IMG/VR virus record: IMGVR_UViG_3300048589_000479 | Length of the DNA stretch: 64,000 nucleotides | Source of the DNA: an uncultured virus (IMG/VR IMGVR_UViG_3300048589_000479) | Lineage: Duplodnaviria; Heunggongvirae; Uroviricota; Caudoviricetes | Reading direction: 5' to 3' (one strand) | Part shown: in pieces, positions 1-64,000 of the stretch | Layout of the letters: each line of letters starts with the position of its first letter | How positions within the stretch are numbered: the first letter of the stretch is position 1 | Notes under the pieces: generated by a model | Database searches by the model: none | The model's input: only the letters and a program-made list of their open reading frames with translations | Told to the model about the DNA's origin: nothing | Position numbers and translations under genes: made by a program

Positions 1-2534
1 GTCACGATCGCCTTCGAGCTCTCCGAGCTCATGTTGACCTCGGCCGAGAAGATCGCGCTCGACCGGAACGCGCGCGTCTGGCGAATGCCACCCTCGCGGG
101 TCGCGCGCTCGATCGGCTTGCGGTTGAAGACCAACATGCCGAGCGCGGCGGCCGCCTCGATCCGAGCAGCGTCGCCGCGCGACGTGGAGCCTGGAGCGGG
201 CGGTAGCTGCGTCACGTCGTCGAGCGTCAGCGGCAGGTCGCGGCACGAGTCGACGCGCGCCGAGAGCGCGGCCTGCGAGATGTTCGCGTTCGCGAAGTAT
301 GCGATCTGGCCGTCCAGGTCGGGCAGCGACGGCGCGAAGATCGACGCCGCGAGCTTCTGCGTGACGGACTTGCCGCCACCACCCAGGCCGGCGATCCACA
401 CGACGGGCGCCACGGCCACGCCGAGCTCTGCCAGCGGGCCGACCAGGGGCGCAGCGGCCGCAGCGCCCAGGGCCATGAGCGGCGCGGCTGCAGACGGGCC
501 GCTGGCGCCGCCCAGCAGGGGCTCGACGCCGAGCGTCCACCACTCGTGCGCGGCGCCCTTCGTGTCGGGCTGGCGCTCGCGACGCCGAAGGTTGGCCTGG
601 TACATGCGCGCGCCGAAGTCGTTGACCGGCTCCACGTCGATGCCGCCGAAGTCCGACGTGCCAGGGCGACCGGACCATCCGGTGCCGGCGGGGACGTGCA
701 CGGCGCCCGCGAGGTTCTCGCGCTCGCGCGCCAGCGACGTGAGCAGGTCCGTCACGGCCGGGCGCTGGCGGTTGGCGATCAGCACGCCGACCGATGCAAG
801 CTGCGCGCAGGTGCGCCCGGCGTCAGCCGTGTTCGCCAGCGAGAAGCGCACGCGGTTCCAGGCTCCACCGAAGGGGGCGGCGACACGAACCAGGATCTCG
901 TCGCTGCACCGCTCGACCTGCTCGACGACGAACGCGCCGCAGATCGTGACGTAGCTGACGTCCCCATCCTTGTCCTTCTTCTCGATCATCCAGCCGTCAG
1001 CCGAGCGGTGGAACGTGGTCGAGAATCCCTCGACAGCGTGCGGCGCCAGGTCGCGCTCCGGGGCGTCCTCGAGATCGTCGAACGCCTCCCAGATCGGAGC
1101 CTCGCCAGGTCCGGAGGGCGCCGAGTTGACGATCGCCGCGAGCGGCACGCCCCACTGGTCGACCAGGCCGACGGCCGGCGCCGGTGCGGGCAGACTCTCG
1201 GCTGACCACCCGGCGGGGAGCTCCGCAGGAAGATCAACATCCTGCGCGTTAGGGGCCGTAGCGACCACTTCGCTGACCACGCTGGCGTCGGCCGTCGCGG
1301 GCGGGGGCGTGTGCAGCCCGTCCACCTGGAGCACGTCGAGCGCGGCCTGGACGTGCGCGGTGCTCTGCGCGACCGGAGTCTCGTCCACCGTCGAAGCCAC
1401 GCCCGCCGTCGGCAACACCGCTTCGAGCCCAGCCGACAGGCGGCGGCGCGCGATCTCCACCGGCAGGTCCGACAGCATCGACGCCGGATCCTTCGGTGCG
1501 CCCTCGACCTGCGCGTGGTGCAGCGTCGCGAACTTCGGCGCCGTCCAGCCACGCTCCAATGCGTCGTCGGCCATCGTCGCGGCGACGGTCTTCGGGAACT
1601 CCGAGCCCGCCGAGCCCGGCTCCTGCCAGACGATGACGGTGAGCTTCGACAGGTCCGTGTCCCCGCACGTCGCGAGCAGCGCGGCCTCCATGAGCTCGCG
1701 GCGCACGCGGCGCACGGTCTTCGTGCCGGGCACGCCCACGACGTAGGGCATCCCCATCGCGTGCAGTGCGTGCACGTCCGACTCGCCCTCGACCACGATC
1801 AGCACCGGGCCGACGCCGGCCGCCGCGAGCTTCGCGTCTTCGAGCGAGGAGCGGAACTGCGGAATGCCGATCAGGTCCAGCGGGTACTCACGCGCGGGTA
1901 CCGTCGTGCGGTCGGCAGTGAAGTCCTCCATGCGGCCGTCGGTGAAGCGCACCTTCGGCGCCCACTTGAGCTTCACCTTCGGCAGCGCCGAGCGCACGCG
2001 CGGCCGGCGGCCGGGGCGGGTCGGCATGAAGACGGCGCCGTACCAACCCGTCTCGAAGCTGACGTTCTTCTCGCCCTTGTCCACGCCGCGCTGGTAGATC
2101 CGCACGTCCTGGAGGTTGAAGTCCTCCGCGATCGAGTCGGGCAGGCCGCGCAGCGCGAGGTACTGCGCCACCGACAGGGAGGGGTTGTCGCACACGGGCA
2201 CCGGCGGTGGCAGCGGCTCGCGCTTCATGCCGAGCACGTCTTCGATCCACTTCGCCGCCTCGCCACGATCGGCGGCCTTGCCGTGCTCCACTACCAGGTC
2301 GAGCGGCCGGATCGTTCCGCACAGGGAGCGGCACTCAAGAACACCGATCGACGCGACCACCGACACCGACTCGTTGCGGTCGGGATGGTCGGGCATGGGG
2401 CAGTGAATGAACCCGCCGGGCGAGTCGAACTCCGAGCCGTTGTCCTTGCGAGTGTCGCAGCCGAGCGCCCGCAGGACGCGCTCGAGGTTGCCCCCGCGTT
2501 GGAGCGCATCAACTACCTGGCTATCGGAGCTCAT
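1..2534 (-). CDS. DNA primase-helicase (Zn-finger + TOPRIM + DUF927-like helicase), 3'-truncated by window edge
   Basis: Absent from ORF track because it runs off the window; translated by hand from ATG 2534: MSSDSQVV..HCPMPDH..ECRSLC (Zn site), VVEGESDV (TOPRIM), GLGGGGKS (Walker A), LTLDDV (Walker B). Confidence 0.85.
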   Translation of the reverse strand, partial: MSSDSQVVDALQRGGNLERVLRALGCDTRKDNGSEFDSPGGFIHCPMPDHPDRNESVSVVASIGVLECRSLCGTIRPLDLVVEHGKAADRGEAAKWIEDVLGMKREPLPPPVPVCDNPSLSVAQYLALRGLPDSIAEDFNLQDVRIYQRGVDKGEKNVSFETGWYGAVFMPTRPGRRPRVRSALPKVKLKWAPKVRFTDGRMEDFTADRTTVPAREYPLDLIGIPQFRSSLEDAKLAAAGVGPVLIVVEGESDVHALHAMGMPYVVGVPGTKTVRRVRRELMEAALLATCGDTDLSKLTVIVWQEPGSAGSEFPKTVAATMADDALERGWTAPKFATLHHAQVEGAPKDPASMLSDLPVEIARRRLSAGLEAVLPTAGVASTVDETPVAQSTAHVQAALDVLQVDGLHTPPPATADASVVSEVVATAPNAQDVDLPAELPAGWSAESLPAPAPAVGLVDQWGVPLAAIVNSAPSGPGEAPIWEAFDDLEDAPERDLAPHAVEGFSTTFHRSADGWMIEKKDKDGDVSYVTICGAFVVEQVERCSDEILVRVAAPFGGAWNRVRFSLANTADAGRTCAQLASVGVLIANRQRPAVTDLLTSLARERENLAGAVHVPAGTGWSGRPGTSDFGGIDVEPVNDFGARMYQANLRRRERQPDTKGAAHEWWTLGVEPLLGGASGPSAAAPLMALGAAAAAPLVGPLAELGVAVAPVVWIAGLGGGGKSVTQKLAASIFAPSLPDLDGQIAYFANANISQAALSARVDSCRDLPLTLDDVTQLPPAPGSTSRGDAARIEAAAALGMLVFNRKPIERATREGGIRQTRAFRSSAIFSAEVNMSSESSKAIV

Positions 2535-2589
2535 CACGTTTGCAGATCCCTTCCCCTGGCCCAACCTCGTCGGCGGCGACGCCCGCAGA

Positions 2590-2720
2590 CTCCCCCGTCA
2601 TACGCCGGAGCGCAGGGGGGAGGTAGCAGCGGCGCCCGACACTCGACGCCGAAGCGTGCTAGGCCGGCCGCGCCGCTGCTACCCGACGTCTGCGAAACGT
2701 CGCCCCGAAGGGCCGGTGGG
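2590..2720 (-). promoter_or_regulatory. Structured 5' leader of primase-helicase
   Basis: 14-bp perfect inverted repeat 2622-2635/2670-2683, 7-bp stem 2590-2596/2616-2622, two C(UUCG)G hairpins on the - strand. Confidence 0.5.
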
Positions 2721-2721
2721 A

Positions 2722-2745
2722 ATGATGAGCTACCCGTCGGACGCA
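2722..2745 (-). promoter_or_regulatory. Class II promoter TGCGTCCGA-N9-CATCAT
   Basis: One of 8 copies with fixed spacing; upstream of primase-helicase. Confidence 0.65.
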
Positions 2746-3245
2746 GGGGAAGAAGAGCGTTCCTTCACGCGCATGGTCCACTCCGGATCGGCGGCGCGCT
2801 GCTCGCCTCGTTCCAGCCATGCTACCGCCCGTCGCAGCATTGCCAGGTCGTCGCGGCGCTTGCCGAGCCAGGAGTTGCATCCGGCGCACAGCAGCCCCCG
2901 GATCACGCCCGTTCGGTGGCAGTGGTCGACGTGCACGCGGCGCCCACGGCTTGCGAGCCGGCGCGCGCACACGCCGCATCGCCCGTCCTGCTCGGAGTGC
3001 ATGGCGGCGAACTGCTCTGGCGTGAGGCCGCAGCGCAGGCTCGCGGCCGAGAACACCTGCTCGACGGCGGCGCGTTTGTCCTGCTCGTCGCGGGCGCGCG
3101 CGCGGGCGGCTGTGATCTGCGCCCACTCGGATGCTGCAAGCTCGTGGCAGCCGCCGCAGAGTCGCACGGGTGTCGGGTAGTCGGAGCCCGGCACAACGCG
3201 GTGAAATAGCTCCCGTGTGTTGCCGCAGCGCGGGCAGGTCGTCAT
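2730..3245 (-). CDS. Recombination endonuclease VII family nuclease
   Basis: CGVC..VHVDHCHRTGVIRGLLCAGCNSWLG motif; extra N-terminal CxxC..CxxC; GAGGAG RBS before ATG 3245. Confidence 0.85.
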   Translation of the reverse strand: MTTCPRCGNTRELFHRVVPGSDYPTPVRLCGGCHELAASEWAQITAARARARDEQDKRAAVEQVFSAASLRCGLTPEQFAAMHSEQDGRCGVCARRLASRGRRVHVDHCHRTGVIRGLLCAGCNSWLGKRRDDLAMLRRAVAWLERGEQRAADPEWTMRVKERSSSPASDG

Positions 3246-3510
3246 GTTGTGCAACTCCTCGAAAATCTCTCGGTGTACGCGAGCAGTCTATCTCGCCGGT
3301 ATCCGCGCGGTGCACGGCGGCAGTGCAGCAGGCCCGAAACGGCCCGGTGCCCAGCCGCCGCATAACTCGATCATTCTCGCCGCGTAGAAAACGTGCGCGG
3401 CACCGATCCAGCTCACCCAATCTGGCGTCGAGAACGATCGGCTTGCACCGTCAGCGAAGCGGCCCCGTGTATTGCCGTACAACTGCCGCGAAATGCAGCG
3501 GTGTAGTAGC

Positions 3511-3786
3511 TGTGACAGCGATGTGACAGGTGTTCATGTATATGGTGACGTGAAAAGGTGGCTATATGCAGGTATATTTATATGAATACTCACTGTCACA
3601 CTTGTCACACTGATTTCAACCCCTCATATGCACGCACGCACACCTGCGCGCACCCGTACATGCACGCACGCACATGACCTGCTGACCTGAAAATCGTGTG
3701 ACAAGTGTGACAGCGCGATTTGCCTGCATAAAGCCGCATTCCGTGTCACAACTTGAGTGTGACAGCATCAGGTTTCTCCTGTGACA
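3511..3786. repeat. Iteron-like TGTGACA array around AT-rich core (candidate replication origin)
   Basis: Nine TGTGACA/TGTCACA copies (3511, 3522, 3594, 3603, 3697, 3706, 3744, 3758, 3780); 18-bp inverted repeat 3593-3610/3696-3713; AT-rich 3535-3590. Confidence 0.7.
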
Positions 3787-3872
3787 GTGTGCAAAACCAG
3801 GAAAACGCAGAGATAGAGGGGGGCAGGGGTAGCCCCTCCGGGCACGTTGAATATCGTCGAATGCACGACCGC

Positions 3873-4253
3873 TCACAGATCGGCAGAGCCGCCGCGCAGC
3901 AGCGCAGCTACGCTCGCCAGCCACGCCTCGTGCCGAAAGACGACGGCCTCGGCCTCCTCCGGCGAAGCGGCCCATCCCCACTCGGCACCCTGCCGGGCCA
4001 GACGTCGCCCCCAGGCAAGCTGCGCGGCCTCCACGCCGTTTCCCAGGGGTCCGTCGGTACGTCCGGGCACCTTGACCTCGAGATAGACGGTGGCGCCGTC
4101 TGGACGGATCACGAGCAGGTCGGGGAATCCGTCGCGCGAGTATGCCGAGCCGTGCATCTTGACGACGACGCAGCCGAGCCCGCCACGGCCCATGCCAGAG
4201 CGCCCGCCCAGGTGCTCGCGGATCGCCAGGACGACTCGAGTCTCCGGCTGCAT
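3873..4253 (-). CDS. VRR-NUC-like PD-(D/E)xK nuclease
   Basis: PET..GFPDLL..YLEVK..Q..W motif. Confidence 0.75.
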   Translation of the reverse strand: MQPETRVVLAIREHLGGRSGMGRGGLGCVVVKMHGSAYSRDGFPDLLVIRPDGATVYLEVKVPGRTDGPLGNGVEAAQLAWGRRLARQGAEWGWAASPEEAEAVVFRHEAWLASVAALLRGGSADL

Positions 4254-4714
4254 CACGCGCCCCCGACCGCGACCCAGGAGGGCGCGAGCGGATGCCGGGC
4301 AAGCTCCACGTCGAGCCCGACCCGCAAGCCACCCTCCTCCCGGCAGCCCAGGACGCCGCCGCAGAGCCCGCACGAGAGCACCGGCGTGCCGTCGTCACGA
4401 CCGCCGATGATCGACCCAGCAGGCCCGCCGGAGCGCACGCGCACCGCACGAGGGAACGCCATGCCGACCACCCTCGAAGGCCCGATCGACCAGAGCCGGC
4501 CGCGCACGAGCCACGTCGAGCCCCGGCCCTCCTCGCCCACGGCCACGAGCACGGCGGCCTCACCGCCCGACAGCACGCCGCGCCAGCCCGCCTGTCCGCG
4601 ACCGCGCGAGCCAGCGCCGACCGCCAGCACGCCACGAGCGTAGGCAGCGCGCGAGAGAATCTCGGCACGCAGATCGTCACGACGCCAGCGACCAGGGTCG
4701 GCCGCGCCGCTCAC
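4253..4714 (-). CDS. Hypothetical protein
   Basis: GTGA and TGATG overlaps with neighbours; start uncertain because the frame stays open upstream. Confidence 0.4.
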   Translation of the reverse strand: MSGAADPGRWRRDDLRAEILSRAAYARGVLAVGAGSRGRGQAGWRGVLSGGEAAVLVAVGEEGRGSTWLVRGRLWSIGPSRVVGMAFPRAVRVRSGGPAGSIIGGRDDGTPVLSCGLCGGVLGCREEGGLRVGLDVELARHPLAPSWVAVGGA

Positions 4715-5040
4715 TCCGGGATGATCCGAGACGGCGGCTCCGGCAAGGGTCGGTGAAGCCGCGACGTGGAGGGCAGTCGCCCATCGGTGACAGCAGCACG
4801 GCGAACCGAGATCATGGAAGCACGCTTCTCCATGCGCATCCGCTGTGCCGCGTGCGACAGAGTCGACGCTCGATCGAGCAGGCCCGCGTTGCGAGCTCGC
4901 GCCGCCGCCCCTTCGAGCTCCCAGGCCGCGCTCACCGGACAGCGGCAATGCAGCAGTGCCGCAAGGTCCGGGCCGTCGAGCACGGTCGCCACCACGGTAC
5001 CGTCCTCGCGAGCGAGCACCACTCGTGTCGTCACCACCAT
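4711..5040 (-). CDS. Hypothetical protein
   Basis: MVVTTRVVLARED..; fits - strand gene train. Confidence 0.45.
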   Translation of the reverse strand: MVVTTRVVLAREDGTVVATVLDGPDLAALLHCRCPVSAAWELEGAAARARNAGLLDRASTLSHAAQRMRMEKRASMISVRRAAVTDGRLPSTSRLHRPLPEPPSRIIPE

Positions 5041-5228
5041 CTTCGTACCACCCATCAGTCGAGCCCAGCAGGTCGGCAATCGTGCCGCCCGCGAGCAGAT
5101 CGTCCTTGAAGTAGTCGCGGGCCGCGCCCGACAGCGAGCCCTCACGCGACCACCGCACGAGCCAATCGCGAGCACGCGCGTTCACCTTGAAGCCGCCGAC
5201 GATCTCGGCGAACAACTCTTCTTCACTC

Positions 5229-5747
5229 CTAGATGCGTGCACGCACAACCTCCCGACGCTTGCCCGGCTTCGGATCCTCGCCCCACTCCAGGACGCCCTG
5301 CTCGAACATGCGGTGCAGGTCGTCCACCGACGGCGCGCCCTCACGCATGGCGAGCGTCTCGCGGTAGGCCAGCAGCGCCGCGTCGGACGGCCCGCGCCGG
5401 AGCGCCAGGCGGCCGCGCAGGTCCAGCACCGGAGACGTCGGCGCAAGCTGCACCATCGGCCACTCTGGTCGGACCTCCAACATGCGGCCGCGCTCGACCC
5501 AGAAGACCACGTTGCGGTCGCCACGAGCGACGACGCGCTGCACCGACGCGGGTCCAGCTTCCAGGCAGGCCGCGCCGACGCAGATCGCCCAGAAGCCCGG
5601 ATCGGTCACGTTGCCCGTCGGCTTGCAGGCCGCGTACTCGTAGGCATTGCGGGCGACGACGCGGGCGACGTGCGCGCTCATATCCCCGGCCTCGATCACG
5701 ATGCCAGTGCGCACGCCGGAGTGTTTGATCTCGAAGGTTGTTCTCAC
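5229..5747 (-). CDS. Hypothetical protein
   Basis: 172-aa ORF, GTGA overlap with upstream gene. Confidence 0.65.
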   Translation of the reverse strand: MRTTFEIKHSGVRTGIVIEAGDMSAHVARVVARNAYEYAACKPTGNVTDPGFWAICVGAACLEAGPASVQRVVARGDRNVVFWVERGRMLEVRPEWPMVQLAPTSPVLDLRGRLALRRGPSDAALLAYRETLAMREGAPSVDDLHRMFEQGVLEWGEDPKPGKRREVVRARI

Positions 5748-6052
5748 CTGACCAGGACCGCCGCGTTGCGCAGGTCAGCGATGAGCGAAGGCATATGCAG
5801 GTGCCTCGTCTCGACCTGCGGCGAGAACACGAGCGACGCGGCCGCCGCAGACTGCTCGCTCGCTTCCGCCAGGGAAGCCGCCGCCAGCATGAGCAGGTCC
5901 GACGGGAAGGCCGGCCGCCCATCGAAGCTGCGCAGCAGTGCGGCCATGCCTTCGGCTACGGGTCCGATCTGCGTGTTGACCTCGACCTGCGCCAGACGGT
6001 CCAGTGCTTCGAGCGCCGCCGTCAGCGGCTCCGTGTATGTATCGGCTTCCAT
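5744..6052 (-). CDS. Hypothetical protein
   Basis: 102-aa ORF with AAGGGAAG RBS. Confidence 0.65.
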   Translation of the reverse strand: MEADTYTEPLTAALEALDRLAQVEVNTQIGPVAEGMAALLRSFDGRPAFPSDLLMLAAASLAEASEQSAAAASLVFSPQVETRHLHMPSLIADLRNAAVLVR

Positions 6053-6079
6053 TGTTCTTCCCTTCGGTGTGAGTAGGTT

Positions 6080-6373
6080 CTACGCGCCGGCCATGCGACG
6101 CAGGTTCGCGGCACGTTCGGCCAGTTCTTGAGCACGCCGTTCCATATCGGCGGCAGTCTCCTCCACGTCGCCCGTGCGGGCGATGAGCCAGGTTTCGATC
6201 TCGTCCCGCCAGTAGAGACGCACGTTGCCGCGCTTGCTCGTGTAGGCAGGTTCGGGGAAGCCAGGGTGACGCTTCTTCCAGTTCGATACCGTGGCGAGGT
6301 TCGCCCCGGCCATATCGGCGATGTCGCTACTGGAAATGAGCTTGTCGTCCAGCTTCGGTCGGGCGCCGGTCAT
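6080..6373 (-). CDS. HTH DNA-binding protein (AlpA/excisionase-like) with C-terminal coiled coil
   Basis: ISSSDIADMAGANLATVSNWKKRHPGFPEP..YWRDEIETWL. Confidence 0.7.
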   Translation of the reverse strand: MTGARPKLDDKLISSSDIADMAGANLATVSNWKKRHPGFPEPAYTSKRGNVRLYWRDEIETWLIARTGDVEETAADMERRAQELAERAANLRRMAGA

Positions 6374-6801
6374 GCTTCCCACGTCCCATCAGCGTTGATG
6401 TAGATTTGGACGTACTCGAACTCGTTTGTCGGGTCGTCCAGCATGACGAAGAACCCGTCTTCGTCCGGGTCGCGCCGAACCTCGTCCGGCAGTGTGCCTG
6501 GAGGGAAGTGCGACGCGATGATCTCGTCCACTCGGCGCATGAGGTCGGCGACGGTTGCGATCACCACGGCAAGCTCGCCGGCCGGCACGTTCGGCAGGCG
6601 CGTGCCGTCGGGCAGTCGAAGGTGATACAGGAGTCCGTCGAAGCCTGCATTCGAGACGTCCTCGACCACGCCGACGGTTCCCGCCGGGAGGGTATCCAGG
6701 TCGGTGAACGTCGAGTCGGTGTATCGCCTTCGATCGGATAGCGTCTTCACGCTCGAACCGATCTCGAACTTGGCATGACGCTTGTCAGTGAAGTCGATCA
6801 T
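6370..6801 (-). CDS. Hypothetical protein
   Basis: ATGA-coupled 143-aa ORF. Confidence 0.7.
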   Translation of the reverse strand: MIDFTDKRHAKFEIGSSVKTLSDRRRYTDSTFTDLDTLPAGTVGVVEDVSNAGFDGLLYHLRLPDGTRLPNVPAGELAVVIATVADLMRRVDEIIASHFPPGTLPDEVRRDPDEDGFFVMLDDPTNEFEYVQIYINADGTWEA

Positions 6802-7457
6802 GCTCCAACCTCCAACGTGTCTTCGGCGAACGGGACGACTCCCGTCTCAATGAACGCTTGCCGCTGCGCGCTCGTGAGGGACGGGCACTCCCACCGATCT
6901 CCCGGCGCCGCGTCAGCCGTCAGCGGCCACGGGTCGAACTCGCACGTCGTCGGCGTTGCCTGCCATACGTCGCCGCCGCCGTCCCGGTGGAACGGACGCG
7001 CTCGCGCCAGTGCATTGAGCCGGTTGCGAGCGGCATAGAACTCGATGATCCGCTCGTTCGACCGTTCGGACGGGTAGGGCAGGGAGTCCACGCCCGGGTC
7101 GCGGTCCCAGAATCCGGTCCCGTGGCCGGCCGACGTGAGTCGAAGGTCGTGCCCGACGCACTCCCAACGGTCGTGCCCGTGAAGCTCGCGAAGCTCGCGA
7201 AGCGCCGCGAACGTGTCCAGGTCGGCACCGGCGGCAGTCGCGAACTCGCGGCAAAGGTGCAGCACGAAGAAGTAGTCTTCGGCTCGCACGTCCAGGTGCT
7301 CCAAACCTCCCGACTCCTGCGCGCGGCAGTCGCCGGCATGGTCGCACTCGTCGACCGAGTCGTGTGCCCCGCAAGTGCACAACGGCATAGCGTCGGACCA
7401 TAGCGCGGCCGTTATGTAGCCGGTCGCTATTCGATACAGTTCTTCATTCGTCGGCAT
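6798..7457 (-). CDS. Hypothetical phage protein
   Basis: 219 aa; YITAALWS..GHDLRLTSAGHGTGFWDR. Confidence 0.75.
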   Translation of the reverse strand: MPTNEELYRIATGYITAALWSDAMPLCTCGAHDSVDECDHAGDCRAQESGGLEHLDVRAEDYFFVLHLCREFATAAGADLDTFAALRELRELHGHDRWECVGHDLRLTSAGHGTGFWDRDPGVDSLPYPSERSNERIIEFYAARNRLNALARARPFHRDGGGDVWQATPTTCEFDPWPLTADAAPGDRWECPSLTSAQRQAFIETGVVPFAEDTLEVGA

Positions 7458-7460
7458 TGG

Positions 7461-8288
7461 TCAGCGCTCCAGGTTCGATCGGTTGGCAAAGTCGGACTCC
7501 ATGCGAGTCACCACGGCGTCGGCGTAGGTGTCCCAATCGCCGGCCGGCTCGACGTCTTCGTGCCACCATGCGAGCACGTTCCGCATGGCGTCGTGATAGC
7601 CGCTCGCGTCTTCGTCGTCGGGATCCTCGCCCGATACGCGACGCGCGAGCGCTTCGAGCAGGTCGCGAGCCCACCTAGCGACGCCGGCCGTGCTCGTGTC
7701 TTCGATGCCCGCTTCGACCAGGCATTCGGCCGTGACTTCGAGCAGGTAGGAACCGTCCGACTCGGGATGATCGTAGTCGACTCCCCATAGCGAGTCGGTG
7801 CCGATCTCTTCGTGCCCGTCCAGGATCGACACGACGACTCCGACGTGTCCCCAATCGCCCGCGAGCCACTGCCGAACCGTCTTCTCGAGCTTCGCTAGGT
7901 CGTCGTCGGCGACGTCGGCTGGAGGTTGCCACCATACGGACCCGTCGATACGCTCGCATCCCTGCCCGTAGCCGGTGAAGACGCGAGCCCGTCCGTCGAA
8001 GTCGCGTGGACGTTCGGACGGGTAGCCGTACAGGGAGTCCTTCCCGCGCCACTGGAACACACCGAAAACGTCGTCGGCGTGCGACTCGCGCTTGCCGTCA
8101 CGGTCGCGCCATTCCCCGATCACGCAGTCGTCGGCGACGAGTCGCAACGTCGCTACCCGTCCGTCGGGCAGGTCGAGTCGTCGTGTCAGCCGGTCCCGGT
8201 CGCCGGGGTATCCGTAGGCAACCTCGCAACCGTCCAGTAGCTCGCGAGCCACTGCCCGCGCGTCGATATAGCTTCGAGTCGCCGTCAT
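7461..8288 (-). CDS. Hypothetical acidic protein
   Basis: MTATRSYID.. start by ATGA overlap and GGAGG RBS. Confidence 0.7.
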   Translation of the reverse strand: MTATRSYIDARAVARELLDGCEVAYGYPGDRDRLTRRLDLPDGRVATLRLVADDCVIGEWRDRDGKRESHADDVFGVFQWRGKDSLYGYPSERPRDFDGRARVFTGYGQGCERIDGSVWWQPPADVADDDLAKLEKTVRQWLAGDWGHVGVVVSILDGHEEIGTDSLWGVDYDHPESDGSYLLEVTAECLVEAGIEDTSTAGVARWARDLLEALARRVSGEDPDDEDASGYHDAMRNVLAWWHEDVEPAGDWDTYADAVVTRMESDFANRSNLER

Positions 8289-8548
8289 GCTGAAACCTCC
8301 GGGTAGTCTTCTTCGTGCACGTCGATTAGGTCGCCGTCGTCGGTGATGATCCACTGCCGGCCGCTATCGTCCAGGAGGAGCGCCGACTCGTCGTCGAACG
8401 CGAGAGTCCCATCCCCCCCGCCGACGTTCTCGTGGTGATTCCAACAACGGTTCAGCCGGTAGCCGGTCGCGAAGTCGTGGATACGCTCGCGGCAACGCGG
8501 GCAACAAACGTGCAACGTGATGCCGTCCATTGTGAAGGGACTCTTCAT
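8285..8548 (-). CDS. Small Cys-containing hypothetical protein
   Basis: MKSPFTM..CCPRC..CWNHH; ATGA overlaps. Confidence 0.6.
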   Translation of the reverse strand: MKSPFTMDGITLHVCCPRCRERIHDFATGYRLNRCWNHHENVGGGDGTLAFDDESALLLDDSGRQWIITDDGDLIDVHEEDYPEVSA

Positions 8549-8913
8549 GCCGTCCCCGCGTTCTCGCGCACCACGCGAGCGAAGCACGCGCGAGCGGCTT
8601 GCAGCGTCTCGACGCGCTCGACTCCATAGGTGAGTCCGTCGATCGTCAGCGTGACGCTGCCGGCGCGATTCGTGGCGCGCTCCAGTTGCCCGGTCAGCGC
8701 GTCGAAGATAGTTCCGGTGTAGTCGGGATCCGTCGCCGTCTTCTCGGCGCGCTTGAGAATCTTCCGGGTAGGTCCGGGGACCATGCCGCGACCGTTGCAT
8801 AGCGCGCGCCATGCGCGGTTAGCTGCAAGCTCGCAAGCGGCCGATAGCGACTCGAGCGTCTCTTCGGTGCGCTCGACGTTCGGGTAGTGGTAGTGCACGA
8901 GATAGCGAGTCAT
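8545..8913 (-). CDS. Hypothetical protein
   Basis: MTRYLVHYHY..; ATGA overlaps. Confidence 0.65.
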   Translation of the reverse strand: MTRYLVHYHYPNVERTEETLESLSAACELAANRAWRALCNGRGMVPGPTRKILKRAEKTATDPDYTGTIFDALTGQLERATNRAGSVTLTIDGLTYGVERVETLQAARACFARVVRENAGTA

Positions 8914-9197
8914 GCGTGCACCTGCTCGCATAGCGTCTCGGCGTCGATCGACAAAAACGCGCGACGTCCGTCGACCACGACGTACAGGCTTGCAGCGTTT
9001 CCGTACCGCATCGCCCATACCCGGCGACGCCTACCGTCGGCACACTGCAAAACGTACCCGGTGCGCAGCTTGCGCCCATACTGACGATAGTCGTGCGAAC
9101 CGTCGTGCGCTGCCGATACTGCAAACCCTTCCCGGAGATACTCCAGGCCGTTCGCACCGGCGGCGACCTTCACTATCTCGTGGCTACCGTGCTGCAT
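8910..9197 (-). CDS. Hypothetical protein (first gene after host-type promoter)
   Basis: GGAGA RBS; 95 aa. Confidence 0.65.
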   Translation of the reverse strand: MQHGSHEIVKVAAGANGLEYLREGFAVSAAHDGSHDYRQYGRKLRTGYVLQCADGRRRRVWAMRYGNAASLYVVVDGRRAFLSIDAETLCEQVHA

Positions 9198-9264
9198 TGT
9201 ATCTCCGCTCGTTTCGCGTTTCGTGGTCGGCGTGAACTTCCCTCATGCCGTCCGGTTATCTTCC

Positions 9265-9293
9265 ACTGTAGCGGTGTATCGACTACCGCGCAA
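9265..9293 (-). promoter_or_regulatory. Housekeeping-sigma (class I, early) promoter TTGCGC-N17-TACAGT
   Basis: Canonical spacing; heads the 9197-to-left operon. Confidence 0.7.
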
Positions 9294-9341
9294 GTGTGAG
9301 TTTCGTTCACACTGCCAAACCTGCCGAAAACTACCGTTGCA

Positions 9342-9608
9342 GCATTGCTGCATTGCCGCCGGGAATCCTCACGGAGTCGGGCAATGCGGCATTGCGGCAA
9401 TGCCGCAATGCGCGAGTAATGGAAAGCGCGCGCGCGCGTCAGAGAAGAGGGGCACCGACGCCCTCATGCGGTGCGCTCAACGTCCCGGTGTAAAAGGGTC
9501 TGTGTCAGTCACCCGCTAAAAGGGTTTGTGTCATTGACATCTGCGACTGACATCGCCTCGCGTGTACGCGCGCGCGGGCCACGCGGCATTGCTGCCCTGC
9601 TGCGTTGC
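9342..9608. repeat. Repeat-rich divergent intergenic region (candidate genome terminus/packaging site)
   Basis: GCAWTGC units at 8-bp period (9342, 9350; 9381-9411; 9586); TAAAAGGGTYTGTGTCA x2 (9491, 9517); (CG)n tracts. Confidence 0.6.
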
Positions 9609-9702
9609 ATATGGCGGGCCGGCGGCGTTGCAATCTGCGGATTCGGGCTCGGTGCGCGATCGTGCACGCGGCGTTTGTGTCGCTGCCGCTACGCTGCTCG
9701 GC

Positions 9703-10146
9703 ATGAATCCGAGCATCGAGAGCGACCACCGCACAGAGGACGGCAAGCCGGCCGGAGGGACGACCACCGCGCCGGGCGTGACGATCGAGTGGCAGAACGG
9801 GCCGCTGGCGACCTGGTTGCAGCCGGGGCCGGGCCTGTGTCCTTGCGGCGCTGCTGCGACGTGGACCTACGATCCGGAGACGATGGCGCCCTCGCCCGTT
9901 CCGGACGTGACGGAGTTCTGCGAGCTCCACGGGCCGAACTCGCTGCCGCGCCTGGAGCGCACGGGAGCGTTCGTGGAGGACGTGATCGCGGCGGCGCTCG
10001 ACCGGATCGAGCACTACCAGACGTCCGAGTTCCGCTGCCGCGAGAATGCGCTGGCGATCACGAAGCTGGAAGAGGCGCTGCACTGGCTGGCGCACCGCAC
10101 GGCCGATCGCGAGCGTCGCGGCGTCGAGGGCACCCACGCCCGGTGA
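9703..10146 (+). CDS. tad1: Tad1-like anti-defence sponge protein
   Basis: IEWQNGPL..EDVIAAALDRIEHYQTSEFRCRENALAITKLEEALHWLAHRTADRERRGVEGT matches the Tad1 C-terminal pattern; leaderless after TACGCT. Confidence 0.8.
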   Translation: MNPSIESDHRTEDGKPAGGTTTAPGVTIEWQNGPLATWLQPGPGLCPCGAAATWTYDPETMAPSPVPDVTEFCELHGPNSLPRLERTGAFVEDVIAAALDRIEHYQTSEFRCRENALAITKLEEALHWLAHRTADRERRGVEGTHAR

Positions 10147-10391
10147 CGGATGACGCGAAGACGAGCCCGACCGGGCCAATGTCAGCCATCGCCGCGCTGT
10201 CGGGGCGGTCGCTGACGGACCTGTACCGGCTCTTCCGCATGGAAGGGTCGCCGAGCCCGGTCGCGCACGTCGCGGGCGTGCCTGTGTACGACCTGGACCG
10301 CGCGATGACGTGGCTGCACCCGGAATCCGGGGCTGATGCGGGGCTGCTGGCGCGCGATGCGGTCGTGAAGCTCCAACCGCCGTCCGTATAA
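10143..10391 (+). CDS. Small HTH-like DNA-binding protein
   Basis: MSAIAALSGRSLTDLYRLFRMEGSP..VYDLDRAMTWL; GTGA overlap. Confidence 0.5.
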   Translation: MTDDAKTSPTGPMSAIAALSGRSLTDLYRLFRMEGSPSPVAHVAGVPVYDLDRAMTWLHPESGADAGLLARDAVVKLQPPSV

Positions 10392-10399
10392 CGGGTCCG
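10385..10399 (+). promoter_or_regulatory. Class III (late) promoter motif CGTATAACGGGTCCG
   Basis: Upstream of portal; one of 7 copies. Confidence 0.75.
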
Positions 10400-10410
10400 A
10401 GGGAGGATCG

Positions 10411-11841
10411 ATGGTCGTGCACGCGGAAAATCGGGGGATTCGAGGGCGCCTGCGCGCCTGGACCCCTTTGCGGGCGCTGACAGCAGCAGGTTCTCCTCTC
10501 GTCGAGGCCCGGCTGACTCCCGGTGGACCGATTCGGTCGCAGCCCGACTACATGGGCACTGCTGCGGAGCCGGCACGTCCGGATTCGATCCGCGCACGTT
10601 CGGAGGAGTGGCAGACGAAGGCTCTGCTCTACGCCGAGGCCGTTCCGGAGCTCGCGGGCGCCGCTGCGCTCGTTCGGGCGACGATGGAGGGCGTGACGTG
10701 GGTCGTCGAGGGCGGAAACGACGCGACTCGCAAGCGGATCCAGGCCCGCGTCGATGCGTTCGACAAGGAACGCGCTGCGGAGCTCATCTTCCTCACCGGC
10801 GACGCCTACATCGCGGTCCCGAACGATCCTGGCAGCGGAACGCCGGTCGAGGACGTCGAGGCGCCGTATTCGCTGTCCGTGGCCGAGATCAAGGTCGCGA
10901 CTGACATCGGCCAGAAGGATCAGGTCAAGGGGCCGAACGGCGAGTGGGTCGACCTGGTCGAAGAGGGCTCCGACCGCCCGATTCCCTTCATGCGCGTCTG
11001 GCGCAAGTCGAAGTCGAACCGCTGGAAGGGCGCGAGCCCCGTCAAGGCGGCAATGGACCTGCTGGACGCGATGTACGTCGCGCAGATGGTCGATACGGCC
11101 ACGCAGAACTCCCGGCTCGTGCACGCGGGCATCGTCTTCTGGCCGACGAACGCTCCGGACATTCCGGTGAAGGCCGGCGAGGATCCGACGCCCGGATCGC
11201 GCCAGGCCATGCTCGCGGAGTTCGTCAACGCGACGGACAAGAAGATCGACCTCATCAACAAGGGATTCGACGCCTCAAAGCCGTTCATCGTCATGTACGA
11301 CCCCGGCAAGGGCGGCGAGGCGACGAAGTACCACCCGGAGATGTTCCGCGTCGAGCGGGAGGATCTCGCCGAGCAGCGAGCGACCCGCGTGCAGACCGAT
11401 CAGCTTCGGCTCGCCACCGCGCTCGAACTGCCCGTCGAGGCAGTGACATCGCAGGGCACGAGCGGCGCCAACCGCTTCTCGGTGCATCAGATCGACGTCG
11501 ACAAGTGGAAGACGTGGGGATCGGCGTTCGACAAGCTGATCCGCGTCGAGTTCGAGAAGCGCATGGTCAAGCAGTACGGCAAGGAATACTCGCTCAAGAC
11601 CGACTCCTCGAACCTCGTGAAGAAGCCCGACCAGACCGACGTGATCGTGAAGCTCGCGCAGATGGAGCAGGTCACGCCGGAGTCGGCGGTCCAGGCGCTC
11701 AAGGACGCCTCGATCGACGGGCTCGTGGCGCAGAAGCCGCCGGAGACGGGGCCGAAGCTCAACCGAGCTCCAGGTCAGCCGTCGGACTTCGGTCGCGGCG
11801 AAACCGATCGCGGTGGGGGCCGCTTCCGTGACACGCCATGA
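10411..11841 (+). CDS. Portal protein
   Basis: 476 aa at head of structural arm; WQ..A..Y..VPEL, RVWR..SPV, SRL..AGI, RLATALELP motifs typical of actinophage portals. Confidence 0.8.
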   Translation: MVVHAENRGIRGRLRAWTPLRALTAAGSPLVEARLTPGGPIRSQPDYMGTAAEPARPDSIRARSEEWQTKALLYAEAVPELAGAAALVRATMEGVTWVVEGGNDATRKRIQARVDAFDKERAAELIFLTGDAYIAVPNDPGSGTPVEDVEAPYSLSVAEIKVATDIGQKDQVKGPNGEWVDLVEEGSDRPIPFMRVWRKSKSNRWKGASPVKAAMDLLDAMYVAQMVDTATQNSRLVHAGIVFWPTNAPDIPVKAGEDPTPGSRQAMLAEFVNATDKKIDLINKGFDASKPFIVMYDPGKGGEATKYHPEMFRVEREDLAEQRATRVQTDQLRLATALELPVEAVTSQGTSGANRFSVHQIDVDKWKTWGSAFDKLIRVEFEKRMVKQYGKEYSLKTDSSNLVKKPDQTDVIVKLAQMEQVTPESAVQALKDASIDGLVAQKPPETGPKLNRAPGQPSDFGRGETDRGGGRFRDTP

Positions 11842-12191
11842 CCGACTACGACGCACTCTCCCAGCGCCAGCGCGAGTTCGAGAAGGACGCCAACGCGCGC
11901 TTCCACGACCACGGCAAGCACATCTCTCGGATCGAGGGCATCTTCGAGGAGCGCACGCGCGCGCTCTCGGAGGCTGACCACGAGCAGCGCGCGCAGATCG
12001 CGGCGATGGGGAAGCGCATGGACAAGGTGGAAGAGCGGCTGACCGCGAAGATCGACGGCGTGGGCAACAAGGTCGACGAGCTCGGCAAGGACGTCATCAA
12101 GCAGGGCGCGAGGCTCGCCATGTACGTCACGGCCGGCGGCACGATCGGTGTCGTCGCGCTCAACACGGTCGCGCGCCAGCTATTCGGCTGA
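11838..12191 (+). CDS. Coiled-coil protein with C-terminal TM helix (XhlA-like architecture)
   Basis: Heptad-rich N-terminus, hydrophobic C-terminus. Confidence 0.6.
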   Translation: MTDYDALSQRQREFEKDANARFHDHGKHISRIEGIFEERTRALSEADHEQRAQIAAMGKRMDKVEERLTAKIDGVGNKVDELGKDVIKQGARLAMYVTAGGTIGVVALNTVARQLFG

Positions 12192-12194
12192 CCC

Positions 12195-12210
12195 GCGTAT
12201 AACGGGGCCG
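12195..12210 (+). promoter_or_regulatory. Class III promoter motif GCGTATAACGGGGCCG
   Basis: Exact consensus in intergenic gap. Confidence 0.75.
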
Positions 12211-12236
12211 ACACCGAACCTTCGCAGGAGATCTCA

Positions 12237-12614
12237 ATGCCCGTCGCACATGGAGCCACCGTCACCGTCGCAGCCGAGGCCGCCAACGCCCGCGCCGTCA
12301 GCATCCAGTTGACCGGCTCGATGCGCCAGGCGCTCACCGGCCGCGCGACCGTCCGTGGATTCGTCACGTCCGACGCCGCCGGCCTGGAGGCCGTCGAGTT
12401 CGTCGGCGACGACACCGTGCCCACCGTCGGCGCGAAGGGCGACCTGCTCTCCGCTTCCGGCGCCGTGTTCGAGGCGCTCTCGAACGCGACTGGCGAGGTC
12501 GATCTGGTCCTCACGAACGCGAGCGACCAGGCGAAGACGCGCTACCTCACGCTCGACGCAGGCGGTCGCCTGCTCGATCCCGTCGCGATCGTCTTCGCCG
12601 ACGACACGCCCTGA
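12237..12614 (+). CDS. Putative virion (decoration-type) protein
   Basis: 125 aa beta-rich; AGGAG RBS; own late promoter. Confidence 0.6.
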   Translation: MPVAHGATVTVAAEAANARAVSIQLTGSMRQALTGRATVRGFVTSDAAGLEAVEFVGDDTVPTVGAKGDLLSASGAVFEALSNATGEVDLVLTNASDQAKTRYLTLDAGGRLLDPVAIVFADDTP

Positions 12615-12632
12615 TCGGGGCGGCTCGGCCGG

Positions 12633-12648
12633 GCGTATAACGGGGCCG
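12633..12648 (+). promoter_or_regulatory. Class III promoter motif, leaderless start
   Basis: Last G of motif is the G of GTG 12648. Confidence 0.75.
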
Positions 12649-13598
12649 TGAAGCGCATCCCGACACTCCTGGACTTCCAGCCGAACCTCGATCTCGAGGG
12701 CCGGCGAGTCTCCGTCGATCGCGACAGTGGTCGGATCGCGGTTCGCGTCGCCAACTACGGCGAAGTCCACTCCGGGTTCGGCCCGGAGGTCAAGGTGCCG
12801 CGCAACGCGAACCTCGATGCCGCGCACGTCGGTACCGCCGACCTGCCGGACGGATCGAGCCTGCGCGTGGCGGTGCTGCCGATGCACACGGCACACGCGC
12901 CGGCCAACCTCCAGGCGCTCCACGCGGCCGCATGGTACGAGAACTCCGGCCTGGGCGTCGCCCGTGGTCGGTACTCGACCGACGAGAGTGGCGTGCGCTT
13001 CGACGGCCTGCTCTTCGACGACATCACCGACGCGCAGATCGACCGGCTGACCGCCGGCTCCGCGTCGGGCGACTGGCGATCGGCAATCGCCCTCAAGTCG
13101 TTCGGTGACTTCGAGCACGCCCCAGCCGATTTCGTCGGAAGCTGCCTCGTCAACATCGGCGGCTACTCCGACACCTACCGCCAGGCGCCCGCCGAGCGGT
13201 TCGCCCTCGTTGCATCCGCAGCGGGGGACTTCATCTCGATCGAGGACGCGACAATGACCGGCACGCTCACCGCAGGCGCAGGCGACTCCAACGGCGACGG
13301 CGCAGCCGCGCTGCCCGACGGCTGCAACGGTGCGTGCACCGGCTGCGACTGCCAGACCGGGACGACCGACGTCAACACCGGCGCCGACGGAGCGGGCGAC
13401 GTCGTGACGATCACGGCCTCCGCGCTCCTGGAGCTCGTGGAGGCGTCGGGCGACCAGTTGCTCGGCACGCCGGTTCTCGAAGAGGCGAAGACCGTGCTGG
13501 TCGCGGGCGGCTTCATGGAGGCTCCGAACCCGGACGCCGAGCGGCTCGCACGCCTGGAGCAGCACTACATCGACTCGGTGTTCAACGCCGCCGACTGA
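12648..13598 (+). CDS. Capsid maturation protease (putative)
   Basis: Between portal and capsid; H..A..WYEN, SGDWR, LVNIGGY motifs of actinophage prohead proteases. Confidence 0.7.
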   Translation: MKRIPTLLDFQPNLDLEGRRVSVDRDSGRIAVRVANYGEVHSGFGPEVKVPRNANLDAAHVGTADLPDGSSLRVAVLPMHTAHAPANLQALHAAAWYENSGLGVARGRYSTDESGVRFDGLLFDDITDAQIDRLTAGSASGDWRSAIALKSFGDFEHAPADFVGSCLVNIGGYSDTYRQAPAERFALVASAAGDFISIEDATMTGTLTAGAGDSNGDGAAALPDGCNGACTGCDCQTGTTDVNTGADGAGDVVTITASALLELVEASGDQLLGTPVLEEAKTVLVAGGFMEAPNPDAERLARLEQHYIDSVFNAAD

Positions 13599-13613
13599 CC
13601 TGGCGACGGCCGT

Positions 13614-13629
13614 GCGTATAACGGGGCCG
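13614..13629 (+). promoter_or_regulatory. Class III promoter motif
   Basis: Exact consensus upstream of major capsid gene. Confidence 0.8.
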
Positions 13630-13663
13630 AAGCGACTTTCAACACCGCCATGAGGGGCAAGCC

Positions 13664-15409
13664 GTGAACGTCAAGGAACTGCAGGACAAGCTCGAGGCGC
13701 TCCGCGCCGAGCTCGCCGAGATCAAGTCCGGAGATCGCACGCCGGAGACGGCCGAGAAGCTCACCGCGAAGCGCGCCGAGATCGCCGAGGCGCAGACTGA
13801 GCTCACGGCAGCGGAGGCCCAGGCCGCCGAGGTCGAGGCCGCGTTCGCGGATGCCGACGGTGACGAGGCTCCGGCCGCGCCTGCCGACGGTGACGGCGAC
13901 GGCACCGGCGACGCGGCTCCCGCCGCTCCCGCTGCTCCTGCAACCCCGGCGACTCCCGCTGCTCCCGATGCTCCGGCTGACGGCGACGCGGGCGGCGCTG
14001 GCGACGGCGCTGCGACGGGCGGCCCCGTGGCCCTGGCAGCTTCCGGTGCGGGCGACCGCGCTGGCGGCGACGCCGGCAACGACGCCGACGCGATGCAGCC
14101 GATGGTCCTCACTGCCTCCGGCAGCGCAGGCCAGGCCGGGCTCACGCCGGGCATGAAGCTCGACCGCGACTCGCTCGGCTCGATCCTCACCGCTGCGGGC
14201 GCCGCAGCGGGCGTGATCTCGCCCCGCACGCGCGTCGTGTCGATCGACCGCTTCGGCGAGGGCGTCGAGCCCCTGTCGAACAACCTCTCCACGATGGAGA
14301 ACACGCGGCTGCTCGCGAAGGCGCGCGGCGACTTCGCGAAGTCGAAGATCGGCAACAACCGCCCCGTGGCGCTCACCGCCGCCGGCTGCTTCTGTGGCCC
14401 GGACGAGCTCATCCGCACGACCGGCGTGGTCGGTCGGCGCGGCCGCCCGTTCGCGGCGATGTTCCCGACCATCCCGATCTCCGGCGGCTTCCGAGCCATG
14501 CCGGACCTCGCGTTCAACGTGGACACCGGGCTCCGCTCCGGCGTCTCGCAGTGGACGTGCACCGACCAGGGCGACGTGGACCCGGACGCTCCGGGCACCT
14601 GGAAGCCCTGCGCGGAGATCGAGTGCTTCACGGAGGCGACCTACGAGCCCTACGCGGTCGTGGCCTGCGTGACGGTCGAGCGGTTCCACCGCTGGGCGCA
14701 CCCGGAGCAGGTCGATGCCTGGATCAACCTGCTCGGCATCGAGTACGACTCGCTCGCCGAGACGCTCCTGATCGACCAGATCGAGGCCGAGGCCGGCACG
14801 CCGCTCACCGTGGGCGACACCGGCGACCTCATGGCCGACCACTCGCTCGTGGCGAAGATCATCTACGCCCTGTCCAGCATGGCGTACCCGCTCGGGTACC
14901 AGTTCCGCGAGGGTGCCGGCGTCCTGGAGGGCTACACGCTCTCCGTGCCCGTCGGCATGGCCGAGGCGCTGTACGCCGACGAGAAGCTGCGAGGCTTCCC
15001 GTCGGGGATCAACTCGAAGGAAGCGATCGTCGCGGCCATCGAGAGCGGCACCGGCGTCCGGATGGTCGAGCGACTCGACGAGAGCACGTCGCGCAAGGCG
15101 GCGGCTGCGGCCACCGTCGCGGCGATGAACGCGGGTGGCGCGATCGACGACGCCACCACGCCGCTGCTCCCGCCCACGTTCCGGATGTACCTCATTCCGC
15201 TCGAGGGCTACGTCCACGGCGAGGGCACGATCGTCTCGGCCGACTGGCATGTGGACGACCCGCTCCTGCGCCAGAACAAGCTGCGCTACTTCCTGGAGAA
15301 CGCCGAGATCCTGGCGAACCTCTCGGTGCGCAAGCCGCACATCATCGACGTTCCCGGCGAGATCAAGGGCTCCTACACGGACCTCGTGCTCGCACCCGGC
15401 AACGTCTGA
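13664..15409 (+). CDS. Major capsid protein with N-terminal scaffold-like region
   Basis: 581 aa; coiled coil and Ala/Pro/Asp linker, then ALTAAGCFCGP, KPCAEIEC, LLRQN motifs; position. Confidence 0.8.
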   Translation: MNVKELQDKLEALRAELAEIKSGDRTPETAEKLTAKRAEIAEAQTELTAAEAQAAEVEAAFADADGDEAPAAPADGDGDGTGDAAPAAPAAPATPATPAAPDAPADGDAGGAGDGAATGGPVALAASGAGDRAGGDAGNDADAMQPMVLTASGSAGQAGLTPGMKLDRDSLGSILTAAGAAAGVISPRTRVVSIDRFGEGVEPLSNNLSTMENTRLLAKARGDFAKSKIGNNRPVALTAAGCFCGPDELIRTTGVVGRRGRPFAAMFPTIPISGGFRAMPDLAFNVDTGLRSGVSQWTCTDQGDVDPDAPGTWKPCAEIECFTEATYEPYAVVACVTVERFHRWAHPEQVDAWINLLGIEYDSLAETLLIDQIEAEAGTPLTVGDTGDLMADHSLVAKIIYALSSMAYPLGYQFREGAGVLEGYTLSVPVGMAEALYADEKLRGFPSGINSKEAIVAAIESGTGVRMVERLDESTSRKAAAAATVAAMNAGGAIDDATTPLLPPTFRMYLIPLEGYVHGEGTIVSADWHVDDPLLRQNKLRYFLENAEILANLSVRKPHIIDVPGEIKGSYTDLVLAPGNV

Positions 15410-15438
15410 TCCACAGGCGAGTAGGCAAGGTGACACCG

Positions 15439-15478
15439 CGCCCCCGGCAGGAGCCCAACCAGGCGCCCGCCGGGGGCG
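15439..15478 (+). terminator. GC hairpin after major capsid gene
   Basis: 10-bp stem CGCCCCCGGC/GCCGGGGGCG; no U-tract. Confidence 0.45.
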
Positions 15479-15501
15479 TCGGTATGAACGGAGACTGACA
15501 A

Positions 15502-16362
15502 GTGAGCGCAATCCTTCCACTTCCACGACCGCCCCGCATTCGCGGCGGCCTCGAGACGGTCGCGCAGGCGCTCGTCGGGCTCGACGGCGAGCCTCTGACC
15601 GAGGGCGAGTGGAACAAGGGCGTGATCCACACGAACGCCGCCCAGGGCGAGACGTTCGTCTCCGGCTACGGCGGCGGGTCGTATGGCACCGACCCCGACT
15701 CGGTGAAGCCGACCGTGGACAACCCGGACGCCGAGCTCTTCATGCCGGTCACGCTGGGCGCGATCTTCGAGTGCCAGATGAACGCCCCCGGCGGCGTGCT
15801 GGGCGACGTCTCGCAGCAGCGGGCCGTGTCGCTCCTGGAGCGCCGTTCGTTCTCCGATCTCGCCGAGATCCTGCTGACCGGCGAGAACTACCGCTGCGAC
15901 TCCGGGGACCAGAACCCCGGCTTCATCGCGAACGGTGAGCTCGCGGGCAACGGCGACGCTGGCGGCTCGCCGCGCGGCGTGCTGCACGGACTCATGGACG
16001 GCGTGTGCGGCGGCTGGGAATCCGACCCGGTGTTCCACATCCCGCGCGCGTTCATGGCGCACTTCATCGGCGAGCTCGTGCAGTGGGACGAGGCCAACGA
16101 GGTCTTCCGCTTCGGCCCGCACCGCGTCTCGTTCGACTGCTACCCGAACGAGGGTCCGACCGGCAGCACACCGGCCAACCCGGACGGGTCCGAGGTTTGG
16201 GTCTGGGCGTCGCTGCCGCCGAAGCTCGCCGTGTCCGAGGAGATCTCCACGACGCTCGTGCGCACGGAGCTCCAGAACCGCTACCAGGCACGCGCCGAGC
16301 GGGAGGCGATCATCGCCTTCGACACCGGCCTCGTGCTCGCGGCGAAGGCGATCGTCTCGTGA
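15502..16362 (+). CDS. Second capsid protein (minor/pentamer-type)
   Basis: 286 aa after MCP; ends QNRYQARAER..FDT; same layout as hexamer/pentamer pairs in cluster B mycobacteriophages. Confidence 0.6.
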   Translation: MSAILPLPRPPRIRGGLETVAQALVGLDGEPLTEGEWNKGVIHTNAAQGETFVSGYGGGSYGTDPDSVKPTVDNPDAELFMPVTLGAIFECQMNAPGGVLGDVSQQRAVSLLERRSFSDLAEILLTGENYRCDSGDQNPGFIANGELAGNGDAGGSPRGVLHGLMDGVCGGWESDPVFHIPRAFMAHFIGELVQWDEANEVFRFGPHRVSFDCYPNEGPTGSTPANPDGSEVWVWASLPPKLAVSEEISTTLVRTELQNRYQARAEREAIIAFDTGLVLAAKAIVS

Positions 16363-17222
16363 GCCCGGTCCCGCCCTACACTCCTGGCGGCGGCTACGTC
16401 CCGTACCCGCCTGGCGGCGACCCGCTGCAGTTTCTCGGCCTGGACCCGATGGGCGACCCGGCCTGGCTGACGGCTCCCTACGCGAACTACCTCTTCAACT
16501 CGTCGGGCGCGCAGGCGGGCAACCGCTTCAACGACTGGTCCGACCTCATGGCGGCCGTCGCTCTCGTCGAGGGTCCGAAGACGATCACGTTCGAGCAGGA
16601 CGACTCGATCCCGGCAGGCGCCTACGACCTGTCCAACATCGTCTTCCGTGGCAACTTCCTGCCGCTCGGCGTGGGCGGGCTCTTCATCGAGCTCGAAGAG
16701 GGTGTCACGTTCACCGACGTCACGCAGTTCCGTCTCGACGGAGGCGTGGGGCTCATCAACACGAGCTCGGCCCCGAACCTCGTGATCGAGAATGGCGACT
16801 TCGTGATCGTGACCGCCAGCGGCAACTCCGGCTTCGGATCGACAGGCGCTCCCATGTTCGTGATCGAGGCGGGCGGCCAGTTCGTGATCGCGCTCGCCGA
16901 CGGCGGCGTGCTCGCAGACGTGGGGCAGCCCGTGATCGAGGTCCAGTCCGGCGCCGGCCTTGCGGCCGTGGCGCTCAACGGCGTGGCCTCCGGGATGCAG
17001 GACAACACGATCACCGGCGACGGCGGCGCGTTCATCCGGCTCATCCAGGGGATCGCCGTGGACGGATTCTCCGGAGCCACGCAGCCCTCGTTCTCCGGCG
17101 TGATCGTGGACCAGTTGTTCACCGACTCGCGCCTGCTCGGATACGACCCGTCGGGCACGGGCGGCACCCTGACCGCCGGCAACGTGCAGGCGGCGATCGA
17201 CGAACTGGCTGGCCTGGTATGA
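16359..17222 (+). CDS. Putative virion protein (beta-rich)
   Basis: GTGA overlap; Gly/Val-rich; ends NVQAAIDELA. Confidence 0.65.
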   Translation: MSPVPPYTPGGGYVPYPPGGDPLQFLGLDPMGDPAWLTAPYANYLFNSSGAQAGNRFNDWSDLMAAVALVEGPKTITFEQDDSIPAGAYDLSNIVFRGNFLPLGVGGLFIELEEGVTFTDVTQFRLDGGVGLINTSSAPNLVIENGDFVIVTASGNSGFGSTGAPMFVIEAGGQFVIALADGGVLADVGQPVIEVQSGAGLAAVALNGVASGMQDNTITGDGGAFIRLIQGIAVDGFSGATQPSFSGVIVDQLFTDSRLLGYDPSGTGGTLTAGNVQAAIDELAGLV

Positions 17223-17413
17223 GAAACGCACTGCCCACCATTCTCGGCTACGACGTCGTGTGCACGACCTCTGCGCGGATCATCGCGCCGATGGTCGATG
17301 CGCGCGGGACGGCAGAAGGCATTGCCGCCGAGCACGGCGGCGTCGTCGTGCCCGTGCTCTCGACCACCACGCGGCGCATCGGGTACGCGCTGCCGCAGGC
17401 GCCGCCGGCATGA
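17219..17413 (+). CDS. Hypothetical protein
   Basis: MRNALPTILGY..; ATGA overlaps on both sides. Confidence 0.55.
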   Translation: MRNALPTILGYDVVCTTSARIIAPMVDARGTAEGIAAEHGGVVVPVLSTTTRRIGYALPQAPPA

Positions 17414-17991
17414 CGCTGATCCAGATACCCCTCGGTGGACTGCGCTCGACCGAGCAGGTCATTGACCTGCGCTACTTCGACTCGGTGGCGTTCGGCGACA
17501 CGTCGCCACCGGCGGTGGGACTGCTGTTCGATGGGCCGCTGTCGGAGTCGATAGCCAACCCGTTCGAGGGCTCTGACATCGTGGTTTCGGCCTCGATCAT
17601 GCTGCCGCCGTTTCGCATCTTCACGGAGGCGATCGACCAGAACTCGCCCGTCGGACGCCAGGCTCTCATCGATCTCGCGGTCGGCGCGGAGGCCAGCGGC
17701 CAGACCTCGTGGCCGTTCGACTACTACACCGTGAACACTCCCGACCGCGACCCATACATGCCCGACCCGCTCACAGCGAACGTGACGAACGGGACAGGCG
17801 GGTACACCGTGAGCGAGACGCTCCAGGTCGCCGCCAGCGGTCCTACGATCGACGTCAGCTTCCAGGACTACCTCAATACCGACCCGTCAATCCCCTGGCC
17901 CCTCTTCGGATACCGCGTCCCGGTATTCGGCGAAGAGCCGCTGTCGCACGCACGAATCAACATCCGCATCGAGGAGATCGCAGCACCATGA
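17410..17991 (+). CDS. Putative virion protein
   Basis: MTLIQIPLGG..; coupled in structural operon. Confidence 0.65.
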   Translation: MTLIQIPLGGLRSTEQVIDLRYFDSVAFGDTSPPAVGLLFDGPLSESIANPFEGSDIVVSASIMLPPFRIFTEAIDQNSPVGRQALIDLAVGAEASGQTSWPFDYYTVNTPDRDPYMPDPLTANVTNGTGGYTVSETLQVAASGPTIDVSFQDYLNTDPSIPWPLFGYRVPVFGEEPLSHARINIRIEEIAAP

Positions 17992-19049
17992 GTGACACCT
18001 GGGAACGACGAGCAATCCCCTACGTTGACGGGTGGAACAAGGCGCCCAACGACGGCCCGCAGTTCACGGTCGTCTTCGACCAGAACGCCGACACGCTGAC
18101 GATCACCGCCGATCAGCCGGTCTTCGGCGCGCTCGACGAGTTCACCGGCGAGGGCGAGAACCCGGACGGCTCGCCCGGCTGGACGTTCTCGGTGCCCAAC
18201 GGCAACTTCACGATCGACTCCGCGACGCAGATCACGCTCGCGGGCGCGTGGAACTACCTCGTCGCCAGCCCCGGCGTCAACGCCACGATCACGCAACTCG
18301 ACTTCTTCAACGCCGGCCCGACGCTGATCGGCACCTGGACCGGCACGGCCGCGATCACCGAGCCCGTCTCCGGCGACCCGCTGATCGAGAACTACTCCTA
18401 CATCGACTTCTACGACACGGCGACGTCGCCACCGTCGTTTATGTCGCCGGGCTGCGGCACGGTCGCAACCGCGAACGCGGCTCCGTCGATCTTCTTCTAC
18501 TCGCAGAACATGCTCTCCGGCGGCGCCGACGGCGTGCGCCTGGTCGTGGACGGAAGCCCCGTCGACTACATCGCCTCGGTCGATCCGCAGTTCTTCGGCG
18601 ACGGGGTGATCGCCGACGACGGATACTTCCTGCTCTCCGACCCCGCGCTCGCGGGCACGCAGGTCACTTCGGCGCAGCCGATCGACAGCGGCGGCAACCC
18701 CGTCGGCGTGGCGACCCCGCTGCAGTTGAACTACAACACCGTCCTGGACGCCGGCATCCAGTCCGGCGACCCCGACGTGCTCGAGATCGCGTGGGACGTC
18801 TGCCACGAGCAGCCGACGCAGATCAACGTCACGCGCTGCACGCCCAACAACGGCCAGCAGTATTACGACCCGCTCGGCCCGCAGGCCGGATTCAACCCGG
18901 TCGGCGCGACGTTCGTGCAGTGGGACACGACGGCGATCATCATCGATCACCCGGCGTTCATCGGCGTTGGTCCGATCCACCGGATCGACACGCGCGACGC
19001 CGAGGGCCGCACGTTCGCGATCACCGGGGACACGCTGCCGTCGATCTGA
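17988..19049 (+). CDS. Putative virion protein (acidic, beta-rich)
   Basis: MSDTWERR..; GAGGAG RBS. Confidence 0.65.
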   Translation: MSDTWERRAIPYVDGWNKAPNDGPQFTVVFDQNADTLTITADQPVFGALDEFTGEGENPDGSPGWTFSVPNGNFTIDSATQITLAGAWNYLVASPGVNATITQLDFFNAGPTLIGTWTGTAAITEPVSGDPLIENYSYIDFYDTATSPPSFMSPGCGTVATANAAPSIFFYSQNMLSGGADGVRLVVDGSPVDYIASVDPQFFGDGVIADDGYFLLSDPALAGTQVTSAQPIDSGGNPVGVATPLQLNYNTVLDAGIQSGDPDVLEIAWDVCHEQPTQINVTRCTPNNGQQYYDPLGPQAGFNPVGATFVQWDTTAIIIDHPAFIGVGPIHRIDTRDAEGRTFAITGDTLPSI

Positions 19050-19090
19050 TCTGACGCGCAGCTTGCAGGGCCGCCGCTAGGATAGCGGGC

Positions 19091-20149
19091 ATGGCTCGCA
19101 TCCCGAAGATCAGCATCCAGGGCTGGACCGAAGACGGTCCCGCGTACACGATCCACCGCACGCTCGCCGGCTGGCGGCACCGCAAGCACCGTCGCCAGGG
19201 CAACGCGCTCAACGCGAACGAGCTCGTCGGGCCGCACCCGGACCTGCCGGATGCCGAGCTCCCGGAAGACGTGGGCGCCTCGTTCATGGTCTTCGCCGTG
19301 GGCGAGGTCGAGGTCCAGGCGTTCCGTCGCGGCCATGTGTACGAGGCCACGCTGCTCGTTGACGGCGACGCCGTGAACGTGCTCGTGGATGCTCGCGGCG
19401 ATCACGAGGTCCAGGAGTATGCCACCGGCATCACGCTCCTGTCGTGGCGCGTGCTCGAAGGCGAGGAGCTCGAATCCGCGATCGAGCACGGCCCGGCGCT
19501 CGCGTCGAACGTCAGCGACGGCGCCGAGTCGCAGGAGCCGCAGGGCGACCACCTGCACGAGACGCTCGTGGCCGACGCCGACAACGCCGACGATCCGATC
19601 GTCACGCTCACCGGCGCCCAGGTCGAGGAGATCTCCGAGACGGCCGCGCTGCTCGACGCGGCGCTCACGCCCGGCACGCCGGAGCACGAGCAGGTCGTCG
19701 CCAACATCGGCGAGATCGCCACCGAGATCGCAGCGGGCGGCATGGTCCCGTCCGAGGCTGTGGCCTACCAGGTCGAGGACTCCACGGCGGCGCCCGATCC
19801 TATCGCCGAGCCCGCGCCCGACCTGGAGATCTCCGACGAGGCCGTGGGCAACATGGCTGCGATCGTGGAAGCCCTCGCCGACGAGAGTCTCACCGATGAG
19901 ACTCCCACCGAAGAGACTCCCACCGAAGAGACTCCCGCTCCGGAGCTCACCGTCGAGGACGTGATGGTGCAGCGCCAGCGCTGGGAAGAGCTCGAAGCGA
20001 AGTTCGCCGCCGACCAGATCACCGACGAGGAGCTCGACGAGCTCCAGTCCTTCCAGGACGCCGCGCGCGCTGTGGCCGAAGGCTCGATCGGAGACGACGA
20101 GGACGCGGTGGGGGGCGCCGACGACCTCGCCTCCGACGAGGAGGAGTAG
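19091..20149 (+). CDS. Highly acidic hypothetical protein
   Basis: 352 aa; leaderless after TAGGAT; ETPTE repeats; followed by terminator. Confidence 0.7.
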   Translation: MARIPKISIQGWTEDGPAYTIHRTLAGWRHRKHRRQGNALNANELVGPHPDLPDAELPEDVGASFMVFAVGEVEVQAFRRGHVYEATLLVDGDAVNVLVDARGDHEVQEYATGITLLSWRVLEGEELESAIEHGPALASNVSDGAESQEPQGDHLHETLVADADNADDPIVTLTGAQVEEISETAALLDAALTPGTPEHEQVVANIGEIATEIAAGGMVPSEAVAYQVEDSTAAPDPIAEPAPDLEISDEAVGNMAAIVEALADESLTDETPTEETPTEETPAPELTVEDVMVQRQRWEELEAKFAADQITDEELDELQSFQDAARAVAEGSIGDDEDAVGGADDLASDEEE

Positions 20150-20176
20150 GCCGAGCGCGCCGGCCTGTGATCTCCA

Positions 20177-20204
20177 GAGGGGGGCTGCTTCGGCGGCCCC
20201 CCTC
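20177..20204 (+). terminator. Intrinsic terminator hairpin
   Basis: GAGGGGGGCTGC-TTCG-GCGGCCCCCCTC followed by pyrimidine run. Confidence 0.7.
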
Positions 20205-20232
20205 GCCCTTTCCTGTGCCTCACGAACCCCGT

Positions 20233-20248
20233 GCGTATAACGGGGCCG
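20233..20248 (+). promoter_or_regulatory. Class III promoter motif
   Basis: Exact consensus upstream of major tail gene. Confidence 0.8.
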
Positions 20249-20275
20249 AGAGCGATTTCAACACAGGAGTTCGTC

Positions 20276-21010
20276 GTGGCAGAGAAGTGTGTCAACCTCG
20301 GTTGCCCGGAAGTCATCCGTCTGGCCCTGGCCGATGCGTGCTCCGGCGCGCCGGTCCCCGGTCCAGCGAACGGCATGGCCCTGCGCTGCCAGCGCAACGT
20401 CACGATCGAGGCCCGCATCCGCGAGGCTGACACGTCCGAGTTCGTCTCGGACTGCGGCCAGGTCGACGAGTACGTCCAGGATGCCTACGTCCAGGGCTAC
20501 ACCGTCAGCTTCGAGAGCGCGCGCATCTCGCCCGAGCTCCACGCGCTGCTCCTGGGCTACGACCTGCTCGCGATCGGCGGCGAGAACGTCGGCTTCATCG
20601 AGGAGGCGTCCGTCGGCTGCACCACGCAGACCGTGCGCCCGTCCTTCATCGTGGAGGCGTTCTACCGCGTTCGCCAGTGCGACCCCGGCGGTGGCTCCAA
20701 CTACCTCCGGCGCGTGCTCCAGGGCGTCAAGTTCAACCCGGTCGAGCAGGACAAGGAAGGCCAGATCGTCTTCGAGCGCTACACGGGCACTTCGGTCCCG
20801 GCGCTCACGGCCGGCCTGGTCAACCCGGTCAGCGACACGGGCGGTCCCTACCAGGACTTCCCGGCTGACATCGTGACGGAGATCGGCGCGCTTCCGGCCG
20901 GCCACCTGAACGTCGGCCTCCGCTGGGTGGACCCGATCGCGTCGCCGACCAACGGCGTCACGCTCGAGGCCGGCACCTGCTACACCGCCGAGGTTCCGGT
21001 CGACGCCTGA
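20276..21010 (+). CDS. Major tail (tube) protein
   Basis: GTG after AGGAG; 244 aa; position, own promoter shared with MCP; 8 Cys. Confidence 0.7.
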   Translation: MAEKCVNLGCPEVIRLALADACSGAPVPGPANGMALRCQRNVTIEARIREADTSEFVSDCGQVDEYVQDAYVQGYTVSFESARISPELHALLLGYDLLAIGGENVGFIEEASVGCTTQTVRPSFIVEAFYRVRQCDPGGGSNYLRRVLQGVKFNPVEQDKEGQIVFERYTGTSVPALTAGLVNPVSDTGGPYQDFPADIVTEIGALPAGHLNVGLRWVDPIASPTNGVTLEAGTCYTAEVPVDA

Positions 21011-21030
21011 TCGGAAGGGAGGGCTCGACC

Positions 21031-21771
21031 ATGAGCCGTGAAGTCTGCGCTCCGTGGACGACTCCCGACAAGCTCTGCAACGAGGGGGGCGGGACCACGA
21101 CCGATTGCGTCGATGGTTCCGTCCCCCTCGTCTTCAAGTGGAGCGACGAGGAGCTCATCCTGGCCGCCTCGAACATCCTGTACGCCCGGACGTGCTTCAT
21201 GTACCCCGGCGTGTGCGGCCCGTTCGACGTGTGGCCCTGCATCGACAGCCGGTGCTACTCGCCGAAGCACCCGTGCGCGCCGTGCGTCAGCTACAACGTC
21301 ATCATGCTGCCGAGCGACCTGCCCGTGCTGGGCATCGACTCGATCACCGAGAACGGCGTGGCGCTCGACCCCGGCGCGTACCGGCTCGATCGCGGCAACC
21401 GCGTCGTGCGCCTGGACGGTCTGCGCTGGCAGCGCAACAACTTCGGGCTGACGTCCGAGGGCGTCGAGACGATCGTGACGTACACGGTCGGCGTGCTGCC
21501 GCCGGTGGAGCTCCAGATGGCTGCGGCCGCGCTCGCTGACGAGCTCAAGAAGTCGTGCAACGGCCAGTCGTGCGCGCTCGATCCCCGCGTGGCGAGCTTC
21601 CAGCGTCGCGGCGTCGCCGTCGAGCTCACCGATCTCGCCGAGATGCTCAAGTCCGGCGCCACGGGCATTCCGATCGTCGATCACGCGCTCAAGGTCCACG
21701 GTCAGTGCGCGCAGGGCACCGCTACTATGGTGGACCCAGCAGCACCGTACCGAGGGCAGCGTGTGACCTGA
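21031..21771 (+). CDS. Head-to-tail adaptor
   Basis: AASNILYART..AYRLD..LADELKKSC..RGV..TGIPIVD motifs; 12 Cys. Confidence 0.7.
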   Translation: MSREVCAPWTTPDKLCNEGGGTTTDCVDGSVPLVFKWSDEELILAASNILYARTCFMYPGVCGPFDVWPCIDSRCYSPKHPCAPCVSYNVIMLPSDLPVLGIDSITENGVALDPGAYRLDRGNRVVRLDGLRWQRNNFGLTSEGVETIVTYTVGVLPPVELQMAAAALADELKKSCNGQSCALDPRVASFQRRGVAVELTDLAEMLKSGATGIPIVDHALKVHGQCAQGTATMVDPAAPYRGQRVT

Positions 21772-22262
21772 TGCGTCGAAGCCATGTAGCGAAGGACATT
21801 CTGGACGCGCTCTATGCGTGCATGATCTCCCAGGTGGGTCAGCGCTGCGACGAGTACGTTTGGTCGCGCACGCGCGGCGTCCCGCCGGCCGACTGCAACT
21901 CGATCACCGCCTCGTGGATGGACCGCGAGCAGAGCACGTTCGGCGACTGCGAGCAGATGGGCGAATGCCGCGAGTGGGACGCCGTGTTCGGTCTGCGCAT
22001 CGTGCTGACGCGCGTGTGCATGGGTCCGGACCAGGCGGTGAACTTCGACTGGTCACTCGAGGACGCGGCGGCCGCGTGCTTCGACGACGACCTGGACCTG
22101 ATCGAAGAGTGCCTCAACTGCATGGACTGGACGACGATTCGCCAGACCCACGGCATCGACACGATCTACGCCGGCACGACGAATGACATCGAGAGCGAGG
22201 GTGGTGGCTACTCGGCATACGTCGAGCTCATCATCAAGGCCCGCGAGTGCTGCTCGGTCTGA
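21771..22262 (+). CDS. Putative tail terminator/connector
   Basis: TGATG overlap; 163 aa, 11 Cys; ..EGG.. near C-terminus; position. Confidence 0.55.
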   Translation: MRRSHVAKDILDALYACMISQVGQRCDEYVWSRTRGVPPADCNSITASWMDREQSTFGDCEQMGECREWDAVFGLRIVLTRVCMGPDQAVNFDWSLEDAAAACFDDDLDLIEECLNCMDWTTIRQTHGIDTIYAGTTNDIESEGGGYSAYVELIIKARECCSV

Positions 22263-22726
22263 TGGCTCGCGTCTATGTTGACTTCGACGGGATCGACCGG
22301 GCAATCCGTCCGGAGTTGCGCCTGCGCGCGCGACGCGCCCTGCAGACGTACCGGCGCGCGCGGCTCAAGCGTGACGCCGCCGGCTACCCGTTCGCGCAGC
22401 GCCCCGAAGACGGCTCGATCCGCGATCCGGCCAACTCGTCGGTGCGGCCGATCCCTGGCGGCATTCGGATCAAGGTCAAGTCGCGCGGCGCCCGGTTCAT
22501 CGAGCGCGGCAACGACGAGGGCGGCGACACGATCCAGGGCAACCTCGCGCTGCCACTGCGCGGTGGCGGCAAGCGCGGCAAGCGCCGGTTCGGTGCCGGC
22601 AAGGTCATCATCGGCGAGGACGGCCGGCCGTACCTCATGGTCCAGCGCGTGCGCACCTACCGTGGTCGCCGCCTCCTGGAGCGCTCCGTGCGGCGCGAGT
22701 TCACCGGCTACCGAGGCCGCGTGTAG
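22262..22726 (+). CDS. Basic neck/tail-completion protein (HK97 gp10-like position)
   Basis: Arg-rich; ARFIERG motif. Confidence 0.55.
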   Translation: MARVYVDFDGIDRAIRPELRLRARRALQTYRRARLKRDAAGYPFAQRPEDGSIRDPANSSVRPIPGGIRIKVKSRGARFIERGNDEGGDTIQGNLALPLRGGGKRGKRRFGAGKVIIGEDGRPYLMVQRVRTYRGRRLLERSVRREFTGYRGRV

Positions 22727-22748
22727 GGGTGCCGCTACGCTGTCTGGC

Positions 22749-23255
22749 ATGACACAGACTCCGGCAGCACCCGCAGCACCCATGCCCGTCGCCCCGGCCG
22801 CTCCCGCAGCGCCGCTGGGCCAGACCCCGGCCGCCCCGCACGCAGTCGTGCAGGCAGCCGCCGCGCCGCCCGCGCCCCCCGCGAGCAACTCGCTCTCGCT
22901 CAAGCCGGGCACCACGCCGTCGCCCGTGCAGGGCGCAGCGATGGAGGCCGTGCAGTGGACGGGTCAGCTTCTCGTCGGCCCCGCCGAGCATCCCGATCGC
23001 AAGGTCGCCTACGAGCTCGTTCCGAGCCTGTCGGCGCTCGATATGGTGCTGATGCAGGAGGCCCAGGACTCCGGCAAGTTCCGCGAGCTCATCGCCGCGA
23101 TCAAGCACCTGGTCCCGTTCCATCAGCGCGACGCGATCGTGGCGCAGATGCTCACGGAGCCCGAGGACTTCCGCGACCGCATGACGCTCGACGACTGCAT
23201 GGAAGTGCTGGCGTCGGGCCTGGAGCAGATCGCAGCACGCCCTACGAGCAAGTAG
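22749..23255 (+). CDS. Tail assembly chaperone (G)
   Basis: Upstream of tape measure; leaderless after TACGCT; ends ..ARPTSK. Confidence 0.7.
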   Translation: MTQTPAAPAAPMPVAPAAPAAPLGQTPAAPHAVVQAAAAPPAPPASNSLSLKPGTTPSPVQGAAMEAVQWTGQLLVGPAEHPDRKVAYELVPSLSALDMVLMQEAQDSGKFRELIAAIKHLVPFHQRDAIVAQMLTEPEDFRDRMTLDDCMEVLASGLEQIAARPTSK

Positions 23256-23596
23256 CCCTCCTGTGGGGGACGTTCTGCGCGAACTTCGCGCGGATCGAGG
23301 GGAGCTACTACCAGATCGAGCTCGCTACTTGCTCACTCCGCAAGGTGCTCAATCTGACGTACACCTGGCTGTTCGATCTGATCGGCGGGACGGACGACTG
23401 GAAGAAGAACTACGAGCACGTCTTCGATCCGGAGGCGCACTCGGACTTCGACTATGTCGACCTCGGACCCACCACGTCGGCGGCCCCCACGAGCTCGTTC
23501 ACGAATCCCCGCGCGGCCGGCAAGGACGCCGCCGGCAACACGATGGTCGACGTCGGGAACGCACCTGTCGCGAAGCTGCTCTTCAAGGGCTACTAG
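23240..23596 (+). CDS. Tail assembly chaperone -1 frameshift extension (T)
   Basis: Open -1 frame PYEQVALLWG.. with no good own start; overlaps end of G at GCCCTAC. Confidence 0.6.
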   Translation, partial: PYEQVALLWGTFCANFARIEGSYYQIELATCSLRKVLNLTYTWLFDLIGGTDDWKKNYEHVFDPEAHSDFDYVDLGPTTSAAPTSSFTNPRAAGKDAAGNTMVDVGNAPVAKLLFKGY

Positions 23597-23611
23597 GCGA
23601 CACAAACCGAG

Positions 23612-23627
23612 GCGTATAACGGCTGCG
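23612..23627 (+). promoter_or_regulatory. Class III promoter motif GCGTATAACGGCTGCG
   Basis: TATAAC ends 8 nt before tape measure ATG. Confidence 0.7.
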
Positions 23628-23628
23628 A

Positions 23629-26600
23629 ATGGCGGGCAATCGCGACATCCACGGGTCCGTCGTCCTCGACGTCAAGGTCGACGGCGAGCAGACCGCGAAG
23701 CAGCGACTCGAGAGCGCATTCGCGACCCTCGAAGCGAACGTCAACGTCAACGCTGACTTCAACAAGGCCCAGGTCCAGGCCGCGCTCACCGCCGCCTCGA
23801 AGGGGCTCTTCGTCAAGGTCGGCGTGGTCTTCGACGACGGCGACGCGAAGCGCAGTTTCCGCGATATGGAGCGGCGCCTGGACGCACTCACGCTCGCGCG
23901 CGAGAAGGCCGCGCTCGACGGCGCGAAGGCCGAGAAGAAGGCCAACGAGTCGATCCGCGTGGACAACGCGAAGACCGGCAACGCCCGCAAGCGCGTCAAC
24001 GACCAGATTCGCCTCTCGACCGAGAAGACGGCGAACTCCTGGGTGGCTGCCGAGAAGAAGGCCAACGAGTCGATTCGCCTCGACTACACCCGCACCGCGA
24101 ACCATAAGGTGCGCCTCGACAACGCGAACCGAGCATTCCACGAGCGCATCGAAACCGGCCTGACCGCGTTCGAGCTCCGCGAGCTCGAGAAGCGCGAGAC
24201 GGCCCGCGTGACGTCTGCCACCCGGTCCAACGACAAGGTGCGCACGCAGCAGTCGAAGGGCGAGCAGGACCGCGCGACCGCCCGCGAGCGCGGCCTGGTT
24301 CGCCTCGACGTGCTCGAAGACCAGCACTTGAAGCGACTCGAGCAGTACGAGGCCGCAGCCGCCCAGCGGCGTGCCGTCATCAACTCGCAGCTACAGGCGC
24401 GGATCGCGGCGCAGAACAACCTCTTCGAGCAGCGCCAGGAGATCGCGCGCCAGCGCGTGCAGGACCGGCTCAACGCGAAGCCGCTGATCCAGCGCATCCT
24501 CATCAACTCGAACCAGATCAACCAGTCGCTCGCGGAGTTCGACCGCACCGTGTCGCGCGTGCTGCGCACGTCGCTCACCGCGTTCACCGTCTGGTCGGCC
24601 GGCGTCGCGCTCGCGTTCGGAGCCGCCGCTACTGCCGGCGTCGTTGCGTTCGCGCGCCTGGAAACGTCTGCCACGCGAGCGGCTGCGATCGTCGCCTCCG
24701 ACGCCTTCAACGAGTCGCTGCTCAAGAACGGGCGCGGCATCACGAACTTCGCCGAGGTCAGCGAGAATGCGCAGAAGCGGATCACGGAGGCGTCGTCGAA
24801 GATCGCGCTGACCACGCTGTTCTCGCCGACCGAAGTCACCGAGGGCGTCCGGTCGCTCCTGCAGGCAGGCCAGGATCTCGAGACTGCTCTGCTCAACATT
24901 GGACCCGCTGCCGAGTTCGCGCAGATCAACGAAATCGAGCTCAAGGAAGCGACCGACGGGCTCGCAGCCGGCCTCGACTCCGCTGGCCTCCAGGCGAAGG
25001 ACTCGGGCGCGCTGCTCGACAAGTTCGCGTTCGTCGCGCAGAACGCGCTCGGCGAGGCCAGCGACTACATGACGGCGTTCGCCAACAAGTCGGCCGCCGC
25101 CGCCCGCGCGTTCGGCTTCTCCAACGACGAGGCGCTGACGCTGCTCGCGCTGCTCGGAAAGACCGGCACGCTCGGCGAAGAGGCCGGCACCCAGGCCAAC
25201 ATCGTCTTCCGCGAGCTCTCGCGCGGCGCCGGTCGTGCTGGCAAGGCGTGGCAGGACGCGGGCATTGACATCAACGGCCCCTTGAACGAGATGATCTTGA
25301 AGATCGGCACGCTCGCCGCCGAGGTCAAGCGCACGCAGGGCCGCGCGGGTGTCGCGCAACTCGCGGAAGAGCTCGGCCTGACGTTCCGATCCGTGTCGTC
25401 GATCCTGCAGATTCTCCCGAAGGCGCAGGAGCTCGGACTCGACGGGCTCAACCAACTCACCGAGGGCATCTCGAAGTCGCAGGGCGCCGTCGCTCGCCAG
25501 TCGGAGGAGCTCAAGAAGACGATCGGGTTCCAGTTCGACAACCTGCTCGACTCCTTCTACGTCGCCTTCGCGAAGTTCGGCGAGGCGGCGTCGGACAACG
25601 TGACCAGCCTCTTCGACAAGCTCGCGGGCTCGGGCGGCCTGATCGACCAGGCGACGCCTCGCGTGATCGAGTTCGGCGAGCGCTTCGGCGCGCTGATCGG
25701 CCGCATCGCAAACTTCCTTGACACCGACAGCTTCAAGAACGGCGTAGCCACTCTCGTCGAGTCTATCGAGGTCACGATCCGAGGAGTCAGCGAGGCGTTC
25801 GCGGCGTTCTCCGCTGCGTTCGACAACGCCGAGAAGGGCGCATCCACGTTCGAGAACGTGGCGACCGCGATCCTGGCATTCGCACGGGTGTCGGCAACGG
25901 TCCTGCCCGCCTTCGCTCGCATCCTGGGAACGGTCTTCGACTTCCTGATCGACAACGCAGATGCCTTCGAGACGTTCGCGAAGCTCACGCTGGGCGTGTA
26001 CGCGCTACGCAAGGCGTACTCGCTGCTGATCCTCCCGCTGCTCACCGCCGCCGACGGCATCCGGAAGATTCGCGCCGCGCTGATCGCCGCGACCGGAGCC
26101 GAGGCTGCGAACACCGTCGTCGGCGGGATCGCGCGCGTCGCCGATGCCTACGGCCTGCTCGGGAAGCAGGCGGCGTCGGCCGCCGCGAGCATCGAGCTCG
26201 TGCAGGTTGCCAACTCCACGGCGTTCCCGACCCTGGGTCGTGGCGCGGCTGGCGGCGTTGCGGCGAAGGGTGCGACAGGCAACGGCGCCACGACCGCTGC
26301 GGTCGCCGGCAACGCGGCCCTGCTCGCGCCGGAGCTCTCCCGTGTCTTCAAGGGCGGCGCCGGTGGAGCGAACGCCGCTCGCGCCGCCACCGCCTTCGAG
26401 ACGATCACGCCGGCTGTGGCGAAGGGCGCAGGCCCGATCGGTCGGATCACCGCCCTCTTCGTCAAGCTGGGCGACGTGTTCGCGAAGCTCGTGCCGGGCT
26501 TCATCAAGGGGCTGCCGCTGATCGGACGCCTGGCGACCGGGTTCGCGAAGTTCGCCGGGCCGGTCGGTATCGTCATCGCGCTCATCGACGGCGCCATTGG

Positions 26601-29600
26601 AATCTTCAAGGGCTTCTTCGAGGAGATCTCGAAGACAAAGGACGAGAGCTCGGAGGTCGGGCGCACGTTCGCGGAGCTCAAGCCGATCTTCGACGCCGTG
26701 TTCGCCAGCGCGAAGGTCGCGTTCGCAATCCTCTTCGACGTGCTCGCTGTCGTCGGCCGAGTCGGTCAGTCGATCGGACGGCTCTTCGGCGGCCTGTTCA
26801 ACGACATTCTCATCAACTTCGGCGACGTCATTCGCGGGATCAAGGCGCTCTTCAATGGAGAGTTCACCGTCTTCCTCAAGGCGTTCGGCGACGTCATCAT
26901 CAACTCGATCACCGCCCCGTTCCGTCTCGCGATCGGCTTCGTCATCGATCTCGTCGCCGACCTGCTCGGCAACCTCGAGAGCGTCCCCGTGATCGGCGGC
27001 AAGATCGAGGGCGTGGCCGACGGACTGCGTGGCGCTGCCAGCGCGACGCGCGACCTGCGCGTGAACATGAGCGCCGCCGAGGTCGAGGCCGACAAGGTGG
27101 CGACGTCCACCGGCGAGATCGACCTGGCAACGCAGCGCGCCGCGCTCTCCGCGAAGGATCTCGCCTACCAGAACCAGACGGTCGCCCGCGTCGCCTCGCT
27201 CTCCGCGCAGGTGTTCGAGCGCGCCGCCGCTCGCTCCGTCGTGCAGATCGACCGCACGAAGGCCGCCACGGTCGGCGCTGACGGCGCGGCGCGCAACCTA
27301 CTCGGAACCGTCGGCGGGATCACGCCCACCTTTCAGGGCATGGCCGATGCCGGCGTGGTCGGGCTCTCCCGCATCGAGTCGGCGGCGAGCGCCACGACCG
27401 CCGAGCTCCTCGCGATGCAGGCGGCTCTCCAGGCGGGGCTCGGCCAGGCCGCCAACGCGCAGAACTCGATCATCGACTCGGCGCAGCAGTTCGCGCTCTC
27501 GGAGGCCCAGGCCGGTCGCGGCGCGCTGTCCGTCGAGCAGGTCCAGGCCAACATCGCAGCGCAGGCAGAGCAGCGCCGACGCGACCGCCTCGTTGCGGCA
27601 GCGCGCAAGTCGCGCCGCGACCAGAAGATCATCGAAGACGCGCTGGGCACCGACGAGCTCGGCAGCCTGGACGCGACCGACACCGGCGCGGCGGCGAAGC
27701 CGATCCAGCGCGAGTTCATCGATCCGGACGACGCGGTGCAGGCGGCGATCGACCGACTCAAGCCCGCGCGGAAGATCGCCGAGACGAACGCGCTGATCTC
27801 GAAGGTCGTCGGCGACGCCGGCAAGTCCTACCAGTTGACGCGCCGCGACACGATCCTTCTCGCCGAGACGATGCCGCGCATTGACAAGGCGATCGAGGTC
27901 CAGAAGAAGAAGGTCGAAGAGCTCACGACCGCGCTGGACACGCTCCGCAACGTGCAGATCAAGGGCACCCAGGCGTTCTCCGACGCGGCGTTCGAGAACG
28001 AGCAGGCGATCAAGCGACTCCAGTTGCAGCGTCTCGACACGCTCGCCGTCCCCGGCACCACCGAGGAGTCGGCGGCAGTCAAGGCGATCGACGACCAGAT
28101 CAAGGCGCTGCAGACGACCGCCGAGCGCGCGTCGCTCGTCGAGTCACTCGAGCTCGACCCGCTCCGTCGCAAGCTCGAAGAGACGTTCAACCCGGTCAAG
28201 GAAGACACGTTCGCCAACATCATCAAGAGCTTCAACGAGCTCTCGGCGGCGCAGGAGACGCAGACCGCGAAGCTGACGAGCCAGGAGGCAATCCAGGCGA
28301 AGCTCAACGAGCGGCTGACCGGCGCGCAGGAGCGCTACACGAAGATCGACGAGGCCGCGCAGAAGTCGGTCGAGGCGTTCAACAAGGCACAGAGCGCCGC
28401 AGCCGAAACCGCCACGTCGCTGTCGTCGGTTGGCACGTCGGCGTCGGCCGGCGCGCGCAGCGTCAACCGCTACTCCGATGCCGTCGAGAACGTCCCGACC
28501 GGCAAGGGCGTCGTGGACAAGTCGCTCAAGGGGATCAACGATCGCGTCACCGAGCTCGCCTCGCAGTTCACCGGCGCCGGTGCCCGCGTCGTCACGCTCT
28601 ACACGCGCGGAATCAACCAGGCGCTCGTGGACGTTCTACAGCCGGCCCTCGCCACTGTCGTCGAGCGCACGCTGATCTACCTCCGCACTCCGATCGCTCC
28701 GGCGGCGAAGGCTGGCGAGGCGATCATGGGCGGGTTCCTGGCCGGCATGAAGGAAGGGTTCGGATCGCCGGAGAAGATCGGCTCCGTCGCCTGGTACCTC
28801 AACGTCTTCATCCCGAAGTGGATCCGCGAGAACAAGGGTCCGGTCGCCTATGACGCGACGATCCTCGTGCCCGCAGGCCAGGCCGTCATGGAGGGCTTCG
28901 GCAAGGGTCTTCGCGGCGGGTTCGCCCAGATCCAGTCGTTCGTGAAGGACGTTGGCCCGTCGCTCAAGGAGTTCATCAGCGCCGATGCGTTCTCCGGGCG
29001 CACGGCGACGATCATGGCTGACATCGCGCTCGGCAAGTCGCCCGACGTCAACGCCGCCTTCGAGGACATCAAGGCGGCGATGGTCGTCACCGCCGGCAGC
29101 TTCCCCGGCGACGCCGATCCGAGCCTGTCGTTCCTGCACCCGACGCTCTCGCTGGCCGACACGATCCAGCAGGCGTTCGGCATCATCAAGGCGCTCGGCG
29201 GCGGGCTCAACACCGGCGGCCCAGGACAGATCTCGCGGCCCGACGGCTCGACCTCCAACAACTCGCGCCACGAGGACGGCGTGGCGGCTGACATCGGCAC
29301 GGGAACCTCGCAGCCGACGGCCGCCTCCCTCAAGCTCTTCGAGCAGGCGAAGAAGCTCCTCGGCTCCGTCTTCCGGCAGGTCATCCACAACGGCGTCGGC
29401 CTCACCGCTGGCGGCGGCTCGTTCCCGGACAGCCAGCACTTCGATCACGTCCACCTGGAGTGGTTGCAGGGGCTCGGCTTCAACGAGAACTCCGGGAAGA
29501 TCGGCAAGCCGCCCGTCGTGGACATCCCCGGCGCGCCGCCGCAGATCGACGCGGCGCTCAACGCGGCCTCGAAGAAGTACGGCGTCGAGCTCGCGCTGGT

Positions 29601-30192
29601 TGCGGCTGTCGCGAAGCAGGAGTCGGGCTTCCGTCCGAACGTCACGTCGCCCGCTGGCGCCGGTGGCCTCATGCAGCTTATGCCCGCCACGGCGCGTAGC
29701 CTCGGCGTGTCCAACGTGTTCGATCCGTTCCAGAACGCCGACGGCGGCACGAAGTACCTCAAGCAGCTTCTTCAGCGCTTCGGCGGCCGCTACAACCTCG
29801 CGATGGGCGGCTACAACGCCGGCCCGAACGCGCCCGGTCTGGACGAGGGACAGCTTCCCCCGTACTCCGAGACGCGCAACTACGTCCGGCTGGTCACGAG
29901 CTACCTCGAGGACTTCCGTCGCAAGTTCGGCGGCTTCCGCGAAATGGGCGGCGGCGTGCAGGCGGGCAAGGCATACGTCGTGGGCGAGAAGCGCCCGGAG
30001 ATCTTCGTGCCCAACCGCGCCGGCACGATCCTCCCGGACGCCGCCGCTAGTCTGTCCAGCGCCGGATCGACCTACCAGGACAACCGCACCATCAACAACA
30101 CGATCAACACGCAGGCGAGTGACCCGGAGGCTGTCGCCGACGTCTTCGACGCCCGCACGCGGTCCAGCATGACCGGAGTGATCTTCCGATGA
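23629..30192 (+). CDS. Tape measure protein with C-terminal peptidase-like and SLT domains
   Basis: 2187 aa Ala-rich; TP901-type core (FSPTEV..GEEAGT); SRHEDGVAAD..HFDHVH; QESGF..GLMQLMP..YNAG..ETRNYV. Confidence 0.92.
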   Translation: MAGNRDIHGSVVLDVKVDGEQTAKQRLESAFATLEANVNVNADFNKAQVQAALTAASKGLFVKVGVVFDDGDAKRSFRDMERRLDALTLAREKAALDGAKAEKKANESIRVDNAKTGNARKRVNDQIRLSTEKTANSWVAAEKKANESIRLDYTRTANHKVRLDNANRAFHERIETGLTAFELRELEKRETARVTSATRSNDKVRTQQSKGEQDRATARERGLVRLDVLEDQHLKRLEQYEAAAAQRRAVINSQLQARIAAQNNLFEQRQEIARQRVQDRLNAKPLIQRILINSNQINQSLAEFDRTVSRVLRTSLTAFTVWSAGVALAFGAAATAGVVAFARLETSATRAAAIVASDAFNESLLKNGRGITNFAEVSENAQKRITEASSKIALTTLFSPTEVTEGVRSLLQAGQDLETALLNIGPAAEFAQINEIELKEATDGLAAGLDSAGLQAKDSGALLDKFAFVAQNALGEASDYMTAFANKSAAAARAFGFSNDEALTLLALLGKTGTLGEEAGTQANIVFRELSRGAGRAGKAWQDAGIDINGPLNEMILKIGTLAAEVKRTQGRAGVAQLAEELGLTFRSVSSILQILPKAQELGLDGLNQLTEGISKSQGAVARQSEELKKTIGFQFDNLLDSFYVAFAKFGEAASDNVTSLFDKLAGSGGLIDQATPRVIEFGERFGALIGRIANFLDTDSFKNGVATLVESIEVTIRGVSEAFAAFSAAFDNAEKGASTFENVATAILAFARVSATVLPAFARILGTVFDFLIDNADAFETFAKLTLGVYALRKAYSLLILPLLTAADGIRKIRAALIAATGAEAANTVVGGIARVADAYGLLGKQAASAAASIELVQVANSTAFPTLGRGAAGGVAAKGATGNGATTAAVAGNAALLAPELSRVFKGGAGGANAARAATAFETITPAVAKGAGPIGRITALFVKLGDVFAKLVPGFIKGLPLIGRLATGFAKFAGPVGIVIALIDGAIGIFKGFFEEISKTKDESSEVGRTFAELKPIFDAVFASAKVAFAILFDVLAVVGRVGQSIGRLFGGLFNDILINFGDVIRGIKALFNGEFTVFLKAFGDVIINSITAPFRLAIGFVIDLVADLLGNLESVPVIGGKIEGVADGLRGAASATRDLRVNMSAAEVEADKVATSTGEIDLATQRAALSAKDLAYQNQTVARVASLSAQVFERAAARSVVQIDRTKAATVGADGAARNLLGTVGGITPTFQGMADAGVVGLSRIESAASATTAELLAMQAALQAGLGQAANAQNSIIDSAQQFALSEAQAGRGALSVEQVQANIAAQAEQRRRDRLVAAARKSRRDQKIIEDALGTDELGSLDATDTGAAAKPIQREFIDPDDAVQAAIDRLKPARKIAETNALISKVVGDAGKSYQLTRRDTILLAETMPRIDKAIEVQKKKVEELTTALDTLRNVQIKGTQAFSDAAFENEQAIKRLQLQRLDTLAVPGTTEESAAVKAIDDQIKALQTTAERASLVESLELDPLRRKLEETFNPVKEDTFANIIKSFNELSAAQETQTAKLTSQEAIQAKLNERLTGAQERYTKIDEAAQKSVEAFNKAQSAAAETATSLSSVGTSASAGARSVNRYSDAVENVPTGKGVVDKSLKGINDRVTELASQFTGAGARVVTLYTRGINQALVDVLQPALATVVERTLIYLRTPIAPAAKAGEAIMGGFLAGMKEGFGSPEKIGSVAWYLNVFIPKWIRENKGPVAYDATILVPAGQAVMEGFGKGLRGGFAQIQSFVKDVGPSLKEFISADAFSGRTATIMADIALGKSPDVNAAFEDIKAAMVVTAGSFPGDADPSLSFLHPTLSLADTIQQAFGIIKALGGGLNTGGPGQISRPDGSTSNNSRHEDGVAADIGTGTSQPTAASLKLFEQAKKLLGSVFRQVIHNGVGLTAGGGSFPDSQHFDHVHLEWLQGLGFNENSGKIGKPPVVDIPGAPPQIDAALNAASKKYGVELALVAAVAKQESGFRPNVTSPAGAGGLMQLMPATARSLGVSNVFDPFQNADGGTKYLKQLLQRFGGRYNLAMGGYNAGPNAPGLDEGQLPPYSETRNYVRLVTSYLEDFRRKFGGFREMGGGVQAGKAYVVGEKRPEIFVPNRAGTILPDAAASLSSAGSTYQDNRTINNTINTQASDPEAVADVFDARTRSSMTGVIFR

Positions 30193-31610
30193 CGCTCGCT
30201 CCCTCCTACGCCTGCTTCGGCTGCCAGTCGTTCGCCAACAACGCACGGACGCAGGCGTACATCGCCTGGGCCTGCATGAACGGGCGCTTCAAGGGCGACC
30301 CGTCCGGGATCCTGCGGATGTCGCGCTCGTGGTGCACCTGCCCGGACGACCTGGAGGAGTGGACCAACCCGATCGACGACCAGGCGTGCTGGTACGACCC
30401 GCTGATCCCGGAGTCGGCTGACTTCCTGGGCGTCGTGATCGAGGGCATCGGCGGGCTGCGCACGAGCACCTTCAAGCGCGAACTGCTGACCGCGCTCGGT
30501 CGCGGCTCGATCCTCGGGCAGCCGACGGTCGAGGGCAAGCAGATGGTCCTCGAAGTGCTGATCGTGGCGACGTCGATCGCCGGGCAGAACTACGGCATCC
30601 AGTGGCTCCTCCGGCAGTTCGAGGACGACCAGCGCTGTCCGGCCGACGGCGCCTCGTGCGCGTCGTGCCAGGGCCAACTCTTCACGGTGCGCACGCACTG
30701 CCCGGACGACGACGACCTCGACCGTGGTCTTCACTCGTGGGGCGCCGCCGGCACCATCGACGGCTTCGTTCCGGACGACGACCGCTTCCCGCTCGGCCGC
30801 AACAACTGCGAGAAGGTGCTGGCCGGATCGCTGACGATCGCGACCGAGCAGGCCGACAGCTACTCGACCGAGCCGATCTCCACCACGACCGTCGACATCA
30901 GCAGCAGCTTCCAGGCGCTCGGCAACTGCCTGATCGGTGGCGGCGGCCCGACGCTGGACGACGTGTGCTGCCCGATCTGCGCCACCGGCTGCGACCCGTG
31001 CACCACCGATCCGGGCTGCGACTGCATCCCGCCCTTCCTGCTCGAACCGGAGATCTTGACCAACGTCGCCCCGTGCCTCACGGAGCCGGTCTGCCGGTGC
31101 ATCTCGTCGGCCCAGATCATCAACCTGCCGTCCGGCTACGACACGGCCCTGCGGCTGACATTCCACGCCGGATCGAACCCGGAGCCGACTCCGCAGGGCA
31201 TCGCGTTCCAGCGCTTCGGGATGCGCAACGCCGTCTTCCGCGTGTTCGAGCGACCCGCGATCGAGGAGCTCGAGAACGGGATCGTCATGCCGACCACGGT
31301 CGAGCAGTACGACGCGCTCGTGGAGCGCATCACGCCCTGCGTCGAGGTCGGCGTGTCGTGGATCCCCGCCGGCTCCGAGCTCGTCGTTGACGGCCTCTCG
31401 GGTCGCTCCTGGCTCAAGTGCCAGGGTCGCTGCGTGGATCACTCCAACCGGGTCGAGGTCATCAGCGGAGAGATCTTCCCGCTCAAGGCCCGCTGCACGG
31501 ATCTCATCATCACGGTCGAGTGGGACTGCCTCAACTCGCAGGGAGTCGTCGGCCCGTCCACGATCCTGTCGAGCTTCGACGTCGAGGCGTTCCTGGGATT
31601 CAAGCTGTGA
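30189..31610 (+). CDS. Minor tail protein (Dit position), Cys-rich
   Basis: Directly after TMP; 27 Cys in 473 aa. Confidence 0.75.
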   Translation: MTLAPSYACFGCQSFANNARTQAYIAWACMNGRFKGDPSGILRMSRSWCTCPDDLEEWTNPIDDQACWYDPLIPESADFLGVVIEGIGGLRTSTFKRELLTALGRGSILGQPTVEGKQMVLEVLIVATSIAGQNYGIQWLLRQFEDDQRCPADGASCASCQGQLFTVRTHCPDDDDLDRGLHSWGAAGTIDGFVPDDDRFPLGRNNCEKVLAGSLTIATEQADSYSTEPISTTTVDISSSFQALGNCLIGGGGPTLDDVCCPICATGCDPCTTDPGCDCIPPFLLEPEILTNVAPCLTEPVCRCISSAQIINLPSGYDTALRLTFHAGSNPEPTPQGIAFQRFGMRNAVFRVFERPAIEELENGIVMPTTVEQYDALVERITPCVEVGVSWIPAGSELVVDGLSGRSWLKCQGRCVDHSNRVEVISGEIFPLKARCTDLIITVEWDCLNSQGVVGPSTILSSFDVEAFLGFKL

Positions 31611-32695
31611 CAACTCCCACCTGCATGATGCGAGGCTACGGGATCGCGCTCGTGAAGAACGGCGTGAAGCTCGGCACGGCCGGCGCGCAGATCCAGCGCA
31701 TCGAGTATGACCGCGTGGTGGACGGGATCTCGAAGGCGAAGATCGACCTCGTGACCGCTGGCGACAACTGCTGCGGTCAACTCGCTGCAGTGGATCACTG
31801 GAACACCGACCTGCTCATCACGACGTACAACTCGCAAACCGGCCTGGACGAAGTGCTGTGGCGCGGCCCGGTGCGCAAGCCGACGTTCCGGCGCGGCTCG
31901 GTCACGATCGAGGCGACTGACGTCCTGTCGTGGCTCCAGGTGCGAATGCTCGAACAAGCCTTCGACTTCGTGAACGAGGACGTGTCCGACATCTTCATCG
32001 ACCTCGCGACCTACGCGCTGTCGAAGGATCCGAACCATCAGCCGGTGTACGAGTTCGTGCGCTACCTCTCCGGCACCACCGAGTCGCGCAAGGTCGAGAC
32101 GGCCGCGCTGCGCATGACGTGGAACGTCGTCACCGAGATGCTCAACGCCGGCCTGGACGTCACCACGTTCGGGTCGCGGATCGTCGTCGGCGTCCCCGCG
32201 TTCACGGCCATCGAGCTCAAGGATACGGACGTGCAGGGCACGAACCCGGCCGAGATCGCGAAGGACGGCGACGAATACATCAACCGGGTGCTCGCCAGCG
32301 CCAGCCGCGACGTCGTGGGCATCTGGCCGCCCGGCCCCGCCACCGGATCCGACGGGTTCCCTCTCGTCGAGGGCTCGCTGTCGGACTCTCAGCTTCCCGA
32401 CGTCGATTCGGCCACCGCTGCTGCGAAGGCTCGCTACGAGTTCGCCGCCGGTGGCGTTCGCCGAGTCCGGGCCTCCGGCGGGCTGATCCTGCTGCCGACG
32501 TCGGGCATCGACCACCGCAAGCTGATCGCCGGCCAGATCTTCAACTACCAGGCCACCGAGACGTGCTACGCGGCGAAGGAGTCGCTGCGCCTGGGTCGGC
32601 TCGCCAACGTCGTCGAGAAGGGCGGCGAGCGCGTCACGATCGACCTGCAGCCGGTCGGTTCCTTGCAGGGCGACGCTACGCTGTCCAGCGTATAA
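31607..32695 (+). CDS. Minor tail protein (Tal/hub-like)
   Basis: GTGA overlap; VLWRGPV..VTIEATDVLSWL motif. Confidence 0.7.
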   Translation: MTTPTCMMRGYGIALVKNGVKLGTAGAQIQRIEYDRVVDGISKAKIDLVTAGDNCCGQLAAVDHWNTDLLITTYNSQTGLDEVLWRGPVRKPTFRRGSVTIEATDVLSWLQVRMLEQAFDFVNEDVSDIFIDLATYALSKDPNHQPVYEFVRYLSGTTESRKVETAALRMTWNVVTEMLNAGLDVTTFGSRIVVGVPAFTAIELKDTDVQGTNPAEIAKDGDEYINRVLASASRDVVGIWPPGPATGSDGFPLVEGSLSDSQLPDVDSATAAAKARYEFAAGGVRRVRASGGLILLPTSGIDHRKLIAGQIFNYQATETCYAAKESLRLGRLANVVEKGGERVTIDLQPVGSLQGDATLSSV

Positions 32696-32703
32696 CGGGG
32701 CCG
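32688..32703 (+). promoter_or_regulatory. Class III promoter motif
   Basis: Exact consensus; its TAA is the stop codon of the upstream gene. Confidence 0.75.
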
Positions 32704-32710
32704 GAGGACC

Positions 32711-32902
32711 ATGCCGAAGCGAGCGCAACCGATCGACAACCCGACAGCCGGCTTCCAGCACATCCTGGAGCGGCTCGACGTGATCGACGCATCGCTGCGC
32801 GACCGCCTGCTGCCTCCCGGATACGTCGTTCGGCTCGGGCCGGGCAACGACCTCACGATTTCCAGTCCTTCCGGCACAACCTCGACCCTGGTATTCACAT
32901 GA
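32711..32902 (+). CDS. Small tail-region protein
   Basis: GGAGG RBS; 63 aa. Confidence 0.6.
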   Translation: MPKRAQPIDNPTAGFQHILERLDVIDASLRDRLLPPGYVVRLGPGNDLTISSPSGTTSTLVFT

Positions 32903-33156
32903 CCGACGTCCTCATCCTCAAGCGCATTCCCGGCCACCGTCGCGGCGACATCACGCCGAAGACGGCGCGCATGGAGCAGCACATCAAGGCGGGCAACGCG
33001 AAGATCCTGCCGAACGCTCACGAGGCGTGGAACGGCGATCAGAGCCCGGAGCCCACGAAGCTCCAGGCGTCGCACGTCATCGGCAACGAGCCGCTCGACC
33101 ACGAGCACGTCCCGGATCCCACCGACGAGCTCGGCAGCGACGAGGAGCTCGACTGA
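32899..33156 (+). CDS. Hypothetical protein
   Basis: MTDVLILKRIPG..; ATGA overlap. Confidence 0.55.
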   Translation: MTDVLILKRIPGHRRGDITPKTARMEQHIKAGNAKILPNAHEAWNGDQSPEPTKLQASHVIGNEPLDHEHVPDPTDELGSDEELD

Positions 33157-33527
33157 TGTGCGGTAGCTGCGGTGGAGGAGGGGGCGCGCGCACGATCGCG
33201 CAGCGCAACAACCAGGCGGCGTTTCGCGCTGCCGGTTCCCCCGTTGGCTTCGACCGCGACCACCCGCTGCTGATCGGCGAGACGAGCGACGGTGAGATCT
33301 GGCGCGTGCGCGTCATGGTCCCTGTCGAGGGGCTCACGATCGGCGCCGCCGCGTTCGTGACCGGCAAGGGCGTCAAGGCGCACATCGACTCGGGTGCCCT
33401 GCACGACATCACCACGACCAGCCAGAAGAAGCGCCTCTGGCGCGTCGGCGCTTCAACGTACACGTCCGAGCAGGACGCGCGTCGGGTCGCCGCCGCCACG
33501 GGGCAAACCGCAATCGAGGTCGCATAA
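33156..33527 (+). CDS. Small protein with N-terminal CxxC
   Basis: MCGSCGGGGG..; TGATG overlap. Confidence 0.65.
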   Translation: MCGSCGGGGGARTIAQRNNQAAFRAAGSPVGFDRDHPLLIGETSDGEIWRVRVMVPVEGLTIGAAAFVTGKGVKAHIDSGALHDITTTSQKKRLWRVGASTYTSEQDARRVAAATGQTAIEVA

Positions 33528-34327
33528 TGCCTGCCCGCTGTCACAACGACACCTGCACCGTCCACTGGTCGGAGGTCAACACTCCGAGCCCGGCGTACCA
33601 GGCTGACGTCCAACTCAACCCGGCGTCGCTGGCGTGCGTGGACGGGTCGGGCATCGGCGTGCTCCTGTCGCCGAACGCCGGCAACATGCTGTCGAACCCC
33701 GGCAACGGCATCTTCGCGAGCCTGCCCGCGTCGCTCGTCACGGACCTGTCCGGCAACCCGGACAACAAGGGCGTCTCGCCCAGCGCTGACCAGTCCTCGC
33801 CGCAGAGCTCCGACACCTACTCGTGGACGAACACGACCGGCCGCGACGTCACGCTGCTCGTGTCGGGCGAGTTCAACTTCGACTACGGCATCCTCGGCCC
33901 GGAGCACGCATACTCCTACTCCGCAGGGAACGGTCAGCGAGCCGGGCGTTTCGCGTCGGCCGCCTTCGACCCCCTCGGAGTAGGCGACCCTGCCAACCCG
34001 ATCTCGCCCTTCAACGCGCAGATCGCCATGCGGCTGCTCGCGAACATCGGAGCGCCGCCCACGACCGCGCAGAAGGCGTGCCGCGTCGACATTGGCGGCG
34101 CGATCTTCGTGTCGGTCACGACGTCAGCCGAGCGCAAGGTGACGCGCGTGCCGTTCTTCTGGATGGTGCGCGTCAACGCCGGCCAGACGCTCAACATGAA
34201 GTCGGATATGTTCTACCAGGGGCCGTCGCAGACCGTCAACGTGGTCGCGACGCCCGGAGCCGGCACAGGTCTGGCCGGCACCGGGCACGAGCTCTGGAAC
34301 CTCCAGGTCGCGGCAATCCCGATCTGA
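33527..34327 (+). CDS. Minor tail protein
   Basis: 266 aa; TAATG overlap; beta-rich. Confidence 0.65.
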   Translation: MPARCHNDTCTVHWSEVNTPSPAYQADVQLNPASLACVDGSGIGVLLSPNAGNMLSNPGNGIFASLPASLVTDLSGNPDNKGVSPSADQSSPQSSDTYSWTNTTGRDVTLLVSGEFNFDYGILGPEHAYSYSAGNGQRAGRFASAAFDPLGVGDPANPISPFNAQIAMRLLANIGAPPTTAQKACRVDIGGAIFVSVTTSAERKVTRVPFFWMVRVNAGQTLNMKSDMFYQGPSQTVNVVATPGAGTGLAGTGHELWNLQVAAIPI

Positions 34328-35619
34328 TGCCGTGCGGCTGCACATCTGCCTGCGGGTGCAACCTGGTTCCTGGCGAGAACGTCACGATCGACCGGCTGGG
34401 TGACACCTTCACGATCTCGGCCACGGGAGCGATCGTCGGCGTCGAGAGCACCGACTGCATCGATCTCGTCATCGACGTGGACAAGGTGCTCTCCGCGAGC
34501 CCAATCCTGTCGCCGGACCCGACGTCCGTGGACCTCGAGTGCACGCCCAGCGGCCTTGCCGCATCGGTTGTGGTCGATCCGAGCTCCACTGCGATCGTCA
34601 CCGAAGGCCCGGACGGGCTGCGCGTGGACATTCCACCGGCGCCCGGCGGCGGCGGCGAGATCCGTCCTGGAGATCTGATCTTCGTCGCCAGCGTCGGCTT
34701 CCGTCCGGAGGCGATCGACGCCGACGGCCAGGAAGTGCTCCGCGCCTCGTACCCGGCCTGCCACGACGCGCTGTCGCTGATCCACCCGGCCGGCGAGCGC
34801 ATCGCGGGCGATCCCACGATCACCGGCATCAACAACACGCGCTTCGTCGAGGTTGGTATGCCGCTGGAAGCCACCGGCTTCCCCTTCGGCACGACGGTCG
34901 CCGGGAAGACCGGCACGACGATCACCGCCTCCCTGCCCGCTGACGACTCCGGCGTGGACACCGAGGTTCGGGTGTACCCGTGGGGCAACGGCGACGGCAT
35001 CGACACCTTCAACACGCCCGATATGAACCGCCGCTACCCGCGCGGCTACGACTACATCGGCGGCGACGAGCTCGGCACGCTGGACGAGGGCGGCACGACG
35101 ATCGGCCTCGGCAACCTGCCCGAGCACGACCACCCGGCCACCGGCGCGACGTCGGTCACGATCGCAGGCGCGGCCACGGGGATCTCTGCCACCGGCAGCG
35201 ACTCCGGCCACGTCCACGGCATCGACGCCTCCGGCAACCATCAGCACGACGGGGCCGGCGCCAACCACGATTTCATCGTCGAGAACTCCACTGTCGATTA
35301 CGTCTATCTCGACGTCGTGGCGGTCAACGTGGATACGGCCAACACGTTCCGCATGACGACCAACGGCGTCGAGGGCGGCCTGTCGCGCAAGCCGAACCGG
35401 GAGGGCAACACCTACCCGGCCGGCAACCACGACCACGGCGGCGCGACCGACTCCGGCACCGCGAACATCACCGTCGGGATCACCGACCCAGGCCACGGTC
35501 ACGCCGGCTCCACGGCCGCCACGACCGTTGACGTCGAGCTCGGCGGCGGCGTGCCCGCGCCGGACCCGATCACCGTCGAGCCCCGCAACGCAACTGCTCG
35601 CTGGATGGTGGTGGTCTAA
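34327..35619 (+). CDS. Tail fiber protein with tail-collar domain
   Basis: PGDLI..ADGQEVLRASYP..WGNGDGIDTFNTPD; NLPEHDH and HxH repeats. Confidence 0.75.
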   Translation: MPCGCTSACGCNLVPGENVTIDRLGDTFTISATGAIVGVESTDCIDLVIDVDKVLSASPILSPDPTSVDLECTPSGLAASVVVDPSSTAIVTEGPDGLRVDIPPAPGGGGEIRPGDLIFVASVGFRPEAIDADGQEVLRASYPACHDALSLIHPAGERIAGDPTITGINNTRFVEVGMPLEATGFPFGTTVAGKTGTTITASLPADDSGVDTEVRVYPWGNGDGIDTFNTPDMNRRYPRGYDYIGGDELGTLDEGGTTIGLGNLPEHDHPATGATSVTIAGAATGISATGSDSGHVHGIDASGNHQHDGAGANHDFIVENSTVDYVYLDVVAVNVDTANTFRMTTNGVEGGLSRKPNREGNTYPAGNHDHGGATDSGTANITVGITDPGHGHAGSTAATTVDVELGGGVPAPDPITVEPRNATARWMVVV

Positions 35620-35846
35620 TGCCCTGCGGATGTCAGTCGGCGTGCGGTTGCAACATCGTGCAGGGCGCAGGGATCAGCGTCAACCGCACGGGTGACACCT
35701 TCACGATCACGAACACTGCGCCGGCAACCGCTGGCGTGCCCACGTTCGTCCAGCAGACCCCGCCTGTCGTCGTCGGCCCCTACGTCTGGTACGAGACGGA
35801 CGGCGCTGGCGCATTCGTCGCGCTGTGGATCGAGGACGGAACATGA
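35619..35846 (+). CDS. Small tail protein, N-terminus paralogous to 34327 gene
   Basis: MPCGCQSACGCNIV..GDTFTI. Confidence 0.7.
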   Translation: MPCGCQSACGCNIVQGAGISVNRTGDTFTITNTAPATAGVPTFVQQTPPVVVGPYVWYETDGAGAFVALWIEDGT

Positions 35847-36136
35847 CCCAGGAGAACGCCATGCAGCCCGACCACGAGACTCCCAACATGCCGAAGGTCA
35901 TCCCGAGCGTGTGGATCTCGCTCGTCATCGCCGTGCTCGGCACCGCCACCGCGTTCGGCGTGCCGATCTCCGACGCGCAGTCGGCGGCCCTGATCGGGCT
36001 CGTCGGCGCGCTGTCGGCCGTGATCCCCGCGCTCGACGTCTGGCTGCGACGCGGCCGGCTCAAGTACCTGGCTGACACGCAGAAGCAGCCGACTACCGTC
36101 ATCAACAACCACGTCCCGCAGGAGCCCAGCGAATGA
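35843..36136 (+). CDS. Holin
   Basis: Two TM helices (AFGVPISDAQSAALI), basic C-terminus, next to endolysin. Confidence 0.75.
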   Translation: MTQENAMQPDHETPNMPKVIPSVWISLVIAVLGTATAFGVPISDAQSAALIGLVGALSAVIPALDVWLRRGRLKYLADTQKQPTTVINNHVPQEPSE

Positions 36137-36762
36137 CGCCGACCGCAGCCACGCCAGCGAAGCTCAAGCCCGGACAGAAGCGACGCTACATCGCGCGCGT
36201 TCGCGATCTCGAGGGCGACCACCCGAAGCACGGCGACGACTGGTTCCGCGTCACGACTCGCTCCAACCCGGAGGGCGAGTTCGCGACTCGGGCCTGGGCG
36301 CAGGACGCGCTCGATCGAGCGAAGGCGAACTACCGCCACGGCAAGCTCGCCGGCCACGTCGATGACGTCGTGGTGACGGCCGAGCCGACGTTGGCGACCA
36401 TCAAGATCGACGACTGGCTCCTGGGCGACGTCAAGCCGATCGCGAGCGTGCCGGCGAAGTACCGGGCGCAGTACCGCGACACGCTCCAGCGGGCGGCTCT
36501 CGCGGCCTACCGCTACGGCCAGCCGATCTGGGTCAACGAGAGCTTCCGCACGGAGGCAGAGCAGCAGCGCTTCTACGAGATCTACCTGGCAGGCGGCCCG
36601 CTCGCGGCGCGCCCCGGCAAGTCTCCGCACGAGCACGGCCTGGCGCTCGACATCCCCAACGTGCGCCACAACAAGCCGCTCCTGCGGGAGCTCAAGAAGC
36701 TGCAACTGATCGACGACGTGGCAAGCGAGATCTGGCACGTCACGAATCACCATCGCGTGTGA
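36133..36762 (+). CDS. Endolysin, M15-family Zn peptidase
   Basis: SFRT..EQ..AARPGKSPHEHGLALDI..EIWH. Confidence 0.85.
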   Translation: MTPTAATPAKLKPGQKRRYIARVRDLEGDHPKHGDDWFRVTTRSNPEGEFATRAWAQDALDRAKANYRHGKLAGHVDDVVVTAEPTLATIKIDDWLLGDVKPIASVPAKYRAQYRDTLQRAALAAYRYGQPIWVNESFRTEAEQQRFYEIYLAGGPLAARPGKSPHEHGLALDIPNVRHNKPLLRELKKLQLIDDVASEIWHVTNHHRV

Positions 36763-36854
36763 CGCCGTAGCCTGACCTGGGGGGGGTCTGTGAGTGGGAC
36801 GCAAAGCAGCCGGGCGCATTGCCCGGCAACGTCAGCGTATCCTGGAGCCGCGAA

Positions 36855-38240
36855 GTGACGGCCCCGGTGCGCGAGCAGTCGATCCCGTTCTGGTGGCGCG
36901 ACCCGGTGGAGCACTGCCGGTTGCGCGCGAAGTACGGGTCGAGCCAGAAGGCCGCGACTCGAGTCGAGCCGTCGATCTCGCCGCGCAACGCGCAGCAGTG
37001 GTGGCGCAAGCTCCGGGATGCCGGCTCTGTCGATGCCTCGGGCCGTCCGACAGGTGCCCCTGCAGCGCCGGACACGAGCAAGCAGGGTCGGCCCACCCGT
37101 AGCTCTCCGGACGGCGTGAGCCCCGGCGAGCAGGTCAAGGCGTGGAAGGACGGGTCGCGCCTCGAGATCTACACCGCCGTCAGCGAGACGGGCACGGGCG
37201 AGCTCACCGGCGAAGAAGTCCTCCGACGCAAGGGCTACGATCCGGCCGAGTGGGACTTCAACTTCGAGGCGACCGATTGGGACGCGGTGCTCGGCCGTGA
37301 CCCGGTGACGGGCGAGCCGGTCGTCACGACCTTGCACCGCACGAAGGTCGTCGCCGTGCGCCGGCCGGAGTCGTTCTTCGCGTTCGAGCTCCCGATCGGA
37401 TGGAAGCCAGAGCCGGCGAAGCCCAGCGAGCGCGACTGGTCGAAGCCGCTGCTGATCCCCATTCTCGCCGACCCGCACGCGCCGAACTACCAGGTCGAGC
37501 TCATCGAAGCGTTCCTGGCGTGGTGCGAGGCATACCGACCCGAAGCCGTATGGTGCCTCGGCGACGCGGCCAACAACTCCCCCTTCGGGCGCCACGGGCA
37601 CAACCGCCGCGCCGACCTCAACGTGAGCACGTCGGACGCCGTGGGCTCCACCACGGAGCTCCTGATCCGCATTGCAGCAGCGACGCCTGGAGCGAAGCGC
37701 ACGCTGCTCTTCGGCAACCACGACTACTGGCTCGAACGCATGGTGCTGGCGCTCTTCCCGCGCCTGGCAGAGATGCGGCTGCACGGGGAGGAGAAGCCCC
37801 ACCTGGCGATCTCGACGGTGTTGAAGCTCGATCAGATCGGATGGGACTACCACTACACCGAGGGCGACTACCACGACGTCGACGTGGAGATCGTGCCGGG
37901 CCTCGTGGGTATGCACGGGACGCGCACCGGCAAGCACGGCGGCGCCCTCAAGGAGCTCGAACGCTGGGAGGGAGTCTCGATCATCCAGGGCCACGATCAC
38001 ACGCTGGGCATGACCGCTGTGCGCTACCGGCTGCCGAACCGCCGGTATCAGCAGCGGTACGGGATCTCGGCGGGCTCGGCGGCGAACGCAGACCTCGGCT
38101 ACGACCCAGGCCACAACGTCGGGCAGGGCTTCCCGGTGCTGGCGCTGTGGCCCGACGGCCGCTGGCACGTTGACTTCGCCCTCTACGATCCCGCCACCGG
38201 CTCGACCACCTGGCGCGACTTCCGGTACGACGCACGATGA
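36855..38240 (+). CDS. Calcineurin-like metallophosphoesterase
   Basis: ADPH, LGD, GNHD, MHG, GHDH motifs; start uncertain (36819 or 36855). Confidence 0.8.
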   Translation: MTAPVREQSIPFWWRDPVEHCRLRAKYGSSQKAATRVEPSISPRNAQQWWRKLRDAGSVDASGRPTGAPAAPDTSKQGRPTRSSPDGVSPGEQVKAWKDGSRLEIYTAVSETGTGELTGEEVLRRKGYDPAEWDFNFEATDWDAVLGRDPVTGEPVVTTLHRTKVVAVRRPESFFAFELPIGWKPEPAKPSERDWSKPLLIPILADPHAPNYQVELIEAFLAWCEAYRPEAVWCLGDAANNSPFGRHGHNRRADLNVSTSDAVGSTTELLIRIAAATPGAKRTLLFGNHDYWLERMVLALFPRLAEMRLHGEEKPHLAISTVLKLDQIGWDYHYTEGDYHDVDVEIVPGLVGMHGTRTGKHGGALKELERWEGVSIIQGHDHTLGMTAVRYRLPNRRYQQRYGISAGSAANADLGYDPGHNVGQGFPVLALWPDGRWHVDFALYDPATGSTTWRDFRYDAR

Positions 38241-38404
38241 CGGTGCTCGTGTCAGTGTTCGAGTGCCTGTCGTGCGGCCGCCGGTACCCGCTCATGCCGC
38301 ACTACCCGGCAGCAGCGCCGCATGGCCCCGACCGCGACTGCCGCGCCGAGCTCGGCTGGAAGCTCGTCAAGGAAGAGTTCCCACCGACTCGACCGAACGA
38401 ATGA
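38237..38404 (+). CDS. Small Zn-ribbon-like protein
   Basis: Hand-translated 55 aa MTVLVSVFECLSCGRRYP..H..C; ATGA overlap. Confidence 0.5.
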   Translation: MTVLVSVFECLSCGRRYPLMPHYPAAAPHGPDRDCRAELGWKLVKEEFPPTRPNE

Positions 38405-38405
38405 C

Positions 38406-38452
38406 ATAACCCCTAGAGGTTATTTTCCCGCAATATAACCTGTAGAGGTTAT
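38406..38452. repeat. Pair of 18-bp imperfect palindromes at arm junction
   Basis: ATAACCCCTAGAGGTTAT (38406-38423) and ATAACCTGTAGAGGTTAT (38435-38452). Confidence 0.75.
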
Positions 38453-38511
38453 TGAAGAAGAACGACGGCCCGTAGGCCGCCGTGCTCCTGGGTGGGATTT
38501 TCGCGCCGGGA

Positions 38512-38769
38512 CTAGACGCCGAGGAGCCGCTTTCCCTTCGCCGACAGGCGGTAGGCGAAGCGGTCGCCCTTCGGTGTCACTCCGGTCTTGACCTTCTTCT
38601 CCACGACCAGACCGCGCTCCTTGAGGGCACGGAGCGAGTTGTAGATCGAGGTCTGGCCTGCGGTGACGCCCTTCGACTTCGCGACCTGCTGTGCGCTGGC
38701 CTCGCCGTCGGAAAGAACGCCGAGCACGGCGCGCTGGTTCTGGGTCGGGATGAACTGTGTCTTCGTCAT
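38512..38769 (-). CDS. PadR-like winged-helix regulator
   Basis: VLGVLSDG..SIYNSLRALKERGLV..YRLSAKG. Confidence 0.75.
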   Translation of the reverse strand: MTKTQFIPTQNQRAVLGVLSDGEASAQQVAKSKGVTAGQTSIYNSLRALKERGLVVEKKVKTGVTPKGDRFAYRLSAKGKRLLGV

Positions 38770-39005
38770 GCGAGAAGTGTAGGTGAAGCCTCGGACGCAA
38801 GCTCCGGCACGTCCTCTACCGTGTTCGTGCTGCGAGCTCGAAGCTCGTGTGTCAGCCGGTAGAGGGTGCCGGATGCGAAGTGGATCTCGTAGTCAGTCGC
38901 CGACGGCCGGTTGGCCTGTCGAGCAACGTCGAGCGCCGCGTCAACGATCGACGCACGGAGCTCCGAGTCGGGCATGGTGGCTGTGTTGGTTCCGCGCGTG
39001 TTCAT
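38766..39005 (-). CDS. Hypothetical protein
   Basis: MNTRGTN..; leaderless from class II promoter. Confidence 0.55.
   Translation of the reverse strand: MNTRGTNTATMPDSELRASIVDAALDVARQANRPSATDYEIHFASGTLYRLTHELRARSTNTVEDVPELASEASPTLLA
38776..38799 (-). promoter_or_regulatory. Class II promoter TGCGTCCGA-N9-TACACT, leaderless
   Basis: ATG 6 nt after the -10. Confidence 0.7.
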
Positions 39006-39011
39006 GGCAAT

Positions 39012-39035
39012 AGCATGAAGCCTGGGTCGGACGCA
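39012..39035 (-). promoter_or_regulatory. Class II promoter TGCGTCCGA-N9-CATGCT, leaderless
   Basis: ATG 6 nt after the -10. Confidence 0.7.
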
Positions 39036-39039
39036 ACAT

Positions 39040-39192
39040 GAACCGCGAAACCCCCGCACCTGCCACGTCGCCTTTCAGCATCGGTGGTGGCCCGCGAGGG
39101 TTCCGGTCGTGTTCACATTCTGCCCTGGCGCCGGGCTCACGAGCTATCCGGCCACGCCGCCGTCTCGTGCAACGGGAGCGACCCGCCGACAG
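39040..39192 (-). ncRNA. Candidate structured small RNA
   Basis: Intergenic, no convincing ORF; TACACT at 39197-39202; nested stems visible by eye. Confidence 0.3.
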
Positions 39193-39207
39193 AAGAAGTG
39201 TATCAGG

Positions 39208-39636
39208 TCAGTCGGCGTCGAAGAGCACCTGGATTCCGGGCGCGCCGTCCTCGGATTCGACCCACTCCTCCACGGTGCGAATGATCGCACCCATGAGCGA
39301 GCGCACCTGGTCGGGCGAGAGCGTGTTCCCGTTCGGGCCGAGCTCGTCCGATCGGAACCACTCGATGCCGATGCCGGCGACCTTGCCGCTGCCGTCGTTG
39401 AACTGCGAGGAGAACTCGTCGATGTGGATGACGCCGGGGGGCAGTGGCGCGGGCGGGTTCGGGTTGTCCTTGCGCTGGATGATCTCCTCGCAGATGCGCT
39501 CGGCGGTGCCGACGGCGAGCGCCACGTCCGGCGGTTGCAGCGCGGAGGGCGCCATTGTCACCTGCGCCGCTGCGTGCTGTCCGGCGACGAGGGCGACGAG
39601 GTACTCGGTTTCGTTGAGATCGCGTGAGAGTGTCAT
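39208..39636 (-). CDS. Hypothetical protein
   Basis: MTLSRDLNE..; leaderless after TAGGCT. Confidence 0.65.
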   Translation of the reverse strand: MTLSRDLNETEYLVALVAGQHAAAQVTMAPSALQPPDVALAVGTAERICEEIIQRKDNPNPPAPLPPGVIHIDEFSSQFNDGSGKVAGIGIEWFRSDELGPNGNTLSPDQVRSLMGAIIRTVEEWVESEDGAPGIQVLFDAD

Positions 39637-39662
39637 GGGAAGAAGCCTACCGTGCGCGGTGG

Positions 39663-40499
39663 CTACACTCGCCAGCGGCCCTCGACCACGATCGGCCTCG
39701 CGGCAGCGCGCGCCTTGCCCTTCGACTTCGCGCACTTCGCGGCGACCTGGCGACCGAGACGGATCTTGACGCAGGTGTAGCCGGCCGGCTCGATGCCGCG
39801 CTTCACGAACCGGGCGAGTAGGTTGCGCGCCGGTGCGCACGCCACGCCTCGGGACGTGACCGCCACGCGCTTCTTCCCGACCTTGAACGCGGCACAGCGG
39901 CGTAGCGGCGCCGTGGTCGTGGTGACGGGCTGCGCGACCTCCGGCTTCGCTGGCAGCGTGATCCCGCACACGGACAGCAGCAGTGCCGCATCGGTGAGCA
40001 GGCCGGGGTAGCCGCCGCCGTACACGCCCTCGTAGAGCCTGGGGCAGTCCGGCACGTTCACGCGGCTGTCGTCGGCAGCGGAGGCGCTCTGCAGGTTCAC
40101 GGGGGCGACGCTCACGCCGTCGAGCGAGTAGTGGGTGATGCTCATGACGCGCCAGACGAGCTCGTTGTAGGCGTGCCGGCGCGTGTAGGTGCGCGTGACG
40201 AAGTAGTAGCTGGCCGGCTGGCAGGTGTAGGGGATGCTCGGCGGGTAGCTCGCGCACCCGGCGGTGGTCGGCGAGTTGCCGAGCTTCCCGGTGGCCGGGT
40301 TGAGGTAGCCGGAGGCCGGCGTGGTGACGAACGTCTCCTTGAGCGTGTCCGTCGGCTCGATCGTGAAGCAGCCCTGCGTGGGCGGGTTGGCCTGGTCACG
40401 GACGTAGCCGCAGAACTGCTGGCCGACGTCGGCGTGCGCTGCGGGCGCGACCATGACGACGATGATGCTGGCAATGAGGAAGACCGGGAGCTTGTTCAT
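39663..40499 (-). CDS. Secreted Cys-containing protein
   Basis: Signal peptide ending AHA-D; 10 Cys; basic C-terminal domain. Confidence 0.75.
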   Translation of the reverse strand: MNKLPVFLIASIIVVMVAPAAHADVGQQFCGYVRDQANPPTQGCFTIEPTDTLKETFVTTPASGYLNPATGKLGNSPTTAGCASYPPSIPYTCQPASYYFVTRTYTRRHAYNELVWRVMSITHYSLDGVSVAPVNLQSASAADDSRVNVPDCPRLYEGVYGGGYPGLLTDAALLLSVCGITLPAKPEVAQPVTTTTAPLRRCAAFKVGKKRVAVTSRGVACAPARNLLARFVKRGIEPAGYTCVKIRLGRQVAAKCAKSKGKARAAARPIVVEGRWRV

Positions 40500-40541
40500 G
40501 TTCCGTGTATCGGCAGAACTAGCTCACAACATGAGCGTTTT

Positions 40542-41117
40542 CTACATGGTCAGGTCGAGCTCGCCTGCGCGGTGCCGAGCCTCGAGTGCTCGCCACGCCC
40601 AGAGCACGAGCCGGCGGTGCTCCCACTGGTCGCACACGAGCGCCTGCCGCTCGATCACCCAGGGCACAGCGGAGGCGCTGGGAGACACGCAGGCCAGGAA
40701 CATCATGCCCGAGAGGTCGCGCAGCACGCCGCGCTCGCGCAAGGTGACGATCTCACGCTGGGCGGCCTCGGCGCTCACGACCACGATCGGGGCGCCGGCA
40801 ACGTCGTGCTGCGACACTGCCGCAAGGACGCTGGGCGCGCGCTCGGTGGTGAGGCCCGACACCTGGAGAGCTAGTTCGTGCTCGTCGAGCTCCGTGCCGC
40901 CGACGAGAAGAACGAGCCGCTGGCGCCGGCCGATCTCGCCGAGCCCCTCGCGCAGCGCGTAGTGCTGGACCTCGGCGAATGACACGAGGTAGGCGCCGCC
41001 GGGACCGCGCCGTTCGAGCGGCTGCAGGGTGCCGGCGAGCACGAGATCTCGGACCTTGCGCTCGGTGAGCTCGAGATAGCGGGCGACCTGCGGGATCGTC
41101 CAGTAATGGTCGTTCAC
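40542..41117 (-). CDS. Excisionase-type HTH protein with C-terminal domain
   Basis: YWTIPQVARYLELTERKVRDLVLAGTL..YLV. Confidence 0.7.
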   Translation of the reverse strand: MNDHYWTIPQVARYLELTERKVRDLVLAGTLQPLERRGPGGAYLVSFAEVQHYALREGLGEIGRRQRLVLLVGGTELDEHELALQVSGLTTERAPSVLAAVSQHDVAGAPIVVVSAEAAQREIVTLRERGVLRDLSGMMFLACVSPSASAVPWVIERQALVCDQWEHRRLVLWAWRALEARHRAGELDLTM

Positions 41118-41138
41118 AGCAGGTCGCCCGCTTCCTTG

Positions 41139-41963
41139 TCAGTTGCGCAGGAGTGAGCAGCCGCGTGTCAGCAGCTTCACCGTGCGACGTGCTTCTGGCA
41201 CCCACTGCCGATAGGCGTAGGGGTGCCCGCTTCGTTCGACGGCCTGCGCGAGTGCAGCCGCCCCGATGGAGGCGTCGGAGTTGACGACCTTCACCGCCCC
41301 GTTCGCGAACCAGTTGAACGAGAACTCGACCGAACGCCGCTGTGCGGCAGTGCCGTGTATGTCGATCAACTGGAACGGCCCGAGGCTCGTTCCGTGCCCG
41401 TGGTTGAGCTCACGGGCACTGGCTTCCTGTGTCGTTGCAGCCACGGCCGCAACGACGATCACACGCCGCAAGCCGCGACGTTGGGATTCCACGACGATGT
41501 GCCGGAGCACATGACGCTGGTTGCCGTCGGTTCGCACGCCCTTGACCTTGATACCTCGCGGCCAGGGTCGGGGGTGCACCGTGCAGTTGTGGATCTGGAT
41601 GTAGGCGAGGCACTTCTGCTTCGCCTTCCACTTCTCGCCGGGTGGCGCCTGCTGCCACACGACGTCGCACTTTGACGGTCGGATCTGATGTGCGTCTGCC
41701 GACTTCGCCCCGACAATCAGGAACGCGGCCACGATGACCGCGATCTCGATTGCCAGCAGGAGGGCGAAGAAACGCACTGCTTTCCAGGGATTTGTCATAA
41801 CTGGCACCCTATGCACGGGCATCGGACGCAGGCCGCCGGATCCACCGCACGAGGCGAAGTGCGCGCGCAGTCCGTTGCCTGGGCCGCCGCCGGTGGCGCC
41901 ACAGTGACCGCAGTGCCAGGGGCGCTCGTCCAGCAGCGCATCGCGCTTCTTCCGGCAACTCAC
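41139..41963 (-). CDS. Exported lysozyme/transglycosylase-like protein (alternative start 41798)
   Basis: TM/signal segment; AVAATTQEAS..SLGPFQ..LAQAVERS motif. Confidence 0.65.
   Translation of the reverse strand: MSCRKKRDALLDERPWHCGHCGATGGGPGNGLRAHFASCGGSGGLRPMPVHRVPVMTNPWKAVRFFALLLAIEIAVIVAAFLIVGAKSADAHQIRPSKCDVVWQQAPPGEKWKAKQKCLAYIQIHNCTVHPRPWPRGIKVKGVRTDGNQRHVLRHIVVESQRRGLRRVIVVAAVAATTQEASARELNHGHGTSLGPFQLIDIHGTAAQRRSVEFSFNWFANGAVKVVNSDASIGAAALAQAVERSGHPYAYRQWVPEARRTVKLLTRGCSLLRN
41806..41830 (-). promoter_or_regulatory. Class II promoter TGCGTCCGA-N10-TAGGGT
   Basis: 7 nt before in-frame ATG 41798. Confidence 0.55.
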
Positions 41964-42124
41964 CTGTGCTTACCTTCGCCGATCGAGCGCGCGATCTTCC
42001 GGCACAGCTTCGCCCGGACTCGGTGGAACGAGAACGGGTTGCGGTCGGCGGCGGCGTCGTAGGCGACGGCCCACTTCTCCAGGGCGGTCATGATCCGCTG
42101 CTCGTCAACGGAGAGCGGGATCAT
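41960..42124 (-). CDS. Small hypothetical protein
   Basis: Hand-translated MIPLSVDEQR..(54 aa); 4-nt overlaps on both sides. Confidence 0.5.
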   Translation of the reverse strand: MIPLSVDEQRIMTALEKWAVAYDAAADRNPFSFHRVRAKLCRKIARSIGEGKHR

Positions 42125-42204
42125 CGTCGCCACCGTGGTCGGCGAATGCCGAAGATCGCGCAGTGGCAGCCGTAGGTCCAGTGGTGGCAGTCGAGGCAGA
42201 TCAC
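42121..42204 (-). CDS. 27-aa Cys/His/Arg peptide
   Basis: MICLDCHHWTYGCHCAIFGIRRPRWRR; GTGA and ATGA coupling. Confidence 0.4.
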   Translation of the reverse strand: MICLDCHHWTYGCHCAIFGIRRPRWRR

Positions 42205-42590
42205 GCGCCGCCCCTGGCGTCCGTGCCGTACATGCCGGGCTTCGCTCCGGTGTCCTGCGACTCGTTGGAGAGGCCCAGGTCCATGACGAGCGGCTTCGCT
42301 CGGAGCTCGGCGTCGTCCAGGATCGCCGTCACGACTCCCAGGTGCGAGCCGGCGGCGACACGAGCGACGGTGTAGCGGTGCATCTCGTTGGTCTTGAGGT
42401 CGCGCACCTTGCGCTTCGTCTTCGCCAGCTTGATGATCTGCCCGTCACCGGCCTGCGGAAGAACCTGCTCCGGAATCGCCGGCACAGCGATCGGTCGCCC
42501 GGTCGCGTAGTCGGTCTTGAACCGGCACTTCTGCTCCGGCTGGACGATGCGGTGGAAGGCGATGTAGTCGCCACTCTGGAACTCGTACAT
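42201..42590 (-). CDS. Hypothetical protein
   Basis: 129 aa, coupled. Confidence 0.65.
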   Translation of the reverse strand: MYEFQSGDYIAFHRIVQPEQKCRFKTDYATGRPIAVPAIPEQVLPQAGDGQIIKLAKTKRKVRDLKTNEMHRYTVARVAAGSHLGVVTAILDDAELRAKPLVMDLGLSNESQDTGAKPGMYGTDARGGA

Positions 42591-43009
42591 CAGAACGGGA
42601 ACCCCTGGTCGGTGTCGTCCGGTGAGCCGGGCTGGTATGAGCCGGGGACCGGCGCCTCGATCGAGTCCAGCACTATGTCTGGGTCGATCGGCGTCATGAG
42701 CTCGTGCACCATCGGCACGTCAGCCGGGAGCGGCGCCGGCTCCACCGCCGGGCTCGGCTCCTCCAGGTAGCCCCAATCGACGTCGCTTGCCACCGACTCG
42801 GCGGCGTCGGCGTACATGCGGAGCTCCTCGGGCGAGCTCCCGTGCAGGCTCGACTCGATCACCGTCTCGACGACGTGTTCGTTGACGAGCGCGTGGTCCT
42901 TGTTCTTCGTCGAGACGACGCTGATCGTGTACCAGGACATAGGCGCCGTGAACACCGTGACCTCGGTCGTCACCTTCTCGACCGTGTAGAACATCTCGTG
43001 GGTACTCAC
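42590..43009 (-). CDS. Hypothetical acidic protein
   Basis: 139 aa, coupled. Confidence 0.65.
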   Translation of the reverse strand: MSTHEMFYTVEKVTTEVTVFTAPMSWYTISVVSTKNKDHALVNEHVVETVIESSLHGSSPEELRMYADAAESVASDVDWGYLEEPSPAVEPAPLPADVPMVHELMTPIDPDIVLDSIEAPVPGSYQPGSPDDTDQGFPF

Positions 43010-43395
43010 TTCTTCCGTCCCTTGCGTCGTGCGTGCTTGCGCATGGCGAGCACGCGGGCCTTCTTCTCCTGCTCGATCTCAACGAGCAGCGGCATCAACT
43101 TCCGGAGCGCCGGCAGCATCTTGCGGAACGCGGCGCCGACGACCTCGAACGACGCCTGGAAGTCGAGAGCGATCTGCTTCGCCGCCTCGCGCTGCGCTCG
43201 CTGGATGACCTTCGAGTGCTCTGTCGAGTAGCCGAACTGCACATTCTTGACCATGCCGCCGAACTTCATCGGGTCGGCCTGGAGCTCCGCGAGTGCGCGC
43301 TTCCCGGCCATGCGTCCACCGACGAGGATGTGCTTGTCGAAGCCGTCGGCGAGCTCGCCGATGCTCTCGCCTGCTCGTTCGCGTGCGTCGCTCAT
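43006..43395 (-). CDS. Hypothetical protein
   Basis: MSDARER..; coupled. Confidence 0.6.
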   Translation of the reverse strand: MSDARERAGESIGELADGFDKHILVGGRMAGKRALAELQADPMKFGGMVKNVQFGYSTEHSKVIQRAQREAAKQIALDFQASFEVVGAAFRKMLPALRKLMPLLVEIEQEKKARVLAMRKHARRKGRKK

Positions 43396-43649
43396 CCCCA
43401 TACCTCCCAGCGGCGCGAGCCGCGCACCTGCGCCACGCACGATCCGTCGCGGAACGTGACGAACTTCGAGTAGCGCGAAGCTGCGTTGTGGCCGAGCGGC
43501 TCGGCCTTGAGTCCCTTGATCTGGTCGCGAATCGTGTCAGCCGTGATGCCGTAGTCGGCTGCCTCGTCACCCAGGCGTCGGAAGACGGCGGTATCGTCAC
43601 AGAACTTCGCGGCGAGTGTGTCGGGCTTGTCGGGGGCCGCCTTCTTCAT
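43392..43649 (-). CDS. Hypothetical protein
   Basis: MKKAAPDK..; coupled. Confidence 0.55.
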   Translation of the reverse strand: MKKAAPDKPDTLAAKFCDDTAVFRRLGDEAADYGITADTIRDQIKGLKAEPLGHNAASRYSKFVTFRDGSCVAQVRGSRRWEVWG

Positions 43650-43912
43650 AGCGTCACCCAGCGGCCGCGACGGTTCCTTCGCGCGATCGAGCCGTCCATG
43701 AAGTAGAAGCGGTTGGGGCGCCCGTCGTCTCCGCGCTCCGCGTTCGTGAAGGCGTAGCGTCCGACGATGTTCTCGTACCGCAGTTGCGGCGGCACGGGCA
43801 GGTCCAGGCGCTTCAACGCCGCTCGGCCGCAGATGTCGTCCACGAACTGCTCGGCGTTGGTCGGGCCGTCGTAGCGCGGCGGCTCCGGGTTGTGCTTCGG
43901 GTGGTAGCTCAT
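43646..43912 (-). CDS. Hypothetical protein
   Basis: MSYHPK..; coupled. Confidence 0.55.
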   Translation of the reverse strand: MSYHPKHNPEPPRYDGPTNAEQFVDDICGRAALKRLDLPVPPQLRYENIVGRYAFTNAERGDDGRPNRFYFMDGSIARRNRRGRWVTL

Positions 43913-44202
43913 CACCATGTTCTCCAGACCTCCCAGCGCTGCGTCTCTCGGAAGCGCACGGCCACGGAACCATCCTCGAATCGGTGGGCGATGTCCACGA
44001 TCCCGGTACCGTCAACGTCCCACTGCTCCCGGCGGCCTGTCCTCATGTGCTCGTCCGAGATCGCCGTGCCGTCGATGCCGTAGTCAGCCGGGTTCCACGT
44101 CGGGAACTTCACGCGCACCATGCGCAGCAGCGTCACAGCGTCAACGAAGCGCTCGGCCTGCGAGCACGCGGCGTAGATCTCCTGCGGGGTGGCCTTGCTC
44201 AT
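43912..44202 (-). CDS. Hypothetical protein
   Basis: MSKATPQE..; coupled. Confidence 0.55.
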   Translation of the reverse strand: MSKATPQEIYAACSQAERFVDAVTLLRMVRVKFPTWNPADYGIDGTAISDEHMRTGRREQWDVDGTGIVDIAHRFEDGSVAVRFRETQRWEVWRTW

Positions 44203-44498
44203 GTGTCCCAGCCGTTGTCGTCGAGGAGCTTGCGCAGGAACTTGCGCACTGCCACCGGCTTGAAGCGGGCGACGATCTCGAGGCGGTCGGGGTGGTAGCA
44301 CAGGATCTCGCCCAGCGGCCCCCCGCTCGTGGTGAGCCGGGCCTTCTCGCCGGTCGGCGCCTGGCGGTGCGACAGCACGAGCACGATGAAGTCGCGGCCC
44401 GCGTCGATCTGGGTGGTGCACTCCGCGATCGTGCGGTAGGCCGCGTCCACGCCCGCTGTGCGGCGCTGGTCGCCGATGAAGTCACCGACCGGCGTCAT
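44199..44498 (-). CDS. Hypothetical protein
   Basis: MTPVGDFIG..; coupled. Confidence 0.55.
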   Translation of the reverse strand: MTPVGDFIGDQRRTAGVDAAYRTIAECTTQIDAGRDFIVLVLSHRQAPTGEKARLTTSGGPLGEILCYHPDRLEIVARFKPVAVRKFLRKLLDDNGWDT

Positions 44499-45076
44499 GA
44501 TGCCAGCGCCCGCGTGAGAGCCTGGATCGCCTGCTCCGGGTTGAGGTAGCGAGCCGGGTTGCCGACCTGGAGTTGCATCACGGTCAGGTCGAACGCGCGC
44601 GCTTCGAGGTCGCCGAACTTGTCCTTCGGCCACCACTTCTCGGCCTCGGCGTGACCGAGCGCGTGCGCCTCGGCTGCGAGGCAGGCGCCGTCGATCCGCT
44701 TGAACGCGGCGTGCTGGTCGTCGGAGAGCGCCTCGACGCGGTGCTCGGCGAAGATCCTGCGGTCCAGGTCGGCCTCGTCACGGCGCGTGCGGTCGCTCTT
44801 CCACGTCGTCGGCACGTCCGAGATCATCGACTCGTGCCCGTCGTGCAGGCGCATGTAGCGCGGCAGCGACGGCATCTCAGGGTAGAACTCCTCGGCGAGC
44901 TTGCCGCTCACGAGCGAGTGGCAGAGCACGGTGTAGAACTCGCGCGTCTGCCCGGCGAAGCGCGACTGGCGCCCCAGGCCCACGGCGATGTCCTCGATCG
45001 ACGGGCCAATGTCAGTCGGCGCGCCGGGCTCGGTCGTGTCAGCCGGCCATACTGGTCGTCCGGTGTAGGTAATCAA
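44495..45076 (-). CDS. HD-domain 5'-deoxynucleotidase-like protein (YfbR/YfdR type)
   Basis: IEDIA..RFAGQ..YTVLCHS..LHDGHE..SDVPT..K. Confidence 0.8.
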   Translation of the reverse strand: MITYTGRPVWPADTTEPGAPTDIGPSIEDIAVGLGRQSRFAGQTREFYTVLCHSLVSGKLAEEFYPEMPSLPRYMRLHDGHESMISDVPTTWKSDRTRRDEADLDRRIFAEHRVEALSDDQHAAFKRIDGACLAAEAHALGHAEAEKWWPKDKFGDLEARAFDLTVMQLQVGNPARYLNPEQAIQALTRALAS

Positions 45077-45420
45077 CGGTCGTCACCCGATCCTTCGAGC
45101 ACGCCGCGCTCCATGCGATCGGCGAGCTTGTCGATGTTGCCTTCGGCTGCGGCTGACAGCATGAAGTTGAGCTCTTCGGAGACGCGCGCGGCGTACCAGA
45201 GCACGTCGCCGACTTCCTTCTTCACGACGGCTGCGAGCTCGGGAAGCTCGGCTGGATCGGCACCGCGCCGGACCCACTTCTTGATCTTCCCGAAGACCTC
45301 GCCAGCCTCGTCGCAGAGGCCGCCAGCGACGTACATCAGCGCCACGCGCTTGTCGTCGTCGGGGTAGATCGCCGTCGAAGCCGACACGTCCTGGTAGGTG
45401 TTGAAGCTGATGGTGCTCAC
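45073..45420 (-). CDS. MazG-like nucleotide pyrophosphohydrolase
   Basis: GLCDEAGEV..KK..EVGDVLWY..NIDKL..R. Confidence 0.85.
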   Translation of the reverse strand: MSTISFNTYQDVSASTAIYPDDDKRVALMYVAGGLCDEAGEVFGKIKKWVRRGADPAELPELAAVVKKEVGDVLWYAARVSEELNFMLSAAAEGNIDKLADRMERGVLEGSGDDR

Positions 45421-46136
45421 GACGAGATCACCGGAGCCTCGGAGAGCGCGGCGTGCAGCTTCGCGATCTCGTCGTCCAGGTGCGCTCGTGCGGCTCCCTG
45501 GGCTTCCTTCACGATCTCGTCGGAGCCGTTGTCCATCGCCTGCATGAGCAGTTCCGGGTCGCGGTCGGGACGGAACGTGTTGTCGATCTCGAAGTCGATG
45601 AAGCTGTCGGGTACGCCGGCCTCGCTCGCGTGGTCGCCGGTGTCGTCGTTGATGCCGAGCACGCGCACGATCACGCCGCCTGCCGCCTCGATCGCGCGGG
45701 CCTCGTTCTCGAAGCGCACGTCGGTGAAGACGTAGGTGTACGGGCCGACGCGCATCATTGCGTCCTTGCCGCGCTGACGGTCGAGCTCCTGCATGGCGAC
45801 CTCCACCCAGAAGTCCTCGCCGAAGATCTCGCGGTGCGCTTCGGTGCCGTAGCGTTGCAGGATCTCGCGCACGGAGAACGAGCGGCCCAGGTCGCGACCG
45901 TTGCCCTTGAGGTCGAGCACCGAGACGCGCATCTGCGGCTCGTTCTTCCAGGCGTCGAGAACCTCCGGGCTGACGTCGAAGAGCGCGGCGACTGACTTCT
46001 TGAGGGGGTCGGCGAATGAGGCGCGGCGATAGATGTGCTCGCCGAAGACGAATCGCAGCCGGCTATACACTTCGTCCTTGCCGGCGCCCATCTTGCCTGT
46101 CAGTCCGATCAGTGTCGGACGTGCGGTGCTGGTCAT
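45417..46136 (-). CDS. Deoxynucleoside monophosphate kinase
   Basis: IGLTGKMGAGKD, FADPLK, REILQRYGTE, DVRFENE, HASE. Confidence 0.88.
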   Translation of the reverse strand: MTSTARPTLIGLTGKMGAGKDEVYSRLRFVFGEHIYRRASFADPLKKSVAALFDVSPEVLDAWKNEPQMRVSVLDLKGNGRDLGRSFSVREILQRYGTEAHREIFGEDFWVEVAMQELDRQRGKDAMMRVGPYTYVFTDVRFENEARAIEAAGGVIVRVLGINDDTGDHASEAGVPDSFIDFEIDNTFRPDRDPELLMQAMDNGSDEIVKEAQGAARAHLDDEIAKLHAALSEAPVISS

Positions 46137-47650
46137 GTTCTTCCTACTTCCTGGTTGGCGTCTTCGATTGCGATGTAGTGGTTGATGCGCGTCTGCGCGG
46201 TGGCAAGGAAGTTCTCGTCCTGCTCCATACCGACGAACTTGAAGCCCTCCTGCAATGCAGCGATGCCGGTCGTCCCGGAGCCCATGAACGGGTCGAGGAC
46301 CAGGCCGCCTTCCGGCGTGATGAGTCGGCACAGGTAGCGCATGAGCGCGATCGGCTTGACCGTCGGGTGGATGTTGCGACCCTCCAGGCCGGCCTTGCGC
46401 TCCGACGGAGACGCCTTCGCGCAGTAGAAGAAGCGACTGGCACCGGCGAGGCCGTCGCCGTGGAACACGCCGCCGCCTGGCTTCGGGTCGAAGTGACCGT
46501 AGATGCCGCTCTCGCCCGTCACGGCGTCCTGGTTGCCGGTCACGCGGGCAATGGCGCCGGCTCGCGGTGCCTGCTGGTCCATGATCCGCACGGGGCAGTC
46601 CTCGTGGCAGCGCCAGACCTCGATCTCCTGGTCGCCGTACACCTGTCCGTTCGGCGTGCCGTCGCCCGAGTCGGCGCCGATGTTGACGAAGCCTCCCTCG
46701 CGGGTTCCGTCGAGCTCGACGTTGACGCGGGCATCGCCTGGCACCACGACTGCCTCGCCGGTGCTCTCGCACAGCGGGTGGTGGGTCAGAATGATGTTGG
46801 CGGGCCAGCGACCTTCGGCCACGGTCGGCGCCGTCTCGTCCGTCTCCTGGTAGCCGCCGTCGTGCCGGTAGCCGTTCCAGCCGGCCATGCCGGGGGCGTT
46901 GACCATCTGCTCGGACCCGACGCGGCAGGCGCCGATGTTGATCGCGCCCGTCCCGTGTTCGAGCACGCACTGGACGGTGTTCGCCTTCTTCGTGGTGCCG
47001 GGTCGCTTGCCGGGGATCCGTCGCGGCTTGCGCGCCAGGATGATCGGCTCGTAGGCCGGCTTCAAGTTCGTGTTCCAGTCGCGCCAGGGCAGTGCGAGCT
47101 CGTGGCTCTCGCCGACCTGCACGAGCCGGTTGGCCGTGTTGTTGTAGCCGTCCTCTTCGGTGTTCATGAAGCCGACGCCCTCGGCGGGCCGCTCCTCGAA
47201 CTCGACGCCGAAGTGCTTGTTGATGCCCTTCTCGATGTTGTCACCCTTCGGGAAGCCGGACCCGTAGATCCACATGAGGGTGTCGCGGATCTCGAAGCCC
47301 GCGTCCTCCAGGCCGGCTGTCAGCCGGTGGAACATGCGGGTGCCGCCGAACGCGAGGATATGGCCGCCGGGCTTCAACACGCGCATGGCCTCGGCGCCCC
47401 AGGCCGCGCACCACTCCTGGAAGAGCAGCGGGTCAGTCTTCGACATATCGGGGCGCGGCACGCCGGCCGGGATGCCCTGGAAGCCGCCGGAGATCCCGGT
47501 GGCCTCGCCGACCATGCGCTTCGGGGAGTCCCAGGTCTTCCCCATGAACTCGATGCCGTAGGGCGGGTCGCATACGATCGCGTCGATCTTCTCGGCCTTG
47601 CCCGCTCGCATGAGCTCGATGCAGTCGCCGTGGGAGAGTCGGAACGTCAC
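46133..47650 (-). CDS. DNA methyltransferase (N6A/N4C, beta class)
   Basis: DPPY, HPTVKP, DPFMGSGTT. Confidence 0.88.
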   Translation of the reverse strand: MTFRLSHGDCIELMRAGKAEKIDAIVCDPPYGIEFMGKTWDSPKRMVGEATGISGGFQGIPAGVPRPDMSKTDPLLFQEWCAAWGAEAMRVLKPGGHILAFGGTRMFHRLTAGLEDAGFEIRDTLMWIYGSGFPKGDNIEKGINKHFGVEFEERPAEGVGFMNTEEDGYNNTANRLVQVGESHELALPWRDWNTNLKPAYEPIILARKPRRIPGKRPGTTKKANTVQCVLEHGTGAINIGACRVGSEQMVNAPGMAGWNGYRHDGGYQETDETAPTVAEGRWPANIILTHHPLCESTGEAVVVPGDARVNVELDGTREGGFVNIGADSGDGTPNGQVYGDQEIEVWRCHEDCPVRIMDQQAPRAGAIARVTGNQDAVTGESGIYGHFDPKPGGGVFHGDGLAGASRFFYCAKASPSERKAGLEGRNIHPTVKPIALMRYLCRLITPEGGLVLDPFMGSGTTGIAALQEGFKFVGMEQDENFLATAQTRINHYIAIEDANQEVGRT

Positions 47651-48597
47651 GCGGTCACTTCCTTCGGTCGAGCCGCGACGATGCGCTCGGCGGCCATCTT
47701 CGCGTACTCGGGGTTGAGCTCGATGCCGATGCAGCGACGTCCATGCTGCTCTGCTACCAGCGCGGTCGTGCCGGCTCCGAAGAACGGGTCGATCACGGTG
47801 TCGCCTACGGCGCTGCCGGCAAGGATGCACGGCTCGATGAGCGCGGGCGGGAACGTGGCGAAGTGAGCGCCCTTGAAGGGCCTGGTCGCGACCGTCCAGA
47901 CGCTGCGACGGTTGCGCGTGGGGCTCGAGTCGCCGTCCTTGTATTTCGCGGCAAGCGACGCCAGCCCGCTGTTGCCGCCGTTCCCGGCGCCGTAGTGCTG
48001 CGTTTCCTTGATCCCCGTTCCAGGACCGCCCTTCGAACAGTCCTTCGCGGGCTCGCGTACCGCGTCAGAGTCGTAGTAGTAGCGCTGCTGTTTCGCGAGC
48101 AGGAACAGGTACTCGTGGCTCTTCGTCGGGCGATCCTTCACCGACTCTGGCATCGGGTTCGGCTTGTGCCAAATGATGTCCGAGCGCAGATACCACCCAT
48201 CGGACTGCAAGGCGAGTGCGACGCGCCACGGGATGCCGAGCAGATCCTTGTGCTTCGTACCGTCGCCCATCGGCTTGTCGTTCGGCCGGACGCCGAACCG
48301 ACGCGCGCCGCTCTTCGGATCGACGCCCTGCGACGCCCCCTTGTGCGAGGCGTAGCTGTCGCCCAGGTTGAGCCATAGCGTGCCGTCGTCAGCGAGCACG
48401 CGGCGCACTTCGCGGAACACGTCTACGAGTCGCTCGATGTAGTCGGCGGGCGTCTGCTCGAGGCCGATCTGCGCGTCGCCCGTGCCGTAGTCGCGCAGGC
48501 CGAAGTACGGCGGCGACGTGACGCAGGTGCGGGCGATTCCGTCCGGCAGCGTGCGAAGATGCTCGAGCGCATCGCCGATGAGGATGCGGCCCGCCAT
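47647..48597 (-). CDS. DNA methyltransferase (SPPY, N4C-like beta class)
   Basis: TSPPY, IIWHKPNPMPES, HFATFP, DPFFGAGTT. Confidence 0.9.
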   Translation of the reverse strand: MAGRILIGDALEHLRTLPDGIARTCVTSPPYFGLRDYGTGDAQIGLEQTPADYIERLVDVFREVRRVLADDGTLWLNLGDSYASHKGASQGVDPKSGARRFGVRPNDKPMGDGTKHKDLLGIPWRVALALQSDGWYLRSDIIWHKPNPMPESVKDRPTKSHEYLFLLAKQQRYYYDSDAVREPAKDCSKGGPGTGIKETQHYGAGNGGNSGLASLAAKYKDGDSSPTRNRRSVWTVATRPFKGAHFATFPPALIEPCILAGSAVGDTVIDPFFGAGTTALVAEQHGRRCIGIELNPEYAKMAAERIVAARPKEVTA

Positions 48598-49070
48598 CAC
48601 ATGAGTCCCTTCACGGCGAACGAGTTGGAGGCGGCCCAGAGCGCCAGCGGCAGCGCCGGGTAGATCACAGCGTCGCCGAGCACGAGCCATGCCGCGCACG
48701 CGACGAGCGAGGTCCAGAAGCTCATGCAGTACGGGCACTCGAACAACTGGCCGAAGAAGCCTGGCACGCGCGGCCCCTGGGCTGGGTCGAACTCGTAGCC
48801 CATGAACGTGTCGAAGTCGGCGCAGGTGCCAGTAGCCTCGTCGACCGGGACGATCTGGACCTTCGTCTCGGTCCAGTGGTAGTAGCGCGCTGGACGGGGC
48901 GAGTCCCCGGTGTCGGGGTCGCGCTCCAGGATCGTGCCCTCCTCCGGCGCCGAGCGCAGCCAGATCCACTCGCGCAGCGGCCGTGCGATCTCGTCCTTCG
49001 TGAGCAGGTAGGCGACGCGGCCGGAGGCCAGTGTCAGCAGGGCGAAGGTGGCGGCGTCAGCGGCGTGCAT
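48597..49070 (-). CDS. DUF1360-like membrane protein with CPYC
   Basis: LASGRVAYLLTKDEIARPLR and GQLFECPYCMSFW; about three hydrophobic helices. Confidence 0.75.
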   Translation of the reverse strand: MHAADAATFALLTLASGRVAYLLTKDEIARPLREWIWLRSAPEEGTILERDPDTGDSPRPARYYHWTETKVQIVPVDEATGTCADFDTFMGYEFDPAQGPRVPGFFGQLFECPYCMSFWTSLVACAAWLVLGDAVIYPALPLALWAASNSFAVKGLM

Positions 49071-49293
49071 TGTCGACTCCGATCATGGCGCCGGAGGACG
49101 CCTTCGCGATGAACGTGGCGTCGAAGAGCATGTGCTTCGGGCCGCCGTTGGAGTAGCCGATCAGCGCGCCGCCCTTCGCCTTCACAGCGGCCCCGACCTT
49201 GTTGGACAGGTACTCGTAGCGCGGCGGCACGTCGGCGTCCGGGTCCATCGCAACGACGTCGCAGAGGTCGGCGTACTCGTCGAGCTCCTGCAT
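49057..49293 (-). CDS. Hypothetical protein
   Basis: MQELDEYADL.. Confidence 0.5.
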   Translation of the reverse strand: MQELDEYADLCDVVAMDPDADVPPRYEYLSNKVGAAVKAKGGALIGYSNGGPKHMLFDATFIAKASSGAMIGVDNARR

Positions 49294-49384
49294 GGTGATA
49301 GCTAGTGTCGCAGACACTTCGTCTCCCTCCCTGGCCCCGCTCCCACGAGGTCCGTTTTGCCGGCCCACACCGGCGGCGCAGAAT

Positions 49385-49726
49385 CTAAACCTGCTCGCCG
49401 AAGTCCGTCAAGTGTTCTTCTTCATTCCGCAAGTTGTTCTTCGCAACGTGCGGGTTTTTCTTCTTCTCTAGGCGACGGTGCAACTCCTCCAAACCGCGTT
49501 TGTGGCGCTTGCGGTCGGCGTGGTTGCGGCACGACGCCAGGTGGTAGCCGTCGCACTTGCGACAGAGGTAGGCATACGCCTTCTTCCCTCGCTTCATGTT
49601 CCGGTGCTTGCCAGCGGCCACGAGTTCAACGACGAACCAGGCACTCTCGGCGTTGGGCCAGCGTTCCTTCGGCTTGCCGTCGCGAGACGTGCACGGGTCG
49701 TCCCTGATGTTCGCGACCGTGACCAT
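49385..49726 (-). CDS. Basic Zn-binding protein
   Basis: C..K..AYLCRKCDGYHL; leaderless. Confidence 0.65.
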   Translation of the reverse strand: MVTVANIRDDPCTSRDGKPKERWPNAESAWFVVELVAAGKHRNMKRGKKAYAYLCRKCDGYHLASCRNHADRKRHKRGLEELHRRLEKKKNPHVAKNNLRNEEEHLTDFGEQV

Positions 49727-49731
49727 GCCGT

Positions 49732-49755
49732 AGCTTCGCAGCGGGGTCGGACGCA
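49732..49755 (-). promoter_or_regulatory. Class II promoter TGCGTCCGA-N9-GAAGCT
   Basis: ATG 5 nt downstream. Confidence 0.6.
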
Positions 49756-49777
49756 GCCGATGAAGAAGAGGAGAGCG

Positions 49778-51352
49778 TCAGCCGGAGTGCCAGGAGTCGC
49801 CCTGGCGCCCGGTGAGCAGGAAGTAGGTCGCGCCGTACACGTTGGCGTCCACGCGGTCGGGGGACTTCGCCTTCGGATCCTTCGGGTTCCAGGACTTCCA
49901 CTGCCATTCGAGCAGCGTGAAGTTCGCCCACTCCGAGATCCGGCGGCACGGACACAGGAGAACCTTCTTCACCTGGTACAGCACGGCGACCGGATCGGCG
50001 CGTTCCTTCTTCGACTTGTTGTTGTGATAGATCGGCTCGACCTTGATCGGACGACCGATCTCTTCGAGCTTCTCTTTCAGCACTCGCTCCACGACGTCGA
50101 GCACGAGCGACTTGTCATCCTCGACCACGAGCCGGTCGATCTCCGGGAACGCGGCCAGCACTTCGATGATCCGCTCGCCCCACGCCTTCGGTCCACCGGG
50201 GGTGGAGGCGTCGGCGAAGACGTAGGCTCGGCCGTTGTAGAGGCCCATGACGATGATGCCGCACTCGTCGCTCTTCTTGTTCGACGAGTGGTTGGCGTCG
50301 ATCACGCAGACGACTTCGCTGCACATCTCCGGCGTGGCGTACCACTCGTGGTCCGGGTCGCCGACGCGCACGTTCTCCAGGTCGGCCTCCGACAGCAGCG
50401 CGTGGGGCGACTCGAGGATCAGGTGGCCTTCGAGCTTCTGCTGCGCGAACGCCGAGTCGCCGGCCTCGCGGTACATCTTCCCGGTCTTCTTCTTGTCCAG
50501 GTTCGCGATGTTGTCGCGCGTGGCAAGCTGCGTCCACTCGTACTCTTCGGGCCACTTCTCCGTGGAATCGTGCAGATCCTTGATGAGCAGCGTCGCTTCC
50601 GGCGTGCCGCTCATCAGGTGGCGCACCGGCTCGCCGTTGTCGCCGAGCAGACGCACGCCTGGTTCGAGGCGCTTGCGCCAGATGCACTCGTCGCCACCTT
50701 GACCCAGGAGCTCGGCGAGCTCGTCGAGCCACGACAGGTGGTACTCCTCGCCCTCGATCGAGCCGGGTTCCTTCGACGAGAGGCAGTTGACCTGCGAGCC
50801 GTTCGCGAGCGTGAGGATGTTCTTCACGTCGTTCCAGCGCCAGATCAAGCCGGGGTCGAACTCCTCCAGGAGCGTCTTGAGCCCGGAGCGGCCCTTGATG
50901 CCGACGCCGACTGACACCTTGAAGTCCGGACCCAGGTACGCGGCCCGCATGTTGGGGCGACGGAGGAGCTCCTGCACGTTGAAGCCGTTGCAGGTCATCG
51001 TCTTTCCCGAGCCGCGACCGCCCATGAACGTGTGCGTGGACACGTCGCCCCGGCTCTCGGGATCCATCAGCCATGCCGGGATCTGCTGGAAGCGCGCGAC
51101 GCGGCGCGTGGGCACGCACTGCTGACACGGACGGACCTCAACCGACGGCGGCAGCTTGCAGATCCGGCACGTCTCGAGTCGCTCGACGGCGTGCGGCGCG
51201 TACAGGCGGGCGAACCAGGTCCGGCGCATGATGCCACCGGCGTAGGCGCACTTCTCCTCGCCGTCCATCTTCGCGTACTCGTTGGCAGCGTCGCGCGCCT
51301 TGTCGGTCTTCCCGCGCTCGATAGCGCTGGCGGGTGCCTGCGGGCCGAGCAC
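49778..51352 (-). CDS. terL: Terminase large subunit
   Basis: GGRGSGKT, WLDELA, SGTP, VIDAN..DECGI, SPDRVDA. Confidence 0.9.
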   Translation of the reverse strand: MLGPQAPASAIERGKTDKARDAANEYAKMDGEEKCAYAGGIMRRTWFARLYAPHAVERLETCRICKLPPSVEVRPCQQCVPTRRVARFQQIPAWLMDPESRGDVSTHTFMGGRGSGKTMTCNGFNVQELLRRPNMRAAYLGPDFKVSVGVGIKGRSGLKTLLEEFDPGLIWRWNDVKNILTLANGSQVNCLSSKEPGSIEGEEYHLSWLDELAELLGQGGDECIWRKRLEPGVRLLGDNGEPVRHLMSGTPEATLLIKDLHDSTEKWPEEYEWTQLATRDNIANLDKKKTGKMYREAGDSAFAQQKLEGHLILESPHALLSEADLENVRVGDPDHEWYATPEMCSEVVCVIDANHSSNKKSDECGIIVMGLYNGRAYVFADASTPGGPKAWGERIIEVLAAFPEIDRLVVEDDKSLVLDVVERVLKEKLEEIGRPIKVEPIYHNNKSKKERADPVAVLYQVKKVLLCPCRRISEWANFTLLEWQWKSWNPKDPKAKSPDRVDANVYGATYFLLTGRQGDSWHSG

Positions 51353-51862
51353 CTACGCCTCCGGGCCGAGCAGCAGTTCGAGATCCTCGGTGACACGCTG
51401 CACGACGTCGTGCTGCACCTTGAGGTCGGCGACACCTGCGCCTCGGCGCACCATCTCGGAGCCGGCCTGCAAAAGCGCCTGGATGTCCCGGACCTTGAGC
51501 AGCGCCGGGTTCTTGAGCTTGATCGCTTCGAGCCCGAGCCGGAGCATGATCTGGCCGGCGGCGTACTGCGTGGCGAGCGCCTCGTCCTCGCGCGGCTGGA
51601 TCGCTGACGTGATCGCCACCACGGTCGCATCGTAGGCGCGGCACCGATCGTCCCATGCGTGCTTCGCAGCGGCGGCGCGCAGCAGCTTGACGGGGATTCC
51701 GACGAGACGAGCGGCGCGCGCGATCTCTCGCGTCTCGCCGAGCTCGGCGTAGCGCACGAACCAGGCGTACTCGTAGTTCGTCTCGCCGGTGCGCTGCTCC
51801 CAGACGGGGCGCGCTGTCAGCGAGTCGATTGCGTGGTCGTCGTGCGGAACGATGTCAGTCAT
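51353..51862 (-). CDS. terS: Terminase small subunit (putative)
   Basis: WEQRTGETNYEYAWF..Y..LG..W..R..AYD; directly upstream of TerL. Confidence 0.65.
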   Translation of the reverse strand: MTDIVPHDDHAIDSLTARPVWEQRTGETNYEYAWFVRYAELGETREIARAARLVGIPVKLLRAAAAKHAWDDRCRAYDATVVAITSAIQPREDEALATQYAAGQIMLRLGLEAIKLKNPALLKVRDIQALLQAGSEMVRRGAGVADLKVQHDVVQRVTEDLELLLGPEA

Positions 51863-52197
51863 CAGTGCAGGTCCATCGACAGCTTCGCGAGCGCCAGGCC
51901 GGACGCGCGCATTTCCTTCGAGTCGCCGAGCTCGGCTGCGATCTCGTAGCTCTTCTGGACACGCCCCCATGCGAGCACGAGCGTCCATGCGCCCTGGAGC
52001 TCTGGCGGCGCCGACTCGGTGAGCTCGTACAGCGCGCGCGCCGCAGCTTCGTCGCCGACCTCGCGGGCCAGCGCCGGCACGTTGCCGAGCACGAGCAGGC
52101 GGTCGATCAGATCCTTCATCGCCAGGTCGTGCGGGTTCATGACCGCGCGCGTCGTGGCCTCGATCTTCTTCCGTCGCTGGATCTCTTCGTAAGTCAT
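51862..52197 (-). CDS. Hypothetical helical protein
   Basis: MTYEEIQRR..; coupled. Confidence 0.6.
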   Translation of the reverse strand: MTYEEIQRRKKIEATTRAVMNPHDLAMKDLIDRLLVLGNVPALAREVGDEAAARALYELTESAPPELQGAWTLVLAWGRVQKSYEIAAELGDSKEMRASGLALAKLSMDLH

Positions 52198-52760
52198 GAG
52201 TACCGCCGTCCCGACTCGTGCATGGCGTCGCGGTCGCGCTCGGCGAAGTGCTCCTTCGTGTCGCGCCACTCCGCACGCTCGCGCAGGTCCACATCGACCA
52301 CGCCGCGCAGCACGAACTTCGTGTAGTGGTGCACTTCTTCGTCCGACATTTCACCCTTCATGTACCGCTCCATTTCCTTGCGCGGAGGGCGGGTGATCGA
52401 CCAGTGCGTGCACGCGATCTCTTCGAGAACGCGCTTGCGGATCCACAGGTAGAGGTAGGTGTCAGCCTGGATCGGCCGGCCTTTGTAGAGCTTGCGCGGC
52501 TCGTAGCGATCGATGCCTTCGAGGACGCCTTGCCGCGATGCTTGTTCGAGGTCGGCGATCTCGACCCGCGTGTGGCGCGGCATCTTGTTCGCGTACTGCT
52601 GCGCGATCTTCGGACCCATCGGCATCGCGAGCTCGATTGCCAGGTCGCGCGCCGGCACGAGATACACGCCGTTCTCGCGCGCCTCGTGGATCGTGTTGTA
52701 CGGGCCGATCGCGTCGAGGATCACCTGGCGCACTCGTGCGTGGTCGATTCGCTCGCTCAA
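52194..52760 (-). CDS. Sigma-70 region 2-containing protein (truncated sigma factor)
   Basis: IAQQY..DLEQASRQGVLEGIDRYEP..TYLYLWIRKRV; no evident region-4 HTH. Confidence 0.7.
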   Translation of the reverse strand: MSERIDHARVRQVILDAIGPYNTIHEARENGVYLVPARDLAIELAMPMGPKIAQQYANKMPRHTRVEIADLEQASRQGVLEGIDRYEPRKLYKGRPIQADTYLYLWIRKRVLEEIACTHWSITRPPRKEMERYMKGEMSDEEVHHYTKFVLRGVVDVDLRERAEWRDTKEHFAERDRDAMHESGRRYS

Positions 52761-53008
52761 GTTGTGCCCCCCGGTGGCGGCACGGGAACGGCCACCTTCG
52801 CGTCGTAGATCTCGGCGACGTGTTCCAGGTTCTCGATCGAGCGCTCCGCGATCTCGGCGCCATGCAGCAGTGCCTCTATCGCGTCGCCCTGGTACGTCTC
52901 ACGACCGCGCGGGCCGTTCTCGATCGCGTCTGCCAGGTGGGTGAGCATCGACCGCGTGGACTCGGTGCGGGCGATCTCTTCGTCAAGGTGTTGGCGTGCT
53001 GGGTCCAT
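52757..53008 (-). CDS. Hypothetical protein
   Basis: 83 aa helical. Confidence 0.55.
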   Translation of the reverse strand: MDPARQHLDEEIARTESTRSMLTHLADAIENGPRGRETYQGDAIEALLHGAEIAERSIENLEHVAEIYDAKVAVPVPPPGGTT

Positions 53009-53321
53009 CGTCGCCGGGCATGGTAGCGGCGGTGCGCGGGCGCCCCTGATCGATCCACAGGGCGACCGTCTGCTCGGAGCGGCGCCACTGCGGGATCGGG
53101 CACGTCAGCCACTCGCGAATCTCGGCGAGCAGCCACAGGCGCCGGTTGGCGATGCGCGCCACGGGTGCCGGCATGGGGCCGTACAGCGCGTGCTCACGTC
53201 GTCCTGTCGCGTAGCTGCGCAGCGCGGCGTACTCCGGCGCCCCTTGCAGCTTCGAGACGTCCACGAGCCCCACGACCTCGTGAGGCTGGTACGTCGTTCG
53301 GTGCCACTCCGGAATCTCCAT
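52983..53321 (-). CDS. AlpA-like HTH protein
   Basis: VVGLVDVSKL..MPAPVARIANRRLWLLAEIREW; leaderless after TAACCT. Confidence 0.55.
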   Translation of the reverse strand: MEIPEWHRTTYQPHEVVGLVDVSKLQGAPEYAALRSYATGRREHALYGPMPAPVARIANRRLWLLAEIREWLTCPIPQWRRSEQTVALWIDQGRPRTAATMPGDDGPSTPTP

Positions 53322-53392
53322 AGAAGACAGGTTAGCCCGGCCGATGCACGAGGCATCGACCGGGCCATTCTGCCGAGCTTCTGACTGGACGA

Positions 53393-54772
53393 TCAGAAGT
53401 CGATGTCGTCCTCCGTCGCCGCGCCGCTCCCCACGGCAGCAGCGACGGGCTGGGCGACTGGCGCCGGTGCCGCAACGGGCGCGGCGGCCACGGGCTCCTG
53501 CGCCGGCACGGGAGCGGGGGCGACAGCAGCCACAGGCGCCGGTGCCGGAGCAGCGACGGGAGCGGGTGCCGGAGCCGCAGCGACCGGAGCCGGAGCGGGA
53601 GCAACCTGCGCCACTGGCGCCGGTGCCGGAGCGACGGGGGCCGGAGCCGCCGCCACAGGTGCCGGAGCGACGACCGTCGCCCCGAAGGTGTCGGCGAGGT
53701 TCTGCACGCCAGGATCCGGGGATCCCACCGCGTTCGCGAACGCCTGGTCGAGCTCCGCTGCCTGCGGGCTGATCGGAGCGACGACCTGCGCCGGTGCTGC
53801 CGGAGCGGGTGCTGCCGGGATCGCAGCCTCCACGTCGGCGTACACCGGGGCGGGCTGGGCCACCGGAGCGGCCACGGGAGCCGCCACGGGGACCGGAGCG
53901 CCCACCGCAGCCACCGGGACGGGCTGGCCCACCGGAAGCGCTGCGAGTGGAGCAGCGGGTGCCGCGAGCTCGGCGGGCTGTGCGACGCCGCGCGAGATCG
54001 CGAACGGGTCGGACGAGATCACCGGCTTCAGACCGGCCGCGAACTCCGTGGTCTGCGCGAGCAGAGCGGGTTCGAGGGGTCGTCCGGGGTGGAACTCGAC
54101 CTTCGAGTAGATCACGTTGCCCGGCCCCTGCTCCGGCGTGAGCGTCAGGATCGTCTCGACCGACGCGAGGCGAATGCCGCGCGTCAGCAGGCGACCCTTG
54201 TAGCCCTTGCCTCGACCTTCCCACGCGGGGATCGACGCGGCCGACAGGCGCACGAGGTACGGGATCGGAGCCGGCGAGCCGTGCAGCACCATGAAGAGCT
54301 CGCGGTAGCTGCTGTTCACGGGCGTGTCGGTGTTGCGGCCGGGGATGACCACGCCACCGTCCTTCGGGAACTTGTTGTACGGGCACTCGGCCAGGTTGCG
54401 CGAGGGGAACGGGAGCGACCATCCGTTCGCTGCGTTGAGCGCGGCGATCTTCTCGTATGTCTCCTGCGGCACGACCTGCACCACGCCGTCGTTGCTCCAG
54501 GCGTCCGGTCGGCGGCCGCCCTCGTCGCTGTCCTCGAACTTCTCGAGGTACAACTGCGTGGAGGGGCGGTGCCCGACGATCACGCCTCGGAGCTCGCGGG
54601 TGGGCTGGAAGGTGGGATCGTCCCGGTCCTCCCAGGTGGTGCCGCCACCGGCGGGAACCTTGATGCGGGGGAAGTCGGGCTGGAAGTCCGGGCCGCCCTC
54701 CTCGCGCCAGACCTCGGCGAGCGCGGAGGCGCCAGCGAGGTTGTATTCGGAAGCTACTGCGACTTCGCTCAT
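53393..54772 (-). CDS. Putative single-stranded DNA-binding protein with long Ala/Pro/Val tail
   Basis: FPRIKVPAGGG N-terminal domain; acidic-aromatic end EDDIDF. Confidence 0.6.
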   Translation of the reverse strand: MSEVAVASEYNLAGASALAEVWREEGGPDFQPDFPRIKVPAGGGTTWEDRDDPTFQPTRELRGVIVGHRPSTQLYLEKFEDSDEGGRRPDAWSNDGVVQVVPQETYEKIAALNAANGWSLPFPSRNLAECPYNKFPKDGGVVIPGRNTDTPVNSSYRELFMVLHGSPAPIPYLVRLSAASIPAWEGRGKGYKGRLLTRGIRLASVETILTLTPEQGPGNVIYSKVEFHPGRPLEPALLAQTTEFAAGLKPVISSDPFAISRGVAQPAELAAPAAPLAALPVGQPVPVAAVGAPVPVAAPVAAPVAQPAPVYADVEAAIPAAPAPAAPAQVVAPISPQAAELDQAFANAVGSPDPGVQNLADTFGATVVAPAPVAAAPAPVAPAPAPVAQVAPAPAPVAAAPAPAPVAAPAPAPVAAVAPAPVPAQEPVAAAPVAAPAPVAQPVAAAVGSGAATEDDIDF

Positions 54773-54822
54773 TCTGTGTCCTTCATCGTGATTTCCGTGG
54801 CCGCCTTTTGAGCGGTGGGAAG

Positions 54823-54846
54823 ATCATGAAGAAGGGGTCGGACGCA
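54823..54846 (-). promoter_or_regulatory. Class II promoter TGCGTCCGA-N9-CATGAT
   Basis: Upstream of SSB-like gene. Confidence 0.7.
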
Positions 54847-54863
54847 GCCGTTGCAGATGCAGC

Positions 54864-54889
54864 AGGGCGGCCCCGTGTGGAGCCGCCCT
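54864..54889 (-). terminator. GC hairpin
   Basis: AGGGCGGC/GCCGCCCT stem between genes. Confidence 0.45.
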
Positions 54890-54916
54890 TCGCGATGGAA
54901 CCTGGTTGTTGTCGAG

Positions 54917-55072
54917 CTACTTGCGCTTGAAGTAGATCGTCTTGTTCTCGGCGTCGTTGTCCTGGATCTCGTCGAACTCGTAGCCGTCGGGTGCGCTGAT
55001 CTCGTAGCTCACCGTGGCGCCGTCGTTCTCGACCAGTGCGGGGCTGACGCCCAGGGTCACGTCGTCATCCAT
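54917..55072 (-). CDS. Small acidic protein
   Basis: MDDDVTLG..; own class II promoter. Confidence 0.55.
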   Translation of the reverse strand: MDDDVTLGVSPALVENDGATVSYEISAPDGYEFDEIQDNDAENKTIYFKRK

Positions 55073-55106
55073 GTTGCACTCGCTTTCGTTCGTGGTTGGC
55101 TGGAAC

Positions 55107-55130
55107 ATCATGAAGAAGCGGTCGGACGCT
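55107..55130 (-). promoter_or_regulatory. Class II promoter AGCGTCCGA-N9-CATGAT
   Basis: One mismatch to consensus box. Confidence 0.65.
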
Positions 55131-55226
55131 AGAACGCGCCGCCTCGACGAGCGGTAGCTGTCACCATGCCGAGCCACAGCGCGGGGCGATAGCACGTCAC
55201 GAGCCAGGCACCGTGGTACGCCTGCG

Positions 55227-55460
55227 TCATCGCAGCTTCGCCCCAACGCTCTCGACGAGAACGATCCGCATGGCGCCTGTCATGGCGCTGCGCACGCCGA
55301 TCGCGCCGCCAGCCTGGAGCAGGTGCACGTTCTCGGCCTGCTCTGCCAGCGGGAAGAACGGGACGGGCGGCGACTCGAAGCCGCACGAGCACACGGCCTT
55401 CATCTGCTGGCCCGGAGCTTCGGGTGCCGGGGCGATCGTTGTCTCGTGCGGGACCGTCAT
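55227..55460 (-). CDS. Small Zn-binding-like protein
   Basis: H..AVCSCG..H; coupled. Confidence 0.55.
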   Translation of the reverse strand: MTVPHETTIAPAPEAPGQQMKAVCSCGFESPPVPFFPLAEQAENVHLLQAGGAIGVRSAMTGAMRIVLVESVGAKLR

Positions 55461-55984
55461 GCCGTCTGCTCCTGGAACACGAGCTCGAAGAAGTCGAGCC
55501 AATGGTCCTCCATCATCCACCCGTCGATTCCGAGCAGGGAGCGGAGGTCGATTCGATAGAGGGCTGTGCGTCGCTCGTGGCGCTCGTCGTCGATCCATCG
55601 ATCCGGCGAGAGGTTGTCGCGCAGGTCGGAGATCTTCGCGGCGCGCGCCAGGCCGTTGCGCTTCACGCGGAGCATGTAGTCGTCGCGCGACTCGCCCTCG
55701 CGGTGGGTGATCGCGTCAACTGCGGTTGCGATACGCCGGCCGAACTTCGCCTCGATGTGGCCGACCTCCCACTTCGTATCCTCCACGACGTCGTGCAGGG
55801 CGCCGACGATCATCGCCTCGACGGAGTGCCAGGAGCAGTTCGCCGACACGCGCAGCGCGTGCTCGATGTACGGGTGGCCGCTCTTGTCGGTCTGCCCGGC
55901 GTGCGCCATGACAGCGAAGCAGTGCGCCATGCCGAGGTTGTCGAGCGACGGTATCCAACTGCCGCCCTTGACGTGCCTACTCAT
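55457..55984 (-). CDS. HD-domain hydrolase (RelA/SpoT hydrolase-like)
   Basis: AHAGQTDKSGHPYIEH..LHDVVEDT..KISDLRDN. Confidence 0.8.
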   Translation of the reverse strand: MSRHVKGGSWIPSLDNLGMAHCFAVMAHAGQTDKSGHPYIEHALRVSANCSWHSVEAMIVGALHDVVEDTKWEVGHIEAKFGRRIATAVDAITHREGESRDDYMLRVKRNGLARAAKISDLRDNLSPDRWIDDERHERRTALYRIDLRSLLGIDGWMMEDHWLDFFELVFQEQTA

Positions 55985-56306
55985 AGTCCTCGACCTCTTC
56001 TTCGACGTCCACCTGGACGTGTTCTTCGTGGGATGGTACAGACTTGATCGGCGTCGGCTTCCAGCCCTCGGCCTCGCCAGCGGTCCAGCCCTTGATCCTG
56101 TCGGCGTGCGTGAGCTTGCGCCCGTCGCGTTCGAGTTGGACCATGTGCACGATCGGCGCGGCGTCCAGCGCGATCTTCTTCTCGCCGCCTATCCACCGCT
56201 CGCGCGGCCCGCTGATCTCCACCCGAACGAGGAGGGGCCGCGACGCGATCATGTGCGCCGGCAGCCCCTCGAACGGGTCAACGTCTGGACGAAGGAAGCC
56301 CGTCAC
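55977..56306 (-). CDS. Hypothetical protein
   Basis: GTGA-coupled. Confidence 0.5.
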   Translation of the reverse strand: MTGFLRPDVDPFEGLPAHMIASRPLLVRVEISGPRERWIGGEKKIALDAAPIVHMVQLERDGRKLTHADRIKGWTAGEAEGWKPTPIKSVPSHEEHVQVDVEEEVEDYE

Positions 56307-56548
56307 GACTTGTCCACCACGATCTCGAGCGGCCGGTACTTCCAGCGCGCCCGGTTGCGATTCCATGACTCGGCCCACGACAGGGCGCAGCGCCAGGTCG
56401 CATGGTCGCCGCCGGTGATGTAGCGCTTCCGAGCTCGGTGTCCAGATGGTCGCCTGCTCTTCGCGTCCCAGCCGTTGTATTCGCGGCTGATGATCCAACG
56501 CCCGTTGCGGTCGCGGTGCACGACCATGTTCTCGGTTTCCGAGCTCAT
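56303..56548 (-). CDS. Hypothetical basic protein
   Basis: MSSETEN..; coupled. Confidence 0.55.
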   Translation of the reverse strand: MSSETENMVVHRDRNGRWIISREYNGWDAKSRRPSGHRARKRYITGGDHATWRCALSWAESWNRNRARWKYRPLEIVVDKS

Positions 56549-57327
56549 GCCGAGGCGACGACCTGGAGCTTCACCCGCTTCTGCGGCGGGCGGCCGCGCA
56601 GCCCGGCAGCCTTGCGGAGCTCGGTCGCAACGAACATGGGAGCAGAGCCGCCCAGGTTCGCGCGGCCGGCCTGGGCGCGGCGCTTGATGTCCACCGGCGC
56701 CTGCTTGCGCAGCCGCTCCGTGTGCGACTCGTTCCACCGCTCGGAGTAGTCGGCCAGGACTTCGCCCATGCCGCCGATGATCGAGCCGTCGAGCGAGTAC
56801 GGATCCTCGTACCAGGCGTCGCGAATCACGTTGAAGACGCGGGCCAGGATCTCGACCCCGTGCTTCGCTGCGATCTTCTCGATCGACGCGACAGCCTTGA
56901 CGTCGTTCGCGCCGTTCCCGACGACGTAGCCGGAGCGCAGCAGTGCGTCAGCGATCATCTGCGCGTCCTTGTCGCCGGAGAAGAGTTGAGCACGGAAGCG
57001 CTCGACCGGAGTCGGCGGCCGGCGGTCCCTCTGCAGCCGCACGAAGAGCTCGGCTTCCTGCTGGGCCGAGAGCCCGACGTGCACGATGCACGGGGCGTCG
57101 TCCTCGCCAAGCGCCTTGAGCGCGGCGAGCCGGTGCTGCCCGTCGAAGACAGCGCACACGCCGTTCTCGCGTCGGGACACTTCCAGCGCGCCGAGTTGCG
57201 CGGGGTTGAACTCGTCCACGATCTTCCCGACGCGGTGCTCCATGAGCTTGCGCTGGTATCGGGTGTCAATCACCATGCGGTCGACTGACACGATCTCGAA
57301 CTTCGGCCTTGCCTGCTTCGTGGTCAT
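56545..57327 (-). CDS. ParB/Srx-fold protein
   Basis: IDTRYQR..VSRR..FDGQHRLAA..EAELF. Confidence 0.75.
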   Translation of the reverse strand: MTTKQARPKFEIVSVDRMVIDTRYQRKLMEHRVGKIVDEFNPAQLGALEVSRRENGVCAVFDGQHRLAALKALGEDDAPCIVHVGLSAQQEAELFVRLQRDRRPPTPVERFRAQLFSGDKDAQMIADALLRSGYVVGNGANDVKAVASIEKIAAKHGVEILARVFNVIRDAWYEDPYSLDGSIIGGMGEVLADYSERWNESHTERLRKQAPVDIKRRAQAGRANLGGSAPMFVATELRKAAGLRGRPPQKRVKLQVVASA

Positions 57328-57361
57328 GCTAGTGGGCTTTCGGGTTGGGGGTGCGGGTTGG

Positions 57362-57658
57362 CTATTCTTCTTCGTCGCTGGCAGGTTCGTCGCGCTCGAC
57401 CTTGCCGCCAGCGTTGATCGCGTTGGACACGAGAATGTCCACGGCGTAGGTGTCGACCACCTGCCAGTCGTCGCTCTTCGCAACGAGCTCGGCGAAGTTC
57501 TTGTTGGTCTTCCCCTCCATGTAGGAGCCGCCGCCAGCGCGCACGAGCGTCACGATGCCCGTGGCGGTCGGCGCCTTCGCCACGACGTAGAGCTTCCAGC
57601 CGTCCGGCTTGCCCTCGCCGCGCTTGACGCGCTCGGCTACCAGTGTGCCCGGCCCCAT
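57362..57658 (-). CDS. Hypothetical protein
   Basis: 98 aa, coupled. Confidence 0.6.
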   Translation of the reverse strand: MGPGTLVAERVKRGEGKPDGWKLYVVAKAPTATGIVTLVRAGGGSYMEGKTNKNFAELVAKSDDWQVVDTYAVDILVSNAINAGGKVERDEPASDEEE

Positions 57659-58386
57659 CAGACGTCAGCCTTCGGTGCGATGTGACCGTCGGGGCCGTGG
57701 CCGCAGTAGTGGCACAGCGTCGGGTCGAACGTGCGGTGCTCGATCACGTCCTCGCCCTTCGAGTAGTCGAGGCGCGGGGATCCGTCCTCCTCGAACTCGC
57801 CCTCAACTTCTGGGTAAGTTGTATCCACCACGACGTCGCCGGACCAGTCGCCCGCCTTGAAGCGGTGCAGCGAGGGCCGAGCGAGCATGGCCCACTGGAG
57901 CTCGGAGAGGTACTGCGACAGCACGATCCGCTGGGCCAGACCCATCCACGGCATCGACCAGATCTTCCGGGCCGCCGTGTATGCGCCGTTGATCTGCTCG
58001 TCGGTGAACTTGTTGACGGCCGACTCCAGGACCGGCTCGAAGCCCTCGGCGGTCATCGTCACGGCGCCGTCGATCAGACCCGGCACCGGGAGCGCGTAGA
58101 AGTGGCCGGGGCGAGGCTTGCGGAACTCCGGCTGCGCCTGCGGCTCGCGCTCTTCGTCCTCGTCGTATGTCACCGACCAGGGTTGACCGCCTTCGTCCAG
58201 GTGCAGGAAGAGGGCGTCGAAGATCGCGTCGGGATCCTCGTTGAGCACATCCCAGAGCTTCGCTTCCGAGATCTCGGACGGGTCGCCATAGATCTCCTCG
58301 ACCTTCTGGCGTGGAACGGGAACGCGCAGCCGTAGCTCGACGTCGAGCATGGCGTAGGTCTTCGTGTCAGTCGATGCGGTGGTCAT
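57658..58386 (-). CDS. Hypothetical protein with C-terminal CxxC..H
   Basis: MTTASTDT..; coupled. Confidence 0.6.
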   Translation of the reverse strand: MTTASTDTKTYAMLDVELRLRVPVPRQKVEEIYGDPSEISEAKLWDVLNEDPDAIFDALFLHLDEGGQPWSVTYDEDEEREPQAQPEFRKPRPGHFYALPVPGLIDGAVTMTAEGFEPVLESAVNKFTDEQINGAYTAARKIWSMPWMGLAQRIVLSQYLSELQWAMLARPSLHRFKAGDWSGDVVVDTTYPEVEGEFEEDGSPRLDYSKGEDVIEHRTFDPTLCHYCGHGPDGHIAPKADV

Positions 58387-58670
58387 GAGGTCTGCTCCGG
58401 GTAGGTGATCTCGAAGACGTGCCAGACGAATCTTCCCTCCTGGTACGTCCCGATGTAGTGGTGGTACTTCGTGACTTCTTCGTGGCCGGTCCCGACGATC
58501 TGGAACAACCGCTCGGCATCGCCGTTGTGCGGATCGACGAGCGCCCAGATGAACGGCTCCGGATCGCTGCCCTGCAACTGCAAGGACAGGATCTCTGCGC
58601 CCTTCGGCATCTTGAGCTCGAAGCGTCCGTTGGGCGTGAGTGGGACGTGGAACTTCCAGACCGCCTTCAC
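58383..58670 (-). CDS. Hypothetical phage protein
   Basis: MKAVWKF..GAEILS..WALVD..GTGH..WHVFE. Confidence 0.7.
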   Translation of the reverse strand: MKAVWKFHVPLTPNGRFELKMPKGAEILSLQLQGSDPEPFIWALVDPHNGDAERLFQIVGTGHEEVTKYHHYIGTYQEGRFVWHVFEITYPEQTS

Positions 58671-58981
58671 GCTGCCGCCACCTGCTCGGCGGCCTTCTCC
58701 GCGCGCCGCACGAGCTTCGTGCCGACCGTGGTCGCCTCCAGGTGAACGCTGCGCCGATCGGTGAGCTCACGCACGCGCTTGACGTAGCCGGCTGCGGCGA
58801 GACGATCGGCGATCTGGGTAATGGCGCCGGTGGTGATGCCGACACGCTTCGCAGCATGGCCCATCTGGACGGGCTCGCCCGCGTCCACGATCGTCAGCAG
58901 CACGATCCGGTCGAAGGGCGACGAGTGCTCCATGAGCTCGCCGATCTCCCGGAGGGTTGCGATGGTCAGTTCGTGCTTCAT
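58667..58981 (-). CDS. MarR-family regulator
   Basis: TTGAITQIADRL..GYVKR..DRRSV. Confidence 0.8.
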   Translation of the reverse strand: MKHELTIATLREIGELMEHSSPFDRIVLLTIVDAGEPVQMGHAAKRVGITTGAITQIADRLAAAGYVKRVRELTDRRSVHLEATTVGTKLVRRAEKAAEQVAAA

Positions 58982-59301
58982 GGTGCCTTGCTCCCGTCTC
59001 CGAGCCACGCGAGTACCTTCGCGAGCTCTTCTTCTGTCAGTCCGTCCCGCTCCGCGCGGTCGATGAACATGCGGGCGCGCTTCACGAACGAGCACTTCGG
59101 CTCGTCCACGCCCATCGCTATGTCGTGCTCGTCGATGAGCTCGATCAGCTTCGACAACCGCACGTCGTCGCGGGCGGCAGCCCAGGGCGACTCGCCCCGG
59201 TGCAGGTCGGAGTGCCGGTACCAACGCCACTCTCGCAGCGCGTCCACGATCAGGTCGCGCAGGTCCGGCGCTTCATCTGGTGGGGGAGCGAACCCGCTCA
59301 C
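58978..59301 (-). CDS. Hypothetical protein
   Basis: 107 aa, coupled. Confidence 0.6.
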   Translation of the reverse strand: MSGFAPPPDEAPDLRDLIVDALREWRWYRHSDLHRGESPWAAARDDVRLSKLIELIDEHDIAMGVDEPKCSFVKRARMFIDRAERDGLTEEELAKVLAWLGDGSKAP

Positions 59302-59609
59302 GCCTGGGCCGCTGCCTTCGCCGCGTCGCGCTCTGCCTTCGCGCGCTTGCGCTCCTCGGCGGCAGCCGTGAGCCGAGTGAAGATCCGCGAGATCGCCGAG
59401 CGCTGGATGTCAGCATCCACGAGCCCTTCGAGGTTCTTCACGACCACGACAAGCGAGCCGCCTGCGTCGATCAGATCGGAGTAGTTGTCGGTCCCGGAGG
59501 CTGACACCTTCGCCGAGCCCAGGTCGTCGTAGGTGCGACGCACGAGGTCCAGCGCCTTGTTGAGATCCTTCTGCCAGCGCGCGGCGCGGGCGGGGGTCAT
59601 CTTCGCCAT
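59298..59609 (-). CDS. Hypothetical protein
   Basis: MAKMTPAR.. Confidence 0.6.
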   Translation of the reverse strand: MAKMTPARAARWQKDLNKALDLVRRTYDDLGSAKVSASGTDNYSDLIDAGGSLVVVVKNLEGLVDADIQRSAISRIFTRLTAAAEERKRAKAERDAAKAAAQA

Positions 59610-59623
59610 GAGTGTTCTTCCTT

Positions 59624-59884
59624 CTACTCGCAGTTGCAGTTGATGTGCCCGCACTGATCGCAGCGCGTGGACTGGTACTTCCCCTCGCATGGGGGAATCT
59701 CGTTGCCGGCACGGTCGTACTCCGGCTGGGTGTTCTGGCACGGCCCGTCGAGCTCGGCCGCGTCGGGGTCCGTCGGCTCCTCGTGACACGCGCCGCAGAT
59801 CAGCGGGTCTTCGGAGTGGTCGGGCTGGTTCCACGGCGCACGCAGGCTGCCAGCGGGAACGTCGTCGGGGTAGTTGTCCATCAT
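59624..59884 (-). CDS. Small Cys-rich protein
   Basis: MMDNYPDDV..CGAC..CDQCGHINCNCE. Confidence 0.6.
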   Translation of the reverse strand: MMDNYPDDVPAGSLRAPWNQPDHSEDPLICGACHEEPTDPDAAELDGPCQNTQPEYDRAGNEIPPCEGKYQSTRCDQCGHINCNCE

Positions 59885-60252
59885 GCCCGCATACCCCCGC
59901 CGCCGCCTCGGTCCACGGGAACGAAGACGATCTGCGGCTCCGGCGGTCGCGTGTGGATCTGGATGTTGTTCACCTGCACGGACTGCTTCGGCCCGTTCGG
60001 GTGCTGGCCGGGGAGGTAGCCACAGCCGTTGCACGGAAGCTGCTGGCCGGCGTTCGCGCCCTGGCCCTTGACGAGCCGCCCCTGGTTCTTGCACTTCTCG
60101 CAGAAGATCTCCGAGTCGGCAGGTGTCAGCAGCGCGCCGACGGGGAGATCGCCGAGCGCGACCTTTGCCTGCACGCGCGCGTCGCGCGCCTTGCCGGTGG
60201 CGATCTGCTCCAGGTGGAACGTGAGGTACTTGACCCGCTCGGCGTCGTTCAT
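59881..60252 (-). CDS. Zn-finger hypothetical protein
   Basis: CEKC..CNGC. Confidence 0.6.
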   Translation of the reverse strand: MNDAERVKYLTFHLEQIATGKARDARVQAKVALGDLPVGALLTPADSEIFCEKCKNQGRLVKGQGANAGQQLPCNGCGYLPGQHPNGPKQSVQVNNIQIHTRPPEPQIVFVPVDRGGGGGMRA

Positions 60253-60647
60253 GCCTGCGCCGCCTTCCACTCGTTGTAGATGCGGCGCAGCGTGCGCTCG
60301 TAGTTCTCGTCCGGTGGACCCTCGGCCGTGTAGCCGGTCATGCGCTCGGTGCCGTCGGGCAGGCGCATGATCTTCGAGTCGCCCTGGTCGGTGAAGACCA
60401 TGCGCCGCAGGTCGGAGTTCGTCGGCACCGCCTTGACCTCCGGCTTCGGGTGCTGGTACACGGCGTCGCGAGTGCCCCTGGTTTCCCATTGGTCGTCCTC
60501 GACTTCGAGCTCGTATTCGACGCCGCGCTCCTCGAGATCGCGCACCGGGTACCCGTGGAGGTCGTCCATCGTCAGCCCGGACTTCGCCAGCGCTTCTTCC
60601 TCGATGCGAATGGTCGCCGTGTTGACTACCTTGACGTAGATCGTCAT
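60249..60647 (-). CDS. Hypothetical protein
   Basis: 132 aa, coupled. Confidence 0.6.
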   Translation of the reverse strand: MTIYVKVVNTATIRIEEEALAKSGLTMDDLHGYPVRDLEERGVEYELEVEDDQWETRGTRDAVYQHPKPEVKAVPTNSDLRRMVFTDQGDSKIMRLPDGTERMTGYTAEGPPDENYERTLRRIYNEWKAAQA

Positions 60648-60907
60648 GCGTGGGCCGCCCTAATCTCGTCGAGCATGGCTCGCTTCTCTTCCTCGATCTT
60701 CGCCTGGTCGATCTCGAAGAAGTCGGCGAGCAGCTTCGTCACCATCGGGACCGTGTGCGTGTAGAGGCGCGTGCCCTCGTCGTTGTAGCGGCCCAGGTGG
60801 TAGCCCTGCTCCTGCAACCAGTCGATGAACTCGCCGCACACCTGCGACTTGTCGCTGATCGCCTGGAGCTTCGTGTGCTCCGGCCACTTGTCGATCTCGT
60901 CAGCCAT
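60644..60907 (-). CDS. Hypothetical phage protein
   Basis: PEHTKL..SQVCGEFIDWL..LADFFEID. Confidence 0.7.
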   Translation of the reverse strand: MADEIDKWPEHTKLQAISDKSQVCGEFIDWLQEQGYHLGRYNDEGTRLYTHTVPMVTKLLADFFEIDQAKIEEEKRAMLDEIRAAHA

Positions 60908-60908
60908 G

Positions 60909-61631
60909 CTACTTCTTCTTCGTCACGGACAGGGTGGGCTCGGAGTGAACCTTCACCATTGTCAGCAGCGTCTCGTGGCGAGCGATGCGGTCGGCAAGCT
61001 GCTCGGCCGCCGTCACCGTCACGGAGATCTCGTTGCCCTCGTCGTCCTCGCGAAGCTCCACGCGATCGGAGAGGCCGAGCGCGTCGAGGAGCTCCTGCCC
61101 GGAGAGCGGCACCTGGTCGTCGCCGACCTGCTTCGTCGCCTCGATCGGGTGGTCCTTGAGCCACGTCGAGATCGTCGACTTGAGCGTGTTCGCGTTGATC
61201 GTGCCCTCGGCCACCTTCGGCGCGCCGTTGTCGATGAGCCACTGCTTCAAGTCGGGGTTGCCCGTGCCGCCGAGTTCCTTGATCGCCTGGATCTGCTTGT
61301 TGGAGCTCATGGCGAACGTCTGGCCCATGTGCGTGAAGCCGGTCGGACCCTTCTCGGCCATGACCTCGAACAACTTGATCTCGACTTCGCTCGTGTATTC
61401 CTTCACGGCGCTGGCGAGATCACCCAGGAAGTCCTTGACGCGGCGAAGGCGAAGAACCTCCTCCGCGAGCGGGAGCGCGTCTTCGGGGAGGACGTACTGC
61501 ACCGGGTCGGTGTCGGGAATGTAGTAGGGTGGCGTCGTGAGCTCCACGCCTCGCTTGACGATGTGGATCAGGGTATCGTCGCCTCGCTCCTGCGAAAGTC
61601 GCGCTACCAGGCCGTCCAGCTTCTCGCTCAC
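60909..61631 (-). CDS. Hypothetical protein
   Basis: GTG after GGAGG; first gene after class I promoter. Confidence 0.7.
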   Translation of the reverse strand: MSEKLDGLVARLSQERGDDTLIHIVKRGVELTTPPYYIPDTDPVQYVLPEDALPLAEEVLRLRRVKDFLGDLASAVKEYTSEVEIKLFEVMAEKGPTGFTHMGQTFAMSSNKQIQAIKELGGTGNPDLKQWLIDNGAPKVAEGTINANTLKSTISTWLKDHPIEATKQVGDDQVPLSGQELLDALGLSDRVELREDDEGNEISVTVTAAEQLADRIARHETLLTMVKVHSEPTLSVTKKK

Positions 61632-61668
61632 AATCTTCCTCCGTAAGTATCTCGCGGTGTCATGTAGC

Positions 61669-61697
61669 AGTGTATCGTGAGATACATGCCATTGCAA
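61669..61697 (-). promoter_or_regulatory. Housekeeping-sigma promoter TTGCAA-N17-TACACT with overlapping palindrome
   Basis: TGTATC-GTGA-GATACA at 61671-61686. Confidence 0.7.
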
Positions 61698-61719
61698 CCA
61701 TAAGGAAGAAGTTTGGCCT

Positions 61720-63324
61720 CTATCGGCCACGCCGGAGAAGGAACCGCTGCCAGCCGCCGTCCACGATCTCGTCGGCTACTTCCTTCTTCTCGACCTGGGT
61801 ATCGAGGATCGTTTCATCGATCGTGTCCAGGGCGAGCAGGTGGTGGTGGGTCACGGGCTGCGTCTGGCCGATGCGGTGGTAGCGCGCGAGCGCCTGCTGG
61901 AACACGGCCGACGCGAACGGCGACGAGTAGAACGCGCCGTCGCTGGCAGCGTGCAGCGTGATGCCCTCCGCGCACGCCTGGATCTGCCCCACGAAGAACC
62001 AGGCGTCGCCGTCCTGGAACTGGTCGATCATCTTGCCGCGCGCCGAGCCCTTCACCTGGCCGTTGATGTAGCTGACCGGCGTGTTCTTTCCGGAGATCCG
62101 CTCGGCGGCCTTGATGATCGCCTGGCCCTCGTGCGTGAAGCGGTGGAAGATCACGAGCTTCGCGTTCGCGTCGCGCAACGTCTCCATGAGATCGGTGAGG
62201 CACGACAGCTTCGCGTTCTTCTTCGAGTCGATCGGCTCCACAGAGTCGCGCCCGTCCACCTGCATGAACCCGCCGGTGATCTGCTGCAACCGGAGCATCC
62301 GCGTCAGTACGTTGTCGCCGAGGATCTCGGACTCGTCGCCCATATCGAGCGATGCCGCTTGCGTCAGGAAGTCCAGGCCGCCGCCGCCCTCGACGAACGC
62401 GATCGAGTCGCGCACGAGGTCGTCGTAGAGCCGGCGCGCCTTCGGGTCAAGCTCGAACTCGATGCGTGCGTGGGTCTGCTCCGGCAGGTCCACCGCTTCT
62501 TCCTTCGAGACGCGGTGCACGCGCTCCATCACCCGGCGTTCGAGCTCCGGCAGCGTGTGCGGATTGATGACCACCTTGCGGAACGTGCCGCAGTCGATCT
62601 CGATAGCGAACTGGCGCTTGAAGTTCGTGTGGTTCGTGCCGAGCACGCGGTCGTCCAGGAAGCGGAACTGGCCGTACCAGTCGAGCCCGCCTTCGGGCAC
62701 CGGCGTGCCGGTCATGATGATTCGCATAGGGGCTGCGGTCGCTGGCCGGAACGGTGTCAGCATGGCGGCGCCGGTCCACGCCTGGAGCACGAAGCTCGCG
62801 GCCTTGCCGATGCGGTGCATGGCCTTCGACTGGTTCGAGCCCGGCGCCTTCAACCGCTGGCTCTCGTCGCACACGTCGATGTCGAAGCCGGCCGCCTTGA
62901 GCTCGGCTTCCATGCGCCAGGTGCCCTCGTAGTTGAGCGCCACGATCCCAGGGAGAACCACCTGGCCGTAGCGCCGGGCCAGGTCGCGGCGCGCCAGCCA
63001 CTCCTCGAGATCGCGCTTGCGGCGCTTCACCGAAGGGTGGTCGAGGGAGAGCACGTCGATCTCCGTGCCGCCGCGCGCGGTGATCCCGAGTGACTCCTTC
63101 TTCCAGGCTGACACGACGGACGACGGGCACACGACCAGCATGGACTCCGCGCGGCCCTCGGCGTGCATAGCCAGGAAGCCGCCGAGCACGGTCAGCGTCT
63201 TCCCGCAGCCCATATCGTGCAGCAGGCCGAACGAGCCGAAGCGCTCGAGTCGCTCCATCATGCACGCGAGCCCGTTGGCTTGATGCACGAACGGGACGAT
63301 GTGGCAGTGGCGGCGCAGCAGCAT
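61720..63324 (-). CDS. SNF2-family helicase
   Basis: DMGCGKT, VCP, DESQ, TGTP, EGITL, QALARYHRIGQ. Confidence 0.9.
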   Translation of the reverse strand: MLLRRHCHIVPFVHQANGLACMMERLERFGSFGLLHDMGCGKTLTVLGGFLAMHAEGRAESMLVVCPSSVVSAWKKESLGITARGGTEIDVLSLDHPSVKRRKRDLEEWLARRDLARRYGQVVLPGIVALNYEGTWRMEAELKAAGFDIDVCDESQRLKAPGSNQSKAMHRIGKAASFVLQAWTGAAMLTPFRPATAAPMRIIMTGTPVPEGGLDWYGQFRFLDDRVLGTNHTNFKRQFAIEIDCGTFRKVVINPHTLPELERRVMERVHRVSKEEAVDLPEQTHARIEFELDPKARRLYDDLVRDSIAFVEGGGGLDFLTQAASLDMGDESEILGDNVLTRMLRLQQITGGFMQVDGRDSVEPIDSKKNAKLSCLTDLMETLRDANAKLVIFHRFTHEGQAIIKAAERISGKNTPVSYINGQVKGSARGKMIDQFQDGDAWFFVGQIQACAEGITLHAASDGAFYSSPFASAVFQQALARYHRIGQTQPVTHHHLLALDTIDETILDTQVEKKEVADEIVDGGWQRFLLRRGR

Positions 63325-63380
63325 TGACGCGCGGCCTGCCCCCGGCTCCGACGGGCGCCGATCCTTTGTCGGCGGGTCGA

Positions 63381-63566
63381 TCACGCCGGGAAGAGGTTGA
63401 CGCCAGCGTAGAAGGTGAACGCGCCGAGCGTGAAGAAGAAGGCTCGGAAGCCCCACGGCACGCGCTCGCGCATCGCCTTCGAGTAGGTGCTGGCAGCCTG
63501 GGTCGCGCCGGAGAGGATCACGGCGACAGCGATCGTGGCCTGCGTGATTTCCACGGCCTCGTTCAT
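63381..63566 (-). CDS. Small membrane protein
   Basis: Two hydrophobic segments. Confidence 0.55.
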   Translation of the reverse strand: MNEAVEITQATIAVAVILSGATQAASTYSKAMRERVPWGFRAFFFTLGAFTFYAGVNLFPA

Positions 63567-63733
63567 GCCGCGACCTTGAAGAAGAGGATCGCTCCCACGG
63601 CTACCAGGTCGGCGCCGACGAAGGCGTACACGGCGCGCTCGCGCCAGGTCAGCCCGCGCGACACGGAGGCGCCCAGGTGGACGACTCCGTAGAACGCGGC
63701 CGCTACCGAAACTGCTGCGACTGCATAGTTCAT
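63563..63733 (-). CDS. Small membrane protein
   Basis: Hand-translated MNYAVAAVSV..(56 aa); ATGA overlaps. Confidence 0.55.
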   Translation of the reverse strand: MNYAVAAVSVAAAFYGVVHLGASVSRGLTWRERAVYAFVGADLVAVGAILFFKVAA

Positions 63734-63939
63734 CGCCGGTTCCGCTTTCGAGAGGCGCGAGCCGCCTTCGTCTTCGCGCGGGCCGCCACCTTCCGCTGGC
63801 GACGCTGGTCGAACGCCTCGCCCAGACCGGACGAGTAGGCGATGTTCGCGTCGTGCTTCGGAAGCTGCTGCTGCTGGACCGCAATGGTCAGCAGGGGCCG
63901 GCGAAGAGAGTTGAGCTTTGCGCGTGTGATCGGGTGCAT
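63730..63939 (-). CDS. Small basic protein
   Basis: Leaderless; ends ARASRKRNRR. Confidence 0.6.
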   Translation of the reverse strand: MHPITRAKLNSLRRPLLTIAVQQQQLPKHDANIAYSSGLGEAFDQRRQRKVAARAKTKAARASRKRNRR

Positions 63940-63945
63940 ACCGAG

Positions 63946-63969
63946 ATCATGAAGAAGCCCTCGGACGCA
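63946..63969 (-). promoter_or_regulatory. Class II promoter TGCGTCCGA-N9-CATGAT, leaderless
   Basis: ATG 6 nt after the -10. Confidence 0.7.
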
Positions 63970-63970
63970 G

Positions 63971-63998
63971 CACGGCCCCCGCCGGAGCAGGGGCCGTG
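63971..63998. terminator. GC hairpin
   Basis: CACGGCCCC/GGGGCCGTG stem. Confidence 0.45.
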
Positions 63999-64000
63999 AG

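Follow-up and report, generated by a model that had tools for sequence, protein, structure and literature searches.

The described system closest to the one analysed here is that of Jabs, a phage of Mycobacterium abscessus. [quoted passage not shown] In the same portions of that text, the authors leave open whether these bonds arise spontaneously or through a host or phage oxidoreductase (doi 10.64898/2026.07.24.740622). Disulfides also stabilise the capsid, the neck and the tail or fibre attachment of the Agrobacterium phage Milano and the cyanophage Pam3, although the structural proteins of these two phages are unrelated to those considered here and their hosts are Gram-negative or cyanobacterial. 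Among enzymes, DsbB and VKOR have a CxxC where a transmembrane helix begins and pass electrons to quinones, and the cytoplasmic disulfide pathway of poxviruses (E10R, A2.5L, G4L) combines an Erv/ALR flavin oxidase with thioredoxin-like relays. The poxvirus pathway shares with our locus the idea of a virus-encoded disulfide route for virion proteins whose assembly takes place in reducing cytoplasm.

Relationship of the window to the two-capsid-protein actinophages

Our study concerns a 64,000-nt stretch of DNA from an uncultured virus of the Caudoviricetes (IMGVR_UViG_3300048589_000479), called the window below, and all coordinates refer to the whole of it. Its gene content suggests that it branches deeply within the actinophages that have two major capsid proteins, the lineage of cluster B, MabL and Jabs. 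Our main reading is that the virion of this phage, known here from its genes alone, is probably stapled covalently by disulfides, with a DUF1360 gene as the constant companion of such virions.

Comparisons with Jabs were made through prophiT49-1, a MabL-type prophage in GenBank, whose protein lengths equal those of Jabs and which has a cysteine at every Jabs disulfide position compared. Seven of the eight Jabs-type structural PHROGs (776, 777, 779, 783, 792, 837 and 838) match window proteins, and they match prophiT49-1 as well. The window thereby shares with Jabs the families and the gene order of the portal, the hexamer and pentamer capsid proteins (MCPh and MCPp), the tube, the adaptor, Dit and Tal (Table 1). 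The two capsid genes follow each other as an MCPh of about 580 aa and a weakly matched MCPp of the 260-290 aa class. Fibre proteins with cysteine-bearing N-termini and a DUF1360 gene are further points of likeness; the window proteins differ from those of Jabs in being only 15-30% identical to them. Searches of phages with the window MCPh (tblastn) and with its structural arm (megablast) gave no match, and PDB sequence searches with MCPh, Dit and the DUF1360 profile returned no matches or noise only. A tblastn search started from a cluster B capsid protein matched 877 records, and with the window Dit as query tblastn matched proteins of the minor tail class from 552 phage records.

Table 1. 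Features of the window discussed in the text, with cysteines given over protein length where both were counted.
Feature	Position	Strand	Cysteines/residues	Basis
Portal protein	10411..11841	+	0/476	phrog_776 at 1.1e-13
MuF/protease-like head morphogenesis protein	12648..13598	+	5/316	phrog_859, phrog_29860, phrog_18402
Major capsid hexamer protein (MCPh)	13664..15409	+	6/581	phrog_777 at 7.3e-19
Major capsid pentamer protein (MCPp)	15502..16362	+	4/286	phrog_779 at 8.9e-5, weak match
Major tail (tube) protein	20231..21010	+	8/259 (from first GTG)	phrog_792 at 2.8e-4, weak
Head-to-tail adaptor	21031..21771	+	12/246	phrog_783 at 1.2e-28
Tail terminator	21771..22262	+	11/163	Position after adaptor, size, cysteine alignment
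Tape measure, C-terminal SLT lytic transglycosylase domain	23629..30192	+	0/2187	Pfam PhageMin_Tail, SLT
Distal tail protein (Dit)	30189..31610	+	27/473	phrog_838 at 2.1e-27
Tal-like minor tail protein	31418..32695	+		phrog_837 at 3.9e-29
Tail protein, N-terminal MPARCHNDTC motif	33527..34327	+	266 residues	Translation
Tail fibre-like protein, N-terminal MPCGCTSACGC motif	34327..35619	+		Translation; analogy to Jabs ORF61/ORF62 N-termini
Protein with repeated N-terminal MPCGCQSACGC module	35619..35846	+	75 residues	Translation
DUF1360 / phrog_781 membrane protein, CPYC at residues 112-115	48597..49070	-	157 residues	PF07098, phrog_781
Terminase large subunit	49778..51352	-		Pfam Terminase_6N, Terminase_6C

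Some of these assignments need a comment. The tail terminator, called the connector in the original prediction, has no PHROG or Pfam match (phrog_810 included); the tail protein at 33527 likewise has no match in these two collections; and the true start of the Tal-like protein probably lies near 31620.

Cysteine content of the structural proteins

The cysteine counts given in the original prediction for Dit, terminator, adaptor, MCPh, portal and tape measure were reproduced from the translated ORFs. The count of eight for the tail tube was also recovered, in a protein of 259 aa from the first GTG where 244 had been stated, and the cysteine motifs reported at the N-termini of tail genes were seen in the products starting at 33527, 34327 and 35619. 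We compared the counts by binomial tests with a background of 1.43% cysteine (122 of 8513 residues, taken from 40 non-structural ORFs of the window that were called roughly). Enrichment was found in Dit (P=2.5e-9), which has a dense cysteine cluster at residues 260-304, in the tail terminator (P=2.7e-5), in the adaptor (P=2.7e-4) and in the tail tube (P=0.035), and depletion in the tape measure (P=1.9e-14) and the portal (P=0.001). Chance as the source of the cysteine pattern is rejected by these tests. Neither capsid protein is enriched by count (1.0% and 1.4%); therefore, the description of a cysteine-rich virion shell stands for the connector, tail and Dit and fails for the capsid.

It had also been proposed that the crosslinking spares the proteins that must move or be ejected. 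This idea is weakened by the tape measures of our control phages, which are near cysteine-free as well (0/823, 0/837, 1/1188 and 0/1229), so that a cysteine-free tape measure is not specific to the window phage and appears to be general in actinophages. The portals of relatives contain one to six cysteines each, against none in the window. Across the whole structural module without the tape measure, cysteine makes up 0.94-2.10% of residues in seven lineage phages versus 0.48-0.94% in five controls (Mann-Whitney P=0.007), a comparison that ignores kinship, uses rough ORF calls and is given little weight here.

Co-variation of partner cysteines and disulfide stapling

Partner cysteines were followed as pairs through 11 lineage members, with pair columns in Jabs numbering. 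It is important to note that, for the window, the homology of capsid and tube consists of weak profile matches and of alignments at 15-30% identity, in which MAFFT favours the placing of cysteine on cysteine. The MCPh pair C271/C347, which bonds hexon to hexon in Jabs, is present in nine phages and absent as a whole from two, and the penton link MCPp C97 is found in the same nine phages, so that the three positions are concordant in all 11. The intra-hexon pair C281/C563 is likewise concordant throughout (both present in five, both absent from six), as is the tube pair C19/C131 (both present in ten, both absent from one); the second tube pair, C60/C79, is concordant in nine of the 11. We also found a pair that Jabs lacks, C316/C335 in window numbering, with both MCPh cysteines present in six phages and both absent from five.

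The window retains part of the Jabs set. Among its MCPh cysteines (residues 242, 244, 299, 316, 321 and 335), C244 and C321 fall in the alignment columns of Jabs C271 and C347; MCPp C91 aligns with C97; tube C37 and C150 align with C19 and C131; and terminator C66 shares with C93 of the Jabs tail terminator a column that is conserved in seven of seven phages. Two Jabs pairs are missing: the C281 and C563 columns hold G (P in the 7-phage alignment) and V, and the C60 and C79 columns of the tube hold D79 and A97, other cysteines being present elsewhere in that protein. The adaptor cysteine columns are conserved in 8-11 of the 11 relatives. Dit differs most from its Jabs counterpart, with almost all of its cysteines at other positions: only one of the 13 Jabs disulfide cysteines checked aligns with a window cysteine (C296), and most of the 27 are therefore without structural precedent.

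These results make disulfide stapling of virions in this lineage well supported as a reading of the genomes, because partner cysteines co-vary in the 11 relatives and because one tube pair, the penton link and the pair between hexons are all retained in the window. They likewise favour the earlier claim that cysteines cross-link this virion, for which homology to the Jabs module and pairwise co-variation both speak. Cryo-EM established stapling in Jabs; its presence in the window virion is deduced from homology and from the pairwise co-variation of partner cysteines. Neighbouring subunits would bond through placed cysteines from capsomer to capsomer, from penton to hexon, from ring to ring in the tube, from terminator to tube, and from the fibre N-termini to the cysteine-dense Dit, and with cysteines so placed the finished particle would be covalently stapled. 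Closure of these bonds would most likely be a late event, brought about by exposure of the assembled particles to an oxidising environment at lysis or later.

The extra cysteines could instead, for the most part, belong to sites that bind metal (Zn or Fe-S) or remain in the reduced state. The Dit clusters at residues 9-12, 150-171 and 260-304 do resemble metal-binding motifs, the near absence of Jabs Dit disulfide positions from the window points the same way, and the conserved adaptor cysteines fall in regions that are unresolved in the Jabs map as far as the available text describes it. We nevertheless judge this reading very improbable: every one of the 15 Dit positions in Jabs is in a disulfide (doi 10.64898/2026.07.24.740622), the window showed no noted partners of the His or Asp type, and the joint gain and loss of partner cysteines in capsid and tube is what bonded pairs would give.

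The DUF1360 gene and its candidate roles

The gene at 48597-49070 is a genuine DUF1360 gene. Its product matches PF07098 at 39.9 bits (gathering cut-off 21) and phrog_781 at 6.2e-14, in agreement with the original call, and CPYC opens a hydrophobic helix as had been described. The match covers only the C-terminal half of the model (positions 46-96), but the features typical of the family are there: the first hydrophobic segment carries the A..R..D motif, and the second opens with a CxxC that has an aromatic residue after it. An alignment of 28 close homologues and a cross-lineage one of 12 sequences show no variation at residues C112, C115, R18 and D26. Among 149 short family representatives, CxxC is kept in 148 and exactly two cysteines occur in 92, only one cysteine pair being conserved. 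The cytoplasmic loop of the window protein holds an insert absent from cluster B-type members, and with respect to Jabs the protein differs by a beta-sheet insert of about 50 residues.

The protein has three hydrophobic segments (AlphaFold2 pLDDT 89.9). Lys and Arg counted over 34 sequences come to 304/2363 for loop 1 and 26/211 for the C-tail, against 5/118 for loop 2 and 0/136 for the N-tail, a distribution which predicts that the second segment has the CxxC at its cytoplasmic end; the proposed cytoplasm-facing CPYC is thus borne out as a prediction. A tblastn of the protein against phages gave no match, a Foldseek comparison of the model with the PDB had no match at E ≤ 0.001, the top result of VIA-align (Z 7.3, an adenovirus cement protein) belongs to a set of generic, unrelated helical matches, and ESM Atlas neighbours are DUF1360 clusters only.

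The gene shares 14 nt at its start with the upstream ORF, and its stop runs into the start codon of a methylase gene, within one leftward string that also holds the terminase large subunit; it is probably co-expressed with morphogenesis genes. In prophiT49-1, Soos, TP1604, Ranunculus, Clown and TurkishDelight the DUF1360 gene is the immediate upstream neighbour of the portal gene, and in two other phages it lies just upstream without being adjacent (KaiHaiDragon, with one gene between, and Kelcole). The window differs from these eight relatives, and from Jabs, in that its gene has moved from the portal side to the terminase/methylase string.

A DUF1360-type gene is present in all 24 named lineage phages tested and in none of six controls; 22 of the 24 match the Pfam model at E ≤ 1 (19 pass the cut-off) and the other two were identified by our own profile or by motif. 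Being lineage-wide, this co-occurrence counts effectively as one evolutionary event. The nearest related virus record, a 31-kb fragment of 45% completeness, gave no DUF1360 match. A search of viral contigs with the close-homologue alignment recovered only an identical 10.7-kb fragment, and no independent phage lineage with DUF1360 was found in it. Within this lineage the virion cysteine load runs from 12 to 79, and the gene is kept even at 12-15.

Two roles for the protein were weighed. First, it could be a phage-encoded, cytoplasm-facing membrane thiol oxidase that passes electrons to quinone or oxygen and either installs the virion disulfides or oxidises cytoplasmic thiols before or at lysis. 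The lineage-wide co-occurrence (24/24 named relatives and the window, against 0/6 controls), the retention of the gene in the window despite its move away from the portal, its place in operons with portal or terminase genes, and the invariant CxxC at a predicted cytoplasmic helix start all speak for this role; so does the presence, even in the cysteine-poorest members, of one or more capsid pairs together with one or more tube pairs. A phage-encoded oxidoreductase is also treated as an open possibility in the available text of the Jabs preprint (doi 10.64898/2026.07.24.740622).

Against this role stand the single evolutionary event behind the association, the six-fold spread of cysteine load without loss of the gene, and the Milano phage, which has a virion-wide disulfide network and, as one of the controls searched, no DUF1360. 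The protein itself is also unlike known oxidases. It shares with DsbB and VKOR a membrane helix that begins with a CxxC, but it has three membrane segments rather than four or more, one cysteine pair rather than two, no cofactor domain, and an active side predicted to be cytoplasmic rather than extracytoplasmic. A Pfam scan of it at E ≤ 0.01 returned DUF1360 only, without DsbB, VKOR, Erv/ALR or thioredoxin; no DsbB, VKOR or Erv appeared among the Foldseek and VIA-align matches returned; and no Erv/ALR or thioredoxin-fold Pfam domain was found at E ≤ 0.01 in 80 ORF translations of the window (28 + 28 + 24), a set that may miss small or miscalled ORFs. The inner residues of the CxxC vary widely across the family (PY, PD, PW, VY, TR, HK and others), and a membrane-embedded site would be hard put to reach the interface cysteines of assembled 72-nm particles. 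On balance, we regard the oxidase role as unlikely. Distinctly doubtful, too, is the broader proposal that DUF1360 / phrog_781 is a new single-CxxC, three-segment, cytoplasm-facing thiol oxidase that would close, or permit the closing of, hundreds to thousands of disulfides in two-capsid-protein virions late in infection, with cellular homologues that would do likewise for other cysteine-rich assemblies.

Second, the protein could be a morphogenesis or membrane accessory, for example a platform for the portal or for prohead initiation, with a CxxC that is structural or holds a metal, and the disulfides would then form spontaneously in air after lysis. The position next to or just upstream of the portal gene in eight relatives favours this role, as do the constant presence of the gene under a varying cysteine load, a CxxC dipeptide that varies as in metal knuckles, and the network that Milano has without DUF1360. 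It fits less well with the window, where the gene is not beside the portal, and with the absence from DUF1360 of any other conserved metal ligand (His or further Cys), so that a four-ligand site would need a dimer. We consider the accessory role possible, though somewhat improbable.

Whatever DUF1360 does, the pairwise co-variation indicates that disulfide stapling is a trait of the whole lineage, evolving one pair at a time, and not the peculiarity of one phage, and this lineage spans hundreds of sequenced actinophages. For the question of a catalyst in Jabs, DUF1360 offers a candidate gene, present in every lineage member tested and with an invariant cysteine pair. A further capsid bond, without counterpart in Jabs, is predicted by the co-variation of C316 and C335 and would bear on the stability of these virions and on the engineering of robust phage particles.

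Gene content and layout

The G+C content of the window is approximately 68%, and its closest virus record is a 31-kb fragment. The structural arm runs rightward from about 9.5 to 38.4 kb and is flanked on both sides by leftward replication and packaging genes, as listed in the table below. PHROG numbers presumably follow family size, in which case 776-783 would be families of similar size. The large terminase gene is encoded on the strand opposite to that of the structural arm (10411-38404), the portal included; it lies about 11 kb from the nearer end of this arm and some 38 kb away from the portal gene, an unusual layout.

Features of the window, with family matches or other remarks
Feature	Coordinates	Strand	Match or remark
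Endonuclease VII	2730-3254	-	10 Cys
194-aa protein	9562-10146	+	phrog_2428; 7 Cys
Portal	10411-11841	+	phrog_776
MuF/protease-like protein	structural arm	+	
Major capsid protein MCPh (hexamer), 581 aa	13664-15409	+	phrog_777
Second capsid protein MCPp (pentamer), 286 aa	15502-16362	+	phrog_779, weak match
Tail tube, 259 aa	20231-21010	+	phrog_792, weak match
Head-tail adaptor, 246 aa	21031-21771	+	phrog_783
163-aa protein (tail terminator)	21771-22262	+	without family match
Tape measure, 2187 aa	23629-30192	+	SLT domain
Dit-position (distal tail) protein, 473 aa	30189-31610	+	phrog_838
Tal-like protein	31418-32695	+	phrog_837
Protein with MPCGC start	34327-35619	+	
Protein with MPCGC start, short	35619-35846	+	
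Fibre-like proteins and lysis cassette	structural arm		
278-aa protein	39663-40499	-	10 Cys
MazG	45073-45420		
N6/N4 DNA methylase	46133-47830	-	
N6/N4 DNA methylase	~47647-48597	-	
DUF1360 protein, 157 aa	48597-49070	-	phrog_781
Large terminase	49778-51352	-	
Sigma-70 region 2	52194-52760	-	weak match
DUF6551 protein	56545-57483	-	
SNF2-family helicase	61720-63456	-	

With an N-terminal signal-like hydrophobic segment and an even number of Cys, the 278-aa protein is likely to be exported and disulfide-bonded, its expression coming from the non-structural arm. The 194-aa protein, encoded just upstream of the portal at the site that DUF1360 occupies in the relatives, has a near-threshold match to the Acb2/Tad1 hairpin domain (26 bits, the cut-off being 27) and may be an anti-defence nucleotide sponge.

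Cysteine pairs in the virion proteins

The Cys counts of the original prediction were all reproduced. Against a background of 1.43% Cys, taken from 40 roughly called non-structural ORFs of the window, enrichment was found in the Dit (27/473, P=2.5e-9), the 163-aa protein (11/163, P=2.7e-5) and the adaptor (12/246, P=2.7e-4), and it was marginal in the tail tube (8/259, P=0.035); by count, neither capsid protein of the window is enriched. The tape measure (0/2187, P=1.9e-14) and the portal (0/476, P=0.001) are depleted. It had been proposed that Cys was being kept out of the parts that move or are ejected; however, the tape measures of unrelated control actinophages are likewise free of Cys and the portals of the window's relatives carry 1-6 Cys, and therefore this pattern holds no specific signal.

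The positions of the Cys residues were compared with those in Jabs, a Mycobacterium abscessus phage whose virion is described in a 2026 preprint (doi 10.64898/2026.07.24.740622). According to that source, its T=9 capsid is built of a 594-aa hexamer and a 257-aa pentamer protein, and some 1,700 disulfides join capsomer to capsomer and tube ring to tube ring, fasten the tail terminator to the tube, and connect tube to Dit, Dit to Dit and fibre N-termini to Dit. MabL prophages are described as similar to Jabs (PMC12993973). The GenBank prophage prophiT49-1, used here as a stand-in, has proteins identical in length to those of Jabs (594, 257, 352, 247, 180 and 478 aa), with Cys at all the Jabs disulfide positions compared, and they are assigned to the PHROGs that the window proteins also match.

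Eleven phages were aligned: the window and ten named relatives infecting Mycobacterium, Gordonia, Microbacterium, Streptomyces and Arthrobacter. With the window proteins at 15-30% identity and aligners favouring Cys-Cys columns, the Cys residues that are bonded partners in Jabs were jointly present or jointly missing, only partly so for tube C60/C79 (concordant in 9/11); the joint absence of partners is not an alignment artefact. Both members of MCPh C271/C347 are present in nine phages and neither in two, and the penton partner MCPp C97 occurs in precisely those nine. The corresponding figures are five and six for MCPh C281/C563, and ten and one for tube C19/C131. The window equivalents are C244/C321 for MCPh C271/C347, C91 for MCPp C97 and C37/C150 for tube C19/C131, and the terminator Cys is kept as C66; the Jabs pairs C281/C563 and C60/C79 are each missing from the window in both positions. 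A further capsid pair, C316/C335 of the window MCPh, is not found in Jabs; it is complete in six phages and entirely missing from five, and from this perfect co-variation a third kind of capsid disulfide would be expected in six phages: the window, Scoot17C, KaiHaiDragon, Soos, TP1604 and TurkishDelight. Disulfide stapling of the window virion is well supported and quite probable.

In two unrelated members of the lineage, prophi79-1 and Ranunculus, the whole hexon-hexon/penton set (C271 and C347 of MCPh, C97 of MCPp) has been lost and C281/C563 kept, as though each had independently exchanged one capsid staple for another.

In the Dit, only 1 of the 13 Jabs disulfide Cys checked aligned with a Cys of the window, and the window's 27 Dit Cys are largely its own. 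Three tail proteins of the window have Cys-rich N-termini (MPARCHNDTC, MPCGCTSACGC and MPCGCQSACGC). Because these parallel the fibre N-termini reported to bond to Dit in Jabs, the dense Cys cluster at Dit residues 260-304 is suggested to be their docking site. Two adjoining genes share a near-identical start of about 35 residues, MPCGC.SACGCN followed by a conserved ...GDTFTI...; the product of the second is only 75 aa long and resembles an anchor module that has been duplicated.

The DUF1360 protein

The candidate oxidase of the original prediction scores over the Pfam cut-off for DUF1360. Its residues C112, C115, G17, R18, D26, R33 and W145 are invariant in 28 close homologues, and across the lineage (12-sequence alignment) invariance is limited to A, R, D and the two Cys. 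When 1.84 billion representatives were searched with a profile, 394 matches were obtained at E<=0.001; among the 149 short proteins in the best 150 of these, the CxxC is kept in 148, exactly two Cys are present in 92, and the dipeptide inside the motif is highly variable. In the AlphaFold2 model, which is confident (pLDDT 89.9), an N-terminal helix is followed by a four-stranded insert and a long helical region at the C-terminal end; fold searches with this model returned nothing meaningful. Over 34 sequences, K+R residues number 0/136 in the N-tail, 304/2363 in loop 1, 5/118 in loop 2 and 26/211 in the C-tail. These counts predict that the N-terminus lies outside, that the long loop lies inside and that the second segment carries the CxxC at its cytoplasmic end, in agreement with the cytoplasm-facing motif proposed earlier.

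The four-stranded insert lies in the cytoplasmic loop (residues ~45-95) and is absent from cluster B-type members. Since a 4007-aa protein of the representative library contains 20 separate stretches matching profile positions 45-82, the insert may have been borrowed, as a repeat module, from a giant protein. In Bacillus subtilis the family is represented by one gene, presumably yjcA of the sigma-E sporulation genes; yjcA belongs to the sporulation genes of the mother cell.

In the window, DUF1360 and the terminase belong to one common gene string; at its start DUF1360 shares 14 nt with the ORF upstream of it, and its stop overlaps a DNA methylase start codon (TGATG). The tandem methylase genes follow directly, and the MazG gene comes next. 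Among eight phages checked for position, DUF1360 immediately precedes the portal gene in prophiT49-1, Soos, TP1604, Ranunculus, Clown and TurkishDelight, one gene away in KaiHaiDragon, and close to it in Kelcole.

Distribution and possible role of DUF1360

Co-occurrence was examined in 24 named phages sharing Dit or MCPh with the window. Pfam matches were obtained in 6/6 of a first batch, in 8/8 of a second at E<=1 (6 over the cut-off, with R...D and CxxC motifs in all 8 by eye) and in 8/10 of a third at E<=1 (7 over the cut-off). In the third batch the sequences were viewed for Clown and TurkishDelight, and the other six matches, including that of Teamocil (18.1 bits, under the cut-off), represent the Pfam score alone. 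In the two phages missed by Pfam, Ranunculus and Kelcole, a DUF1360-type ORF lies shortly before the portal; that of Ranunculus was found with a profile made for this analysis (E=1.2e-7) and that of Kelcole by motif. DUF1360 was absent from the six controls Bxb1, L5, Che8, TM4, phiC31 and Milano.

An oxidase for the virion disulfides is a chemically plausible role, and nothing that the original prediction held would count against it (lack of co-occurrence, an outward-facing CxxC, virion Cys bound to zinc or reduced) was encountered. However, the association is limited to one lineage and is thus effectively one evolutionary event. Moreover, DUF1360 is never lost although the Cys of five proteins (MCPh, MCPp, tube, adaptor and Dit) add up to only 12 in Ranunculus, which retains one capsid and one tube pair, and 15 in Clown, to 57 in the window, and to as many as 67 in TP1604 and 79 in TurkishDelight. 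A scan of 80 ORF translations of the window detected no domain of the thioredoxin, glutaredoxin, Dsb, VKOR or Erv type. The available part of a cluster B1 preprint lists gp7 only as a predicted membrane protein with a DUF1360 domain, and neither "DUF1360" nor "membrane" occurs in the Jabs preprint text at hand; therefore, our full-text literature search for "DUF1360", together with that text, yielded no published link to virion disulfides. We consider the oxidase role possible but rather unlikely. It is at least as likely that DUF1360 has a non-redox role in morphogenesis or at the membrane, the disulfides forming by spontaneous oxidation at lysis. Milano is reported to have a DTT-sensitive disulfide network throughout its virion (PMC10491603), and it lacks DUF1360; DUF1360 is therefore unnecessary for virion disulfide networks in general.
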